Of a stretch of DNA of 64,000 nucleotides, positions 1 to 64,000 are shown piece after piece. The first letter of the stretch is position 1. Each line of letters begins with the position of its first letter. Made by a program: the position numbers and the translations under genes. This DNA is from an uncultured Candidatus Rokubacteria bacterium (GTDB lineage: Bacteria; Methylomirabilota; Methylomirabilia; Rokubacteriales; DASRDR01). Below the pieces are notes generated by a model that had not been told where the DNA came from, made no database searches, and worked only from the letters and a program-made list of their open reading frames with translations. The stretch is taken from assembly GCA_963708025.1 (NCBI GenBank), contig CAVPSB010000025.1, positions 418,054 to 482,053 on the forward strand. The letters run 5' to 3'.

Positions 1-258
1 GTTCTGGCGGAAGTCGATGCCGAAGTCGCCGCGAACCACGCCCCAGAGCCAGCGGAGGTACTGCTCGGGCAGCGGGTCGTCGAGGTGGAAGGTCTCGCGG
101 AGCGCCCGGATCGTCTCGGGGGTCGCCTTGAAGCCGAGGACGGCCACCGCCGGGTCGCCGGGGACGAGCCGCATCAGGCCGAAGACCAGCACGCTCATGC
201 CGAGGAGCATGGGCACGACCAGAGCGAGCCGTCGCCCGGCGTATGCCAGCGGCGACAT
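1..258 (-). CDS. Peptide/nickel ABC transporter permease (DppB/OppB-like), runs off window
   Basis: Manual translation from ATG 258: MSPLAYAGRRLALVVPMLLGMSVLVFGLMRLVPGDPAVAVLG...LDDPLPEQYLRWL..GDFG, a typical DppB N-terminus; lies downstream of a family-5 SBP. Confidence 0.85.
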   Translation of the reverse strand, partial: MSPLAYAGRRLALVVPMLLGMSVLVFGLMRLVPGDPAVAVLGFKATPETIRALRETFHLDDPLPEQYLRWLWGVVRGDFGIDFRQN

Positions 259-297
259 CACCCTCTCACCGGGTCACGATAACGCGCCATGCCCCGT

Positions 298-436
298 CGG
301 CTTCTCGCGACCCTCTGACTCTGGCCACGCGGCCGTGGCGTTCCGCTTCGAGCCGCGGCCCAAGGGCCGAAGGCCGTCCAACAGTCGCGGCCTCCGAGGG
401 GGGGAATCGGGGGGGTCTTCCTAGACCCCCCCGAAG
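298..436. repeat. Intergenic palindromic repeat, family A, copy 1
   Basis: TGGCCACGCGGCCGTGGCGTTCC..TCGAGCCGCGGC and GGTCTTCC.AGACCCCCC are shared with 36276-36379. Confidence 0.8.
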
Positions 437-439
437 GAA

Positions 440-1984
440 CTAGCTCAGCCAGGTGTCCTCGAAGCGCAGCTCCAGCGACGACAGCGGCACGACGCCCTGG
501 ACGTTGGGCTTCGTCCAGTACCGCTGGATCTCGTTCGAGAAGACGAGCAGCGAGCCCTCCTCCTGGAAGAAGCGCACCAGGTCCGGATACATCCGCCGGC
601 GCGCTGCCTGGTCGGAGGTGAAGCGGAAGGCGTCGAGGCGCTCGTCCGCCGCATCCGACTTGAAGCCGGTGAAGTTCCAGCCAGACTTCGAGTGCTGCAT
701 GGGGTAGTAGAAGAGGTCGGGATCGACCGTGACGCTCCACCAGGCCGCGGCCACGTCGAACTTCTTCCCCACCAGGCCCTCGAAGTACTGCCCGGATTCC
801 ACCGCCTGCACCTCGAGCGTGATCCCGACCTTCTTGAGCTGCTCGCGGAGGATCTCGCCCGTCTTGACGAGCACCGGAACCTGGGACTTCACCCAGTAGT
901 TGAGCTTGAGCTCGCCGGTCACCCCGGCGTCCTTCAGCAGCGCCCTGGCCCGCTCCACGTTGGGGGCGCCCTGGTGGGCGTTCACGCCGGTGGCCCACGG
1001 GCTCGGCTCCGGGCACGGCTCGGCGGTGACCGCGTGGGTGTTGAAGTAGACGAGCTTCACGATCTCGGTCCGGTCGAGCGCCCAGGCGATGGCCTGGCGC
1101 AGGCGCTTGTCGTTGAGCGGCGGCTTGCTGGCGTTCAGCATGAAGAAGAACGGGAAGTACGGCTTCCCCGCCGATGCCTTCATGTCGCCGGCTCGCTCCA
1201 GCTCGGCCCAGCGCTGGGGCGGCACCGTCTGGATCCAGTTGAAGCGTCCGGTCTGCAGGCCGGTCAGCCGCACGGTGTCGTCGGCGGGGGCGTAGAAGAT
1301 GACCCGGTCCAGGTACGGCTTGCTCGGCTTGAAGTACTTCTCCCACCGCTCCAGCGTGACGTGGTCGTCCTTCACCCACTCCACGAACTTGAACGGCCCG
1401 GTGCCGACGGGGACGAGCTTGGGGTCTTTCTCCTTCAGCGCCTTCTCGTTGACGATCTCGGTCGCCTGGGAGAGCGTGGCCAGAAGCGCGCCGAAGGGCC
1501 GGCTGAGGTGGAAGCGCACCTGGTGGGGCCCGGTGGCCTCGACGCCGTCCACCGGGGTGAAGAAGACGCGCATGGGCAGCTTGTTGTTGGCGTCGAGGAC
1601 CCGGGTGAACGTGAAGACGACGTCCTTGGAGGTCATCGGCTCGCCGTTGTGGAAGACGGCGTTGTCCACGAGGTCGAAGAGCCAGGTCTTGTCGCTCTCC
1701 TGCTTCCAGCTCTTGGCCAGGCCGGGGCCGAACTGCCCCTTCTCGTCGACGTAGACGAGCTTGTTGTAGACGTTCTGGTAGACCTGGAGCGACGAGTAGA
1801 GCTGGGCGTAGCCGGGGTCCATGTTGACAGGCTTGTCCACCGTGGCCACTCGGAGCGTCCCCCCGCGCTTGGGCTGGGCCTGGGCCCCGGCCCGGGTCGC
1901 GACCCCGCCCGCCACCAGCGCGGCGCCGGCCGTCTTGAGCAGGTCCCGCCGGGTCATGCCCCGCACCGCCTCCCGGTTCCTCAT
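440..1984 (-). CDS. ABC transporter substrate-binding protein, family 5, Tat signal
   Basis: TRRDLLK twin-arginine motif; GGTLR, GTGPFKF and PYLDRV motifs. Confidence 0.93.
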   Translation of the reverse strand: MRNREAVRGMTRRDLLKTAGAALVAGGVATRAGAQAQPKRGGTLRVATVDKPVNMDPGYAQLYSSLQVYQNVYNKLVYVDEKGQFGPGLAKSWKQESDKTWLFDLVDNAVFHNGEPMTSKDVVFTFTRVLDANNKLPMRVFFTPVDGVEATGPHQVRFHLSRPFGALLATLSQATEIVNEKALKEKDPKLVPVGTGPFKFVEWVKDDHVTLERWEKYFKPSKPYLDRVIFYAPADDTVRLTGLQTGRFNWIQTVPPQRWAELERAGDMKASAGKPYFPFFFMLNASKPPLNDKRLRQAIAWALDRTEIVKLVYFNTHAVTAEPCPEPSPWATGVNAHQGAPNVERARALLKDAGVTGELKLNYWVKSQVPVLVKTGEILREQLKKVGITLEVQAVESGQYFEGLVGKKFDVAAAWWSVTVDPDLFYYPMQHSKSGWNFTGFKSDAADERLDAFRFTSDQAARRRMYPDLVRFFQEEGSLLVFSNEIQRYWTKPNVQGVVPLSSLELRFEDTWLS

Positions 1985-3171
1985 GGCTCTGTTCTCCCCG
2001 TCGGTCCCTGGTGGACCGCGCCGTTCTTCATGACGAGCGTCACACGTCGCATCGCCGTGATGTCGGCGAGCGGATCGCCGTCGATCGCGATGAGATCCGC
2101 CCGCTTGCCGGGCTCGAGGGTGCCGGTCTCCTGGTCGATCCGGCAGGCCTCGGCCCCTCGGCGGGTGGCGGCCAGGAGCGCATCCTTCGTCGGCACCCCG
2201 AACCGCACCAATGTCTCCAGCTCGTAGGCCATCAGTCCGTGCATGCTGTCGGTGCCGACGGCGAAGCGGACCCCCGATTTGAGGAGCCGGGGGAAGTTCG
2301 CGTTCACGACCTCCCGGGCCCAGCGCACCTTCTCCATGATCGCCGGCCGGCGGGCGTCGCCCTGCTCGATGCCCGTCGGGTGGAAGAGCACGGAAAACGT
2401 GCAGATGAGCCAGGCCTTGCGGTCGATCATGAGCGCGATGTCATCGTCGGTGGCGAGGGCGCCGTGCTCGATGGTGGAGACGCCCTCCTCGACCGCGAAG
2501 CGGAGTCCGGGGCCGCCGTGGGCGTGGGCGGCGGCGTACTTGCCCACCCGCTCGGCCTCCTCGACGGCGGCGCGGATCTCCTCGCGGCTGTACCCGCTGG
2601 CGTTGAGCGTGGTGGCGGTCGAGCTGACCCCGCCGGTCGCGAAGAGCTTCACGTGGTCGGCGCCCCGCTGGAAGTTCTCGCGGACGCCGCGGCGGATCGC
2701 GTCCACGCCGTCGAAGCTCGACAGGGCGCGCCCGTGGCCGTTGCTGGCGGTGATCCCGCGGGTGGCCGCCAGGAGGCGGGGGCCGGCGACGAGCCCGGCC
2801 TCGATCGCGTCGCGGACGTCGACGTCGAGGAAGTGCTCCTCGGCCATGACCCGCATGGTGGTGGTCCCGGCGGCGAGGTCCCGCGCGATGTTGGCCGTCG
2901 CCCGCAGCGCCTGGGGGACCGGCGGCTCGCGCATCTGGGCGAGCTGGTCGCCGTTGCCGGGAACCAGGCTGATGTGGCTGTGGGCGTCCACCAGCCCCGG
3001 CATCACGAAGCGGTCACGGAGATCGACGACGGTCGCCGCCGGCGGGATGGCGGTCCCGGTCGCCGGGCCGGCGGCGGCGATGCGCCCGTCCCGCACCACC
3101 ACGACGCCGTCGCGGATCGGGCCGGCGCCGGTCCCGTCGAAGAGCGTCCCGCAGCGGAGGGCCTGGATCAT
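1981..3171 (-). CDS. Metal-dependent amidohydrolase (prolidase-like)
   Basis: PGLVDAHSH, KLFATGG, AHAHG, IEHG, GTD, GKRADL motifs. Confidence 0.9.
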   Translation of the reverse strand: MIQALRCGTLFDGTGAGPIRDGVVVVRDGRIAAAGPATGTAIPPAATVVDLRDRFVMPGLVDAHSHISLVPGNGDQLAQMREPPVPQALRATANIARDLAAGTTTMRVMAEEHFLDVDVRDAIEAGLVAGPRLLAATRGITASNGHGRALSSFDGVDAIRRGVRENFQRGADHVKLFATGGVSSTATTLNASGYSREEIRAAVEEAERVGKYAAAHAHGGPGLRFAVEEGVSTIEHGALATDDDIALMIDRKAWLICTFSVLFHPTGIEQGDARRPAIMEKVRWAREVVNANFPRLLKSGVRFAVGTDSMHGLMAYELETLVRFGVPTKDALLAATRRGAEACRIDQETGTLEPGKRADLIAIDGDPLADITAMRRVTLVMKNGAVHQGPTGRTEP

Positions 3172-3365
3172 GCGGGGTGGGTGCGGGAGGCTCGGAGCCC
3201 CGGCGCGGGCAGTGGCATATGAAGCTGGTATCGTGGCGCCGCCGTTTTGTCAAGGCGGGCGCGGTCGCCGGTGGTCCCGGAGTCGAGGCGGCGCCTTCGT
3301 CCTGCTCGCCGGCCAGAGGGCGCTGATCGACCCCGGCACCCGGAGAGGGGCCATTCAACCGGCGC

Positions 3366-3394
3366 TTGACTCGACCGAACGATCGTGCTATTTC
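3366..3394 (+). promoter_or_regulatory. Sigma-70-type promoter of tetR overlapped by a putative operator
   Basis: TTGACT-17nt-TATTTC with extended -10 TG; spacer contains GACCGAACGATCGTGCTA, matching the dyad at 4077-4094. Confidence 0.55.
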
Positions 3395-3402
3395 TGGCAG
3401 CC

Positions 3403-4020
3403 GTGAGCCGTGAAGCGACCCTGAGCCGCGGGGCCTCGACCCGCCAGACGATCCTGCAGCACGCCGCCGGCCTGGCCAGCCAGCTCGGCCTGGAAGGGCT
3501 GAGCATCGGGCGGCTGGCCGAGGACCTGGGGCTCTCGAAGAGCGGCCTCTTCGCCCACTTCCAGTCGAAGGAGGCCCTCCAGCTCCAGGTGCTCGACTTC
3601 GCGGCCACGCGATTCGTCGACACCGTGGTCAAGCCGACCCTCGCCGCGCCGCGCGGGGAGCCCCGCGTCCGCGCGGCCTTCGAGCGCTGGCTGGAGTGGC
3701 CCAGGAAGAGCGACCTGCCCGGCGGCTGCTTCTTCGTCGCGGCCTCCATCGAGCTGGACGACCGCCCGGGTCCGGTCCGGGAGAAGCTGGTCCGGCTCCA
3801 GCGGGACTGGCTCGACACGCTGGCCGGCATCGTCCGCACGGCCATCGCCGAGGGCGACTTCCGCGAGGACGTGGACCCTGAGCAGTTCGCTCACGAGCTC
3901 TACGGCGTGATGCTGGTCAGCCACCACGCGGCGCGACTCCTGCGTGACCCGAAGGCCGGCGCCCGGACCCGGACGGCGTTCGACGCCCTCGTCGCCCGCG
4001 CCCGCCGGTCCCCCGCCTAA
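3403..4020 (+). CDS. TetR/AcrR family transcriptional regulator
   Basis: HTH GLSIGRLAEDLGLSKSGLFAHFQSKEAL and GGCFF motif; start uncertain (3385 or 3403). Confidence 0.92.
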   Translation: MSREATLSRGASTRQTILQHAAGLASQLGLEGLSIGRLAEDLGLSKSGLFAHFQSKEALQLQVLDFAATRFVDTVVKPTLAAPRGEPRVRAAFERWLEWPRKSDLPGGCFFVAASIELDDRPGPVREKLVRLQRDWLDTLAGIVRTAIAEGDFREDVDPEQFAHELYGVMLVSHHAARLLRDPKAGARTRTAFDALVARARRSPA

Positions 4021-4076
4021 ACTCCCGAAGGATAGCCATGCGGCGCGACAGCTGTCTCGCCCCGACGGCGGCAAAA

Positions 4077-4094
4077 AGCACGAACGTTCGAGTT
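4077..4094. promoter_or_regulatory. Putative TetR operator
   Basis: AGCACGAACGTTCGAGTT, with a perfect 10-bp core palindrome CGAACGTTCG. Confidence 0.55.
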
Positions 4095-4148
4095 CCTCAG
4101 CCGTCCCCGACGCGCGTGGCTCGCGGCCGCGCGGACAAGGAGCCCACG

Positions 4149-4352
4149 ATGCTGAACGCGGAGACCCCACGATCCCTCGTCACTCACGATCACCCCGAAG
4201 TCGCCCCGCGTTGCGGCCAGTGCGGCGAGTCGCTGGCGGAGACGTGGCCGGATTCGCCGGGGCTCTGCCTCCGGTGCGGCCTCGAGGCCGATCTCTTCGA
4301 CCGCGAGGCCCGCTGGGAGCGCGTGCACGGCCTCGAGGCGCGAACTTCCTAG
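4149..4352 (+). CDS. Small CxxC-x14-CxxC protein (67 aa), putative zinc ribbon
   Basis: AAGGAG RBS before ATG 4149; CGQC and CLRC motifs. Confidence 0.55.
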   Translation: MLNAETPRSLVTHDHPEVAPRCGQCGESLAETWPDSPGLCLRCGLEADLFDREARWERVHGLEARTS

Positions 4353-4358
4353 GTTTCG

Positions 4359-4623
4359 CTATCGCCCCAGGCCGGCCTTGCGGAGGAGGCGCTCGAACGT
4401 CTCGACGCGAGACGAATCCTCCAGCGCGTCCGAGATCTCGCGCACCAGCCGCCTGATTCGTGCGATGTCGAGGACGGGCCCGTGCAGCGAGAGGAGCTTC
4501 TCGGCGTCGTCGAGATCTCGCGGCCGTGCTGCCACCAGCTTGTAGACAACCAGGTCTTCGGCCCGCACCACGCGGATCTGGACTCCCGCGTACGAGGAAT
4601 CGCCCTTCCCCGGACCCGCTCAC
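4359..4623 (-). pseudogene. Internally deleted nucleotidyltransferase-family gene (C-terminus only)
   Basis: AEDLVVYKLVAARPRDLDDA motif typical of NTase C-termini; GTG 4623 overlaps the upstream stop, but the catalytic core is missing. Confidence 0.6.
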
Positions 4624-4859
4624 CGGGGCAGGCGCTCGCGCAGCTGGCGCCAGATCGCGCGGACCGCGGCATCATCGGCCTGACGCTGGGACTCCGTGGC
4701 CGACCGCCCGAGCCCCGCCTGGTCGGCGGAGTCGATCATCGAGAGGGCGAGGCTGATCGCCCAGGCGGCATCCGCGCCCCGGCCTCGGAGTGCCTCGCGA
4801 TCGGCCTCCGCAGCCGCCTCGAATCCGGCGATCCACCGTCGCACGCGGGCCGCGTCCAC
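4620..4859 (-). CDS. Small hypothetical protein, probable partner of the NTase (TA-like pair)
   Basis: About 79 aa helical ORF (VDAARVRRWIAGFEAAAEADRE...) with a GTGA overlap onto the NTase remnant. Confidence 0.5.
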   Translation of the reverse strand: MDAARVRRWIAGFEAAAEADREALRGRGADAAWAISLALSMIDSADQAGLGRSATESQRQADDAAVRAIWRQLRERLPR

Positions 4860-5039
4860 GCCCTCACAATAGCGCACGCTGGACCGTTCCAGCACGCAAA
4901 GTCCGCCCGATGTGCCTGTGTGGCCGCCCCACGATCGGAGGGATCGGACGCGGGTGCCGGCAGGCGGCCGGCCGGCCCCGTTGCTGCCTGGCCTGGCTGT
5001 CGTCTATCATGCTCGGCGAAACGATAAGAGCCGCCGGCG

Positions 5040-6752
5040 GTGGTGAGAGCCGCCATGCCGGGGCGGGCGATCCCTCTTGCGAACGAGGTGAGAACGGCGG
5101 TGGCGAGCCCGATCGATCCGAAATCCATGGCTGGCAAGGCGCCGGCGGTGGAGCGGCGCGTGCCGCTGGTGGTGGTCGGCGCGGGCGTGGCCGGCGTGGC
5201 GGCGGCGATCGAAGCCGCCAGGGCCGGCGTGGACGTCGTGCTGGTGGACGAGAACCCCATCGACCACGACATGATGGCCATGGACCTGCCGCTCTACTTC
5301 GGCCAGCGCCTGCACCCGGCCTTGCGGAACCGGGCGGCGATGCTGCAGCGGGTGGTCGAGGGCAACCCGGCGCTAGCCGAGGCCGACGCGGCCGGGGTCG
5401 ACGTGCAGCTCGGCACCTGCGTGTGGGGGGCTTTTCGGAACGGGCCCACCCTGCGCGAGCTCGACGGGCCCGTGCTGGGGCTCGCCGACCTGGAGCGGTC
5501 GTGGCTGATCGGCTACGACCGGCTCGTCGTGGCCGCCGGCGCCCGGGATCTCGCGCTGGGGTTTCCGGGCTGGGAGAAGGCGGGAACGATGGGCGCCAAC
5601 GGCGCCTTCTCGCTGCTCACGCGCTACCAGGCGGTCGCTTCCCGGCGGATGCTGGTGCTGGGCTCGGGCACCCTGGGGCTCCAGACGGCGGCCCTGGCGC
5701 TGGAGCGCGGGGTGGAGGTGGCCGGCGTCGTGGAGGTCTCGCCCGCGGTGGGCGGTGACGCGTCACTTCACCGGATGCTGGAAGACAAGGGCGTGCGCTT
5801 CTATCCCGCCCACACGGTCAAGGAGGCCCGCGGCCGGACCGGGGAGGTCGAGTCCGTCGTGCTGGTCGGTGTCGGTCCCGACCTGGCGCCGATCGCGGGG
5901 AGCGAGACAGAGATCGCCTGCGACACCATCTGTCTCGCGATCGGGCTCGTCCCCAACGTCGAGCTCCTCGACCTGCTCGCCTGCCGCCTGCCGTTCCGAT
6001 CCGAGCTGGGCGGCTTCGTGCCCGAGACCGACGAGTGGATGCGGACGAGCGTGGCGACCGCGTTCGTGGCCGGCGACTGCGCGGGGTTCCACGACGGCAT
6101 GGTGACGGACCCGGACGTCGCCCGGGACCAGGGCCGGCTGGCTGGGATCGCGGCGGCGGCGTCCCTCGGCGCGATCGACCGGGGCCGGGCCGGCGCGCTC
6201 CGCGCGGAGCTCAGGCGCCGCGATGGCCCCCGACCCGGGGAGGTGCACGCCCACTGGCAGCGCTGGCTGGAGTCGCTGATCAACGCCGGGGGCTGGGACG
6301 TGAACACCTGTCAGTGCGAGGAGGTCACACGTCGGGAGCTGGCCGCCGTGCAGCCGCCGCGCTACCTCAAGTGGGAGTCCGACCGGATGCGCGCCCGGAG
6401 CCTCCACACCCTGCTCGAGGACGGGCCGGTCCATCCCGATCAGATCAAGCGTCTCACCCGGGTGGGCATGGGACCGTGTCAGGGCCGGCGCTGCCGGGAG
6501 CAGGTCGCCCTCCTGCTCGCCAACCAGGCCCGCACGCCCGTCGGCGAGGTCCCGCTGGCCAGCTACCGGGCGCCGGTGCGCCCGCTGCCGCTCTCGGTGC
6601 TGTGGCCCCGGGACGAGCCCCAGGAGGTGCGGACCGAATGGGTGTCCTGGTTCGGGATCCCGACCCAGTTCGCGCCGCACTGGGACGGCCCGCCGTCGGC
6701 GCAGCCGGACACCCCGGGAGCCGGTCCGGTCCCGTTCGGCGTGGACGAGTGA
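5040..6752 (+). CDS. FAD/NAD(P)-dependent oxidoreductase with C-terminal BFD-like Cys motif (HcnB/opine oxidase A/sarcosine oxidase alpha-like)
   Basis: VVVGAGVAG, FVAGDC, CQCEEV and RVGMGPCQGRRC motifs; start uncertain. Confidence 0.85.
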   Translation: MVRAAMPGRAIPLANEVRTAVASPIDPKSMAGKAPAVERRVPLVVVGAGVAGVAAAIEAARAGVDVVLVDENPIDHDMMAMDLPLYFGQRLHPALRNRAAMLQRVVEGNPALAEADAAGVDVQLGTCVWGAFRNGPTLRELDGPVLGLADLERSWLIGYDRLVVAAGARDLALGFPGWEKAGTMGANGAFSLLTRYQAVASRRMLVLGSGTLGLQTAALALERGVEVAGVVEVSPAVGGDASLHRMLEDKGVRFYPAHTVKEARGRTGEVESVVLVGVGPDLAPIAGSETEIACDTICLAIGLVPNVELLDLLACRLPFRSELGGFVPETDEWMRTSVATAFVAGDCAGFHDGMVTDPDVARDQGRLAGIAAAASLGAIDRGRAGALRAELRRRDGPRPGEVHAHWQRWLESLINAGGWDVNTCQCEEVTRRELAAVQPPRYLKWESDRMRARSLHTLLEDGPVHPDQIKRLTRVGMGPCQGRRCREQVALLLANQARTPVGEVPLASYRAPVRPLPLSVLWPRDEPQEVRTEWVSWFGIPTQFAPHWDGPPSAQPDTPGAGPVPFGVDE

Positions 6753-6780
6753 CGCGGCATCCATCGAGGGAGCGACATCC

Positions 6781-7971
6781 ATGAGCGAGGTGGCCGGCGC
6801 GTCGGTGGTGATCGTCGGCGGAGGCGTGACCGGGCTCAGTGCCGGGTGGTGGCTCGCGCGCGCCGGGGTGGACGTGCTCGTGCTCGAGAAGGGCATCGTG
6901 GGCTGGGAGGCCTCCGGGCGCAACGGCGGGGGCGCCACCCACATCTACAGCCCGTTTGGCCTCGAGGAGCAGCGCCTCTGGCCCCAGATGGACGAGCTGC
7001 TCGGCTATCCCACCGAGCACCAGCCGAACCGGATCCGGGTCGCCCTCTCGCCCGCGCAGCTCACCTTCTACCGGCGGGGCGCCGAGATCGCCGCGGCCCG
7101 CGGATTGCGGACCGATTTCCTCGACGTCAAGCAGCTCAAGGAGCTGGTGCCGATCGTGGGCGACAACGCGGTGGGCGGGCTCTACACGCACTTCGGCGGC
7201 CACGCCAATCCGCAGCGGACCGTCCAGGCCTACGCCTGGGCGCTGCAGGATCACGGCGGCCGCATCTACCAGCAGACGACGGTCACCGGCTTCCGGGTCG
7301 CGGGTGGGCGCGTCACCGCGGTCGAGACCACGCGCGGGACGTTCGGCGCCGAGGTCGTGGTGGTCGCCGCCGGACCCCAGACCGGGCTGTTCGCGGCCAT
7401 GGTCGGCGCATCGCTGCCGCTGGCGCCGGCCCGGGTCGAGATGATCGTGACCGAGCCGCTGCCGCTCATGTTCCGGGGCGGCGTCGACGGGAACGGGCTC
7501 TACGGGCGGCAGACCCTGCGCGGCAATCTCGTCTACGGCGGCGGTCCCCACGAGTGGATCGACGTGCCCGACATGGCGACGCCGGAGAAGCCGACCACGC
7601 CGCTCCTGCGCAACCTGGCTCGCCGCCTCGCCGAGCTGTTTCCCGGCGCCGCGCACCTCCGCCTGATCCGGAGCTGGGCGGGGGTCGTCGAGAACACGCC
7701 CGACGGGTTGCCCGTCGTCGACCGCCTGGCCGACCCCGACAACGTCGTCGTGGCGACCATGTCCAGCGTGGGCTTCGGGCTGTCGCCGGCGGTGGGGAAG
7801 GGGATCAGCGAGCTGGTCCAGCACGGCCGGTGCCTCTTCGCCGATCTGACCGCCCTGCGCCTCGACCGCTTCGCCGGCACCCCGCCGGACTGGCGCGAGC
7901 GCCAGGGCTGGGTCCCGGCGCCGGACCGTATCGCCGCCCGGGGGGCCGAGCTGGCCGACGTCATGCGATAG
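6781..7971 (+). CDS. FAD-dependent oxidoreductase, DAO family (HcnC/opine oxidase B-like)
   Basis: IVGGGVTG, ASGRNGGG, RSWAG and TPDGLP motifs. Confidence 0.88.
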   Translation: MSEVAGASVVIVGGGVTGLSAGWWLARAGVDVLVLEKGIVGWEASGRNGGGATHIYSPFGLEEQRLWPQMDELLGYPTEHQPNRIRVALSPAQLTFYRRGAEIAAARGLRTDFLDVKQLKELVPIVGDNAVGGLYTHFGGHANPQRTVQAYAWALQDHGGRIYQQTTVTGFRVAGGRVTAVETTRGTFGAEVVVVAAGPQTGLFAAMVGASLPLAPARVEMIVTEPLPLMFRGGVDGNGLYGRQTLRGNLVYGGGPHEWIDVPDMATPEKPTTPLLRNLARRLAELFPGAAHLRLIRSWAGVVENTPDGLPVVDRLADPDNVVVATMSSVGFGLSPAVGKGISELVQHGRCLFADLTALRLDRFAGTPPDWRERQGWVPAPDRIAARGAELADVMR

Positions 7972-8033
7972 CCGGCGCTCCCGGCCGGCCTCCGACCGGG
8001 CCTGGCAACCTCCCTTCAACCCAGGAGTCAGTG

Positions 8034-9233
8034 ATGAGCGAGCTTTCTCGAACGGCCGACGTCGTCGTCGTCGGCGGTGGCGTGCACGGCGCGTCGGTGG
8101 CCTACCACCTGGCGAAGAAGCGGGCCGGTCGCGTCGTGCTGCTGGAGAAGAAGTTCCTGGCATCCGGTCCCACCGGTCGCTCGACGGCGGTGGTCCGCCG
8201 CCACTACGCCCACGACTACCTCACCGTCTCCGCCAACCGGTCGGCCGACATCTACCGGAACTGGAAAGACATCATCGGCGACGAGTGCGGCTACAGCGAG
8301 ATCGGCTGGGTCCAGTTCGTCGGCCATCGCGACGTCGCGGCCTTCGAGCGGGTCGTCGCCCGGGCGCGCGAGCTGGGCGCCGGGGTGCGCATGATCGGCC
8401 TCGACGACGTGAAGGCCCTGGTTCCCGCGATGGAGACCGGCGACATCGGGGCCGCCTGCTACGAGGAGCACTCGGGGTGCGGCGATCCCGCGCTGACGAC
8501 GAACGCGTACGCGAAGGGCGCCCGCGAGCTGGGGGCCGAGATCGTCCAGTACACCGAGGTGACCAGCATCCGGACGACCGGGGACAAGGTGACCGGGGTC
8601 CGGACGGCGAAGGGCGACGTCGATGCGCCGGCGGTCGTGGTCTGCGCGGGTCTCTGGGCCAACTCGCTCACGTCGCCACTCGGCGTGGCGATTCCCATCC
8701 AGCCCCAGCGCCATCAGATGACCATCTTCCGGCGCCCGACCGAGTTCCCGACGCATCCGGCGGTCTACGACCTGATCCAGGGCACCTACTGCCGGCCCGA
8801 TCACGGCGACCTCACGATCTACGGCATCACCCGCTACGCGGAGGCGGCGGACCCCGAGCGGTACAACGAGGCGGCCGACTACGAGGAGATCGAGAAGACC
8901 ACCGAGGCGATCGCCTACCGCTTCCCGGTGATGGAGCGCGGGCTGTCCCGCGGCGGCTACTCGGGCCTGTACGACACGACGCCCGACCACCAGCCCGTGC
9001 TGGGTCCGGTGCCACAGATCGCGGGGCTCTACCTCGACTGTGGCTGGAGCGGCCACGGCTTCAAGCACTCGCCAGTCACGGGCGACGTGATCAGCGAGCT
9101 GGTCCTAACCGGCCGCCATCCGGATGGACTCGACGCCAGCGAGTTCAGCGTCTCCCGCTTCCGGGAGGGGCGACCGATCGCGCTGTCGGCGAAATACTCG
9201 CCGCCCAGGTACGGCGCCAGTCCGGCCGGCTGA
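8034..9233 (+). CDS. FAD-dependent oxidoreductase, DAO family (sarcosine oxidase beta-like)
   Basis: AGGAG RBS; VVVGGGVHG, GPTGRS, YDTTPDHQP and SGHGFKHSP motifs. Confidence 0.88.
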   Translation: MSELSRTADVVVVGGGVHGASVAYHLAKKRAGRVVLLEKKFLASGPTGRSTAVVRRHYAHDYLTVSANRSADIYRNWKDIIGDECGYSEIGWVQFVGHRDVAAFERVVARARELGAGVRMIGLDDVKALVPAMETGDIGAACYEEHSGCGDPALTTNAYAKGARELGAEIVQYTEVTSIRTTGDKVTGVRTAKGDVDAPAVVVCAGLWANSLTSPLGVAIPIQPQRHQMTIFRRPTEFPTHPAVYDLIQGTYCRPDHGDLTIYGITRYAEAADPERYNEAADYEEIEKTTEAIAYRFPVMERGLSRGGYSGLYDTTPDHQPVLGPVPQIAGLYLDCGWSGHGFKHSPVTGDVISELVLTGRHPDGLDASEFSVSRFREGRPIALSAKYSPPRYGASPAG

Positions 9234-9253
9234 CCGGCCTTCCCGGGGTGGAC

Positions 9254-10516
9254 ATGGCGAGTGGCGGCTGGGATTTCGACGTGGCGGTCGTCGGCGGCGG
9301 CCCGGGCGGCTCCAGCACCGCCACCGCGCTGGCGCGGCTCGGCCGGAGGGTCGTCCTGCTGGAGCGGGAGCGATTCCCGCGCTTCCACATCGGCGAATCG
9401 CAGCTGCCGTGGAGCAACGAGGTCTTCCGGGTCCTGGGCGTCCACGAGGCCATCGCCGCTGCGGGCTTCGTCCAGAAGTGGGGCGCCACCTTCCGTGCCT
9501 ACGGCAGCGCGGCCGAACAGTACGCGGACTTCGCCGCCGCCGTGGAGACGCCGGCTCCCCAGACCTACCAGGTCCTCAGGCAGACGTTCGACGAGGTCCT
9601 CCTGCGCCACTCGGCCCGGTGCGGAGCGACGGTGCTCGAGAACCATCGTGTCCTCGACGCCGCCTTCGCCACCGACGGCGTCACCCTCCGCTTCGCCGAC
9701 GCCGGCGGCGTCGAGCGCACGGCACGAGTCGGGGTCGTCGTCGACGCCTCGGGACGGGCCGCCCTCCTGCCGAAGCGGTTCGGCCGTCACGAGGTCGATC
9801 CGCTCCTGCGCAACATCGCCGTCCACGCCCAGTACGAGGGCATCCCGCGCGCAGACGGTCGGCGCGGCGGCGACATCCGGATGTTCACGCGCCCCGACAT
9901 GGGCTGGCTCTGGCTGATCCCGCTCTCCGAGACCGTGATCAGCGTCGGGGCCGTGGTCCCGAAGGCGGTGCACCAGCGCGAGTCGAAGGCCACCGCCGAG
10001 GAGAGCCTCGCGCACTACCTCGCGGACACGCCCGCCGCGGCCCCGCTCCTCGAAAGGGCGCATCGGGTCTCCCCGGCCCGCTTCGACGCCGACTACTCGT
10101 ATCTCGCGACCCGGATGGCGGGCGATCGCTGGGTGGCGGTGGGCGACGCCGCGGCCTTTCTGGATCCCATCTTCTCGACCGGCGTGCTGCTCGCGATGCA
10201 GGGAGGCGTCGAAGCCGCCGAGGCGATCGACGCCGGGCTGCGCAGCGGAGATCTCTCGTCGAAGGCCTTCGTCGGGTACGAGCGCGTCGTCCGCCGGCGC
10301 TATCACCACTTCCGGCGCTTCGCGGTGGGGTTCTACGACCCGGCGTTCCGCGAGCTGTGGTTCATGCGCCCCAGGCGGTTGACTGTCTACCAGGCGATCG
10401 TGTCGGTCCTCGCCGGCAACTGGCGTCCCTCGCTGATGACGCGGCTCAAGGTCGAGGTGTTCTTCGCGGTGGTCGCCTGGCGGCGCCTCCTCCGCCGGGT
10501 CAGGCCATCTGGCTAG
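9254..10516 (+). CDS. Flavin-dependent halogenase-like FAD oxidoreductase
   Basis: GGGPGG, FPRFHIGES, FVQKWGA, GWLWLIP (WxWxIP) and GDAAAFLDPIFSTG motifs. Confidence 0.82.
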   Translation: MASGGWDFDVAVVGGGPGGSSTATALARLGRRVVLLERERFPRFHIGESQLPWSNEVFRVLGVHEAIAAAGFVQKWGATFRAYGSAAEQYADFAAAVETPAPQTYQVLRQTFDEVLLRHSARCGATVLENHRVLDAAFATDGVTLRFADAGGVERTARVGVVVDASGRAALLPKRFGRHEVDPLLRNIAVHAQYEGIPRADGRRGGDIRMFTRPDMGWLWLIPLSETVISVGAVVPKAVHQRESKATAEESLAHYLADTPAAAPLLERAHRVSPARFDADYSYLATRMAGDRWVAVGDAAAFLDPIFSTGVLLAMQGGVEAAEAIDAGLRSGDLSSKAFVGYERVVRRRYHHFRRFAVGFYDPAFRELWFMRPRRLTVYQAIVSVLAGNWRPSLMTRLKVEVFFAVVAWRRLLRRVRPSG

Positions 10517-10667
10517 ACACGGATGCTCCGCGCTGGGAGCGGGCCCCGGCGCCACCCGCGCCTCGCTCTGTGACCACATTCCGAATCATTCGGGCTGGCT
10601 CGCCGACGACGTGGAACAGGGCCGTCGAGCGACTCGTCGGTGACGGAGCGCTCGATCGGCTGGCGGA

Positions 10668-11669
10668 TCAAGCCGCGACCTTGGTGGCGGCCCGCCTCGG
10701 CGTGGGGATCTGGGAGGGGAGCGCCTGCCGGAGCGGGCGGATGTACTCGACCCCGATGCCGCAGCAGCCGCCGATGATCTGGACGCCCTGGCCGACCCAC
10801 TTCCGCGCCAGGTCCAGGAACCCCTCGACGGTCACGTTGTTCTGGACCTCCGGGTTGCGGTAGGTGTCGACGTAGTCCGTGCGCGCCGCCTCCGGGTAGA
10901 TCCCGAGCGGTCCCGACCACTTCTCCATGACGATCGGGAGCGCCGACGCGGTGTCGTCCACGTTGCTGTGGAACACGCTGACGACGGAGCCGCCCAGCGG
11001 GAGCACCTCGTCGAGACCCTGCGTGAGCGGGGTCTCCGACGAGTAGCCCAGCCGGACCGTCGGGTCGTCCTTGTCGGTGTGGACCTTGAAGCCCACCCAC
11101 TTGGGCATCCCCTGGATCGAGCACGCCTGGGAGACCCACTTGCGGTGCTGGAGGCTGCCGGTCGACTCGCACAGGAGGAAGTCCACGCCGGCGTCGGCGA
11201 GGATCTCGGCCTGCTCGCGGAGGTTGGCCTGCGTCTGCTCCGCGGTGATGGCGCTCCGGTTGAGCAGGGAGCGGTAGCGGCGGGTCTCGCCGCCCGTCAC
11301 CAGGCCGAAGTTCGAGACCGACCCCGCGATGTAGACGGGACGGTCCTTGGCCGCGCGGTCCCGTGCCTCGCGGGCCAGCGCCACCGCGCGGATGTTCAGC
11401 TCGGCGGTGAGATCGCCGAGGCCCAGCGGCTCGAGGTTGTGCCGGGCCGAGGCGTACGTGTTGGTCGTGACGATGTCGACGCCGGCCTTGATGTAGGCCT
11501 CGTGCATGTGCCGGACCGTGTACGGGTGCGTCTGGAGCGCGGCGGCCGCCCACGCGTAGTTGTTCATGGGCACCCCCATCGACTGGAGCTGGGTGCCGAC
11601 CGCACCGTCCAGGATGATGACGTGGCCCCGGTCGATCCGGTCCTGCAAGTTCTGAAAGCTGCCGCCCAT
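10668..11669 (-). CDS. Homocysteine S-methyltransferase family protein
   Basis: ILDGAVGTQL, HEAYIKAGVDIVTTNTY and IIGGCCG motifs. Confidence 0.9.
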   Translation of the reverse strand: MGGSFQNLQDRIDRGHVIILDGAVGTQLQSMGVPMNNYAWAAAALQTHPYTVRHMHEAYIKAGVDIVTTNTYASARHNLEPLGLGDLTAELNIRAVALAREARDRAAKDRPVYIAGSVSNFGLVTGGETRRYRSLLNRSAITAEQTQANLREQAEILADAGVDFLLCESTGSLQHRKWVSQACSIQGMPKWVGFKVHTDKDDPTVRLGYSSETPLTQGLDEVLPLGGSVVSVFHSNVDDTASALPIVMEKWSGPLGIYPEAARTDYVDTYRNPEVQNNVTVEGFLDLARKWVGQGVQIIGGCCGIGVEYIRPLRQALPSQIPTPRRAATKVAA

Positions 11670-12078
11670 GCCGTCCCCCTGATGGTTGGTGACGTCCGTA
11701 TACCTGGCTGGCCGTCCGGAGTCCAGCGCGTATCAGAACTCGCCCGGCGATTCGTGTCAAGCGGGCTCGGCGCCGTCATGGGAACCCCTCGGCTCAGCCC
11801 AAGCCCTTGACACGCGGTACGCCCGTATGCTTACGATGCCTCGACCCGAGAGGCGCGAACAGCGCACTCCTCAGGGGGCCGGTCTCGGGCGAGTGCAAGG
11901 CGGCACCCGACGAGGGATTCCCCTGGAGCCTTCGCCCTGGAGCTCCCGATGCCGAGACCACGGGGGAGGCTCGAGGTCGGCGTGATTCCATCCATCGGAC
12001 GACTCACTGGGGAGTCGACGGCCAGAACGGCATGCCAACAGCCCGAGATCGAACGCACACGGCAAAGGAGGGCGCCAC

Positions 12079-13788
12079 ATGGGTCTCAGGAAGACGTCAC
12101 CGCTGAACATCATGCCAAGGAAGCGGGACTACCCTCACCCGTACATCCCCGAGCTCGTCGAGGATCTCCGCCAGAACCGCGTCAGCCGGCGCGAGTTCCT
12201 TCGCACCTCGACCCTCCTCGGCCTGTCGGCGACCACCGCCTACGCGATCGCCGGCCGGATCACCGGCCAGCCGCTGACGCCGGCGGCCCACGCGCAAGCC
12301 GGGAAGGGCGGCGTGCTCAAGATCGGAATGCGGGTGCAGGAGATGACCGATCCCGCGACCTTCGACTGGATGCACGAAGTCCAACATCGCCCGCCAGATG
12401 GTCGAGTACCTGGTCATCACCGGCCCGGACAACGTGACGCGGCCGTACCTGGCCGAGAAGTGGCAGGCGTCCCCCGATCTGAAGACCTGGACGCTCTACC
12501 TGCGCAAGGGCATCACGTGGTCGAACGGCGACCCGTTCAACGCCGACGACGTGGTGTTCAACTTCAAGCGCTGGCTCGATCCGAAGACCGGCTCGTCGAA
12601 CCTCGGGCTTGTTCGCCGCGATGACCGACGAGATCACGGGCGCGGACGGCAAGAAGACGAAGAAGATGACCGAGGGGGCGGTGGAGAAGGTCGACGCCCA
12701 CACCGTGCGCCTCCACCTGAACCGGCCCGAGCTCGCCGTCCCGGAGAACTGCTACAACTACCCCACCGCCATCGTCCACCGGAGCTTCGAGGACTGGGGC
12801 AAGGACCTCAGCAAGAAGCCGGTGGGCACCGGACCCTACGAGCTCGTCGAGTTCAAGGTCGGCGAGCGCGCGGTGCTCAAGAAGCGCAAGGCGCCCGTAC
12901 TGGGGCGGCGACGTGAGCCTCGACGAGATCCACGTCATCGACCTGGGCGACGACCGGAACGCCCTCGTCGGCGCGCTCGCCTCCGGGCAGATCAACTACA
13001 CCTGGGAGCTGGGCATCGCTCAGCTCGACGTGGTGAAGTCCCTGCCGGGTGCGCAGCTGTTCGAGGCGGTCACCGCGCAGACCGCCGTCGCCCGCATGCA
13101 GGTGACGCAGAAGCCGTTCGACAACAAGAAGCTGCGCCAGGCGCTGCAGGCCTGCATCAATCAGCAGACCAGGTGCTGGAGCTCGCGTACCGCGGCAAGG
13201 GCGTGGCCGGCGAGGACCACCACGTCGCGCCCATTCACCCCGAGTACTTCAAGCTGCCGGCGACGAAGCCCGACATCGACAAGGCGAAGGCGCTGTTGAA
13301 GGAGGCGGGGCACTCGAGCGGCATCCAGCTCGCATCGACTGCAACAACGACGACGAAGTGGGAGATCGACGCGGTGCAGGCGATGGTGGAGATGTGGAAG
13401 CCGGCCGGGATCAACGTGAAGATCAACGTCATGCCCGGTACCCAGTACTGGGAGAACTGGACGAAGACGCCGTTCGGCATGACCGGCTGGACGCACCGCC
13501 CGCTCGGGGTGATGGTGCTCAATCTCGGCTACCGCACCGGCGTGCCGTGGAACGAGACCAAGTACAGCAATCCCGAGTTCGACAAGGCGCTCGACGATGC
13601 GTCCGGCACGCTCGACGTGAGCGAGCGGCGCAAGAAGATGGAGAAGGTGGAGAAGATCCTGCAGGACGACGCGATCGTCATGCAGCCGCTGTGGCGCTCG
13701 GTGTTCACCGCCGGCAGCACGAAGGTGCACAACATGAAGCGGCACCCCGACCACCTACTATCAGTTCAACCAGGTCTGGGTCGGGTAG
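12079..13788 (+). CDS. ABC transporter substrate-binding protein, family 5, Tat signal (several frameshifts)
   Basis: SRREFLR Tat motif; SBP segments spread over frames 12079, 12398, 12609 and 12913; ends NQVWVG-TAG 13788. Confidence 0.85.
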
Positions 13789-13987
13789 CCGATCCCTCCG
13801 GGGGAGGGGGCGCCATGCCCCCTCCACCATCACCCCGCGCGGAGATGCGGATCCGGTAACGCGGAGGCCCGCTGGCCGCGGAGCTGGAGCGCCCGACACC
13901 GTGCGGCGGTGCACTCCCTGGTGTCCGGAGGGCCGGCAGACGAAGAGCCCGGCGCCGGCCGGCCTCCCCTGAGGAGGAGCGCGTGCG

Positions 13988-14920
13988 ATGCTGATCCTCA
14001 TCGGCAAGCGCCTCGGCTTCATGGCGCTCACCATGGTCGTGGTCTCGATGCTGGTGTTCCTGCTGCTCGAGATCAACGTCGCGGGGGTCGCGACCAAGGT
14101 CCTCGGCCCGTACTCGAGCCAGGATCAGCGCGAGATCTGGCTCAAGCAGAACGGATACTTCGATCCCCTCTATCAGCGATACCTTCGCTGGCTCGGGAAC
14201 TTCGTCGTCGGGGACTTCGGGCAGTCCGTGCGCTTCAAGGCGCCGGTGGCCGACATCCTGGGGCCGCGATTGCGGAACACGGCGATCCTCGGCCTCGGGG
14301 TGTTCGTCGTGCTCATTCCGCTTTCCCTCACCCTGGGGATCCTCGCCGGCATGCGGGAAGGGTCGAAGCTCGACCGGGTGATCTCGGTCTCCAGCATCAT
14401 CACGACCTCGGTCCCGGAGTTCGCGAGCTCGGTGTTCCTCGCCGCGATCTTCGTCTTCGGGCTCAGATGGCTGCCCGGCACGAGCACCATGACCGACGGG
14501 TTCAACCTCAGGGAGCTGCTCCTCCCGATCCTGGTGCTCGTGCTGTACGACTTCGGCTACGTGGCGCGCATGACGCGGGCCTCGATGGCCGAGGTCATGA
14601 CCACGCACTACATCCGCACCGCGGTGCTCAAGGGGCTGCCCTACACGCAGGTGATCCTGAAGCACGCGCTGCGCAACGCCCTCATCGCGCCCTTCACGGT
14701 GATCATGCTGCAGGTGAGCTGGCTCCTCTCCGGCGTCATCGTCGTCGAGTCCTTCTTCGCCTACCGGGGGTTCGGGGCGCTCCTCCTCGAGGCCTCCCTC
14801 AACCAGGACATCTTCATGATCGAGGCGTGCGCGATGACCGCGGTGTTCGTCGCGGTCAGCACCCAGACGCTGGCCGACATCGGCTACACCTACCTCAATC
14901 CGCGCATCCGGTTCAGATAG
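13988..14920 (+). CDS. Peptide ABC transporter permease (DppB-like)
   Basis: EAA-loop YIRTAVLKGL...KHALRNALI; C-terminal LNPRIR. Confidence 0.93.
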   Translation: MLILIGKRLGFMALTMVVVSMLVFLLLEINVAGVATKVLGPYSSQDQREIWLKQNGYFDPLYQRYLRWLGNFVVGDFGQSVRFKAPVADILGPRLRNTAILGLGVFVVLIPLSLTLGILAGMREGSKLDRVISVSSIITTSVPEFASSVFLAAIFVFGLRWLPGTSTMTDGFNLRELLLPILVLVLYDFGYVARMTRASMAEVMTTHYIRTAVLKGLPYTQVILKHALRNALIAPFTVIMLQVSWLLSGVIVVESFFAYRGFGALLLEASLNQDIFMIEACAMTAVFVAVSTQTLADIGYTYLNPRIRFR

Positions 14921-14937
14921 CCGGAGAGAGGTTCGTC

Positions 14938-15847
14938 ATGGCACACGCGACCACGCTGACGGTGCCGGCGCCCGCGGCCGGGGCAGCCCTCGCGCGCGCG
15001 CTCAGGTCCTTCGGCCTCCTGCGCGAGAGCTGGGTCGGCATGCTCGGCGCGGGCCTCGTCCTGTTCTGGGTGGCCGTCGCCCTGTTCGCCCCGCTGATCG
15101 CGCCGTTCGGGCCGAACGCGACGCTCGTGCCGTTTCAGAAGCCGGGGGCGGCGTTCGCCGGGAACAGCAGCGTCCCGCCCGGCACGTTCTGGCTCGGCAC
15201 CGACCATCTCGGCCGCGACATCCTCTCGCGGATCATCTGGGGGTCGCGCACCGTGCTGACCTACGCGCCACTCGCGACGGTGTGCGCGTACACGGTGGGC
15301 AGCCTGATGGGCCTGGCGGCGGGCTACAAGCGCGGATGGGTGGACGACGTGCTGTCGCGCATCGCCGACGTCATCCTGTCGTTCCCGGTCCTCGTCCTCT
15401 ACGTCATCATCATCGCCACGTTCGGGGCGTCGCCCATCAACATCATCTTCGCCATCACCTTCGCGAGCGGGCCGGGCATCATGCGCATCGTGCGCGGCCT
15501 CACCCTCGATCTCCGCGAGCCGCGAATACGTGGCCGCGGCCGAGACGCGCGGCGACAGCCCGTGGCGGATCATGCTCGTCGAGATCCTGCCGAACGCCCG
15601 CGGGCCCCTGATCGTCGACGCCTGCCTGCGGCTCGGCTACGTCACGATCACCATCGGCGTCCTCGGCTTCCTCGGGCTGGGCCTCCCGCCCCCCAATCCC
15701 GATTGGGGCGGGATGATCAACGAAGCCCGCTCGATGGCGATCGCGTTCCCGCACATGACGCTCTTCCCGTGCGTCGCCATCTCGTCGCTGATCCTCGGCT
15801 TCAACCTGCTGGCCGACGGGTTGCGCGAGATCTCGCTGCGGGATTGA
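14938..15847 (+). CDS. Peptide ABC transporter permease (DppC-like), frameshift near 15520
   Basis: LGTDHLGRDILSR in the first part; EILPN and FLGLGLPPPNPDWG in the second frame. Confidence 0.88.
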
Positions 15848-15878
15848 CCGCGACGCGCTGAACATCGGAGCCACGACG

Positions 15879-18007
15879 ATGCCCCTTCGCTTCGACGAGA
15901 ACGCACCGGTCCTCGAGATCACGGACCTGAGCGTCTCGTATTCGACCCGGGCCGGGGAGATCCCGGCCGTGATCGACTTCTCCCTCACCGTCAAGAAGGG
16001 GGAGAGCGTCGGACTCGTCGGCGAGTCCGGGTGCGGGAAGTCCACCGTCGCCCTGGCCATCATGCAGCACATGGGCCGTAACGGCGCCATCAAGAGCGGC
16101 AGCATCAGGTTCAAGGGCGTGGAGCTCACCACGCTCCGTCGGGAGGAGCTGCGCCAGTTGCGGGGCTCGAAAATATCGATGATCTACCAGGAGCCGTTCG
16201 CGGCCCTGAATCCGAGCCTCACCCTCGGCCGGCAGCTGATGGAGGTGCCGATCGTCCACGAGGGCATCGGCGAGCAGGAGGCGCGCGAGCGCGCGATTCG
16301 CGTGCTCGGCGACGTGCGGCTCCCGGACCCCGAGCGGGTCATGACCGCGTACCCCCACCAGATCTCGGGGGGCCAGCAGCAACGCGTGGTGATCGCCATG
16401 GCGCTGCTCTCGAACCCCGCCCTCCTGCTGCTCGACGAGCCGACCACCGCCCTCGACGTCACGGTGGAGGCCGGCATCACCAAGCTCATCGGGGACATCA
16501 GCAAGCAGTACGGCACGTCGCAGATCTACATCTCCCACAACCTCGGGCTGATCCGCGAGGTCTGCGACCGCGTGTTCGTGATGTACTCGGGCGAGGTCGT
16601 CGAGGAAGGCACGATCCACTCGCTGTTCACGCGGCCGAAGCACCCCTACACCCACGGTCTGTTCGGCTGCATCCCGCTGCCCAGCGCCGACAAGAACGCG
16701 GCTCCCCTCAAGCCGATCCGGGGCCAGCTTCCGCTGCCGCACGAGCGTCCGCAGGGCTGCAACTTCGGTCCGCGGTGCGACTTCTTCCAGGCGGGGCGGT
16801 GCGACGCGACGGACATCCCGATGACCGCGATCACCGGGGACGGCGCCACCTCGGAGCACCGCGCGCGCTGCATCCGCTGGAGCGAGATCGACTTCGGCGC
16901 CGACGGTCGCCCGCGGCCAGGCGAAGGACCCGATGGAGATCGGCGACACGGTGCTCGAGGTCGAGCGGATGCAGAAGTACTACGAGGTGATGGACCGCTC
17001 CCTGGCGGCGATCATCTCGCGGGAAGCGCGTGCGGTACGTGAAGGCGAACGAGTCGCTCGACTTCGACGCGAGACGCGGCGAGACGGTCGCCATCGTCGG
17101 CGAGTCGGGCTGCGGGAAGTCGACGTTCGCCAAGGTGTTGATCGGGCTCGAGACCGCCACCGGCGGTGAGGTCCGCCACGACGGGCAGAACATCGCGCAG
17201 ATCCCGGTCCGCGGTCGCTCGTCGAAGCAGATCGGCTCGTTGCAGATGGTGTTCCAGAACCCGTTCGACACCCTGAACCCCAGTCACAGCATCGGCTCGC
17301 AGATCGCCCGCGTCATCAAGAAGTTCGGCGTCGAGACGGACAAGGCGAAGATCCGGGAACGGGTGTTCGCGCTCCTCGACACCGTCAAGCTGCCGAGGGA
17401 CTTCTACTACCGGCGCCCGCGTCAGCTCTCCGGCGGTCAGAAGCAGCGCGTCGGGATCGCCCGCGCCTTCGCGGGCAATCCGTCGATGGTCATCGCGGAC
17501 GAGCCGGTGTCGTCGCTCGACGTCTCGGTCGCGGCCGCGGTCACCGAGCTCCTGATGGACATCCAGCGAAAGCACAAGACCACACTGCTCTTCATCAGCC
17601 ACGACCTGAGCGTCGTGCGCTACCTCGCGGACCGCATCGTGGTGATGTACCTCGGCCAGATCATGGAGCGCGGCACCACCGAGCAGGTCTTCGACCCGCC
17701 CTACCACCCCTACACGGAGGCCCTGCTCTCGGCGGTCCCGATCGCGGACCCTCAGGTCACCAAGCGGGAGATCGTGCTCGAGGGCAACTTGCCGAGCGTG
17801 CTGAACCCGCCGAAAGGCTGTCCGTTCACCACGCGATGCCCGCGCAAGGTCGGCAGGATCTGCGACGACGAGCGCCCACCGGTGCAGATGACGGCCGAGG
17901 GACATGCCATCGCCTGTCACATCCCGCTCGCGGAGCTGCGCCGGGTCGAGCCGGTGATCACCGTACCGCGGGAGGAAGGGCCGCTCCAGGTCCAGCAGCA
18001 CGCGTGA
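15879..18007 (+). CDS. Fused two-domain peptide ABC ATPase (DppD+DppF), frameshifts near 16905 and 17030
   Basis: Two GESGCGKS Walker A motifs, ISGGQ and LSGGQ signatures, Cys-rich C-terminal motifs; linker in ORF 16933-17169. Confidence 0.85.
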
Positions 18008-18106
18008 GCGCTCGTCGAGCGAGTCCCGCGACTACCGCTCGAGGGCGTTCCCCACGCGCTCGCGAGCGAGACGAACGGCATCGCGTCAGCCTGCGGAGGT
18101 GGAGAC

Positions 18107-18550
18107 GTGTACAAGCGAATCCTCGTCGGCCTCGACGGATCGAGTCACGGGCTGCGGACCGCGGAGACGGCGGCCGGGCTCGCCGCCCGGTTCGGCGCCG
18201 AGCTCCACCTCCTGACCGTCACCCGGCCCTACGAGGTCTCGCTCGAGGTGCAGGAGTATCTCGAGGCGGAGAATCTGCTCGGCGAGCCGAGTTACGTGCT
18301 CGACGAGAAGACCCAGACGATCGTGGACAAGGCCAAGGCGATCGCCGAGCAGAACAAGGTCCGGAAGGTCCAGACCGTGGTCCGCGAGGGCAAGCCCGCG
18401 GCGATCCTCGTCGACTACGCGAAGAGCCACAAGATGGACCTCCTCGTGGTCGGGTCGCGGGGCGCGGGCGAGCTCGAGGCGGCGCTCCTCGGCAGCGTGT
18501 CGCAGAAGGTGAGCCAGCTCGCGGGCTGCAGCGTCCTCATCGTGAGGTAG
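18107..18550 (+). CDS. Universal stress protein (UspA family)
   Basis: KRILVGLDGS and DLLVVGSRG...LLGSVS motifs; GGAGG RBS. Confidence 0.93.
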   Translation: MYKRILVGLDGSSHGLRTAETAAGLAARFGAELHLLTVTRPYEVSLEVQEYLEAENLLGEPSYVLDEKTQTIVDKAKAIAEQNKVRKVQTVVREGKPAAILVDYAKSHKMDLLVVGSRGAGELEAALLGSVSQKVSQLAGCSVLIVR

Positions 18551-18559
18551 CAATCCGGG

Positions 18560-18630
18560 GAGGGGCGCACCGAAGAGGTCTCCGCGCTCCCCTATCAGCC
18601 ATGCACGGAGGCGCTGCTCTCCGCGGGTGC
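18560..18630 (+). pseudogene. Degenerate fragment of an oligopeptide ABC ATPase C-terminus
   Basis: Translates to GRTEEVSALPYQPCTEALLSA, versus GTTEQVFDPPYHPYTEALLSA at about 17672-17734 (14/21 identical). Confidence 0.55.
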
Positions 18631-18671
18631 CCGGGGTGCCCGAGCCTAGGGCATCCCGAGGCGGAAGCCAG

Positions 18672-19916
18672 TCAGCTCAGGAGCTTGGCGTCGTACGGAT
18701 AGGTGCAGAGGAGCTGGGCGCCGTCCCGGGTCACCAGGATCTGATCCTCCAGCTTGACGCCGAAGGGGGCGCCCACCTTCCCGGCGTAGCACTCGAGGCA
18801 GAGGATCATGTTCTCCTTGATCTCGCGCTCGGGCATGATCCGCCGGGGGCCCCGGTCGTCGTCCGGGTAGGGGATGCCGGGCCCCTCGTCCTCCAGCCCG
18901 GCCTGGTGGACCATGGCGCCGTAGCGCTGGGCCTTGTAGGCCTCGGGGAGCTGGGGCGCCTTGTGGGCGAACTCCGCGAAGGTCAGGCCGGGCCGGACCA
19001 GGTCGAACATCCCGACGACGCAGTCGTAGGCCACGCGGTAGGCCTCCCGCTGCTCGGGCGATGACGTGTCGCCGCAGAGGAACGTGCGCGAGACGTCGAT
19101 GACGTAGCCCTCGTAGCCGTTGGCGTCGGTGTCGACGCCGACCAGGTCGCCGGGCATGACGATCTTGTCGTGGGCCTCGCTCATCCAGGGGTTCGTGTTG
19201 GTGCCGGAGGCGACCAGCCGGGTGAAGAGGAACTCGCCGTGGCGCCGGAGCAGGGCATGCCCCAGCTCCGCCAACAGCTCGTACTCCCGGATGCCCGGGC
19301 GGATGGCGGCCTCGAAGTCGGCGAGGATGGCGTCGCCGATGCCGCCGTTGATGATCATGAGCTGGACTTCCTCGAGGGTCTTCACCTCGCGCGCGTCCAC
19401 CGTGGCCGGGCCGGAGTCGGTCAGGGCGATGCCCTCCGCCTGGAGCGCGAGGAAGCCGAAGCCGTCGAGCTTGTCGACGGCCAGGCGCTCCCGCTCGAGG
19501 CCGAGCTCCTTCAGGACCGAGCGGATCGACTGCGCCCACTCGCGGGCCTTGTTGGCGGACTGCACGCCGCCGAACTGCCAGCCGAAGGCCGGCCGCACGT
19601 CGCGGACCAGCTTCTGGGAGACGTGGATGGAGCCCTTGTACTCGAAGAGGACGGGCGCGCCGTCGGCCGGCACCACGCAGTAGCGGGCGAAGGTGCCCGC
19701 CGTCCACACGCCCATGATGTCGGTGCCGGTGGCGTACCGGATGCTGGCCGGGTTGAAGAAGAGGCAGACCGGCAGGTCGTGACGCTTCATCATCGCCTGG
19801 AGCCGGGCCAGGCGACCGGCGCGCAGCTTCTCGAAGTTGACCTCGCTGAGGTTGGGCACCCGGAGCTGGTGGATGCGCGGGCGCATGGCCAGCAGTCGGC
19901 CCTGGTCGGTGATCAC
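18672..19916 (-). CDS. M24 metallopeptidase-fold protein, DddP (DMSP lyase)-like subfamily
   Basis: IRYATG, TRLVASGTNTNPW, DTD, DVSRT, HQAGLEDE, CLECY and GVKLEDQ motifs. Confidence 0.8.
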   Translation of the reverse strand: MITDQGRLLAMRPRIHQLRVPNLSEVNFEKLRAGRLARLQAMMKRHDLPVCLFFNPASIRYATGTDIMGVWTAGTFARYCVVPADGAPVLFEYKGSIHVSQKLVRDVRPAFGWQFGGVQSANKAREWAQSIRSVLKELGLERERLAVDKLDGFGFLALQAEGIALTDSGPATVDAREVKTLEEVQLMIINGGIGDAILADFEAAIRPGIREYELLAELGHALLRRHGEFLFTRLVASGTNTNPWMSEAHDKIVMPGDLVGVDTDANGYEGYVIDVSRTFLCGDTSSPEQREAYRVAYDCVVGMFDLVRPGLTFAEFAHKAPQLPEAYKAQRYGAMVHQAGLEDEGPGIPYPDDDRGPRRIMPEREIKENMILCLECYAGKVGAPFGVKLEDQILVTRDGAQLLCTYPYDAKLLS

Positions 19917-20196
19917 GGACGCGGACCTCCTTCCGCTCGGCGCGTCGCGTCGCGCGCGGCCGGGCCTACGAGGACACCGTGACGACGTGCAGGGCGCGTG
20001 AGGGGAGTGGGCTCCGAGCTCGGCCCGCCTGCGCGGTGACGCCAGAGTAGATCAGGCCGTTCCACGACGCAAGCCGGGGGCAACCGGACGGGCGACCGCC
20101 GGCCTGCCCGCTGGAATGCCGCCTCCAGGGTCGGATATGCTGGGGCCCGGCCGCCGGTCCGTGGGCCACCGTCCGGTCTGCTGGGAGGAGCGAGAG

Positions 20197-21084
20197 ATGC
20201 CGGTCCCTGTCGGCCTCAACGTGTGGTCGCGGCTGGTGGAGCACACCTTCCCGTACCTGGACCGGACGGCCGGTCCGTTCGACTCCCTCTGGTTCCCCGA
20301 CCACGTCCAGTACGATGGTCACAAGGTCGCCGAGGGCTGGATCCTGCTGGCCTATGCCCTCGCCCGCTATCCGGACAAGCTGTGCGGCCACGAGGTCCTG
20401 TGCAACAGCTTCCGCAATCCGGCGCACCTGGCCAAGATGGTCGCCTCCGCTCAGGCGCTCTCGGGCGGTCGCGTGATCCTGGGCATCGGGGCGGGATGGA
20501 ACGAGGAGGAGTACCTGGCCTACGGGTGGCCCTTCCCGCCGGCCCGGGTGCGGATCGCCCAGCTGGCCGAGGCCATCGAGCTGATCCGGTCGATGTGGAC
20601 CCAGGCCCCGGCCAGCTACGAGGGCCAGCACTACCGGATCACCGGCGCCCGCTGCGAGCCGCGCCCCAGCCCGATCCCGCCCGTCATGGTCGGCGGCTCC
20701 GGGGAGAAGTATCTCCTGCGGGTCGTGGCCCGGCACGCCGACTGGTGGAACTACAGCTTTCGCAGCCGGGAGGACTATGCCCGCAAGCAGGAGGTGCTCG
20801 GGAATCACTGCCGGGACGTGGGCCGGGACTACGACGAGATCCGGCAGGTCGTCCGGGTGGGCATCCTGATCGCCGAGACGGAGCGCGAGGTCGAGCGCGC
20901 CAAGGCGCGGCCCGACATCCGGCCGCTGGCGGACATGCAGGTGGTCGGCACCCCGGCCCAGGTGACCGAGGCGCTGCTCGGCGTGATCGAGCAGGGGGCC
21001 GATCGCCTCACGGTCAACTTCGCCGACGTGCCCCACCCGGACGGGACCACTCTGTTCGCCGCGGATGTCCTGCCCCACCTCTGA
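20197..21084 (+). CDS. LLM-class flavin-dependent oxidoreductase (possibly F420-dependent)
   Basis: WFPDH, FRNPAHLAKM, SGGRVILGIGAGW and VGGSGEK motifs. Confidence 0.9.
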   Translation: MPVPVGLNVWSRLVEHTFPYLDRTAGPFDSLWFPDHVQYDGHKVAEGWILLAYALARYPDKLCGHEVLCNSFRNPAHLAKMVASAQALSGGRVILGIGAGWNEEEYLAYGWPFPPARVRIAQLAEAIELIRSMWTQAPASYEGQHYRITGARCEPRPSPIPPVMVGGSGEKYLLRVVARHADWWNYSFRSREDYARKQEVLGNHCRDVGRDYDEIRQVVRVGILIAETEREVERAKARPDIRPLADMQVVGTPAQVTEALLGVIEQGADRLTVNFADVPHPDGTTLFAADVLPHL

Positions 21085-21117
21085 GAGCGGGATCCCGCGC
21101 CCACACGACCCGCTGGC

Positions 21118-22103
21118 ATGAAGATCGCGATCCCGGGCGGCACCGGCCAGGTCGGCACACTCCTGGCGCGCGCGTTTCACGGAGACGGTCACGAGGTGGT
21201 CGTTCTCGGTCGCTCGCCGAAGTCGGCGCCGTGGCGGGTGGCGCGGTGGGATCCGGCGCAGCCTGGCCGGCTGGGTCCGCGAGCTCGACGGCGCGGACGT
21301 CGTGATCAATCTCGCGGGCCGGTCCGTCAACTGCCGGTACACGCCCCGGAATCGACAGGAGATCCTGCAATCGCGGGTCGCGTCCGTCGGCGCGGTGGGT
21401 CGCGCGATCGCGGAGGCGCGACGACCTCCGTCCGTGTGGCTCCAGGCGAGCACGGCGACGATCTACGCTCACCGCTACGATGCGCCCAACGACGAGGTGT
21501 CCGGCGTGATCGGCGGCGCGGAGCCGGGTGCTCCGGACACCTGGCGCTTCAGCATCGACGTGGCCACGGCGTGGGAGAAGGCACTCGACGAGGCTCCGGC
21601 GAGCGGGACGCGCAAGGTGAAGCTCCGATCCGCGATGATCATGAGTCCCGACTCCGGAGGGCATCTTCGACACGCTGCTGACGCTCGTGCGCCGCGGCCT
21701 CGGCGGGACGGCCGGCGACGGCCGCCAGTACGTCTCGTGGATCCACGAGGCGGACTTCGTCCGCGCCGTCTATTTCCTGATCGAGCGGGCCGAGCTCGAC
21801 GGCGCGGTCAACCTGGCGTCGCCGAACCCGCTGCCGAACCAGGAGTTCATGGCCACCTTGCGCCGGACATGGGGAGCGCCCATCGGGCTGCCGTCGACCA
21901 GGTGGATGCTCGAGATCGGCGCCGTTCTCCTGAGGACCGAGACCGAGCTCATCCTGAAGAGCCGGCGTGTCGTTCCCGGCCGCCTGCTGCGCGGCGGGTT
22001 CTCGTTCAGATACGCCGAGTGGCCCGACGCCGCCCGCGAGCTGTGCGAGCGCTGGAAGGCCACGCGGGCGCGAGAAGAGCCGTCCAGCGACTCCCCACCG
22101 TAG
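21118..22103 (+). CDS. NAD-dependent epimerase family protein (TIGR01777/YfcH-like), two frameshifts
   Basis: GGTGQVG, VINLAG, GDGRQYVSWIH and SRRVVP motifs across three frames. Confidence 0.82.
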
Positions 22104-22147
22104 ATGACCCGCAGACTTTCCGGGATGTCGCCGCCGTCCAGGAAGCC

Positions 22148-23191
22148 CTACTGGATCACTCGGTCCGCGCGCATCAGGATCGCCTGGGGAACCTTGAGGC
22201 CGAGGGTCCTGGCGGTCGCGAGATTGACCATCATTTCGAATCGCATCGGCTGCTCCATGGGAAGGTCAGCCGGCTTGGCCCCCTTCAGCACCTTGTCAAC
22301 GAAGGACGCGGCACGGCGGAACATGTCGTTCATGTTCGGGCCGTATGTCATCAGCGCCCCGAGCTCGGCCTGGTCGCGGAAGTCGGAGATCGTCGGTAGC
22401 CGGCTCTTGTTGGCGAGGTCGAGCAGTCGCACCTGATGCGTCAGGATGATGGGCTCGGCGGTCAGGAGCAGGGCGCCGGCGCGCCGCTCGCGGATGCGTG
22501 AGAACACGCCGTCGAGATCAGCGGGGATTCGAAACGGCACGAGCTCCACTTCCAGGCGCAAGAGCCGAGCCGCCTTCTCTGTCTCGGCCACGTGTGACCT
22601 GCTTGCCGGGTTGTCCGGATTGTAGAGCACGGCCACACGGGAGAGCGCCGGCACGACTTCCTTCAGCAGCTCGAGCTGCTTCGCTTCCAGCTCGTGCGAC
22701 GGAAGGCTCAGACCCGTGATATTGCCGCCGGGCCGGGCGAGGCTTGTGACGAGCCCTCCCATCACCGGATCGGCAACCAGCGCTAGGACGATCGGTGTCG
22801 CCCGATTGGTCTGCGCGAAGGCCCGGAGCCACGGCGCGCCAACCGTGACGAGCACGTCAACATTGAGGCGGATCAGCTCGTCAGCCAAACCGGGGAGCCG
22901 CTCGTACTGTCCTAGCGCAGAACGCCACTCGATCACGATGCTCTGCCCTTCGACGTATCCGAGGTCGCGGAGACCGAGACGGAATGCCTCGTCCGCCATC
23001 AGGTTCTCCGGGTCCTTCTGAGCGAATGGCGGAGAGAGGCGCTCTCCGCGAGGGGTGGGACACAGCCACGGACACACCACTCCGACCCGAGGGATCTTGC
23101 CCGTCGGCTGCGCGCCGACGGTCGGTGAGCCCGCGGGCAGGCCGGGAAGGAACGTCAGCAGCACGAGGAAGGCGATGGCCAGCCGCGTCAT
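22148..23191 (-). CDS. Orphan ABC substrate-binding protein (Trp/Tyr-type family)
   Basis: GYVEGQ, DPV..GLV.SLARPGGNITG, GAKPADLP.EQP and NL.TA..LG motifs. Confidence 0.88.
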   Translation of the reverse strand: MTRLAIAFLVLLTFLPGLPAGSPTVGAQPTGKIPRVGVVCPWLCPTPRGERLSPPFAQKDPENLMADEAFRLGLRDLGYVEGQSIVIEWRSALGQYERLPGLADELIRLNVDVLVTVGAPWLRAFAQTNRATPIVLALVADPVMGGLVTSLARPGGNITGLSLPSHELEAKQLELLKEVVPALSRVAVLYNPDNPASRSHVAETEKAARLLRLEVELVPFRIPADLDGVFSRIRERRAGALLLTAEPIILTHQVRLLDLANKSRLPTISDFRDQAELGALMTYGPNMNDMFRRAASFVDKVLKGAKPADLPMEQPMRFEMMVNLATARTLGLKVPQAILMRADRVIQ

Positions 23192-23369
23192 TGGCGACCC
23201 CCGATGGGCGAGATGCTACGCCGGGAGACGGGGCGCGGTCAAACAGCCCCCGAGATTGCCTTCGCGGACGGGCGGCGAGGCCGGCCGGGCGAGCGGCGCC
23301 CGCCTTGGCCAGGAGCCCGGAAACCCTCACGCCGCGGCCCGATCGACCGACCGGCAGCCTCGGTACGAC

Positions 23370-24152
23370 CTACCAGAGGGTGTAGCCGCCGTCGATGACC
23401 AGGACGGCGCCGGTCATGTAGCGGGAGGCGTCGCTGGCCAGGTACACGGCGAGCGGCGCCAGGTCTTCGGGCTCGCCGTAGTCGCCCATGGGGACCTGGG
23501 CCTTGAACGTCTCGACGATCGCCGGGTTGACCGTCTTCCAGCGGACGTTCGGCGCCGTCATGAAGCCGCCGGGCGCGATGGCGTTGACCGTCACCCGGTG
23601 GGGCGCCCAGTCGGCGGCGGTGGCCCGGGTGAAGGCGATGACCGCGGCCTTGGCCGTCTCGTAGCTCCGTCCCCCGATGCCGCGGTTCGAGATGATCCCC
23701 GAGATCGACGCGATGTTGATGACCCGTCCGCCCTGGCCCCGCGCCACCATGGCGCCGCCGATCAGCTTGGTGCAGACGAAGGTGCTGGTCAGGTTGAGAT
23801 CGATGAGCGATTGCCAGGTCTCGAGGGGCAGGTCCGGGGTCGGGATGTCCACGCGGCGCCCGCCGACGTTGTTGATCAGGATGTCGATCGGCCCGTGGTC
23901 GGCCAGAGCCGTCCGGCAGGCGCGCTCCGCCTCCTCGGGGCGGCCGACGTCCGCCTGGATGGTGAAGGCGCGCCGCCCGCGGGCCCGGACGTCGGCGGCC
24001 GTCTGGTCCAGGCTCGGCTGCTCGCGGCCGACCAGGACCACGTCGGCGCCGGCCTCGGCGATCCCCAGGGCCATCTCGCGGCCGAGCCCGCGGCTCCCGC
24101 CGGTGATGAACAGGCGCTTCCCGTCGAGCCGGAACCGGTCCAGGACGGACAT
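23370..24152 (-). CDS. SDR family oxidoreductase
   Basis: TGGSRGLG, YETAK (YxxxK), VNAIAPG and DGG motifs. Confidence 0.93.
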   Translation of the reverse strand: MSVLDRFRLDGKRLFITGGSRGLGREMALGIAEAGADVVLVGREQPSLDQTAADVRARGRRAFTIQADVGRPEEAERACRTALADHGPIDILINNVGGRRVDIPTPDLPLETWQSLIDLNLTSTFVCTKLIGGAMVARGQGGRVINIASISGIISNRGIGGRSYETAKAAVIAFTRATAADWAPHRVTVNAIAPGGFMTAPNVRWKTVNPAIVETFKAQVPMGDYGEPEDLAPLAVYLASDASRYMTGAVLVIDGGYTLW

Positions 24153-24159
24153 TCGTCAC

Positions 24160-24222
24160 CTCCCTCCTCCCCCCCCCAGCCCCCCTCCCCCACCCACTGG
24201 GGGGAGGGGGGGGCCGGAGGTG
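24160..24222. repeat. Intergenic palindromic repeat, family B (C-tract/G-tract arms), copy 1
   Basis: CCCCCCCAGCCCCCCTCCCCC.CCCACTGGGGGGAGGGGGG.GCCGGAGG, shared with 34643-34716 and 59364-59490. Confidence 0.8.
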
Positions 24223-24244
24223 CAGGTGAGATACCCCCGGATGT

Positions 24245-25219
24245 TCAGACCAGGTCGCGGGGCACCGTGGTGTTCCAGCTCCGGGGGAAGACGCGGCCCT
24301 CGCCCTCGAAGGCGTCCAGGATGGCCTGCACCCGGAACTCCTCGCGCGTCGCCGTGAGGATGGTGCGGGTGCGGGCCTCGACGCGCCAGTCGCCCCGCCG
24401 CATCCGGACGGTCGAGGCCACCTCCGCCCGCGCCGAGAGCGGGTCGTCGGGTCGGATGTCGTAGCGCTCGGTGACGACGGTCTGCACGGTGAGGTCGATG
24501 TCGTCCAGCCGGTAGAGCCCGCTGTCCTGGAGGATCTCCTGCGTGACCACGTCGGCGGCGACGTCGTGGTGGACCGTCCGCCCCCCGCGGGCGGGCTCCA
24601 GCATCGGCCAGACGATCGGCCAGTAGGCGGTGGAGAGGGCGAGGCGCACCCGATGGCCCGGGGGGAAGGCCTGGGCCACGTCGCCGAGCGGGAGCCGCAC
24701 GCGGTAGCGGCGTCCGGGCGTGAGCGGCGCCGGCGCCTCGTGGCCGTCGCGATGGGTCAGGTTGAGCAGGCCGTAGGTGACGCGGGTGGCGGCGCCGTCC
24801 GGGGCGACGTCGGAGAGCCGGGCGGCCACGAGGGCGACGGGGCGGTCGGCGGCCAGCTCCAGCTCCACCACCGGCGCGCCGAGGATCTCCACGCGCTCAC
24901 CCAGCGGCTCGGTGTCGAAGACGAGCGACCCGCCGTCCTCGAAGCGCTGGTCGGTCGGCAGGTCCAGCCCGGTGCCGTGGGCGCACCAGCGCCCGGCGTG
25001 GAGGCCGACGGTTTCCGGCGAGCGCAGATGGAGCTCGACCTCGCGTCCCGGTGCCGGCTCCAGCCGACCCGGCGTGAGCGCGAGCCGCCAGGGGCGGATG
25101 CGCGGCGACGGCCAGGCGGACTCCCCGATCCATCGGCCCGGACGCTCGGGGTAGTGATGGGCGGGCGGGACGCTCTCCTGCATCCAGAGGCGCAGGAGCG
25201 GCTCGCGTCGCGCCGTCAC
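24245..25219 (-). pseudogene. CocE/NonD-family hydrolase, C-terminal domain only
   Basis: EILGAP, RLSDVAPDG..TRVTYG.LNL and GHRVRLALST motifs; alpha/beta-hydrolase catalytic domain absent. Confidence 0.75.
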
Positions 25220-25491
25220 CGGTCGGTCAGCAGACGATCGGCCTCCGCAAGAACCTCGTCGAGGTCATGCCCCTTGGCGGTCGCAATCTCGCGCTCGCCT
25301 CGTGCAAGGATCCGGAGGATCTGTCGCTCATGCTCAGAGCGCTCGTACGCTTCGACGCTGAGCATGACGGCTGCCGCCCTTCCTCGCTGCGTGATGACGA
25401 GGGGCTGCTTTGTGGCGCGAATCCGTCTGAGGGCCGCGGCCGCGTCTTGCCGAAGATCGGTGACCGGGATGATGTCGGGGACCTTGGGCAT
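25216..25491 (-). CDS. Phd/YefM-family antitoxin (orphan)
   Basis: IIPVTDLR...QPLVITQRGRAAAVMLS; AAGGAG RBS; no toxin downstream. Confidence 0.88.
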   Translation of the reverse strand: MPKVPDIIPVTDLRQDAAAALRRIRATKQPLVITQRGRAAAVMLSVEAYERSEHERQILRILARGEREIATAKGHDLDEVLAEADRLLTDR

Positions 25492-25637
25492 CGATGTCTC
25501 CTTCCGTACGCCCAAGAGTACCTTCAACCGTACCCCCAAGCAACGTCCTCGGATCCGCTACGGACTGACCCCACAGCGGTCAGCGGGGGGCAACGCGAGC
25601 CCCTGGTCGACGGCACAGCCCGGTCAGGCAGCGTCGG

Positions 25638-25958
25638 TCACCTCTTGCGCAGGTGGATCACCCTCGGCGCGGAGCCCTCGGCGCCGCGGGAGTCGTCTGC
25701 CCGGCGCAAGAGTGTGGGTGCAACGTTCCAGCGCTGGCCGCTGTCGGTGATGACGGTGACCGTCTTCCGGTTGTAGCGAGTCAGCATGCCGATCACGACC
25801 GGACGGCCTTCCGGCTGGAACGAAACACGATCACCGATCCTGAACTCTAGCATCTCGGCGTGCGCCCGCATCTGATGCAGGAACCTCAACCGCTCGACGA
25901 TCCTGTTGTTGAGGTCGATGAGCTCCGATTCGGTGAGCCGGTCGATGTCGATGCCCAT
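25638..25958 (-). CDS. Hypothetical protein (106 aa; N-terminal helix plus beta-rich, SH3-like region)
   Basis: AGGGAG RBS; protein-like composition (FRIGDRVSF...YNRKTVTV...WNVAP). Confidence 0.7.
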   Translation of the reverse strand: MGIDIDRLTESELIDLNNRIVERLRFLHQMRAHAEMLEFRIGDRVSFQPEGRPVVIGMLTRYNRKTVTVITDSGQRWNVAPTLLRRADDSRGAEGSAPRVIHLRKR

Positions 25959-25970
25959 TCACACTCCCTT

Positions 25971-26038
25971 GGTCGGAGGAAGCGGACCTCGTCCAGGTAC
26001 GGCTTGCCGGCCTGCCAGTAGTCGGCACGCCGCTTCAG
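25971..26038 (-). pseudogene. Short remnant of a family-5 SBP gene
   Basis: Translates to LKRRADYWQAGKPYLDEVRFLR; compare LERWEKYFKPSKPYLDRVIF in the SBP at 440-1984. Confidence 0.6.
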
Positions 26039-26712
26039 ACCGGGGAGACCTTCCGCTCGAGCCGGCGGGCGGCGACCGACATCGAGTAGGTCAGGATCCA
26101 GTAGACCACCGCGATGAAGAGGTACAGCTCGAACGGCTTGATCTCCCGGTTGTTCACGATCTGGGCGGCCTTGGTGAGGTCCACGTAGCCGATGATCGAC
26201 GCCAGCGAGGTGTCCTTCAGGAGCACGATCATCTGCGTCACCAGGGACGGCAGCATGTTGCGGAGGGCCTGGGGGAGGACGACGTAGAACATGCTCTGGC
26301 GCCCCTTGAGCCCCAGCGCGGTGGCCGCCTCCACCTGACCGCGCGGCACCGACTGGATGCCGGCCCGCACGATCTCGCCGAAGTAGGCGGCCTCGAAGAC
26401 GACGAACGCCACCAGGGCCACGCCGTACTCCGGGATCGGCAGCCGGAGGAGCTGGGGGATGATGAACCACATCCAGAAGATCACCATGACCAGGGGCACG
26501 CCGCGGAAGAACTCGACGTACATCGTCGCCGCCGTCCGCAGCCACGCCGCCTGCGCCAGGCGTGCCAGCCCGATGAAGATGCCGAGCACGAAGCCGAGGA
26601 TGATGGCCGGGATCGCCAGGCGCAGGGTGCCGCCCGCGAAGCCGCCGATGCCCAGGAGCCCCTGCACGATCAGAAACTTGAAGTTGGCGCCGATGACGCC
26701 GAAGTCGAGCAT
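26035..26712 (-). CDS. Polar amino-acid ABC permease (GltK-like)
   Basis: EFFRGVPL, RAGIQSVPRGQ and KDTSL motifs. Confidence 0.93.
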   Translation of the reverse strand: MLDFGVIGANFKFLIVQGLLGIGGFAGGTLRLAIPAIILGFVLGIFIGLARLAQAAWLRTAATMYVEFFRGVPLVMVIFWMWFIIPQLLRLPIPEYGVALVAFVVFEAAYFGEIVRAGIQSVPRGQVEAATALGLKGRQSMFYVVLPQALRNMLPSLVTQMIVLLKDTSLASIIGYVDLTKAAQIVNNREIKPFELYLFIAVVYWILTYSMSVAARRLERKVSPV

Positions 26713-26715
26713 GGC

Positions 26716-27435
26716 TCAGCCGGCCCCGACCCGGGCGATCAGCCCCGGGATGGCGAAGTGCCGCTCCACGCGGGCCATGACGTACGCGATGACGACGCAG
26801 AGGCCCAGGTAGATGAGGGTGCCGGCGGTCAACGCCTCGATCGCGCGGGCGGTGTAGGTCTCGATCTGCCGGGTCTGGAACGTCAGCTCGGCCACGCTGA
26901 TGGTCAGCGCCACCGAGGAGTTCTTGAGGAGCGCCAGCGACTCGTTGGTGGCCGGCGGCACGATGAGCCGAAGGGCGATGGGCAGGATGACGAGCTGGTA
27001 GGCCTTGGGGACCGTCAGGCCCAGCGCCACCGACGCCTCGAACTGGGTCCGGGGGATCGAGAGGATGCCCGAGCGGATGACCTCCGAGAAGCGGGCACCG
27101 TGATACACGCCCAGCGCGACCGTCCCCGCCCAGAACTCGGCGCTGTGGTCGAAGAGCCAGGCCTGGACGGCCTGGGGCAGGAGCGGGGGGACGCCGAAGT
27201 ACCAGAAGAACATCCAGACCAGCAGGGGGACATTGCGGAAGAACTCGACGTAGAAGACCGCCATGGCCCGGAGCGGCTTGAACGGCACCGTCCGCATCGC
27301 CCCTGAGAGGACGCCGAGCGTCACCGCCAGCAGCCAGGCCAGGGCCGACATGGCCAGGGTCGTGAGCAGGCCCTGGAGCAGCCAGCCCCCCGACTGGCCG
27401 CTCCAGAGCACGCTCCAGTTGAACTGGTAGCTCAT
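26716..27435 (-). CDS. Polar amino-acid ABC permease (GltJ-like)
   Basis: EFFRNVPLLV, RSGILSIP and KNSS motifs. Confidence 0.93.
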   Translation of the reverse strand: MSYQFNWSVLWSGQSGGWLLQGLLTTLAMSALAWLLAVTLGVLSGAMRTVPFKPLRAMAVFYVEFFRNVPLLVWMFFWYFGVPPLLPQAVQAWLFDHSAEFWAGTVALGVYHGARFSEVIRSGILSIPRTQFEASVALGLTVPKAYQLVILPIALRLIVPPATNESLALLKNSSVALTISVAELTFQTRQIETYTARAIEALTAGTLIYLGLCVVIAYVMARVERHFAIPGLIARVGAG

Positions 27436-27485
27436 GCGCCTACCTTGAGGTCACGTTCCTTGAAGCGCCAAAGCCATGGCAGATG

Positions 27486-27627
27486 GGTTGAGCGCCCGGG
27501 GCGGGGTCGAGGAGCGAGCAGCGCTAGGACGCAGGGAGTCGCCGACCGCAGGCGTACTCCGAGTACGCCGAGGATCGGCGACGACCGAGGACGACGCGAT
27601 GCGACGCTCATCGGCCCCGCCCCAACC
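27486..27627. repeat. Intergenic long-hairpin repeat, family C, copy 1
   Basis: GAGCAGC.CTAGGACG and CCGAGGACGACG shared with 60407-60493; GGCGTAC..GTACGCCGAGG shared with the reverse complement of 39185-39216. Confidence 0.78.
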
Positions 27628-27629
27628 GG

Positions 27630-28484
27630 CTATTTCTTGATCTGAGACAGCAGGAACGCCTTCACGTCCGGGGTCAGCGGATAGGGCACCTCGCCCTTGG
27701 GGCCGAACCACTTGTCGTACAGCTCGAAGTACTTCCCCGACTCCAGGGCCTGCTTCAGGCCGGCGTCCACCACCTGCTGGAAGTCCGCCTCGCCCTTGCG
27801 CATGGCCATGCCGTAGGGTTCCCGCGAGTAGAAGTCGCCGACGACCTCCCAGTCGTCCGGCTTCGGGGCCTTGGCCTTGAGGCCGGCGAGCTGGATGCCG
27901 TCGTTGGTGTAGGCGTCGACCTGGCCCTGGACCATCGCCTGGAACGCCGAGGGCTGGTCGGGGAACTCGCGGAGGTTGGCGGTCGGCACCTTCTCGCGGA
28001 TGATCTTCGCGTTGGTGGAGCCCTGCTGGGCGGCGATCCGCTTGCCGGCGACGGAGTCGATGCCCTTGATCGGGCTGCCCTTCTTGACCAGGAACTGGGC
28101 GCCGGTGAGGAAGAAGGTGAGGCTGAAATCGACGCTCTGGCGTCGCTCCGGGGTGTCGGTCATGGTGCCGGCGATGAGGTCGACCGCGTTCGACGTCAGC
28201 AGCGGGATGCGGGTGGCCGGCGCCGACTCCTTCTTCTCGACCTTGACGGGCTTGCCGAGCTTCTTCGAGATCGCCGGCGCCACCGCCTGCTCGACCAGGT
28301 CGATCGTGAAGCCGACCCACTCGTTGCTCTTGTTGATGTACGCGAACGGCGGCGAGCCGGTCCGGGTGCCGATCGTCAGCGTGCCCGTGCGGCCGATCTT
28401 CTCGAGCGTCGTCTCGGCGAAGGCGGGGGTGGCCAGCGGCAGCGCAACCGCCAGCGCGACGAGGATCGACAGGACTCGCTTCAT
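27630..28484 (-). CDS. Polar amino-acid ABC substrate-binding protein (GltI-like)
   Basis: Signal peptide; TRIPLL, T.TPER, VDFS and EPYGM motifs. Confidence 0.92.
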   Translation of the reverse strand: MKRVLSILVALAVALPLATPAFAETTLEKIGRTGTLTIGTRTGSPPFAYINKSNEWVGFTIDLVEQAVAPAISKKLGKPVKVEKKESAPATRIPLLTSNAVDLIAGTMTDTPERRQSVDFSLTFFLTGAQFLVKKGSPIKGIDSVAGKRIAAQQGSTNAKIIREKVPTANLREFPDQPSAFQAMVQGQVDAYTNDGIQLAGLKAKAPKPDDWEVVGDFYSREPYGMAMRKGEADFQQVVDAGLKQALESGKYFELYDKWFGPKGEVPYPLTPDVKAFLLSQIKK

Positions 28485-28496
28485 CGTGGCCTCCAT

Positions 28497-29237
28497 TCAG
28501 TGAGAGAGGATCTTGGACAGGAACTGCCGGGCCCGGTCGGAGACCGGGTTGGCGAAGAACGTCTCGGGCGGGGCGTCCTCGACGACCTGCCCGGCGTCCA
28601 TGAAGATCACCCGGTGGGCGACCCGGCGGGCGAAGCCCATCTCGTGGGTGACCACCATCATGGTCATGCCGTCCTTGGCCAGGAGTGTCATGACGTCGAG
28701 GACCTCGTTGATCATCTCGGGATCGAGGGCCGAGGTCGGCTCGTCGAAGAGCATGATCTCGGGCTGCATGGCCAGCGCCCGCGCGATGGCGACCCGCTGT
28801 TGCTGGCCGCCGGAGAGGTTGGCCGGGTAGTGGCCCGCCTTCTCCGGGATCCCGACCCGCTCCAGGAGCGCCCGCGCCGTCTTCTCGGCGGCGGCGCGGC
28901 CGACGCCGCGGACCTTCAGCGGGGCCAGCATGATGTTCTCGATTGCCGTCTTGTGGGGGAAGAGGTTGAACGACTGGAAGACCATGCCGACGCGGGTGCG
29001 GAGCCGCGGCAGGTCGACGCCGGGGCGCGTGAGCGACTCGCCGAGGACGAGCAGCTCCCCGGCCTGGATCCGCTCCAGCACGTTGACGCAGCGGATCAGC
29101 GTGCTCTTGCCCGATCCCGACGGGCCGCACACCACCACCACCTCGCCGGGAGCGACGGTCAGGTTGATGTCGTGCAGGACGTGGAAGCGCCCGTAGTACT
29201 TCTGGACACCCTTGAACTCGATCGCCGGGCCGGCCAT
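28497..29237 (-). CDS. Polar amino-acid ABC ATPase (GltL/GlnQ-like)
   Basis: GPSGSGKST, LSGGQQQR and DEPTSALDPE motifs. Confidence 0.95.
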   Translation of the reverse strand: MAGPAIEFKGVQKYYGRFHVLHDINLTVAPGEVVVVCGPSGSGKSTLIRCVNVLERIQAGELLVLGESLTRPGVDLPRLRTRVGMVFQSFNLFPHKTAIENIMLAPLKVRGVGRAAAEKTARALLERVGIPEKAGHYPANLSGGQQQRVAIARALAMQPEIMLFDEPTSALDPEMINEVLDVMTLLAKDGMTMMVVTHEMGFARRVAHRVIFMDAGQVVEDAPPETFFANPVSDRARQFLSKILSH

Positions 29238-29256
29238 CGGTCGCTCCCTTCCCTGG

Positions 29257-32200
29257 TCAGGCGGCCAGGCGCGCGCGCACCTTGGCCAGTGCGCGACCGC
29301 CGTCGGCCGGCTTGCCGGCGAGGATGCCGCGGGTCAGGGACTCCAGTGCCGTCTCGATCTCGTGGATCGCGTCCAGCTCCTTCTTGGCCCCCACGCCCGC
29401 GGCCCGGATCTGCTCCCGCACCCCGGCGGCGCCCGACTGGCGCTCCGCCTCGAGGTAGGCGGCGAGGACGTCGGCGATGCCGGCCGCGGACGCCGCCATC
29501 ACGCGGGTCAGGAAGGTGACGCCGGCCTGGTTGACCACGTGGTTCACCGCGGCGGTGGCCGCGATCTCGCGCCGGAGCGCGTGCTCGGGAAAGTGCTCGG
29601 CGAAGCGCTCGCGGAGCCCTCGGGGGAAGTAGCCGTCCAGGAAGGGTCGGGCCACCGGGCGGTCCGGGAAGTCGGTCTCCATGACCCGGGTGAAGGCGTG
29701 CAGCTTGGTGTGGCCGAGGAGCACGGCCAGGAGCGGCCGGGGCAGCCCCCGGGCCCGCTCGGGGCTCGCCAGCAGCTCCTCCCGGGACGGCACCGCGTCG
29801 TCGGCGCGGCTCAGGACACCGGCCGCCACCAGCTCGTCGACGAACGCCACGAACTCCTCGTAGCGGTCGGCGCTGCGCCGCCCGTCGAGCGTGAGGGCCA
29901 GGGCCTGGCTGGCATTGTCGGCGAGCACGAGCGCGGCCACCTCCTCGGTCAGCCCGGCCAGGATCCGGTTCCGCTCCTCCCGGCCGCCGAGGACGCCCTT
30001 CTTCACGAGGAGGTCCAGCAGGATCTTGATGTTCACCTCGTGGTCGGACAGGTCGACGCCGCCCGAGTTGTCCACCGCGTCCGTGTTGATGAGCCCGCCC
30101 CGGGCCCAGTACGCGAGCCGTCCCTTCTGCGTGAAGCCGAGGTTCCCGCCCTCGGCCACGACCCGGGCCCGCACGTCGCCGCCGTTGACGCGCACCCGGT
30201 CGTTGGCGCGGTCCCCGACTGCCCCGTCGTCCTCGCCGGCGGCCTTGACGTAGGTCCCGATGCCGCCGTTGTAGAGGAGGTCGACGCGCGCGGTGAGGAT
30301 GTGGCGGATGACCTCCTCGCCGCTCGCGCTCTCCCCCTCGAGATCCAGGAGCCGCCGCATCTCGGGGCTCAGCGGGATGGCCTTGGCCGTGCGATCGAAG
30401 ACGCCGCCCCCCCGGCTGATCAGGGCCGGGTCGTAGTCGCGCCAGCTCGAGCGCGGGAGGCGGAAGAGCCGCTCCCGCTCCCGGTAGCTCACCTCGGGAT
30501 CGGGGTCGGGGTCGACGAAGATGTGGACGTGGTTGAAGGCGGCGACCAGCTTCATGGCGCGGCTCTGGAGGGCGCCGTTGCCGAACACGTCGCCGGCCAT
30601 GTCGCCGATGCCGACCGCCGTGAACGGCTCCCGCCCGACGTCCAGGCCGAGGTTCCGGAAGTGGTGCTCGACGCACTTCCACGCCCCGCGCGCGGTGATC
30701 CCGACCTTCTTGTGGTCGTAGCCCACGCTCCCGCCGGAGGCGAAGGCGTCCCCCAGCCAGAAGCCGTACTGTGCGGAGACGCGGTTCGCGGTGTCGGAGA
30801 GGTGCGCCGTCCCCTTGTCGGCCGCCACCACCAGGTACGGGTCGTCGCCGTCGTGGCGGACGACCTCGGGGGGATGGACGATGCGGCCGTCCACGACGTT
30901 GTCGGTCACGTCGAGGAGCCCGGAGACGAACTCCCGGTAGCGATCGATCAGATACGCGTCGAGGGCGGGGCGCGCGGGCACCTGCCCCTTGAGGACGAAG
31001 CCGCCCTTGGCCCCGACCGGCACGATGATCGCGTTCTTCACCATCTGGGTCTTCATCAGACCCAGGACCTCCGTCCGGAAGTCGTCCGTGGCGGTCGCTC
31101 CAGCGGATGCCGCCCCGGGCCACGCGGCCTCCCCGGAGGTGGATGCCCTCCAGCAGCCGGGAGTGGACGTAGATCTCGACCAGCGGCCGCGGCGAGGGCA
31201 GGCCGTCCAGCTTGCGGCTGTCCAGCTTGATGGCGACGACCGGCCGCTCCGGCCGCTGGTAGAAGTTCGTCCGCAGGGAGCATCGGATCAGGTTGTCGAG
31301 CGCCCGCAGCACCTCGTCCTCGGCCAGGCTCTGAACGGACTCCAGCGCGGCCCGCAGGCCCTTCTTGCTCTCGGCGATGGCCGCCGCCCGGTCGCCGGGC
31401 AGGTCCGGGTCGAAGCGCGCGGCGAACGCGCCGAAGAGCGCCGCCGCCACCGCGCTGTTGCGGAGCAGCACGCCGTTGACGGTCTCCACGTTGTAGTAGG
31501 GCCGGATCTGAAGCAGGTGGTTCCGGAGCGTCCGCAGGACCTCCACCTCGCGCCAGGCCAGGCCGGCGCGGAGGATGAGGCCGTTCAGGCGGTCGTCGGT
31601 GGCCCGACGCTCGTCGAGCGCCCGGAGCGCCTTCCAGAACCGGTGCTCGCCGGCCCGGAGGGCGGCGATCCGCTCGGGCGGCGCCTCGACCTCGAGGCGG
31701 TACAGGAAGCCCCGGCGACCTTCGGGCAGGGTCAGGGGAATGCGCAGCTCCTCGGTGACGGTGAGCCCGAGGTTCTGGAGGGTGCGGAGGGTGTCGGTGA
31801 GCGCGCAGGGCCCGGATCGAGTAGAGCTTGAGGGTGACGACCTCCGCGCTGCGCGGGACGAGGGAGAGCTCGAGCCGTCCCTCGAGCCGCTCCAGGCGCT
31901 CGATGTCCTCCGGCACCTCCTCGGGCGGCGTCGACTCCCGGTAGAGTCCGCTCCGGCTCTCCGACCGGACGTAGCGGCTGAAGAGCCGCCGGCCCTCGCG
32001 CTCGCCGAAGGCGCCCTCCAGGACGGCCGCCACCCGGTCCTCCCAGGTCGTGACCAGCGACCGGGTGATCCGGCGGACGGCCTCGACCTCGACGGGGTGC
32101 TCGAGCCGCCCGGCGTCGAAGTAGGCGAGCAGCACGGTCACCGCCCCGCAGTCGGCCGAGGTGCTGAACGAGACGGGACCGAAGGCCTCGGCCAGGGCCT

Positions 32201-33551
32201 GGCCCAGGTCGGCCTCGGTCTTGACGGAGTAGCGCAGGCGCGAGAAGGCGACGTAGAGGGTGACGTACCCCGAGCCCCGGCGGCTGTAGACCGCGATCTC
32301 GTCGTCGGCGGTCAGGGAGACGATGCGGTCGATGATCTCCTTCAGGCTCCCGACGTCGGCGTAGAACAGCTCCCGCTCGCGGCAAGCGGTTGAAGAGCGC
32401 CCGGATCTCGCGGTAGGCGTACGAGTTGGGCAGGGCGCCGCTCTCGGCCAGGAGCGCAGTCGTGCTTCTCGCTGGAGCAGCGGGATCTCCGACGCCTTCT
32501 CGGTGAAGGCCCCCTTGGCGAGGCGGCCCAGGAGCAGCGTCGCCTCCACCAGGCTCCCGTCCGGGCCCCACTCGCGGACCACGATGTCGTCGATCGGCTC
32601 GAGGTGGTAGATGGCGGAGGCGTTGTTGCAGTAGTCGATGTCGATGATCCGGTCGTCGTCGGCGGCGGGCGCGATGTGGCCCTCCACCTCTTCCAGGAGA
32701 CCGGGGAACACCACGGGCAGGAGCGCCGGATCGGTGAAGACGCCGGTGGCGCTCTCGTGGACGCGGTCGGGCGTGCCGTCGGGCCGGAGGCGGTACCGGA
32801 CCGTTCCCATGAAGATGTAGTTGTCGTCGAGGAGCCACTCCAGGAAGGCGCGGGCGGCCTGCGCCTCGGCCGGCCGGCCCCGGCGGCTCGCCAGACGCGG
32901 GCCGAGGTCGCGGACGGCGTCCGCACCATCGCCCGGAAGTCCTCGACGGCCGTGAAGACGCACTTCAGCACCGAGTAGATCTCGTGCTCGATCCGGCGGA
33001 GCCGCTCCTTCGAGTCCACCCGCTCGATCTGGAAGTGGCAGTAGCACTCCTTGGCCCCCTCGTCGTGGGGGCCGCCGATCCCCACGATCCGTCTCCCACT
33101 GCCGCCGCACGGTCGACGATGGGGTGGATCGCGGCGAAGACCCGGAGCCCGGCCTTCTGGAAGTAGTTCTTGAGGCTGTCGAAGATGAACGGGGCGTCGC
33201 TGCGTGTGGGTCTCGACGATCGTGGTCTCGAGCGGGAGGTCGGCCCCCTCGCCCACCGCCCGGGCCTCGGCCTCGCTCGGGTTCCGGGCCCAGACGTGGA
33301 TGCCCGGCAGGCCCTTGTAGAGCTGGTAGGCAGGGGGCATCTCCCGGGCCACGAAGCGGAAGTGGTCCAGGAGCCGGGCGGCCAGGGCCGCCGGGTTCAG
33401 GCGGAGGGCGAGTCGGTCGGGCATCTCGGCGAAGACCACCGGCGCGCAGCGAGAGGACCAGGTCCCGGTCCTCGGGCGCCGCCTGGATCTTCAGCAGGTC
33501 GGTCAGCTCCGCGAGGCGGGCTGCCCGCTGCTGAGGGTCAGCCGTCTGCAT
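29257..33551 (-). CDS. Large NAD-specific glutamate dehydrogenase, several frameshifts
   Basis: GGRVARGGIRWSDR, KNAIIVPVGAKGGF, DPYLVVAADKGTA, GYDHK, EGGNLG and DNSGGVD motifs. Confidence 0.9.
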
Positions 33552-33685
33552 GCGGATGACCGGGCCGTCGGGGTGCGCGCATCATGCTCGAATCACTGGG
33601 TTCGCTCGAGGTAGGTGCAGCATAACGAAGACCGATCGGGCTCGCAAGGCCAGGGGGCCGGGGGGTCGTTCGAGCCCCCGCCGTT

Positions 33686-33907
33686 CTATTGGCTCAGCTC
33701 GAAGCCGTCACGATCACTTTCCTCGCGCACGGTGATCGGGCGGGTGATCTCGAAGCCCCGCGCTTCCAGGAGCCCGCGGAGCCGCCCGGCGACGTCGGCG
33801 GGCAACGGCCAGGGCGCGTCGGTGCGGCGATGGCGTGCCCCGCCCCGCACCACCTCTTCGACGACACCGTGGCGCCGGAGCTCCCAGAACGCGACGAACG
33901 TCGTCAC
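33686..33907 (-). CDS. Small hypothetical protein (about 73 aa)
   Basis: Protein-like C-terminal part of ORF 33686-34156 (TTFVAFWELRRHG...GFELSQ); start uncertain. Confidence 0.45.
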   Translation of the reverse strand: MTTFVAFWELRRHGVVEEVVRGGARHRRTDAPWPLPADVAGRLRGLLEARGFEITRPITVREESDRDGFELSQ

Positions 33908-33960
33908 GGGCAAAAGCCTCGGGTCCCCGCCGGATCGGTGACATAATCGCGGCTGGCGCG

Positions 33961-34638
33961 ATGCCGACCGATCGTCGCGGGGTTCGCCGCCTGCTCTCGC
34001 TGCCGCGCATTGTGCGGGCCCGGCCACGACTGTTCTCTTCGGTAGCCCTCGGCGTCGTCGTGAGCGCGGCGGCGACCGTCGCGTCGGGCTGGACGCTGGC
34101 CTCCTGCCTGCTCGTCGGCTGGGACGTCGGCGTCGGGCTCTACCTGGTGCTCGCACTCGAGCTGATGATTCGCTCCGACGTCCAGAGCATCCGCCGCCGC
34201 GCCGCCCTGCAGGACGAGGGGCAGCTCGCCATCCTCGTGCTCACCGTGGCCGCGGCGCTGGCGAGCCTGGGCGCCATCGTCGCCGAGCTGGGTACCGGCG
34301 CCGGCGGGGCGCGGCTGCCCAGCCATCTCGCCGGAGCGACCCTGACCATCCTGCTGTCCTGGGCGTTCATCCACACGATCTTCGCGCTGCACTACGCCCA
34401 CGAGTTCTACGACGAGGAGGCCGGGGGCGGGATGGCCTTCCCGGGGGGCGACGGTGACCCAGATTACTGGGACTTCGCCTACTTCTCGTTCGTCATCGGC
34501 ATGACGTCGCAGGTCTCCGACGTGAGCGTCACCAGCAAGCGGATCCGCCGGACCGTCGCTGCCCACGGCGTCGTGTCCTTCCTGTTCAACGCGGCGCTCC
34601 TCGCGCTGACCGTCAACATCGCCGCCAGCGCGCTCTGA
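33961..34638 (+). CDS. DUF1345-type membrane protein
   Basis: FALHYAH, FPG..PDYWDFAYFSF and QVSD motifs. Confidence 0.88.
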   Translation: MPTDRRGVRRLLSLPRIVRARPRLFSSVALGVVVSAAATVASGWTLASCLLVGWDVGVGLYLVLALELMIRSDVQSIRRRAALQDEGQLAILVLTVAAALASLGAIVAELGTGAGGARLPSHLAGATLTILLSWAFIHTIFALHYAHEFYDEEAGGGMAFPGGDGDPDYWDFAYFSFVIGMTSQVSDVSVTSKRIRRTVAAHGVVSFLFNAALLALTVNIAASAL

Positions 34639-34642
34639 GATT

Positions 34643-34716
34643 TTCGGGACCTCCCTCCCACCCCCCCAGCCCCCCTCCCCCTCCCACTGGGGGGAGGGGG
34701 GAGCCGGAGGCTCCGC
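34643..34716. repeat. Intergenic palindromic repeat, family B, copy 2
   Basis: TTCGGGACCTCCC.CCCACCCCCCC shared with 59364; arms shared with 24160. Confidence 0.8.
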
Positions 34717-34830
34717 CAGGGTCAGCGGTTGCAAGAAGCCGTCGGGGACTACACCCAGGGGGAGTGGACCCTGGTATCATCCGGGCAACCGGGGCGTCAA
34801 GCTGGCGCTCCCGGCACCCGCGGCAAACCG

Positions 34831-36171
34831 TCACCGGCGGTGAGGGCGTCGAGCAGGGGGCCGAGCGCTTCGGCCGCGAGAAAGGCGGCGGTCTGCCGGT
34901 CCGCCTGCGAGGCCGCCTCGAGCAGCGCCGCCTGGCGGTCGGGGGGCTGGGCCGCCGAGCCAGGCTGCCGCGGCTCCGCGAACGGGGGGCCCGACGAGCC
35001 CCAGCACGTCGCGGACGAGCGTCCGGGCCAGGTCGCGTCGGGCCCCGCCGTCGAGCGACACGCGCATCGCGGCGAACGAGCGGGCGAGCGCGAGCGCGAG
35101 CCGGAGCCCCTCGCCGCGCGCCTCGACCAGATCGCGCCACACGGCGCCCCAAACGACCTTCACCGAGGGCCAGACGCGCGCGATGGCGGGCCCGAGCAGG
35201 GGCGTGGCCTCCAGCGGCAGGAGGGCCGCCAGCGCGTCGCGCCAGACCGGACCGAGCGGGACGTCGGGCTCCGGAGCGGGCGGCGGCGCCGGCAGCCGCT
35301 CGAGGAGGTTGCCGGCGGTGTCCAGGACCAGGTGGTCCTCGAGGGGGCGGCCGAGCGCGACCAGCGACGCCACGAACCGCGGGCTCTCGTCGGTGCCGGT
35401 GACCCGCCGCACGACCCGGTGCTCGCGGCGCTCGAGTCCCTGCCAGTCGCGGCGATGGTAGGTCCGCCCGTCCCAGCTCACCTTCTCCACGCCGTCCCGG
35501 AGCTGCACGGAGATGCCGTCCTCGAGGAATAGGCGCTCGGGAGGGTGCGGCGTCCACTCGAGCGGGGCCTCGCGCACCACACCGGCGAGAAACGCCTGCT
35601 CGGCGCCGTCGAGGAAGCGACCGAGTGGGTCGGCCTCGGCCGGATCGAACCGGAAGGACTCGGCGAGGTTCCAGAAGAGCTGCTCGGTCGCGTAGGGGCC
35701 GCGGTAGCGGAGCGGCCCCGCCCCCTGGTCGGCGGCGAGGCCCGCGAGCATGGTCAGGATCGCGGTGCCGGCGCCGGGCGGGAGCCGGGTCGGGTCGGCG
35801 AGCGGGGGGATGTATGCGACCCGATCCCAGTCCACCGTGCCGCAGACCGTGAGCAGCTCGCCGTTCCGCACGATCCGGTCGGAATCGCCCCACAGCGGGT
35901 GGTCGGCATGGCCGGGGAGGACGCCGACGACCGACCCCTCCGTGCCCGGCATCCACGCGGCCTGGAACTCTCCGGCCGGCCCCCGCCGGATCGCGACGAC
36001 GACCCGACCCCGGCGATCCAGCTCGAGCAGCCGGTGTCGGAGTGGCGCCCGACCCGGCAGGTAGAGCGACACCGAGCCGTGGGGGGCCGTGACTGCCGGA
36101 AGCGTCCCGGCCCGCAGCCGGTCCAGATGATCGGGGTCCAGGACGCGGAGAACGAGGGGATCAGACAGCAC
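34831..36171 (-). CDS. Hypothetical protein (about 440 aa); C-terminus possibly frameshifted
   Basis: Long ORF with coding-like composition (LRYRGPYATEQLF); no family recognised; start uncertain. Confidence 0.65.
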   Translation of the reverse strand: MLSDPLVLRVLDPDHLDRLRAGTLPAVTAPHGSVSLYLPGRAPLRHRLLELDRRGRVVVAIRRGPAGEFQAAWMPGTEGSVVGVLPGHADHPLWGDSDRIVRNGELLTVCGTVDWDRVAYIPPLADPTRLPPGAGTAILTMLAGLAADQGAGPLRYRGPYATEQLFWNLAESFRFDPAEADPLGRFLDGAEQAFLAGVVREAPLEWTPHPPERLFLEDGISVQLRDGVEKVSWDGRTYHRRDWQGLERREHRVVRRVTGTDESPRFVASLVALGRPLEDHLVLDTAGNLLERLPAPPPAPEPDVPLGPVWRDALAALLPLEATPLLGPAIARVWPSVKVVWGAVWRDLVEARGEGLRLALALARSFAAMRVSLDGGARRDLARTLVRDVLGLVGPPVRGAAAAWLGGPAPRPPGGAARGGLAGGPADRRLSRGRSARPPARRPHRR

Positions 36172-36275
36172 CCCGCTCTTCCGCGCATCATCAGCACGCC
36201 AGCCGCCGCTCTCCCCGCAACCCATCCGCTCTTGCCTCACGGCCAAATGTCAGGGGCTCTGATTCCTGACACCCT

Positions 36276-36379
36276 CGGCTTCTCCGAGCCCTTCGGCTTT
36301 GGCCACGCGGCCGTGGCGTTCCACGTCGAGCCGCGGCTTCCGCGGAGGGCATCGGGTCTTCCGAGACCCCCCGAGGATC
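36276..36379. repeat. Intergenic palindromic repeat, family A, copy 2
   Basis: Matches 298-436. Confidence 0.8.
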
Positions 36380-37084
36380 CTAAAGGCCCAGATAGGCTTC
36401 CCTGATGTCGGGATCGTCGAGGAGCGCGCGGGCGGCCCCCGCGGTCACGATGCGTCCGGTCTCGAGCACGTAGCCGTGGTGCGCGATCTCGAGCGCCTGG
36501 TGGACGTTCTGCTCGACCAGCAGGATGGTGACGCCCTCCTCGTTGATCGCGCGGATGATCCGGAACAGCTCGGCCACCACCAGGGGCGCCAGCCCGAGCG
36601 ACGGCTCGTCCAGCATGAGAAGGCGGGGCCGGGCCATCAGCGCGCGCCCGATGGCGAGCATCTGCTGCTCGCCGCCCGAGAGCGTTCCCGCGAGCTGCCG
36701 CTGCCGCTCGGCCAGCCGGGGGAACAGCGCCAGCACTCGGCCGAGGCCCTCGCGCATGTGGGGACGTGCGCGGATCGGGAAGGCGCCCAGCTCCAGGTTC
36801 TCGCGGACGGTCATCCCGGACCAGAGCCGACGCCCCTCGGGAATGTGGCTCACACCGAGCTCCACCATGGTGTGCGGGGCAAGGCCGGTGACGTCCCGGC
36901 CCTCCAGCCGGACCCGGCCGGCTCGTGGGCGGACGAGCCCGGACACGGCGCGGAGCGAGGTCGTCTTGCCGGCGCCGTTGGCACCGAGGAGGGCCGCGAT
37001 CCGGCCGGCCGGGACCTCGAAATCCACGCCCCACAGCGCCTGGACGTCACCGTACGCCACCTGGAGCCCGGTGACCTCGAGCAT
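36380..37084 (-). CDS. Branched-chain amino-acid ABC ATPase (LivF-like), stand-alone
   Basis: GANGAGKTT, LSGGEQQM and DEPSLGLAP motifs. Confidence 0.93.
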   Translation of the reverse strand: MLEVTGLQVAYGDVQALWGVDFEVPAGRIAALLGANGAGKTTSLRAVSGLVRPRAGRVRLEGRDVTGLAPHTMVELGVSHIPEGRRLWSGMTVRENLELGAFPIRARPHMREGLGRVLALFPRLAERQRQLAGTLSGGEQQMLAIGRALMARPRLLMLDEPSLGLAPLVVAELFRIIRAINEEGVTILLVEQNVHQALEIAHHGYVLETGRIVTAGAARALLDDPDIREAYLGL

Positions 37085-37233
37085 GCGCGGGAAACATACG
37101 CCGCCGCCCGATCGCCGTCAATCGAAGTCGCCAGGCCGGCCGCTTTCGAAGCCTGCGAGCCAATGCGGGCGAGAGCGGGCCCGACCGCCCCCGTCGACGA
37201 GGCGCGCGCGTCAAAGGATGCTCGCCGCGTAGT

Positions 37234-37263
37234 TTGACTTCGCGTGGCCGCGCCCGCTAGAAT
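37234..37263 (+). promoter_or_regulatory. Putative sigma-70 promoter
   Basis: TTGACT-18nt-TAGAAT upstream of the GGDEF-etf operon. Confidence 0.5.
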
Positions 37264-37359
37264 GACCACGTTTTCCGGGCGTCCCTGCCGACGTCACCGC
37301 GCGCACCAGCCTCTCGGCGCCATCGGCGAGGCGCCACCATCACGTGAGATCGAGGGAGC

Positions 37360-38277
37360 ATGGCTGCGCCGGAGCCGATACCGCCGATGAGCGTCCGGGG
37401 CTATCTCGACCGGCAGTCGAAGACGGCGCTGGTCGTCTTCGGCCTGCTCCTGGTCGTTCTGGCCGGGCTCCTCCACTCCGTGAGCGGGAGCCCGGCCTTC
37501 CTCGTCTACTACCTGGTGCCGGTCGGGCTGGTGGCCTGGTTCGTCGGCCGGTGGGCGGGCATGCTGACCGCCGTCGCCAGCGCCACCGTCAGCGGGCTCG
37601 TGTGGCTGGGCGCGGACCCCGGCGGCCAGCCGGTGGGCACCTACACCGAGGTGTTCCACGCCACCGTGATCGCGCAGTCTCTCTTCTTCCTGGTGATCCT
37701 CGCCTACGTCCTGACGACCCTCAAGGCGGCCCTGGCCCGGGCCGAGCAGCTGGCGCGGACCGATTACCTGACCGGCGTGGCCAACGCCCGGTATTTCTTC
37801 GAGCTGGCGACCGCGGAGCTGGACCGGGCGCGGCGCTACGAGCGCCCGGTGACGCTAGCCTACTTCGACGTCGACAACTTCAAGCGAGTGAACGACGGCC
37901 TGGGCCACGGCGTCGGGGACACGCTGCTCCGCGTGGTGGCCGAGACGATCCGGGGCCGCATCCGCAAGAGCGACATCATCGCCCGGCTCGGCGGGGACGA
38001 GTTCGCCCTCCTCCTGCCCGAGGCCGGGTACGAGGCGGCCCAGACGGCGGTCCACAAGCTGCGGGCGACGCTGCTGGAGGTCATGCACAATAGAGACTGG
38101 CCAGTCACCTTCAGCATGGGCGTGGTGACGTGCGTCGGTCCGCCGGACGCGACGCTCGACGAGTTGATCAAGGCGGCCGATCGGCTGATGTATGCTGTGA
38201 AACGGGGCGGCAAGAACATGATCCGGCACGAGGTTCTCGGGAAGATTCCGACGGCGGAGGAGGAGCCCCGCGCATGA
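37360..38277 (+). CDS. Membrane-anchored diguanylate cyclase
   Basis: N-terminal TM segments; D.DNFKRVND..GH and ARLGGDEF motifs. Confidence 0.93.
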   Translation: MAAPEPIPPMSVRGYLDRQSKTALVVFGLLLVVLAGLLHSVSGSPAFLVYYLVPVGLVAWFVGRWAGMLTAVASATVSGLVWLGADPGGQPVGTYTEVFHATVIAQSLFFLVILAYVLTTLKAALARAEQLARTDYLTGVANARYFFELATAELDRARRYERPVTLAYFDVDNFKRVNDGLGHGVGDTLLRVVAETIRGRIRKSDIIARLGGDEFALLLPEAGYEAAQTAVHKLRATLLEVMHNRDWPVTFSMGVVTCVGPPDATLDELIKAADRLMYAVKRGGKNMIRHEVLGKIPTAEEEPRA

Positions 38278-39062
38278 AGATCCTGGTCCTGGTCAAGCAG
38301 GTCCCGGACACCGCCACCCAGGTGAAGGTGGCGACGGACCCGCGGCGCATCGATCCGACCGGCATCACTTGGATCGTCTCCCCCTACGACGAGTTCGCGC
38401 TCGAGGAGGCGCTTCGGATCAAGGAGAAGCGCGGCCCGGCGGCGGCGGTCGAGGTGGTCGCGGTGACCGTCGGACCGGACCGGGCGAAGGAAGCGCTGCG
38501 CTCCTGCCTGGCCATGGGCGCCGACCGCGCCATCCACGTCAACGACCCGCTGTTCGAGACGGCCGACACGCTGGCCGGGGCTCGTGCGCTGGCCGCGGTG
38601 GCGAAGCTCGAGCAGCCGCAACTCGTCCTGGCCGGGCGTCAGGCGATCGACGACGACATGGGCGCCGTCGGCGCGCAGGTGGCAGAGCTGCTCGGCTGGC
38701 CCTGCCTGTCCTGGATCATGGAAGAGGCGATCGCCGAGGACGCCTCGAAGGTCCGCGCCGGCCGCCAGGTCGAGGGCGGCCTCGAGGTCTTCGAGCTGCC
38801 GCTCCCGTGTGTCCTGAGCGCCCAGAAGGGGCTGAACGAGCCGCGGTACCCGACGCTCAAGGGCATCATGGGCGCCAAGAAGAAGGAGATCAAGGACCTG
38901 AAGGCCGCGGATCTCGGGCTTGGCGAGGTCACCCGCGAGCTGGAAGTGGTCGCGCTGGAGGCGCTGCCCCCCCGGCCGCCGGGGCGCATCCTGACCGGCG
39001 AGCCGAAGGACATGGCCCGCGAGCTGGTGCGCGCTCTGCGCGAAGACGTGAAGGCCATCTAG
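38274..39062 (+). CDS. etfB: Electron transfer flavoprotein beta subunit
   Basis: MKILVLVKQVPD, PYDEFALEEA, GRQAIDDD and NEPRY motifs. Confidence 0.95.
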   Translation: MKILVLVKQVPDTATQVKVATDPRRIDPTGITWIVSPYDEFALEEALRIKEKRGPAAAVEVVAVTVGPDRAKEALRSCLAMGADRAIHVNDPLFETADTLAGARALAAVAKLEQPQLVLAGRQAIDDDMGAVGAQVAELLGWPCLSWIMEEAIAEDASKVRAGRQVEGGLEVFELPLPCVLSAQKGLNEPRYPTLKGIMGAKKKEIKDLKAADLGLGEVTRELEVVALEALPPRPPGRILTGEPKDMARELVRALREDVKAI

Positions 39063-39098
39063 CGCCGTGCCGATAACCTTCGCAATCTCCATCTCGGT

Positions 39099-39300
39099 CG
39101 GGACGCGCTCGGCCTGCGTCGATCGGACGGCCTTCGGCCTGGGGGCGTCAGCCCCGGCCTATGGTCGTCCTCGGCCCGCGCCCATCCTCGGCGTACCAGG
39201 GCGTACGCCTCCGGTGGGCGCGGGCCTGCGTCGATTGGACGGCCTGCGGCCTGGGGCGGACGGCCTTCGGCCTGCGGGGGCTGCTCGGTTCTCGGCCCGG
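39099..39300. repeat. Composite palindromic repeat (family C/D modules)
   Basis: GGGCTGCTCGGTTCTCGGCC is the reverse complement of 60419-60438; CCTCGGCGTAC..GTACGCC module; GGGACGCGCTCGGCCT as at 44261. Confidence 0.78.
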
Positions 39301-39333
39301 CGCCGTACCAATCTTTCTCCATAGGAGACGGGA

Positions 39334-40326
39334 ATGGCCCGGGCGCTGTGGTGCGTGGTGGAGGATGACCGGCAGGGCCGGCCGAAGAAGGTCACCGCCG
39401 AGCTGCTCGGCGAGGCCCGCCGCTGGGCGCAGGGGCTCGGGGCCGGTGTGGAGGCGGTCTGGCTCACCGACAAGGCCGAGGCGGACGGGCTCCAGCAGCT
39501 CGCCGGCTGGGGCGCCGACCGGGTATGGCTCTGGGAGGATCCCGCGCTCGCCCCCTATCGCGGCGAGGTGTGGACGGCGGCGGTGGCCGAGCTGGCCGCC
39601 AAGGAGGCGCCGCGGGCGATCTGGGGCGCGGTCACGAGCCGGCACCGCGAGCTGATGGCCCGCCTGGCTGCCCGCCTGGGCGTCGGGCTCGCGGCCGACT
39701 GCGTGGGGTTCAGCCTCGCTGACGGCCAGCTCGTCGCGACCCGGCCCGTCTACGCCGGCAAGCTCCTCTCCCGGGTCCGCTGGCGCCGGACGCCCTGGCT
39801 GGCCACGCTCCGGCCGAACGTGTTCAAGGTCGCCGAGGAGCAGGCGGGACGGATTCCCGCGGTCGAGCGGCCGGCGGTGGCGCTGCCGCCGGCGAAGACG
39901 ACCTTCGTCGTGCGGCGGGAGGAAGCCCAGACGGGACTCCCCGAGCTGACCGAGGCGGAGATCGTGGTCTCGGGCGGCCGCGGGCTCAAGGGCCCGGAGA
40001 ACTTCGCGCTGCTCGAGGATCTCGCCCAGGTGCTCGGGGCGGCGGTCGGGGCCTCGCGGGCGGCGGTGGACGCCGGCTGGCGCCCCCATCGCTTCCAGGT
40101 CGGCCAGACGGGGCGGACGATCTCGCCGAAGCTCTACATCGGCTGCGGCATCTCGGGGGCCATCCAGCACCTGGCCGGGATGCGGACCTCCAAGGTGATC
40201 TGCGCCGTGAACAAGGATCCGGAGGCGCCCATCTTCAAGATCGCCGATTTCGGGCTGGTCGGCGACCTCTTCGAGGTGGTCCCACTGCTCCGGGAGGAAT
40301 TCAAGAAGCTCAAGGACAAGGGATAG
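39334..40326 (+). CDS. etfA: Electron transfer flavoprotein alpha subunit
   Basis: [20 protein letters not shown] and GISGAIQH motifs. Confidence 0.95.
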
Positions 40327-40351
40327 GCGGAGGGCGGGAAGGCAGGCGATC

Positions 40352-41498
40352 GTGAAGCTGGAGCTGACCGACGAGCAGCAGATGATCCAGACCCTGGCCC
40401 GGGACTTCGCCGAGCAGGAGGTGAAGCCCATCGCCGGGGAATGCGATCGGGAGGCTCGCTTCCCGCACGCCACCGTGAAGCGGATGGCGGAGCTGGGCCT
40501 GATGGGCATCATCATCCCGGAAGCGCTCGGCGGCGCCGGGGCCGACACGCTGGCCTACGTCCTCGCCCTCGAGGAAGTGGCGGTGGCCTGCGCCTCCCAT
40601 GCCGTCGTCATGTCGGTCAACAACTCCCTCGTCTGCGATCCGCTCCTCCGTTTCGGCACGTCCGAGCAGCACGAGCGGTTCCTGACCCCGCTGGCCTCCG
40701 GCAAGGGCCTCGGCTGCTTCGCGCTCACCGAGCCCCAGGCCGGCTCCGACGCCCGCAACCAGAGCACGCTGGCCCGGCGCGCCGGCGATCACTACGTGCT
40801 GAACGGCCGGAAGATCTTCGTCACCAGCGGCCGGGAGTCCACGGTCGCGCTCGACCTTCGCCCAGACCGACCCGGCCAAGGCTCATCACGGCATCTCCGC
40901 CTTCCTCGTGGAGAAGGGGACCCCGGGGTTCCTGGTCCCCAAGGTCGAGGACAAGCTCGGGCTGCGCGCCTCGGACACCGCCGAGTTCGTGTTCGAGGAC
41001 TGCCGGGTGCCGGCGGCCAACCGCCTGGGCGCCGAGGGCCAGGGCTTCAAGGTCGCGATGAAGGCCATCGACGGGGGGCGGATCGGGATCGCCGCCCAGG
41101 CCCTCGGCATCGGGCGGGCCGCCCTCGAGGCCTCGGTCGCCTACGCGAAGGAGCGGAAGTCCTTCGGGGTGCCCATCGGCCAGCACCAGATGATCCAGTG
41201 GATGCTGGCCGACATGGCGACGGCCATCGACGCCGCCCGGCTCCTCACCTGGCGGGCGGCGACGCTGAAGGACCGTGGCCAGCCGTACGGCACCGCCGGC
41301 TCGATGGCGAAGCTCTTCGCCTCCGAGACGGCGATGCGGGTGGCGACGGACGCGATCCAGGTGCACGGCGGGCACGGGTACATGAAGGAGTACCCCGTGG
41401 AGCGGTTCTTCCGCGATGCCAAGATCACCCAGATCTACGAGGGGACCTCGCAGATCCAGCGCCTGGTGATCGCCCGATCGCTGCTCGGGGTCAAGTGA
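40352..41498 (+). CDS. Acyl-CoA dehydrogenase (short-chain/butyryl type), frameshift near 40853
   Basis: [27 protein letters not shown] and IYEGT motifs. Confidence 0.9.
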
Positions 41499-41506
41499 GG
41501 GGACGC

Positions 41507-43177
41507 GTGGACGACGGCCGGACCGGGGACGAGAAGGCCCGCTGGGAGCGCGAGACGGCGGAGCCCTTCGCCGGGAAGACGCCGGAGCGGAAGCCCGGGT
41601 TCGAGACGATGGCCGGGCTCCCCGTCGAGCGGCTCTACACCCCGGCTGACCTCTCCGAGGGGTGGAGCTACCGGGAGCGCCTCGGCTTCCCGGGCGAGTA
41701 CCCGTTCACCCGCGGCGTCTACCCCACGATGTACCGGGGCCGGCTCTGGACCATGCGGATGTTCGCCGGCTTCGGCCGTCCGGAGGACACCAACCGGCGC
41801 TTCAAGTTCCTCCTCCAGCAGGGCCAGACCGGGCTGTCCACCGCCTTCGACATGCCGAGCCTGATGGGGTACGACGCCGACCACCCCCGGGCCCGGGGCG
41901 AGGTGGGGCGTGAGGGCGTCTCCGTCTCCACCCTGGCCGACATGGAGCGGCTGTTCGAGGGGATCCCACTCGACCAGGTCACCACCTCGATGACGATCAA
42001 CTGCACGGCCTCGGTCATCCTGGCCATGTACCTGGCGGTAGCCGAGCGGCAGGGCGTGTCCTGGTCGCGGGTGGACGGCACGATCCAGAACGACATGCTG
42101 AAGGAGTTCAGCGCCCAGAAGGAGTGGATCTGCCCGCCCGAGCCCGCCGTCCGCATCGTCGTGGACATGATCGAGTTCTGCATGACCGAGGTCCCGAAGT
42201 TCCACCCGGTCTCGATCTCCGGTTATCACATCCGGGAGGCCGGGGCGACCGCGGTCCAGGAGCTGGCCTTCACGCTGGCCGACGGGATCGGCTACGTCGA
42301 GGCGTGCCGCCGCCGGGGGCTCGACCCGAACCGCTTCGCGCCGCAGCTCTCGTTCTTCTTCGACATCCACTCGGACTTCTTCGAGGAGATCGCCAAGCTG
42401 CGGGCGGCCCGGCGGATGTGGGCCCGCATCATGAAGGAGCGCTTCGGGGCGACGAACCCCCGCGCCATGCTCCTCCGGACCCACACCCAGACCGCCGGCG
42501 TCTCCCTGACCGCCCAGCAGCCGCTCAACAACATTGCCCGGGTCGCCCTCCAGGCGCTGGCCGCCGTGCTCGGGGGTGCCCAGTCGCTCCACACCAACTC
42601 CTACGACGAGACCTGGGCCCTGCCGACCGAGGAAGCCGTCACCGTCGCGCTCCGGACCCAGCAGATCCTCGCCGAGGAGTCCGGGGTCACCCACACGGTC
42701 GATCCGCTCGGCGGCTCGTACTTCGTGGAGGCGCTGACCGACCGGATGGAGGCCGAAGCCAGGCGCCTGATCGGCCGGATCGACGAGCTGGGCGGGATGA
42801 TCCGGGCGCTGGAGGTCGGCTTCCCCCAGCAGGAGATCGCCGACTCGGGCTACCGGACCCAGCTCCAGGAGGATGCCGGCGAGCGGGCGGTGGTCGGCGT
42901 CAACCGGTACCTCCAGGCCGAGGAGAAGCCGATCAGCTACCTCCGCCTCGACGAGGGGCTCGAGCTGGAGCAGATCGAGCGGGTGCGGGCGGTCAAGGCG
43001 GCCCGGAGCGCGGCCGAGGTGGAGCGGCAGCTCAGGCGCGTGGCCGATGCCTGCCGGAACGGGGACAACCTGATGCCGGTGCTGGTGGAGGCCGTGAAAG
43101 CCCACGTCTCCCTCGGCGAGATCGCAGACGTCTACCGCCAGGTCCTCGGGCGGTACCAGGAACCCATCATCTTCTAG
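41507..43177 (+). CDS. Acyl-CoA mutase large subunit, isobutyryl-CoA mutase (IcmA)-like
   Basis: [40 protein letters not shown] and QSLHTN motifs; no B12 domain. Confidence 0.88.
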
Positions 43178-43193
43178 AGAAGGGGACGGAACC

Positions 43194-43769
43194 ATGCGCG
43201 GCATGCGGATCGCTCCGATTGTTCTCGCGCTGGCGCTCGGGCTGCCGGCGCTCGTCCACGCCGACGTGATCCACCTGAAGAACGGCAACCGGCTCGAGGT
43301 GGAGGGCTGGAAGGATGCCGGCGATGCCATCGAGTTCATGATGGGCGGCGGCATCATCCGGATCTCGAAGGCCGAGATCCAGAAGATCGACGGGCGGGCG
43401 ACCCGCGGCGACTTCCGGATGTACACCTCGGGGGTGAGCACGAGCACCGAGGCCACCGCCCAGCCGGGCACCGCCCTGACCCAGATGGCGGATCTCCTCA
43501 AGCAGGGGGAGGCGCTCTTCGGCCAGGGGGTGCTGTCGTCCAGCGAGAAGGCCGGCGCCTTCCGGCGGATCGGGGAGCAGTGGCGCGGGCTCGACGTGCC
43601 GGAGACGGCCCGGGAGGCCCATAGCCGGGGCGACGCGGCCATCCAGATGGCGGTCGAGGCGTTCGGCGCCGGCGAGGCGGCGGCGGACGCCCAGGAGCGG
43701 GTCAACAAGGCGAAGGCCGCCGTAACGGCCGCCCAGGAAGAGGTCAAGAAGCTGGGCGGCTCGGGGTAG
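43194..43769 (+). CDS. Secreted hypothetical protein
   Basis: Signal peptide ending VHA-D; DVIHLKNG beta domain followed by a helical region. Confidence 0.75.
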   Translation: MRGMRIAPIVLALALGLPALVHADVIHLKNGNRLEVEGWKDAGDAIEFMMGGGIIRISKAEIQKIDGRATRGDFRMYTSGVSTSTEATAQPGTALTQMADLLKQGEALFGQGVLSSSEKAGAFRRIGEQWRGLDVPETAREAHSRGDAAIQMAVEAFGAGEAAADAQERVNKAKAAVTAAQEEVKKLGGSG

Positions 43770-43774
43770 CGGCC

Positions 43775-44203
43775 GTGCCGACACCGGCGGCCGCCGACTG
43801 CGTCTTCTGCAAGATCCGGGACGGCCAGATCCCCTCGACCCGGATCTACGAGGACGAGCGGACGCTCGCTTTCATGGACATCAATCCGGTCAGCGAGGGG
43901 CACTGTCTGGTCGTGACCCGGGCCCACGCCCCGACCCTGTTCGACACCGCCGAGGTCGATCTCCAGGCTGCGATCGCGACGGCCCGGCGCGTCGCGACCG
44001 CGCTCCGGGCCGCCCTGGCGCCCGACGGGCTCAACATGCTCCAGGCCAACGGCGCCGCTGCCTTCCAGTCCGTGCCCCACTTCCACCTCCACCTGATCCC
44101 CCGCTGGACCGGCGACGGGAAGGGGTTCGACTGGAAGCTCGTGGCCGGGGATCGGGCGCGGATCCAGGCCGCGGCCGAGAAGATCCGGACGGCGCTGGCG
44201 TGA
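43775..44203 (+). CDS. HIT family protein
   Basis: CVFC and HFHLH motifs. Confidence 0.93.
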   Translation: MPTPAAADCVFCKIRDGQIPSTRIYEDERTLAFMDINPVSEGHCLVVTRAHAPTLFDTAEVDLQAAIATARRVATALRAALAPDGLNMLQANGAAAFQSVPHFHLHLIPRWTGDGKGFDWKLVAGDRARIQAAAEKIRTALA

Positions 44204-44228
44204 CCGAGCGGAAGATCCGCAACTGTCC

Positions 44229-44335
44229 GACAGGGGGGGAGTCCCAACTTTCGGGTCGCCGGGACGCGCTCGGCCTACGGCCTCGCGTGCGTCCCGCCCT
44301 CACGGTGGTCCCCCCCTGGACCCCCCCACCTGGGG
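44229..44335. repeat. Intergenic palindromic repeat with family D module
   Basis: TCGCCGGGACG..CTCGGCCTACGGCCTCGCG..CGTCCCG.CCTC.CGGTGG shared with 59412-59464. Confidence 0.78.
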
Positions 44336-44358
44336 GCCGACGCTCGAAGAGCTGACCC

Positions 44359-44769
44359 ATGGCCACCGAGCGGAAAATTCGGGTCCTCGTCGCCAAGCCC
44401 GGCCTGGATGGTCACGACCGCGGCGCCAAGATCGTGGCCCGCGCGCTGCGAGATGCCGGCATGGAAGTGATCTACACCGGCCTCCACCAGACCCCCGAGC
44501 AGGTCGTGGCGACCGCCCTCCAGGAGGACGTGGACGCCGTCGGGCTCTCGGTGCTGTCCGGCGCCCACATGTACCTCTTTGGTCGGATCCTCGAGCTGCT
44601 GCGGGAGAAGGGCGTGGACGACGTGGTCGTCTTCGGGGGCGGCATCATCCCGCCGGAGGACGTCGAGCGGCTCAAGGCGATGGGGGTCAAGGAGCTGTTC
44701 ACCCCCGGGACGTCCACCCAGCAGATCGTGGGATTCGTCCGGGACCACGTCCGCCCCGTCCGGACATGA
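44359..44769 (+). CDS. Cobalamin-binding small subunit of acyl-CoA mutase (IcmB-like)
   Basis: [10 protein letters not shown] (DxHxxG), GLSVLSG and GGGIIP motifs. Confidence 0.93.
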
Positions 44770-44780
44770 CGGACGCCCGA

Positions 44781-44806
44781 TCCCTCTCCTCCCCGGGAGG
44801 AGAGGG
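44781..44806. repeat. Short REP-like hairpin
   Basis: CCCTCTCCTCCC-C-GGGAGGAGAGGG inverted repeat. Confidence 0.7.
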
Positions 44807-44851
44807 TCTGGGTGCCGGCTCTCCGGAAGGGAGCGGTCAGAGCGGCCCCCG

Positions 44852-46474
44852 GTGAGAATCTCCGGGCTCGACTGCTGGCCGGCGCCACTCGTCGAGGGGA
44901 TCCGGCCGGAGCGGCGGCTGGGTCGCGACGTCCTCTGCTACGCCGCCCGGCCGCCTGGGCTCACCGCCATGCTGGACCGGGCGGTGGAGCGAGCGCCGGA
45001 CCGGGACGCGGTCGTCGAGGGCGACGTCCGACTGCCGTGGTGGGAGCTCCGGCGACAGGTCCGCCAGCTGGCCGGCGGTCTCGCCCGGCTCGGGGTCGGG
45101 CGGGGCGACCGCTTGGCCACGCTGCTCCCGAACGGCGTTCCGTTCTGTCTCGCTGTCTTCGCCGCCGCCGAGCTGGGCGCCGTCACGGTTCCGCTCAACA
45201 CCAAGCTCCGGCGCTCCGAGCTCGCGTTCATGCTCGCCGACTCGGCGCCCCGCGTGCTGCTCGCCGACCCCGCTTTCTACGGCGAGGTGGCGGCGGTGCG
45301 GGACGAGCTGCCCGCCGGTCACCACGTGGTGACCGGCGAGACGGCTCCGCCACCCGGCACGCGCCGGCTCGCCGAGCTGCTGGCGGAGGCTCCTCCGGCC
45401 GGATCCGCCACGCCGGGCGTCGAGGACGACCCCGCCTTCGTCATGTACACCTCCGGGACGACGGGGCGGCCGAAGGGGGCCGCCGGCACTCACGCCAACG
45501 TCGTCCACTCGTGCCTGACCTTCCAGCGCGTCTACGGGCTGGGCGATGGGGAGCGGAGCCTGGTCAGTGTCCCCCTCTTCCACGTGACGGGCCTCATCGC
45601 GCAGCTCCTGGCGATGACGTCGGTCGCCGGGACCTGCGTCCTCATGCCCCGCTTCGATCCGGCCGCGGCGCTCCGACTGCTCGCCGCCGAGCGGATCACC
45701 CATCTGGTCGGCGCCCCCACCGTGTACGTGATGCTCATGGCCCAGCCGGGCTACCGGGACGTGGCGCTGCCGGAGCTCCACGTGGCGGGCTATGGCGGCG
45801 CGCCGATCGCCTCCGCCACCGTGCGGCAGCTCCGGGAGTGGCTGCCCGGGGTGCGGCTCCACAACACCTACGGTCTGACCGAGACGGCCTCGCCGGCTAC
45901 TTGTCTCGCCGACGCGGATGCCCTCGACCACGTGGCCTCGGTGGGCCGGCCGGTGCCGGTGGCCGAGTGCCGGACGGTGGACCCGGGCAGCGGGCGGGAA
46001 TGCGGGGCCGGCGAGGTGGGCGAGCTGTGGGTGCGGGGGCCGATGGTGGTGGGCGGCTACTGGGCAAACCCGGAAGCCACGGCGGCGGCGATCGTCGAGG
46101 GCGGCTGGCTCCGGACCGGGGATCTGGCCGCGATCGACGGCGCCGGGTACGTCGTCATCAAGGACCGCATCAAGGACATGATCAACCGGGGCGGGGAGAA
46201 GGTGTACTGCGTGGAGGTGGAGGAAGTGCTGTGTGGCCATCCCGGCGTGCTCGAGGCCGCGGTGGTGGGAGTGCCCGATCGGGTGTACGGTGAGGTCGTG
46301 AAGGCGTGCGTGGTGCCCCGGCCAGGGGCGCGCCTCGATCAGGACGACGTGCGAGAGTGGGTGCGGGCGCGGCTCGCCAAGTTCAAGGCCCCCGAGCACG
46401 TCGAGGTCCTGGAGGCCCTGCCCCGAAACCCGAACGGCAAGGTGGTGAAACCCCTGCTCCGGGAGCGTGCATGA
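44852..46474 (+). CDS. Acyl-CoA synthetase (AMP-forming)
   Basis: YTSGTTGRPKG, YGLTE, RTGD and NPNGK motifs. Confidence 0.92.
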   Translation: MRISGLDCWPAPLVEGIRPERRLGRDVLCYAARPPGLTAMLDRAVERAPDRDAVVEGDVRLPWWELRRQVRQLAGGLARLGVGRGDRLATLLPNGVPFCLAVFAAAELGAVTVPLNTKLRRSELAFMLADSAPRVLLADPAFYGEVAAVRDELPAGHHVVTGETAPPPGTRRLAELLAEAPPAGSATPGVEDDPAFVMYTSGTTGRPKGAAGTHANVVHSCLTFQRVYGLGDGERSLVSVPLFHVTGLIAQLLAMTSVAGTCVLMPRFDPAAALRLLAAERITHLVGAPTVYVMLMAQPGYRDVALPELHVAGYGGAPIASATVRQLREWLPGVRLHNTYGLTETASPATCLADADALDHVASVGRPVPVAECRTVDPGSGRECGAGEVGELWVRGPMVVGGYWANPEATAAAIVEGGWLRTGDLAAIDGAGYVVIKDRIKDMINRGGEKVYCVEVEEVLCGHPGVLEAAVVGVPDRVYGEVVKACVVPRPGARLDQDDVREWVRARLAKFKAPEHVEVLEALPRNPNGKVVKPLLRERA

Positions 46475-46677
46475 TCCTGCGGCTCACCCTCGGCGTCGCC
46501 TTCCTGATCCTCGCCGCCGAGGAGTTCTTCCGCACCGGGCCGGCCGCGGCCGAGCTCGTCCGGCAGCCGGGCGAGCTGGTGGACGCGCTCCTCTCAGGCG
46601 ACGGCACCGTCGGCCCTTGGCTGCTCGCCGCCTACGGCGTGCTGATGGTGGTCCGCGCTTTGGCCCACCGGCGGTAG
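46471..46677 (+). CDS. Small membrane protein (68 aa)
   Basis: ATGA overlap with the upstream stop; two hydrophobic segments. Confidence 0.55.
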   Translation: MILRLTLGVAFLILAAEEFFRTGPAAAELVRQPGELVDALLSGDGTVGPWLLAAYGVLMVVRALAHRR

Positions 46678-46743
46678 GTGGGGTCAGGCCTTTCAATCTC
46701 AACAATCTGGCGACATTGACCGAATGAAAGGCCTGACCCCCGG

Positions 46744-47890
46744 ATGGACTTCGAGCTGAGCGACGAGCAGAGGCTGGTGCGCCAGACGGCGCGGGAGTTC
46801 GCCGAGGGCGAGATCGCGCCGGTCATTGCACGCTACGACGAGGCCGAGGAGTTCCCCGCCGAGCTGATCCAGAAGCTGGGCGAGCTGGGCTTCATGGGCG
46901 CCCTCTTCCCGTCCGATTATGGCGGCGCCGGACTCGACTACGTCTCCTATGCGCTGGTCGTCGAGGAGCTGTCGCGGGTCGACGGCTCGATCGGCATCAC
47001 GATGTGGAGCCATAACTCGCTCTGCTCGAACCACATCTACTCCTTCGGCACCGAAGGTCAGCGGCAGCGGTACCTGCCCCCGCTCTGCCGGGGCGAGGTG
47101 CTGGGGGCGTGGGCGCTGACCGAGCCGGGCTCGGGCTCCGACGCCGCCGCCATGAAGACCACGGCGGTGGAGGAGGCGGACGCCTGGGTGCTGAACGGGA
47201 CCAAGGCCTTCATCACGAACGGCAGCGTCGCCGGCGACGGCCGTCGTGATGGCGCGCACGGACCCGACCGCCGGCAGCCGAGGGATCTCGGCGTTCATCC
47301 TCGAGCGCGGGATGCCGGGGTTCCGTGCCGGCCAGCGCTACCGGAAGCTGGGCCTCCACGCCTCGGACACCGCCGAGCTGGTGCTGGAGGGCGTCCGGGT
47401 GCCCCAGGCCAACCTCCTGGGGGAGAAGAACCGCGGCTTCCAGAACACCAAGCAGGTGCTGGAGGGCGGGCGGATCGCGATGGCCGCGATGGCCGTCGGC
47501 CTCGCCCAGGGCGCGCTCGACCAGGCCGTCCGGTACGCCCGGGAGCGTCACGCCTTCGGCCGGCCCATCGGGGAGTTCCAGGGACTCCAGGGCATGCTCG
47601 CGGACCTGGCCACCGAGGTCGAGGCGGCCCGTCTCCTCACGCTCCGGGCGGCCTACGGCAAGGACCACGGGCACCCGGTGATGAAGGAAGCCTCGATGGC
47701 CAAGGTCTTCGCGGCCGAGGTCGGCATGAAGTGCGCGACCAAGGCGGTGCAGATCCACGGCGGCTACGGCTACACCCGCGAGTTCCCGGTGGAGCGCTTC
47801 TTCCGCGACGTGAAGCTCTGCGAGATCGGGGAGGGCACCTCAGAGGTGCAGCGGATGGTGATCGCCCGGCACCTGCTGGAGGCCCACTGA
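46744..47890 (+). CDS. Acyl-CoA dehydrogenase, frameshift near 47235
   Basis: [27 protein letters not shown] and IGEGT motifs. Confidence 0.9.
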
Positions 47891-47900
47891 CCGCGATTCG

Positions 47901-48686
47901 ATGAAGCTGGACGGCGCCCACGTTCGCTACGCCACCGAGGCGGGGGTCGCGCGCATCACGCTCGCGCGGCCCGGGGTGCTGAACGCCCTGAACGCGCGGC
48001 TCGCCGAGGAGCTGGCCGAGGCGGCCGTGCTCGCCGAGAAGGACCCCGAAGCCTGGGTCGTCGTCGTGTCCGGCGAGGGCCGGGCCTTCTCGTCGGGGAT
48101 GGATCGGACGGCGCTGTCTTCCGGGGAGGTCGGCGAGGCGTTCTTTCGCCACTGGATCCGCGCCCTCAACCGGCTCGAAGACATGCCAAAGCTCGTGGTC
48201 GCCGCGATCCACGGCTACTGCATCGGCGGCGGCCTCCAGCTCGCCCTCGCCTGTGACTTTCGTCTGTGCACCGCGGACGCCGTGCTCGGGCTCGGGGCCA
48301 CGCGCCATGGCCTCATCCCGGACGGCGCGGTCCTGCGATTGGCCCGCATCGTCGGGCTCGGCCGGGCCAAGGAGCTGGCGCTGCTCAACGAGAACGTGCC
48401 GACCGCCGCGGCCGCCGCCATGGGGCTCGTGAACTGGGTGGTGCCGCCGGCCGAGCTGGACGCGGCGCTGGCCCGCGTGGTCGGGCGCTGCCTGGAGGCG
48501 TCGCCGACCGCCGCCGCCCACACGAAGCGGCTCCTCCACGCCTCGTTCCACGGCGATCCCCGCGGGATGATCGACGACATCGTGGCCGCCCAGATGGAGT
48601 GCATGCGGTCGCGGGAGCTGGGCGAGGCCAACCGCGCCTGGGACGAGAAGCGCGAGGCGCGCTTCTTTCCTCCGCCGACCCCCTAG
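47901..48686 (+). CDS. Enoyl-CoA hydratase/isomerase family protein
   Basis: LARP..LNALN, AFSSGMD and [13 protein letters not shown] motifs. Confidence 0.9.
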
Positions 48687-48843
48687 CCGACCCGACCCGC
48701 TAGCCGACCCGACCCGCCGCCTGGTCCAAAACGAGCCGGCGCCCGGCCTCTGGTAAGGTCGGGCTTTCAGCAGATCTTCGCCAGCTGCGGGAGATCGCCC
48801 CGTAACTCCCCGGTATTGCTGCCTTTCGGTCCACCGACTCGTC

Positions 48844-48859
48844 TGGCACGGAAGCTGCT
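48844..48859 (+). promoter_or_regulatory. Sigma-54 (-24/-12) promoter
   Basis: TGGCACGGAAGCTGCT (GG-N10-GC), about 75 nt before the peroxidase ATG. Confidence 0.7.
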
Positions 48860-48935
48860 CGATTACGGCCGGCCGGCGGACCAGGCGGGCCGGGGCGGAG
48901 AGAACGCCGCAGGGAGGCTGCGGGGGAGGACGGCG

Positions 48936-49973
48936 ATGCCAAAGACCTCGTTTCGGGTCGCGATCGTCGTGACCGGGCTGGCGGTCGCGCTGGGGGCAGC
49001 CGGGCGGACGGTAGACTCCGCGTCGAGCGACGCCACTCGACTCGCGGAGCTCAAGCAGCTCTACCACCGGCCGACCTCCATCCCGTACCCGGCCGACAAC
49101 GCCTACACACGGGACCGCGAGCGCCTGGGGCAGATGCTCTTCTTCGATCCGCGCCTGTCCGGCTCGAACTTCATCTCGTGCGCGACGTGCCACAGCCCCG
49201 GCTTCTCGTGGGCCGACCCACTCCCGCGTGCGATCGGGCACGGCATGAAGCCCCTCGCGCGCCGGACTCCGACGATCCTGAACCTGGCCTGGGCCGAGCT
49301 CCTGTTCTGGGATGGCCGCGCGGACAGCCTCGAGGCGCAGGCTCTCGGGCCGATCGCCTCCCCGGACGAGATGAACCAGGATCTGGGCGAGCTGGTGGTG
49401 AAGCTCTCCGCCATCGAGGGTTACCGGATCCTGTTCGCGCTCGCGTATCCCGGCGAGGGGATCACCGCCCCGACCATCGCCAAGGCCCTCGCGGTGTTCG
49501 AGCGCGGCGTGGTGTCGGGTGTGGCTCCCTTCGACGAGTGGATCGCCGGGCGGGACGATGCCATCCCGGAGGCCGCCAAGCGAGGCTTCCTGCTCTTCAA
49601 CACCAAGGGGAGCTGCGCCAAGTGCCACTCGGGCTGGGCCTTCACGGACTTCGGCTTCCACGACATCGGCGTGGACTCGCCGGACCCGGGACGCGGCAAG
49701 CTCCTGCCGGGCATCGTCCGCATGCAGCACGCCTTCAAGACGCCGACGCTCCGCAATGTGGCGCAGCGGGCGCCATACATGCACGACGGATCGCTGCCGA
49801 CCCTGTCAGCCGCGATGGAGTTCTACGACAAGGGTGGAATGCCGCGGCCGAGCCGCTCGCCGGAGATGCACCACCTCGGCCTCACCGAGGGCGAGAAGTC
49901 GGACATCATCGAGTTCCTGAAGACACTGACGGGCGCCGGCCCGGCGGTGAGCGTGACGGATCTGCCAAGATGA
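48936..49973 (+). CDS. Periplasmic di-heme cytochrome c peroxidase/MauG-family protein
   Basis: Signal peptide; CATCH and CAKCH heme motifs; LFFDPRLS, FWDGRA, FKTPTLRN and PYMHDG motifs. Confidence 0.93.
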   Translation: MPKTSFRVAIVVTGLAVALGAAGRTVDSASSDATRLAELKQLYHRPTSIPYPADNAYTRDRERLGQMLFFDPRLSGSNFISCATCHSPGFSWADPLPRAIGHGMKPLARRTPTILNLAWAELLFWDGRADSLEAQALGPIASPDEMNQDLGELVVKLSAIEGYRILFALAYPGEGITAPTIAKALAVFERGVVSGVAPFDEWIAGRDDAIPEAAKRGFLLFNTKGSCAKCHSGWAFTDFGFHDIGVDSPDPGRGKLLPGIVRMQHAFKTPTLRNVAQRAPYMHDGSLPTLSAAMEFYDKGGMPRPSRSPEMHHLGLTEGEKSDIIEFLKTLTGAGPAVSVTDLPR

Positions 49974-50017
49974 CGCCCATCGGCCGCCACCTCGGCGGGC
50001 GCCGGGAGAGGAACGCC

Positions 50018-50342
50018 ATGAAGCGGCTCGTGTCGTTGATCACGGCGGTATTGGTGGGCGTGCTGGTGGCGCCGGCTCTTGGCGGAGGATCACCGGGTCA
50101 CCCAGAAGGACAAGACGTTCTCGGTCGGGAACGTCAAGATCAAGACCGGGGACAGCATCGTCTTCCTCAACGCCGACAGCGTCACCCACAACGTGTTCTC
50201 GGCGACGAAGGGGCACGAGTTCGAGATCAAGACCCAGCTTCCCGGCGCCTCGGATGCCGTCCACTTCGAGAGCGAGGGTACGCTCGAGATCCTGTGCGCG
50301 ATCCATCCGCGGATGAAGCTCCGGGTCCAGGTCGGACGCTGA
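50018..50342 (+). CDS. Small cupredoxin (type-1 copper), frameshift near 50078 between signal peptide and mature domain
   Basis: [21 protein letters not shown] signal; HNV...CAIHPRM His-Cys-His-Met ligand set. Confidence 0.85.
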
Positions 50343-50367
50343 GCGAGGATCACCCCCGGGCCCGCTC

Positions 50368-52053
50368 ATGAGAATCCGGCAGCGGCTTCTCCTCGGCTTC
50401 ACCGTGGTCGTCCTCGCGACGGTGGGGCTCGGCGCCTACGCCATCTACGCCATCCGGGCCCAGGGCCAGCACGTCGGCCTGCTCTTCGACAAGGTCCTCA
50501 TGAGCAGCTCCTTCGCCCAGCAAGCGTACACCGAGTTCGTCAAGGTGGACCGCGCCCTGGGCCAGGCGCTGGCGGCGGGGCCGGGCCCGGTGCGGGAAGC
50601 GGCGATGTCGCGCGCCGAGGCCGCCGAGCGCGCCTTCCTCGACGACCTGGAGGTCGTGAGCGGCCGGACACTCACCCCGGGCAGCGTGGCCGTCGTGGAG
50701 GAGATCCGCAAGGGCTACGACGCGTGGAAGGCCGGGCCGATCGCGCGGCTCGCCAGCGCCGGCCAGCCCGGGAGCGCCTCGGCCGGCGAGCAGGACGCGC
50801 AGCACGCCATCGAGGAGAAGCTGACGGCGCTGGCCGACAGTGCCGCCGAGAGCGGATTCGCCTCCCGCCTGGCCGCCAGCGACCTGAGCCGCCTGAGCCT
50901 CTTCGTGGCTGGCGGGGCGATGGGGGTCGCCATCCTGGTCAGCCTCGTGGTGTGCGTCACGCTCTCCCGCGGCATCATCCACCCGATGCGCGGGCTCACC
51001 CGGCAGCTGGAGGAGCTGGCCTCGGGCGAGGGGGACCTCACCGGCCGGATCATCGTGACCGGGCGGGACGAGCTGAGCGAGCTCGCCGAGCGCTTCAACC
51101 TGTTCGTGGGGAAGCTGCACGACCTGGTGGCCCGGGTCAAGGGGAGTGCGCTCCACGTCGCCGCGGCCGCCCGGCAGCTCTCGGCGACGACAGAAGAGCT
51201 GTCGACCGGCTCGCAGGAGCAGGCGTCGAGCCTGGAGGAGACGGCCGCGAGCCTGCACGAGATCACGGCGACCGTGAAGCAGAACGCCGACAATGCCGAG
51301 CAGGCCCGGCAGCTCACCGGCGGCCTGCGCGAGACGGCGCAGGACGGCGGCCGCGTGGTGGATGCGGCGGTGGCCGGGATGCGCGGGCTCTCGGCCGTGT
51401 CGCGCCGCATCTCCGAGATCACCGCGGTGATCGACGGCATCGCGTTCCAGACGAATCTCCTGGCCCTGAATGCGGCGGTGGAGGCCGCGCGAGCCGGTGA
51501 GCACGGACGGGGGTTCGCGGTCGTCGCCGCCGAGGTGCGCAGCCTGGCGCAGCGGAGCGCGGAGGCCGCCCGCGAGGTCAAGGCGCTCATCCAGGAGTCG
51601 GTGGGCAAGGTGGAGGACGGTGCCGCCCTGGTGGACCGGTCCGGGGAGCGGCAGAAGGACATCCTGGCGGCAGTCGGACAGGTGACCGAGATCGTGGGCG
51701 GCATCGCCACGGCGAGCGCCGAGCAGGCGCAGGCGGTCGAGCAGGTGAGCCGGGCGGTGACCCAGATGGACCTCGTGGTGCAGCACGGCGTGGCCCGGGC
51801 GGGGGACATATCGTCCACCGCGCAGGCCCTGGCCCACGAGGCCCAGGGGCTCGAGCGCCTCGTCAGCCGATTCCGGGTCGAGCCGCCGGCTGCCCAGGCG
51901 GCCGGGGTGGTCATCGCGAGTGGCCGGCGAAGCGCGACCGCCTCCGCGCGGGCGCGGGTCAACGGCCGTACCCACCCCTCGACCGAGTCCGACGGCGACC
52001 AAGCGCGCACCCCCGAGCCGATCGTTCCGGCCCTCTCCGGGTTCGGATCCTAG
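50368..52053 (+). CDS. Methyl-accepting chemotaxis protein
   Basis: Two TM helices, HAMP domain, [30 protein letters not shown] hairpin tip. Confidence 0.95.
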
Positions 52054-52308
52054 CAACGTTTCCCGAAAGACCCACCGCTGTCGTGGCGGCGGCGAAGCGC
52101 CCTCGGACGCTCAACCTCGCCTGAACGCGACACACCGGCCTCCGACGGATTGGCGATCAGCCGTTCGCCGCCGGCCCCCGCCGCCTGACTTCGGACCCCC
52201 TGGGAATCGTCCGTGGCGGTCAGAAACTTACCATTCCCACTCGACTCACAGGGCTGATGACTTCTCAGAAAAGTCTTTTGATTAGATATTTACACTACAC
52301 AACCGACA

Positions 52309-52324
52309 TGGCACCGCCTCTGCA
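52309..52324 (+). promoter_or_regulatory. Sigma-54 promoter, paralog 1
   Basis: TGGCACCGCCTCTGCA (GG-N10-GC) after an AT-rich tract. Confidence 0.68.
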
Positions 52325-52372
52325 ATTCCGGGGATCATGAAGTTCAACGTGGTCATCCAGAGGAGGCGGGTC

Positions 52373-53563
52373 ATGGGCAGGGTCGCTCGATCGCTGAGGG
52401 TGATGCTGGGCGCAACGCTCCCGGCCATCGCCATCGTCCTCGCCCTGGGCACCCCGTCGTTTGCCGCCCCGGACAAGGACGTCTGCAGGGCAGTGCCGAC
52501 GGATGCCACGGACGTCCAGTACCTGGCGGACTGGATCGCCGGGCTCCAGTACGACAACCCCGAGCTTTCCAGCTACGGCGCGATCACGATCCACCACACG
52601 CCTGCCTTCATCGATGCGGCCGGCTTCGCGTACTTCGACGTGGTCCCCTACACCGTCAACCTGGCGATCACGGGCCTCCTCGGGACGGACGTGCCCGGGA
52701 AGCTCGCCGTCGCCCAGAACTGGATTCGCTGGTACCTCGGTCATCTCAATCCGGACGGCTCCATCTCCAACTACTGGTACCAGGCCGACGGGTCGGCGGA
52801 GCGGACGTGCCTCTTGCCCGGCAACTATTTCCTGTGCGACTACGCCGATGCCGCCGACACCACCGCCGCCACGTTCCTGGGGATGGTCTGGGCGTACCAC
52901 GAGGCGGGCGGCGACGCCACGTTCCTCAAGGACAACCGGACATCGATCGAGAAGATCGGCGGGCTCGTCCTTTCCCTGCAGCAGAAGGACGGGCTCACCT
53001 GGGCCGCGGACAGCGTTCGCGTGAAGTTTCTCATGAACAACAGCGAGGTCTACTGGGGCCTCCGGGCGATGGCCAGCCTCGAGCACGAGCTCTTCAGCAA
53101 TCAGCAGGCCGGAGTCTACAACGACGCCGCGGAACGGGTGCGGCGTGGGATCGACAAGTCGCTCTACAACCAGCGGGCCCGGCTCTACCGGGTCGCGCAG
53201 TACGAATACGGGGCGACGCTGGAGGCCGATCTCGACCAGTGGTACGAGGGAACGGTGACGCTGGCATGGCCTTCCCTGTTCGGCGTGATCTCCGCGAGCT
53301 CGGACCGGGCCCGGCAGCAGATGGCCGCGCTGAACGGGAGCTGGGACGGCAATCTCAACCCCGACTGGACGGTGGACGTGGCCGACCCGACTGGGTTCCT
53401 CTGGCCGTCCATCGGGCATGCGGCCCTGCTGAGCGGCGACTGCGCCCGCGCCCGGACCCACGCGACGTTCGTCAAGGCCCAGAAGTTCCCGAGCATGGAT
53501 TGGCCCTGGACCGTGGAAGACGCCGGGTGGCTCCTGCAAACGCTGAGCGGCTTCGGGAAATGA
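52373..53563 (+). CDS. Secreted protein of unknown function, possible (alpha/alpha)6 six-hairpin fold, paralog 1
   Basis: GAGGAGG RBS; signal peptide ending SFA-A; rich in W/Y/D; DAADTTAATFL and KFLMNNSEVYWGL motifs; fold is inferred. Confidence 0.8.
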   Translation: MGRVARSLRVMLGATLPAIAIVLALGTPSFAAPDKDVCRAVPTDATDVQYLADWIAGLQYDNPELSSYGAITIHHTPAFIDAAGFAYFDVVPYTVNLAITGLLGTDVPGKLAVAQNWIRWYLGHLNPDGSISNYWYQADGSAERTCLLPGNYFLCDYADAADTTAATFLGMVWAYHEAGGDATFLKDNRTSIEKIGGLVLSLQQKDGLTWAADSVRVKFLMNNSEVYWGLRAMASLEHELFSNQQAGVYNDAAERVRRGIDKSLYNQRARLYRVAQYEYGATLEADLDQWYEGTVTLAWPSLFGVISASSDRARQQMAALNGSWDGNLNPDWTVDVADPTGFLWPSIGHAALLSGDCARARTHATFVKAQKFPSMDWPWTVEDAGWLLQTLSGFGK

Positions 53564-53981
53564 TCCTCGCACCGGGTGCCGGCGAGGCCATTCTGACCGG
53601 CTGAGCCGGAAGGTGGTGGGCCGCCGGGCCGCTCCCGGTGCTCGCATCTGCGGCCCTACCCCCCGCACGCCGGGTTGGGCGCCCGGCGCGAAACCAACCC
53701 GTGAGCCCCTGGACACGGGATGCTCCGCGCCGAGCGGGCCCCGGGGTCACCCGCGCCTCGCGCGTCGTCACGCCTTTCACGCATGATCCAGCTGACGCCA
53801 GGTCGCCGTTTCACCCCTGCCCGGCGTTCGCACGCGGCGGGCACCTCTCGGCCGAGCCCGGACCCAGCCCGGCCCCGCCGCGCCCAGAGCGGTCAGAAGA
53901 TTACCACTCTCGACTGGCTCCGAATCTCAGGCAGAGTCATAAAGTACTGTGTAAACATCTAGTTGAGAGATGCATTTGATG

Positions 53982-53997
53982 TGGCATCAACTCTGCA
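53982..53997 (+). promoter_or_regulatory. Sigma-54 promoter, paralog 2
   Basis: TGGCATCAACTCTGCA (GG-N10-GC), same position relative to ATG as in paralog 1. Confidence 0.68.
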
Positions 53998-54046
53998 TAA
54001 GCACCGGCTAGAAATCTCAAGCTCAGTCATCCAGAGGAGGCAGGTC

Positions 54047-55231
54047 ATGGGCAGGTTCGCTCGATCGCTGAGGCGGATGGTGGGCGCGACGCTCCCGGCC
54101 ATCGCCATCGTCCTCGCCCTGGGCACCCCGTCGTTCGCTGCCCCGAAGGACGTGTGCAAGGCAGAGCCGACGGACGCCAAGGACATCCAGTACCTGGCTG
54201 ACTGGATCGGCGGGCTCCAGTACGACAACCCCAAGCTTCCCAGCTACGGCGCGATCACGATCCACCACACGCCTGGCTTCGTCAACGCGGCCGGCTACGC
54301 GTATGACGTGGTGCCCTACAGCGCCAACCTGGCGATCGCCGGGCTCCTGCAGACGGACGTGCCCGGGAAGCTCGCCATTGCCCAGAACTGGATCCGCTGG
54401 TACCTGAGTCATCTCAATCCGGACGGGTCCGTCTACAACACCTGGTACAGTGCCGACGGGTCGGGGGAGCGGACGTGCCTCGTGAAGGGCGACCAGTTCC
54501 TGTGCGACTACGCCGACGCCGCCGACACCACCGCCGCCACGTTCCTCGGAATGCTCTGGGCGTACCACCAGGAGGGCGGCGACGCCAAGTTCCTCCGGGA
54601 GTACCAGAAGTCGATCGAGAAGGTCGCCGGTCTCGTCCTCTCCCTGCAGCAGAAGGACGGGCTGACCTGGGCCTCGGAGAGCGTTCGCCTGAAGCTCCTG
54701 ATGAACAACAGCGAGGTCTACTGGGGCCTCCGGGCGATGGCCGACCTCGAGCGCGCGCTCTTCGACAAGAAGCAGGCCCGGCGGTACGACGCCGCCGCCT
54801 CCAAGGTCCGGCACGGGGTCAACGAGTCGCTGTACAACCGCCGCGCCCGGCTGTACCGGGTGGCGGAGTACGAGAACGGGACGATGCTGGAGGCCGATCT
54901 CGACCAGTGGTACGAGGGGACGGTGACGCTGGCGTGGCCTCACCTGTTCGGCGTGATCGACGAGCACTCGCGCCGGGCCAAGCAGCAGATGGACGCGATC
55001 AACGGGAGCTGGGACGGCAAGCCGAACCCCGACTGGACGGTGGCCGTTGCCGACCCGGACGGGTTCCTCTGGCCCTCCATCGGGCACGCCGCCCTGCTGA
55101 CGGGTGACTGCGCGCGAGCCCGGACCCACGCGAACTTCGTCAAGGCCAAGAAGTTCCCGAACATGGACTGGCCCTGGACCGTGGAAGACGCCGGGTGGCT
55201 CCTGCAGACCCTGAGCGGCTTCAAGAAGTAA
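54047..55231 (+). CDS. Secreted protein of unknown function, paralog 2
   Basis: Collinear with 52373-53563 with long identical stretches; same RBS context. Confidence 0.8.
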   Translation: MGRFARSLRRMVGATLPAIAIVLALGTPSFAAPKDVCKAEPTDAKDIQYLADWIGGLQYDNPKLPSYGAITIHHTPGFVNAAGYAYDVVPYSANLAIAGLLQTDVPGKLAIAQNWIRWYLSHLNPDGSVYNTWYSADGSGERTCLVKGDQFLCDYADAADTTAATFLGMLWAYHQEGGDAKFLREYQKSIEKVAGLVLSLQQKDGLTWASESVRLKLLMNNSEVYWGLRAMADLERALFDKKQARRYDAAASKVRHGVNESLYNRRARLYRVAEYENGTMLEADLDQWYEGTVTLAWPHLFGVIDEHSRRAKQQMDAINGSWDGKPNPDWTVAVADPDGFLWPSIGHAALLTGDCARARTHANFVKAKKFPNMDWPWTVEDAGWLLQTLSGFKK

Positions 55232-55283
55232 CCTCAGCACGCGATACTCGCCAGCCCGTTCTGGCTGGCTGGAGGGTGGTGAC

Positions 55284-55316
55284 ACCGGGGGGATCCGATC
55301 CCCCCGGTTGCTTTTT
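55284..55316 (+). terminator. Intrinsic terminator
   Basis: ACCGGGGGGAT-loop-ATCCCCCCGGT followed by TGCTTTTT. Confidence 0.65.
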
Positions 55317-56595
55317 CACGCCAGCAGCAGGTGCAGCGCGTAGATCGCGCCGCCGGCCAGCCCGCCGACGACGGTGCCATTGACGCGGATGTACTGGAGG
55401 TCGTCGCCGGCATGCTCCTCGATGAGTCGCACGGCGCCGGCGGGGCCGAGCGCGTGGATGCCGCGCTCGATGAACGTGGCCAGCTGGCCGTGGTGCCGCT
55501 CGACCAGCCTGACCGCGTGTCGCTTGATCCAGCCCTCCAGATCCTGGCGGAGTCCCTCATCGGTGACCAGGGCCACCCGGGCGGCATCGAGCCGGTCCAC
55601 CAGCCAGCCGGCGACCGCCGAGTCGGCGGCGGCGAGGTCGCGGCCGAGCGCCCGGTGGAGGGCGGCCGCCAGGTCCCGTAACAGGTCGGCAACCCCGGCG
55701 CTCGCGAGCAGCTCGTCCTTGGCGGCCTCGATCCGGGCGGCCAGCGCGGGATCCCCGCGGAGCCGGCCCGGCAGCTCGCCGAGGGCGTCGAGGAGCTGGC
55801 GGCGCAGCGGGTGGTCGGGATCCTCCGCCACCTCCTGCAGGCCGGCGCGCAGGGTGGCCACGATCCGGTCCCGATCGATCACCCCCAGGATGTCGGCGAG
55901 GCCCATCCAGAGACGCGGGTAGAACCCGGAGCGCGCCCGGTAACCAGCCAGCAGGTCCGCGACGAGGTCGCCGACCGCCTGGCGGAATCGCGGGCGGTCC
56001 AGCGCGTCCCCCAGCGCCCGGGCGAGGGCGGCCACCACGCGGCGGTCCCACCCGTCGCGCCGGGCGGCCTCGATGGTCCACACGAGGACGGGCGTCACCG
56101 GTCGGGCCCCGACGAGTGCCCGGAGCTGCTGCAAGACCTCCTCGATGACCGGCGCGGTCACCTCCGCGCCCGCCCACCCCGCGACGCGGCGGGTGGCGGC
56201 TTCCAGCTCCGCCCGGCCCACCCGCGCCGTGCCTTCCCGGATCAGACCGGCGAGATCGAGCCGTCCGATCTCCTCCGTCACGTAGTCCTGGGTGAGCACC
56301 TGGCCGCCCACCATCGTGCCGACCCGCGCCGCCATCAGCTCCCAGTTGGCCGGGATCAGCGCGGTGTGCGGGATGGGGAGCCCGAGCGGCCGCCGGAAGA
56401 GCGCCGTGACCGCGAACCAGTCGGCGAGCCCCCCGACGATCCCCGCCTCGGCGATCGCCAGGATCCACCCGCCCCACCAGGTCCGGCGCAGCGGGAAGGC
56501 GGCCAGCGCCAAGGCGACGGCCGCGAGCAGGGCCAGGAGGGCAAGCCGCCGCTGGCGGCGGACCGGTGGGGCGGTGGGAGGTGCGGTCGGCCAGC
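55316..56595 (-). CDS. DUF445-family membrane protein (start unresolved)
   Basis: EAGIVGGLADWFAVTALFRRPLGLPIPHTALIP and DLQYIRVNGTVVGG motifs. Confidence 0.85.
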
Positions 56596-57141
56596 TCAGG
56601 CGCGGGCGCTCCTGTCCCCCCACCGCCGGGCGTAGAGGTCGATGGCCCGCTCGATCACGCGGCAGGCCTCGCCGCGGTCCAGGAAGCGGTCGACCTTGAC
56701 CTGCTTCGACTCCAGGGCCTTGTAGTCCTCGAAGAAGCGCCGGACCAGCTTGAGCCGGTGCTCCGGCAGCTCCGTCAGCTCCCGGTAGTCGCGGTATTCG
56801 GGGTCGTCCGCGTGCACCGCGATGATCTTGTCGTCCTCCTGGCCCTGGTCGATCATCTGCATCGCGCCGATCGGCCGGACCTGCATGATGCAGAGCGGCA
56901 CCACCACCGCCTGGCCGAGCACCAGCACGTCGAGCGGATCGTCGTCGCCGCAGAAGGTCCGGGGCAGGAAGCCGTAGTTGGCCGGATAGTGCACCGCGCT
57001 GTAGAGCACGCGGTCCACCCGGAGGAGACCGGTCGCCTTGTCCAGCTCGTACTTGACGGTGGAGCCGGCCGGGATCTCGATGACGCAGCGGCACAGCTCG
57101 GGCGCGCCCGGACCGAGATCGACGTCGTGCCAGGGGTGCAT
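56596..57141 (-). CDS. ppa: Inorganic pyrophosphatase
   Basis: KYELDK, YPANYG and DDDPLD motifs. Confidence 0.95.
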
Positions 57142-57177
57142 CCCGGCGGTCTCGTCAAGGTTCTTGAAGCGTCAACG

Positions 57178-59358
57178 TCATGGCAGATGAGTCGAGTTCT
57201 CGGGGCGAGCCCGGATTTCCCTCACCTCCGCCTCCGACCGCCAGACCTGGTCGCCCGGGACGTAGCTGGCGTCCTTCCAGAGGGCGAAGTCGGGGAACGC
57301 CTCGTCCCAGGCCACCACGCCGATGTAGGAGCCGACGTTGGCCTGGTGGTCGACCGCGCGGATGAAGCGCCCGGGCCCCCGGAGGGAATCCAGGTCGAGA
57401 CCCTCCAGTGCGTCCACGACGGCCTCGGTGTCGAAGGTGCCCGCCTTGCCCACCGCCTTGGCCCAGACCATCACGGCGTCGTAGGCGCTGATCGCCCAGG
57501 CCGAGGGGTACTTGTTGGTGGCGGCGCCGTAGGCCTGGACAAAGGCCTCGAAGCGCGGGCTCGGCGCCAGGCGGCGGATGACGTGGAAGAACCCCCGGTC
57601 GTAACCGATGACCCCCTCCACCGCCTCCTGGCCAAGCCGCTGGAGCACCTCGACGTCGTAGATCGCCGCGAAGGCCATCCGCTGGAAGAGACCGTGCGCC
57701 CGCGCCTGGCGGGTGAATGCCACCAGGTCCTCGCCGTAGAGGTTCGAGAAGACGGCGTCGGGTCGGGCCGCCAGGATGGCCGTGATCTGGGAGCTGAAGT
57801 CGGTCTCGCCCAGCTTGGGCCACAGCCGCCCGACGACCTCCACCTCGGGCGTCTCGACCCGGAGCCGCCGCTCGAACGCTTCCGCCTGGACGTGCCCCAG
57901 CTCGTAGTCGGGGCCCAGGATCATGTACCGCCGGTACGGCCGGGTCGCCAGGTACCGCGCCACGGCGCCCCCCTCGATGAAGGTGTTCGGCACCACCGAG
58001 AAGAGGTAGCGGTGGCCCCGCTCCACGAAGGCCCGCTCGGTGTTCGCGGTGTGCGAGATCAGGATCGTCTTGTGGTCCCTCGCCACGTCCGACATCGCCA
58101 GCAGCACGGCGCTGGAGACCGGGCCCAGGACCATCGCCACCTCGTCACCCTGGATCGTGTCCCGAACCTCTTGAGCCCCGACGTCCGGCTGGCCTTCGTC
58201 GTCCCGGACGACCAGCTCGACCCGACGGCCGAGGACGCCGCCGGCCGCGTTCACGTCGGCGACCGCCAGCCGGGCCCCTTCGATCCCCGCGTGACCGAGG
58301 AGCGCCAGGGGCCCGGTGGCGCTCGTCACCGCGGCCAGCTTCACGACTTTCCGGGGGGCCGGGGGCTCGACGACTACCGACAGGTTGAGCCGGAGCGGGC
58401 GCGTGAACAGGCGGCTCACCTCGCCCACGATGCCCCGCCGGAAGGTGAGGACGCAGAGGACGAAGATCGCCCCCTGGACCACCGTCACCCACGCCCCGAG
58501 CTGGGCCAGGTAGTTCTCCAGCGCCACCACGAAGAGGGCGCCGACGACCGGCCCGAACACGGTGCCGAGTCCCCCCAGCAGCGTCATCAGCACGACCTCG
58601 CCCGACATGGTCCAGTGGACGTCGGTGAGCGAGGCGAGCTGGAAGACGAGCGCCTTGGTGGCGCCGGCCAGCCCGGACAGGGTCGCCGACAGCACGAAGG
58701 CGATCAACTTGTACTGGTCGGTCCGGTAGCCGAGCGAGATCGCGCGCGGCTCGTTCTCCCGGATCGCCTTCAGGACCTGGCCCATCGGCGAATGGATGGC
58801 GCGGTAGATCAGCAGGAACCCGGCCAGGAAGATCGCCAGGACCACGAAGTACAGCGTCAGGGTGTCGCCGAGGTCGAGGAGCCCGAACAGTCGGCCGCGC
58901 GGGACCGACTGGATGCCATCCTCGCCGCCGGTGAGCGGGGCCTGGAGGCAGAAGAAGTAGAGCATCTGCGCGAGGGCCAGGGTGACCATCGCGAAGTAGA
59001 TCCCCTGGCGGCGGATGGCCAGGGCGCCGATGACCACGCCGAGGGCGCCGGCCACCGCGGTGCCGAAGAGGATGGCCAGCTCCGGGGTCAGCCCCCAGAC
59101 CTTGGCCGCGTACGCGGAGCCGTAGCCCGCGGAGCCGAGGAACGCCGCATGGCCGAATGAGAGGAGGCCGACGTAGCCGATCAGCAGGTTGAAGGCGCAA
59201 GCGAAGAGGGCGAAGCAGAGAGCCTTCATCAGGAAGACCGGATAGACGACGAAGGGAGCGAGGACGAAGAAGACGACCATCGCCCCGAAGGCGACCCACT
59301 GGGAGCTCAGGGTCGCCGGCCGGACGACGGCATCGAGCCGCTCCCGGGCGCTTGCCAT
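57178..59358 (-). CDS. LivM-type permease fused to a C-terminal LivJ/AmiC-like binding domain
   Basis: GLLSFGHA, TGGEDG, AIRENE, FRRGIVG, followed in frame by NAAGGVLGR.VE...RDD, GPVSS and DYELG motifs. Confidence 0.85.
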   Translation of the reverse strand: MASARERLDAVVRPATLSSQWVAFGAMVVFFVLAPFVVYPVFLMKALCFALFACAFNLLIGYVGLLSFGHAAFLGSAGYGSAYAAKVWGLTPELAILFGTAVAGALGVVIGALAIRRQGIYFAMVTLALAQMLYFFCLQAPLTGGEDGIQSVPRGRLFGLLDLGDTLTLYFVVLAIFLAGFLLIYRAIHSPMGQVLKAIRENEPRAISLGYRTDQYKLIAFVLSATLSGLAGATKALVFQLASLTDVHWTMSGEVVLMTLLGGLGTVFGPVVGALFVVALENYLAQLGAWVTVVQGAIFVLCVLTFRRGIVGEVSRLFTRPLRLNLSVVVEPPAPRKVVKLAAVTSATGPLALLGHAGIEGARLAVADVNAAGGVLGRRVELVVRDDEGQPDVGAQEVRDTIQGDEVAMVLGPVSSAVLLAMSDVARDHKTILISHTANTERAFVERGHRYLFSVVPNTFIEGGAVARYLATRPYRRYMILGPDYELGHVQAEAFERRLRVETPEVEVVGRLWPKLGETDFSSQITAILAARPDAVFSNLYGEDLVAFTRQARAHGLFQRMAFAAIYDVEVLQRLGQEAVEGVIGYDRGFFHVIRRLAPSPRFEAFVQAYGAATNKYPSAWAISAYDAVMVWAKAVGKAGTFDTEAVVDALEGLDLDSLRGPGRFIRAVDHQANVGSYIGVVAWDEAFPDFALWKDASYVPGDQVWRSEAEVREIRARPENSTHLP

Positions 59359-59363
59359 GTCAG

Positions 59364-59490
59364 TTCGGGACCTCCCGCCCACCCCCCCAACCCCCCTCCC
59401 GTTTGACGGGATCGCCGGGACGGCTCGGGCCTACGGCCCTCGCGACGTCCCGTCCCTCCGGTGGCCACCGGGGGGAGGGGGGTGCCGGAG
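59364..59490. repeat. Composite repeat: family B arms enclosing a family D module
   Basis: Arms match 34643-34716; core matches 44256-44308. Confidence 0.8.
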
Positions 59491-59512
59491 CAACTGATTC
59501 CTTCACGGGCTC

Positions 59513-60400
59513 TCAGGGCGCCCGGCCAAAGAGCCCGGCCGGCTTGACGAGGAGCACGAGGGCCATGATCACGAAAATCACCGTGTTGGAGGCTTCCGGG
59601 TAGAAGACCTTGGTCAGCCCCTCCACCAGCCCGAGCGCGAAGCCGGTCACGATCGAGCCCATGATCGACCCCATGCCGCCGATCACGACCACCGCGAAGA
59701 CGACGATGATGAGGTCGGCGCCCATCAGCGGATTGACCTGGTAGATCGGTGCCGCCATCACCCCGGCCAGGGCGGCCAGGCCGACCCCGAAGCCGTAGGT
59801 CAGCGTGATCATCCGGGGGACGTTGATGCCGAAGGCCTGGACCAGCGTCGGGTTCTCGGTGGCGGCCCGCAGGTAGGAGCCCAGCTTGGTCCGCTCGATG
59901 ACGTACCAGGTGCCGAGGCACACCGCCAGCGAGAAGACGACGACCCACGCCCGGTAGTTGGGCAGGACCATGAAGCCCAGGTTCCGGCCGCCGGTGAGCG
60001 CCGGCGGAATCGTGTACGGGAGCCCGGAGGAGCCGTACTCGTGGCGGAAGAGGCCCTGGATGACCAGGGCCAGCCCGAAGGTGAGCAGGAGCCCGTACAG
60101 GTGGTCGAGGCGATAGAGCCGCTTGAGCATGGTGCGCTCGAGGCCGATACCGAACAGGCCGATGACCAGGGGCACGATGACCAGGGCCCACCAGTAGCCC
60201 AGCCCGGCGTACTGGAGGAGGAAATACGCGGCGAAGGCGCCCATCATGTACTGGGCGCCGTGGGCGAAGTTGATGATGTTGAGCAGGCCGAAGATGACGG
60301 CCAGCCCCAGGCTGAGCATGGCGTAGAACGAGCCGTTGATCAGCCCGAGCAGGAGCTGGCCGAACAGGGCCTGCGTGGGGACCCCGAAGACCGTCGTCAT
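59513..60400 (-). CDS. Branched-chain amino-acid ABC permease (LivH-like)
   Basis: GLAVIFGLLNIINFAHG and VVVIGGMGS motifs. Confidence 0.93.
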   Translation of the reverse strand: MTTVFGVPTQALFGQLLLGLINGSFYAMLSLGLAVIFGLLNIINFAHGAQYMMGAFAAYFLLQYAGLGYWWALVIVPLVIGLFGIGLERTMLKRLYRLDHLYGLLLTFGLALVIQGLFRHEYGSSGLPYTIPPALTGGRNLGFMVLPNYRAWVVVFSLAVCLGTWYVIERTKLGSYLRAATENPTLVQAFGINVPRMITLTYGFGVGLAALAGVMAAPIYQVNPLMGADLIIVVFAVVVIGGMGSIMGSIVTGFALGLVEGLTKVFYPEASNTVIFVIMALVLLVKPAGLFGRAP

Positions 60401-60406
60401 CTGTCA

Positions 60407-60493
60407 GGTTGAGCCCGTGGCCGAGAACCGAGCAGCCCTAGGACGTAGGCGCGCGCCGAGGACGACGGGCTGCGACGGTTCTCGGCCACGGGA
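60407..60493. repeat. Intergenic long-hairpin repeat, family C
   Basis: Perfect 17-bp inverted repeat CCCGTGGCCGAGAACCG (60414-60430 / 60476-60492) enclosing the family C core. Confidence 0.82.
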
Positions 60494-60495
60494 CA

Positions 60496-61707
60496 TCACT
60501 TCTTGACCAGCGGGCAGTCTCCCTGGTCCAGCGGCCGGAAGGCCTGGGCGGCGGGGATGGTCGCCCGCAGCTTGTAGTAGTCCCAGGGCTTCTTCGACTC
60601 GTCCGGCTTCTTCACCTCGAACAGGTACATGTCGTGGATCTTGCGGCCGTCCGCGCGGATGGTTCCCTTGCCGAACAACGGGTCGTCGGTCGGCGTCTCC
60701 TTCATCTTGGCGATGACCTTCGTCCCGTCGTCGGTCTTGAGGGCCTCGACCGCCTTCAGGTAGTGGAGGAGCCCCGCGTAGACGCCGGCGTGGATCATGG
60801 TGGGATGGATGCCGCGGTTCCGCTCGGCGAAGCGCTTGGCGAACGCGCGCGTCTTGTCGTTCATGTCCCAGTAGAACGACTCGGTCATGATGAGGCCCTG
60901 GGCGGTCTGGAGCCCGAGGCCGTGGACGTCGGTGATGAAGACCAGCAGGCCGGCGAAGTTCTGGCCGCCCTTGGCGATCCCGAACTCGGCTCCCTGCTTG
61001 ATGGCGTTGGTCGTGTCGCCGCCGGCGTTGGCCAGGCCGATGATCTTGGCCTTGGAGGCCTGGGCCTGGAGGAGGAAGGAGGAGAAGTCGGCGGTGTTGA
61101 GCGGGTGGCGCACCTTGCCGACCACCTTGCCGCCGTTCTTCACGACGACCGCCTCGGTGTCGCGCTCCAGCGCGTGGCCGAAGGCGTAGTCGGCGGTGAG
61201 GAAGAACCAGCTGTCGCCGCCGGTCTTGACGATCGCGTTCCCGGTGCCGTTGGCCAGGGCCCAGGTGTCGTAGGTCCAGTGGACGGTGTTGGGCGAGCAG
61301 GCCTTGCCGGTGAGGTCGGAGGCCGCCGCGCCGGAGACGATGAAGGCCTTGCCCTTGTCCCGGGTGATCTGGTTGACCGCCAGGGCGACCGCCGAGTTGG
61401 GCACGTCGATGATCAGGTCCACCTTGTCGACGTCGTACCACTGCCGGGCGACGTTGGAGCCGACGTCGGCCTTGTTCTGGTGGTCGGCGAAGATGACCTC
61501 GACCTTGAGCCCCTTCTTGGCGGCGTCGAAGTCCTCGACCGCCATGCGGGCGGCCACCACCGAGCCCTGGCCGGTGAGGTCGGCGTACAGGCTCGACTGG
61601 TCGTTGAGGACCCCGACCTTGATCAGGCTGTCGGAGATCTGGGCGTGGACCGGGGCGGCCGTGACGATCAGGACCGCCAGCAGCGTCAGGATGCGGATGC
61701 TGCGCAT
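60496..61707 (-). CDS. Branched-chain amino-acid ABC substrate-binding protein
   Basis: Signal peptide; DHQNKAD and TADYAFG motifs. Confidence 0.93.
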   Translation of the reverse strand: MRSIRILTLLAVLIVTAAPVHAQISDSLIKVGVLNDQSSLYADLTGQGSVVAARMAVEDFDAAKKGLKVEVIFADHQNKADVGSNVARQWYDVDKVDLIIDVPNSAVALAVNQITRDKGKAFIVSGAAASDLTGKACSPNTVHWTYDTWALANGTGNAIVKTGGDSWFFLTADYAFGHALERDTEAVVVKNGGKVVGKVRHPLNTADFSSFLLQAQASKAKIIGLANAGGDTTNAIKQGAEFGIAKGGQNFAGLLVFITDVHGLGLQTAQGLIMTESFYWDMNDKTRAFAKRFAERNRGIHPTMIHAGVYAGLLHYLKAVEALKTDDGTKVIAKMKETPTDDPLFGKGTIRADGRKIHDMYLFEVKKPDESKKPWDYYKLRATIPAAQAFRPLDQGDCPLVKK

Positions 61708-61817
61708 GCGAGACTCCTTTCAGACTCTGGCTCGGTGCTTGTTCATTTCAGGTCTCATGGCCTGCCAACGTGCAGGCACTGCTTCGAAGGCGCTCCGAGC
61801 GCGGGCTTTGTCCGCGC

Positions 61818-61863
61818 AATCCCTCCCGGGGGAGCCTCGGAGGGGGGCCGAGCCCCCTCCGAT
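61818..61863. repeat. GC-rich hairpin related to 13791-13825
   Basis: ATCCCTCC..GG..GGAGGGGG-loop-CCCCCTCC occurs at both sites. Confidence 0.55.
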
Positions 61864-61864
61864 C

Positions 61865-62609
<745 letters not shown>

Positions 62610-62617
<8 letters not shown>

Positions 62618-63365
62618 GCGCCGTTCCCATGTAGGCTTGGATCACCTCGGGATTCTTCGAGACGCTGGCGTAGTCGCCCTCGGCCAGGACCTCTCCCCGC
62701 GCCAGCACCGTGATGGTGTGACAGAGGTGCTCGACCACGCTCAGGTTGTGCTCCACCATCAGGACCGTGCGGTTGGCGGCGACGCGCTTGATGAGCGCGG
62801 CGATGCGGGCGATGTCCTCGTGCCCCATGCCGGCGGTCGGCTCGTCGAGCAGCATCATCTCGGGATCGAGCGCCAGCGTGGTGGCGATCTCGAGCGCCCG
62901 CTTGCGGCCGTACGGCAGCTCGACGGCCGGGGTGGCGGCGAACGACTCGAGCCCCACCGCCTGGAGCAGCTCCCTCGCGCGCTCGTCGAAGCGCCGCAGC
63001 ACGGCCTCCGATCGCCAGAAGTCGAACGAGCCGCCCCGCTTCCGCTGGAGCGCGATGCGGACGTTCTCGATCACGGTCAGGTTCGGGAAGACCGCCGAGA
63101 TCTGGAAGGAGCGAACCAGGCCGAGCCGCGGGATGTCGGCCGGCCGCGCCCTGGTGATGTCGCGGCTGTTGTAGCGGATCCGGCCGCGGGTCGGGGTCAG
63201 GAACTTGGTGAGGAGGTTGAAGCAGGTCGTCTTGCCGGCGCCGTTGGGCCCGATGAGGGCGTGGATCGTCCCCCGCCGTACCCGGAGGCTCACGCCGTTG
63301 ACGGCGACGAAGCCACGGAACTCCTTGGTGAGCCCGTCGGTCTCGAGAATGACATCGGTCGCCAT
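62610..63365 (-). CDS. Branched-chain amino-acid ABC ATPase (LivG-like)
   Basis: GPNGAGKTT, RSFQ and DEPTAGM motifs. Confidence 0.94.
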
Positions 63366-63436
63366 GCAGGGCGCGTCTCCCGGTGGTCGTGGGCGCTGGG
63401 GCTGGTCGGTGCCCGCGGCGGTGGCACGCGACCTCG

Positions 63437-63465
63437 ATGATAGGCGAGGCCTTCGCTCCGCGCAA
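63437..63465 (-). promoter_or_regulatory. Putative sigma-70 promoter of the liv operon
   Basis: TTGCGC-17nt-TATCAT on the minus strand. Confidence 0.45.
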
Positions 63466-63560
63466 GCCGCCGGCGGGGCCGTCCGACCTCTGATCTACGT
63501 CCCGACGGAGGGAAAGAATGAGAGGGCGGCGCGAAGCGGCCGCCGGAAGGGGGCGAGCCG

Positions 63561-64000
63561 TCAGGGGGATACCGGCGCTGCCCCCTCGCCGGCGGCCGCG
63601 GCCGCCGCCGCGACGGCGGTCGCACCGGGCGCGGACGCCTGCGAGCTCCCGCCGCCCGGCGGGACGTAAACGGTGACCTGCCTGGACGCGAACTTGATCC
63701 CGTTCTCGTCGAACGCCTGCTTGATCCGCTGGTACGCCTCGCGCCGGATCACGAACTGCTCTCCGGGCTTGGCCATGAACTTCGCCTTGACGAGCAGGGC
63801 GCTGTCCTCCATGGCCATCACGCCCTGGGACTTGAGCGGCTGGAGCAGCTGCGACCCGAGCTCCGGGTCGGCCATGAGCTCCTGGCCGATCTGCTTGATG
63901 ATCTTCCTCACCTTCGTGATGTCGGTGTCGTACGTCACCCGGAACTCCAGCTTCTCGACCACCCAGTCGCGGCTCTGATTGTTGAGCCGCCGGATCGCCC
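63561..64000 (-). CDS. MscS-family mechanosensitive channel, C-terminal part
   Basis: NQSRDW, YDTD..KV.K.IK and PGEQF.IRR..Y..IK..F...GI.FA motifs. Confidence 0.85.
   Translation of the reverse strand, partial: AIRRLNNQSRDWVVEKLEFRVTYDTDITKVRKIIKQIGQELMADPELGSQLLQPLKSQGVMAMEDSALLVKAKFMAKPGEQFVIRREAYQRIKQAFDENGIKFASRQVTVYVPPGGGSSQASAPGATAVAAAAAAAGEGAAPVSP

Follow-up and report, generated by a model that had tools for sequence, protein, structure and literature searches.

Six short open reading frames (mini-ORFs) that span hairpin repeats between operon genes were confirmed in the window, the whole 64,000-nucleotide stretch of DNA analysed here. They are probably a by-product of stop-flanked, non-autonomous palindromic repeat families of a REP/MITE-like kind, which are seated, mostly in sense orientation, on stop codons or stop-start junctions. 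The cause of the excess of bridging frames appears to be structural: the elements have a stop at both ends and a start inside the 5′ end, and the second stop lies at the ancestral stop-to-start distance. Directly seen in this regard are the end motifs, the positions of the starts, the orientation bias, the agreement of repeat family with stop codon, and the shortness of the ancestral etfB-etfA junction.

Mini-ORFs and other repeat-bearing gaps in the window

The coordinates, lengths and junctions that the earlier note had claimed for the six mini-ORFs were all reproduced from the sequence (Table 1). Independent gene calling returned the same starts and stops for the neighbouring genes, whose identities in the window agree with Pfam, and the peptide stretches said to be shared between copies are present (RPRPAPILGV/RPRSSPILGV and RPAGAARFSA/RPRAARFSA). 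Three repeat families are designated T, P and Q. At the T-variant element of mini-ORF e, the etfB stop TAG occupies positions 39060-39062 and a second TAG positions 39322-39324, followed by the etfA ATG at 39334. Upstream of mini-ORF f the gene likewise stops with TAG, from which the element-borne ATG is separated by the 18 nt listed; the 3′ tail of this element is degenerate and appears to be read by mini-ORF f in a frame other than that of the T-family consensus. The element of mini-ORF d has a nested inner hairpin, and here the upstream TGA is followed 6 nt on by an element-borne GTG, while the TGA that ends the element lies 1 nt 5′ of the next start.

The earlier list of gaps was selective: its six bridged gaps stand, but three unbridged repeat-bearing gaps and a near-perfect hairpin (the co-oriented and hairpin rows of Table 1) had been left out. 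Overall, 6 of the 19 co-oriented gaps of at least 30 nt between confidently called genes in the window are bridged.

Table 1. Bridging mini-ORFs and other repeat-bearing features, in positions of the window
Feature	Position	Strand	Description
mini-ORF a	44766-44855	+	29 aa; ATGA at stop of B12-binding gene, GTGA at start of AMP-binding gene; low-copy hairpin gap
mini-ORF b	60496-60404	-	30 aa; TGATG overlap; stop 3 nt 5′ of permease ATG; single T-variant hairpin 60401..60496
mini-ORF c	44200-44355	+	51 aa; overlaps HIT gene through GTGA; stop 3 nt 5′ of next ATG; P/Q-like composite element 44200..44358
mini-ORF d	59506-59360	-	48 aa; 6 nt after upstream stop, 1 nt before next start; P-family element 59359..59515
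mini-ORF e	39067-39324	+	85 aa; 4 nt after etfB; TAG 9 nt before etfA ATG; composite T-variant element 39063..39333
mini-ORF f	27611-27432	-	59 aa; 18 nt after stop; ATGA overlap at end; T-family element 27432..27632
repeat-bearing co-oriented gap	259..439	-	130 repeat positions; unbridged
P-family element, co-oriented gap	24153..24244	-	no bridging ORF
P-family element, reverse orientation	34639..34711	+	convergent gap, directly 3′ of TGA stop
repeat-bearing co-oriented gap	36172-36379		unbridged
near-perfect hairpin	46678..46743	+	between TAG stop and next ATG; z=-6.0; in-gap stops, unbridged

Some of these loci vary between strains. In contigs of four metagenome runs, 44 nt of the near-perfect hairpin are replaced by 3 letters (joint 46677>46722, sides 97-255 nt). 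Mini-ORF a carries a 3-nt GCG insertion at 44834 in contigs of three metagenome runs, and the sole between-strain indel seen inside a mini-ORF is one of 3 nt. The element of mini-ORF c, which crosses C7 and G7 homopolymers, has a poly-C length variant at 44320 among the contigs compared. Because the assembly carries single-base indels, frames read at single loci are unreliable, as are those across homopolymers.

Repeat families seated on stop codons

The genome (8.17 Mb, 71% GC, rated 99.67% complete), whose nearest relatives are Rokuibacteriota/Methylomirabilota MAGs, contains at least 1116 repeat loci of 35 nt or more, about 10% of which lie mostly within called genes. The elements are truly repeated, as had been claimed: when eight regions (a-h) were searched with blastn against the whole genome, regions d, e, f and c gave 564, 549, 381 and 120 matches, and the remaining ones 75 (b), 19 (h), 8 (a, core only) and 1 (g). 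The hairpins of the T type are significant (b, z=-7.9; e core, z=-5.3; f, z=-4.4): none of 200 shuffles reached an equally good fold. Region a gives a weaker signal (z=-2.35), matched by 2 of 200 shuffles. The poly-C/poly-G copies of the P type fold no better than their shuffles (c, z=-1.06; d, z=-1.25), since shuffling a sequence of such composition always yields about as good a fold. Elements occupy 585 of 1975 co-oriented gaps (30%), 98 of 273 convergent gaps (36%) and 20 of 323 divergent gaps (6%).

Each family repeats a stop-containing motif at both of its ends as a direct repeat, namely TAG...TAG in T, (C)TGA(G)...(C)TGA(G) in P and ATGA...ATGA in Q, and carries an NTG inside its conserved 5′ end (ATG 11-14 nt past the stop in T, GTG 6 nt past TGA in P, and the ATG of ATGA in Q). 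The stop codon of the upstream gene matches the family. Specifically, TAG terminates 120 of the 158 genes directly 5′ of a T 5′ arm, compared with 1656 of 5708 for all genes, and TGA terminates 86 of the 91 genes 5′ of a P 5′ end (3785 of 5708 for all genes). Of 327 T arms, 140 have a TAG 9-18 nt 5′ of their ATG; the base before this TAG is C in 80 arms, G in 45, T in 9 and A in 6. In P copies with TGA at both ends, C precedes the 5′ TGA in 54/73 and G follows the 3′ TGA in 52/73, against a background of 48% and 40%, respectively, for all TGA stops. In Q, ATGA or GTGA stands at the 5′ end of 12/12 copies and at the 3′ end of 11/12. Start codons in element-bearing gaps peak at fixed offsets past the stop (+4, 88; +6, 97; +12, 55; +14, 46; n=585), and no start-codon peaks of that kind were found in repeat-free gaps. 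Of 124 P copies, 108 share their strand with the gene upstream, as do 181 of 230 T copies, and most copies abut the upstream stop, not the downstream start.

The families differ in build. T carries long imperfect inverted arms and spans 117-361 nt from ATG to tail. In P the palindrome is internal and terminal inverted repeats are lacking; P spans cluster at 90-96, 113-116 and 133-136 nt, with lengths that differ by single bases, and P copies also stand in tandem arrays (27 adjacent pairs among 601 motif matches). Units of T and P measure 90-270 nt. It is Q that has exactly the architecture proposed in the earlier note, with ATGA at both ends, a span that is a multiple of 3 in 11/12 copies, and complete NTG..TGA ORFs in 10/12; 9/12 copies are of one length.

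At the etfB-etfA junction, six relatives have only 7-15 nt between stop and ATG, a short layout that the window's second etfB-etfA TAG, with its 9 nt and ATG, fits. In one relative (L022) this site is occupied by a shorter T-variant, bridged in the same frame as mini-ORF e, and another (L020) has a reversed element copy at the junction. The upstream copy of the stop motif would terminate the upstream gene, and the downstream copy would represent the ancestral stop position, a few nucleotides from the downstream start or overlapping it, so that the downstream gene would retain its own spacer and Shine-Dalgarno sequence. Since about half of the frames cross a gap stop-free at 71% GC, an element whose length is divisible by 3 creates an ORF reaching from one gene's stop to the start of the next. 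The repeated stop may be a target-site duplication. TAG, TGA(G) or ATGA stands as a direct repeat on either side of the units; no clean empty site was recovered. Alternatively, the stop repeat could belong to the element; no transposase able to make such duplications was identified. As RNA, the hairpins may act as REPs do, by protecting mRNA 3′ ends or by tuning within operons, and not via translation.

Bridging frequency and selection on the frame

Bridging on the sense strand lies above controls genome-wide, as the earlier note had predicted: among the 585 element-bearing co-oriented gaps, 117 are bridged under a loose and 87 under a strict criterion, that is, only 15-20%, leaving 468 without a bridging ORF. 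The antisense strand gives 12 and 7, a re-phased control (shift of 1-2 nt) about 59 and 41, and dinucleotide shuffles of a gap set that also held 98 convergent gaps 5.8-7.5%. However, repeat-free gaps have an equal twofold excess (162 of 1286 bridged vs about 85 re-phased), and in every class bridging exceeds the re-phased control about 1.7- to 2-fold, with 72 of 448 bridged vs 41.4 once Q and T are removed. Among the start-bearing ORFs that span the gap, 120 reach the downstream gene in its +1 frame, the one that ends at NTGA, vs 89 and 81 in the other frames (+1 vs +2, binomial p=0.007 if copies are taken to be independent); openness by itself is spread evenly over the frames (311, 301 and 296 of 585). 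In 70 gaps the ORF that begins at the upstream stop continues in frame into the gene downstream.

Tests for selection on the frame or on the peptide were mostly negative. The frame of P is at chance, with (3′ TGA minus 5′ TGA) mod 3 divided 46/36/42 among 124 copies, and also in operon context, with the next start at most 40 nt away (14/10/18 of 42). T is in frame in 21 of 38 copies, above one third (one-sided p=0.004), and this bias is independent of context (operon 8/16, other sense 9/16, not sense 4/6). Copies of a family are not independent, and therefore the count is only that two of three large families are in frame, which is no statistic. The suggestion that unbridged gaps are followed by strong ribosome-binding sites was not borne out, since strong Shine-Dalgarno motifs occur in 55/117 bridged vs 230/468 unbridged gaps (Fisher p=0.76); 197 of the 285 lie outside repeat sequence.

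Known systems and competing readings

The stop-bearing mobile repeats of this genome resemble mycobacterial MIRUs and REP elements in much of what is known of those. The original description of MIRUs is reportedly that of Supply and colleagues in 1997. According to a later review (PMC12548453), they are short operon repeats oriented with transcription, in which a small ORF overlaps the flanking stop and start (-4 spacing, ATGA), a layout thought to permit insertion with little effect on the downstream gene; the idea of a ribosome relay is already in print for them. Here, too, the elements lie in operon spacers, mainly in one orientation to transcription, and P forms tandem arrays. The MIRU layout of the ORF is found in Q and in mini-ORF a of the window but not in P (46/124 in frame), with T in between (21/38 in frame); 117/585 gaps are bridged overall. 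Unlike MIRUs, the elements belong to another phylum (Rokuibacteriota-like), are strongly palindromic and mosaic, and fall into several families, the largest of which (P) is not kept in frame, and most copies abut the upstream stop.

Likeness to REP/BIME elements lies in the high copy number, the GC-rich palindromes, the mosaic clusters and the location 3′ of genes, in co-oriented and convergent gaps and rarely in divergent ones. The TAG head of T, being the stop of the upstream gene, recalls GTAG-tagged REPs, which bear a conserved GTAG (or CGTC) at one end, although the tag is not a strict GTAG (C precedes it more often than G) and P and Q use TGA and ATGA; moreover, T and P units are longer than the 20-40 nt of REPs. 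The RAYT transposase (Y1 transposase, PF01797) had 0 matches in this almost complete genome, while the control search was positive in 6 of 14 reference genomes. REPs of E. coli near stop codons are reported to affect translation termination (Liang, Rudd and Deutscher, 2015), a stable hairpin a few nucleotides from a stop being able to act on the terminating ribosome; by this analogy, the elements here might tune the expression of the upstream gene in an alternative way.

Bacterial MITEs (Correia/NEMIS, ERIC, YPAL, RPE), as described in PMC2229807, are small and non-autonomous, form long stem-loop transcripts, commonly have TA-containing termini or duplications, and in many cases contain continuous open frames, which are described there as in-frame fusions into host genes. 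The six ORFs here, unlike those frames and RPE, stand alone between genes. The analogy with Rickettsia RPE made in the earlier note is weaker than that with MIRUs and fits only the 70 gaps in which the ORF enters the downstream gene.

Open frames are common at high GC, and the six cases could in principle be coincidences unconnected with the elements: stops make up about 1.8% of random codons (calculated from 71% GC), a mean of 1.29 of 3 frames per gap interior is stop-free (140/207/167/71 gaps with 0/1/2/3 open frames), and NTGA stands at about a third of gene ends (178/585 upstream stops, 215/585 downstream starts). Such pure chance is highly improbable, being contradicted by the rates in shuffles and on the antisense strand (1-2%) and by the conserved positions of start and stop codons within the elements. 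It is even more improbable that the mini-ORFs encode functional small peptides conserved as proteins. Peptide strings do recur across copies, but they do so because the DNA itself is repeated; moreover, all 117 bridging ORFs lack a positive dicodon score, their mean GC3 is 0.72-0.78 vs 0.956 in genes, no Pfam match was obtained for any of the six peptides, and the frame varies among copies (the tail of f, the single-base length differences of P).

The interpretation in the earlier note, that the repeats are tolerated because ribosomes read through them and re-initiate, passed its statistical test but lacks support as a general rule: most element-bearing operon gaps have no bridge, the frame of P is at chance even beside a downstream start, the bias of T ignores context, downstream Shine-Dalgarno motifs are equally strong with or without a bridge, and repeat-free gaps show the same excess. 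A MIRU-like relay is possible for some families. In it, the terminating ribosome would restart at the adjacent NTG, unwind the hairpin and end at or next to the downstream start, so that coupling survives insertion, and frame-keeping families or copies, being less harmful, would persist. The sense-strand excess over the re-phased and antisense controls, the arrival-frame bias, the architecture of Q, the in-frame excess of T, the L022 copy, the 3-nt indel in mini-ORF a, the orientation of P and T copies and the precedent in print (PMC12548453) argue for it; the points that tell against the general rule, together with the unreliability of frames across homopolymers in the assembly, make it the less likely reading by some distance. 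Observations that run against the by-product reading are the persistence of the excess in every class, the +1 arrival frame, the in-frame excess of T and Q, the shared frame at the L022 junction and the length of the only between-strain indel.

Somewhat more doubtful again, several unrelated families of this uncultured, high-GC phylum may have converged on an operon-compatible relay design: stops at both ends, a start codon close behind the first of them, a length divisible by 3 and, in some cases, a Shine-Dalgarno-like GGGAGG near the 3′ end. If so, selfish DNA would have a general, MIRU-like route into operons with tight coupling, and the ratios of the proteins within an operon could be tuned in this way.

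Bridging mini-ORFs and the repeats that they cross

The earlier note described six palindromic intergenic elements (a-f), each crossed by a short open reading frame (ORF), and proposed that ribosomes melt the repeats by translating these bridging mini-ORFs and then re-initiate downstream. At the level of description its account is accurate: the coordinates, lengths and overlaps of all six mini-ORFs were reproduced, the peptide stretches common to different copies were found as given, an independent gene model picks the same starts and stops at all six junctions (6/6), and Pfam identifies the neighbouring genes (ETF beta, ETF alpha, HIT, B12-binding, AMP-binding, BPD_transp_2, Peripla_BP_6, SBP_bac_3 and BPD_transp_1). 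Its list of elements holds for these six cases and is selective, as three unbridged gaps that also bear repeats are missing from it. In the window, 6 of the 19 co-oriented gaps of at least 30 nt are bridged.

Features of the window, with blastn matches in the genome and folding relative to shuffled sequences (z)
Feature	Coordinates	Strand	Family	Matches	z
Mini-ORF a	44766-44855	+		8	-2.35 (marginal)
Mini-ORF b	60496-60404	-	T	75	-7.9
Mini-ORF c	44200-44355	+		120	-0.9 to -1.25
Mini-ORF d	59506-59360	-	P	564	-0.9 to -1.25
Mini-ORF e	39067-39324	+	T	549	-5.3 (core)
Mini-ORF f	27611-27432	-	T	381	-4.4
Region h				19	
Unlisted unbridged gap	259-439				
Unlisted unbridged gap	24153-24244		P		-0.9 to -1.25
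Unlisted unbridged gap	36172-36379				
Reversed P copy	34639-34711		P		
Near-perfect hairpin	46678-46743				-6.0
Acyl-CoA dehydrogenase frameshift	40848-40856				
Acyl-CoA dehydrogenase frameshift	47233-47242				
Methylmalonyl-CoA mutase ORF	40352-43177				
831-aa ORF	31056-33551	-			
726-aa ORF	57178-59358	-			
Similar neighbouring gene	52373-53563				
Similar neighbouring gene	54047-55231				

Apart from the unbridged gap g, for which blastn finds only g itself, the regions searched belong to real repeats of this genome. Defining repeat loci by 16-mers that occur at least 10 times yields 1116 loci of at least 35 nt (102,660 nt in total), of which 729 are related to four of the window elements and about 10% lie mostly within called genes. 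K-mer assembly and anchored listings of copies reveal mosaic families in which small hairpin modules are nested within larger ones. Family T has long imperfect inverted arms; the 5′ arm holds an ATG and usually follows a TAG, and many copies carry a 3′ tail of about 45 nt with a TAG at its end. Family P starts directly after a TGA and continues with a GTG 6 nt on, a C-rich/G-rich hairpin and a terminal TGA; in tandem arrays, adjoining units have one stop motif in common. Both termini of family Q carry ATGA. On the sense strand of P (59360-59420 and 24153-24200, both on the minus strand, and copies genome-wide) there are at least four closely spaced G-runs of G5-G7, which could form a G-quadruplex in the mRNA directly upstream of the next start, and a GGGAGG located 12-14 nt ahead of the terminal TGA could serve as a Shine-Dalgarno motif.

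The T-type copies and the hairpin at 46678-46743 fold far better than their shuffled counterparts. For c, d and 24153-24244, which are poly-C/poly-G elements, folding is no better than for shuffles, because their composition folds well in any arrangement. No Rfam family matched the window at the gathering score. The hairpin at 46678-46743, situated between a TAG stop and the following ATG, is an insertion/deletion polymorphism among related strains: contigs of 4/4 metagenome runs have 3 letters in place of its first 44 nt (46678-46721). The joint (46677>46722) in these contigs is not a clean empty site. Contigs from three metagenome runs carry a 3-nt insertion within mini-ORF a. At elements c and e the metagenome contigs are interrupted, and the strain comparison disregards joints within e whose sides measure only 22-26 nt.

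Probable insertion at stop codons

The junction between etfB and etfA offers a view of how a bridging ORF may arise. In six relatives only 7-15 nt, with a GGAG-like motif in between, separate the etfB stop from the etfA ATG. A shorter T-variant occupies the same site in one relative (L022), a reversed T-like copy is found in another (L020), and three others have unrelated hairpin inserts; the junction is therefore a recurrent insertion site. Mini-ORF e of the window ends in a TAG which, together with a 9-nt spacer and the ATG, looks like the ancestral etfB-etfA junction, and etfB itself now stops at another TAG, on the upstream side of the element. Specifically, a repeat would insert at a stop codon and duplicate it, the upstream copy of the stop then ending the upstream gene, while the original stop, spacer and start would persist downstream of the element. 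This would yield the observed proximity of mini-ORF ends to downstream starts; as an NTG sits inside the 5′ end of the element, just after the upstream stop, it would open the mini-ORF there.

Genome-wide, the families are matched to particular stop codons. TAG terminates 120 of the 158 genes preceding a T arm (29% genome-wide) and TGA 86 of the 91 genes preceding a P end (66% genome-wide). In P copies, C stands ahead of the 5′ TGA in 54/73 and G behind the 3′ TGA in 52/73, and Q copies show NTGA at the 5′ end in 12/12 and at the 3′ end in 11/12. Start codons following a stop peak at +4, +6, +12 and +14 in element gaps only. Most copies are oriented with transcription (108/124 for P, 181/230 for T), and elements are present in 30% of the gaps between co-oriented genes, in 36% of the convergent gaps and in only 6% of the divergent ones. 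REPs are likewise common in co-oriented and convergent gaps and rare in divergent ones; in GTAG REPs, whose distribution downstream of genes has been described, the termini supply TAG stops (PMC3733652), and open frames in MITEs have been treated in a review (PMC2229807).

The elements belong to a known kind of repeat, of which they constitute new families. Nothing on repeats of this type in Rokubacteria came up in our literature searches, and no Y1/RAYT transposase was found in a search of this genome (99.67% complete). Family P has 180 matches here and essentially none in 30 relatives, many of them fragmented assemblies, where single matches with 2 mismatches occur in 4 genomes; an exact scan of genome-collection contigs for the P 3′ end gave no match. 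T-arm variants reach up to 15 copies in relatives.

Bridging frequency and reading frame

Bridging was scored under the strict rule of the earlier note (ORF start within 10 nt of the upstream stop and ORF stop within 10 nt of the downstream start) and under a looser one (18 and 10 nt) that admits all six window cases. Among 585 element-bearing co-oriented gaps, 87 are bridged under the strict rule and 117 under the loose one, compared with 7 and 12 on the antisense strand and about 41 and 59 when the gap is re-phased by a 1 or 2 nt shift at its middle. Dinucleotide shuffles of the gap interior gave 5.8% and 7.5%, for a gap set that includes 98 convergent gaps. The anticipated excess over controls is thus real, at about twice the control rate, but four in five element gaps are unbridged. 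In the 1286 gaps free of repeats the ratio is the same (132 vs about 67 under the strict rule, 162 vs about 85 under the loose one). By class, bridged gaps compare with the re-phased control as 9/15 vs 3.2 for Q-like elements, 36/122 vs 14.7 for T and 72/448 vs 41.4 for the rest.

Could the sense-strand excess consist of uncalled real genes? In repeat-free gaps this holds partly: 24 of the 162 bridging ORFs have GC3 of at least 0.9, and Pfam confirms examples such as an ORF with a KOW domain and the C-terminal 47 residues of a PHO4 transporter; real genes, whole or in pieces, thus make up part of the excess. For element gaps the explanation fails, since none of the 117 bridging ORFs has a positive coding score or a GC3 of 0.9. 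Conditioning on the gene caller's start can account for the excess at most partially, as openness is uniform over frames (stop-free passage in 311/301/296 of 585).

If the ORFs were themselves translated, the elements would resemble MIRUs, in which, as set out in a 2025 review, a small ORF in the repeat is coupled, at -4, with the gene found where the repeat inserted, making insertion little harmful (PMC12548453). Such a relay would be expected to show in the frame. In P the distance between the two TGAs modulo 3 (0/1/2) is 46/36/42 of 124 copies, or 14/10/18 of the 42 with the next start within 40 nt; lengths vary by single bases in homopolymers, and the distribution is that of chance. The T arm ATG and tail TAG are in frame in 21/38 copies (one-sided p=0.004), in operons (8/16) as in other sense (9/16) and non-sense (4/6) contexts; the bias belongs to the family, not to the context. 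Q is in frame in 11/12 copies, 9 of which are of one length. Where an ORF with a start codon spans the whole gap, it reaches the downstream gene in that gene's +1 frame in 120 cases and in the other two frames in 89 and 81 (p=0.007, +1 vs +2). A residual frame signal thus exists that is not fully explained, in copies that are non-independent within families and come from only three large families. Strong Shine-Dalgarno motifs precede the downstream gene equally often in bridged (55/117), unbridged (230/468) and repeat-free gaps (621/1286), and 88/285 lie within repeat sequence. A MIRU-like relay may operate in some families, though with low probability. With moderate confidence, the best reading of the bridging ORFs is that they result where repeats flanked by stops and carrying a start have inserted at the stop codons of a GC-rich genome.

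As a separate observation, in 70 co-oriented element gaps an ORF whose start lies close to the upstream stop passes through the element, without meeting a stop, in the frame of the downstream gene; these could be repeat-encoded N-terminal extensions, similar to RPEs, or miscalled starts.

Reliability of frames and implications

The assembly comprises 8,166,589 bases in 49 contigs (the window being C25:418054-482053), with 71.2% GC, a completeness of 99.67% and a contamination of 8.18%. The nearest EtfA relatives in the genome collection belong to MAGs titled Candidatus Rokuibacteriota or Methylomirabilota (71-91% identity), and RNA runs contained a fraction of 0.05-0.08 of the sampled words. 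A purpose-written dicodon model with start-codon and Shine-Dalgarno terms called 6296 genes spanning only 73.6% of the genome, probably because of single-base frameshifts and changes of GC3 frame. Two acyl-CoA dehydrogenase paralogues in the window each carry a frameshift, at one and the same position of the Pfam model (Acyl-CoA_dh_M 47/48), and the bases at 40853 and 47235 are absent from contigs of 4/4 and 3/4 metagenome runs, respectively (soil or unnamed; four studies). Single-base insertions are thus present, in the assembly or in this strain, amounting to 2 per 8.9 kb; the two cases are likely either assembly errors or strain-specific pseudogenes. Any single frame across a C7 or G7 run is consequently doubtful, and frame-based claims require polished assemblies.

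The frameshift in the first dehydrogenase makes it read as an in-frame fusion with a methylmalonyl-CoA mutase ORF. The 831-aa ORF, with several GC3 frame changes and GDH_HM2 as its sole Pfam match, resembles a large glutamate dehydrogenase gene that additional frameshifts have interrupted. The 726-aa ORF joins BPD_transp_2 (residues 43-302) to Peripla_BP_6 (residues 339-682) and could be either a genuine fusion or an artefact of the assembly. Stretches 86-93% identical (52352-52936 vs 54026-54604) in two neighbouring genes point to a recent tandem duplication.

If the bridging ORFs are a by-product of insertion, this accounts for the hundreds of spurious small ORFs that gene callers will produce from genomes of this type. 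A relay, if true, would mean that translational coupling limits where mobile repeats settle and what shape they take, and would carry the MIRU concept beyond mycobacteria into an uncultured phylum far removed from them. The match between family and stop codon (TAG for T, TGA for P and ATGA for Q) provides a simple rule for the build-up of repeats where genes end, TA-containing sites being rare in this genome.
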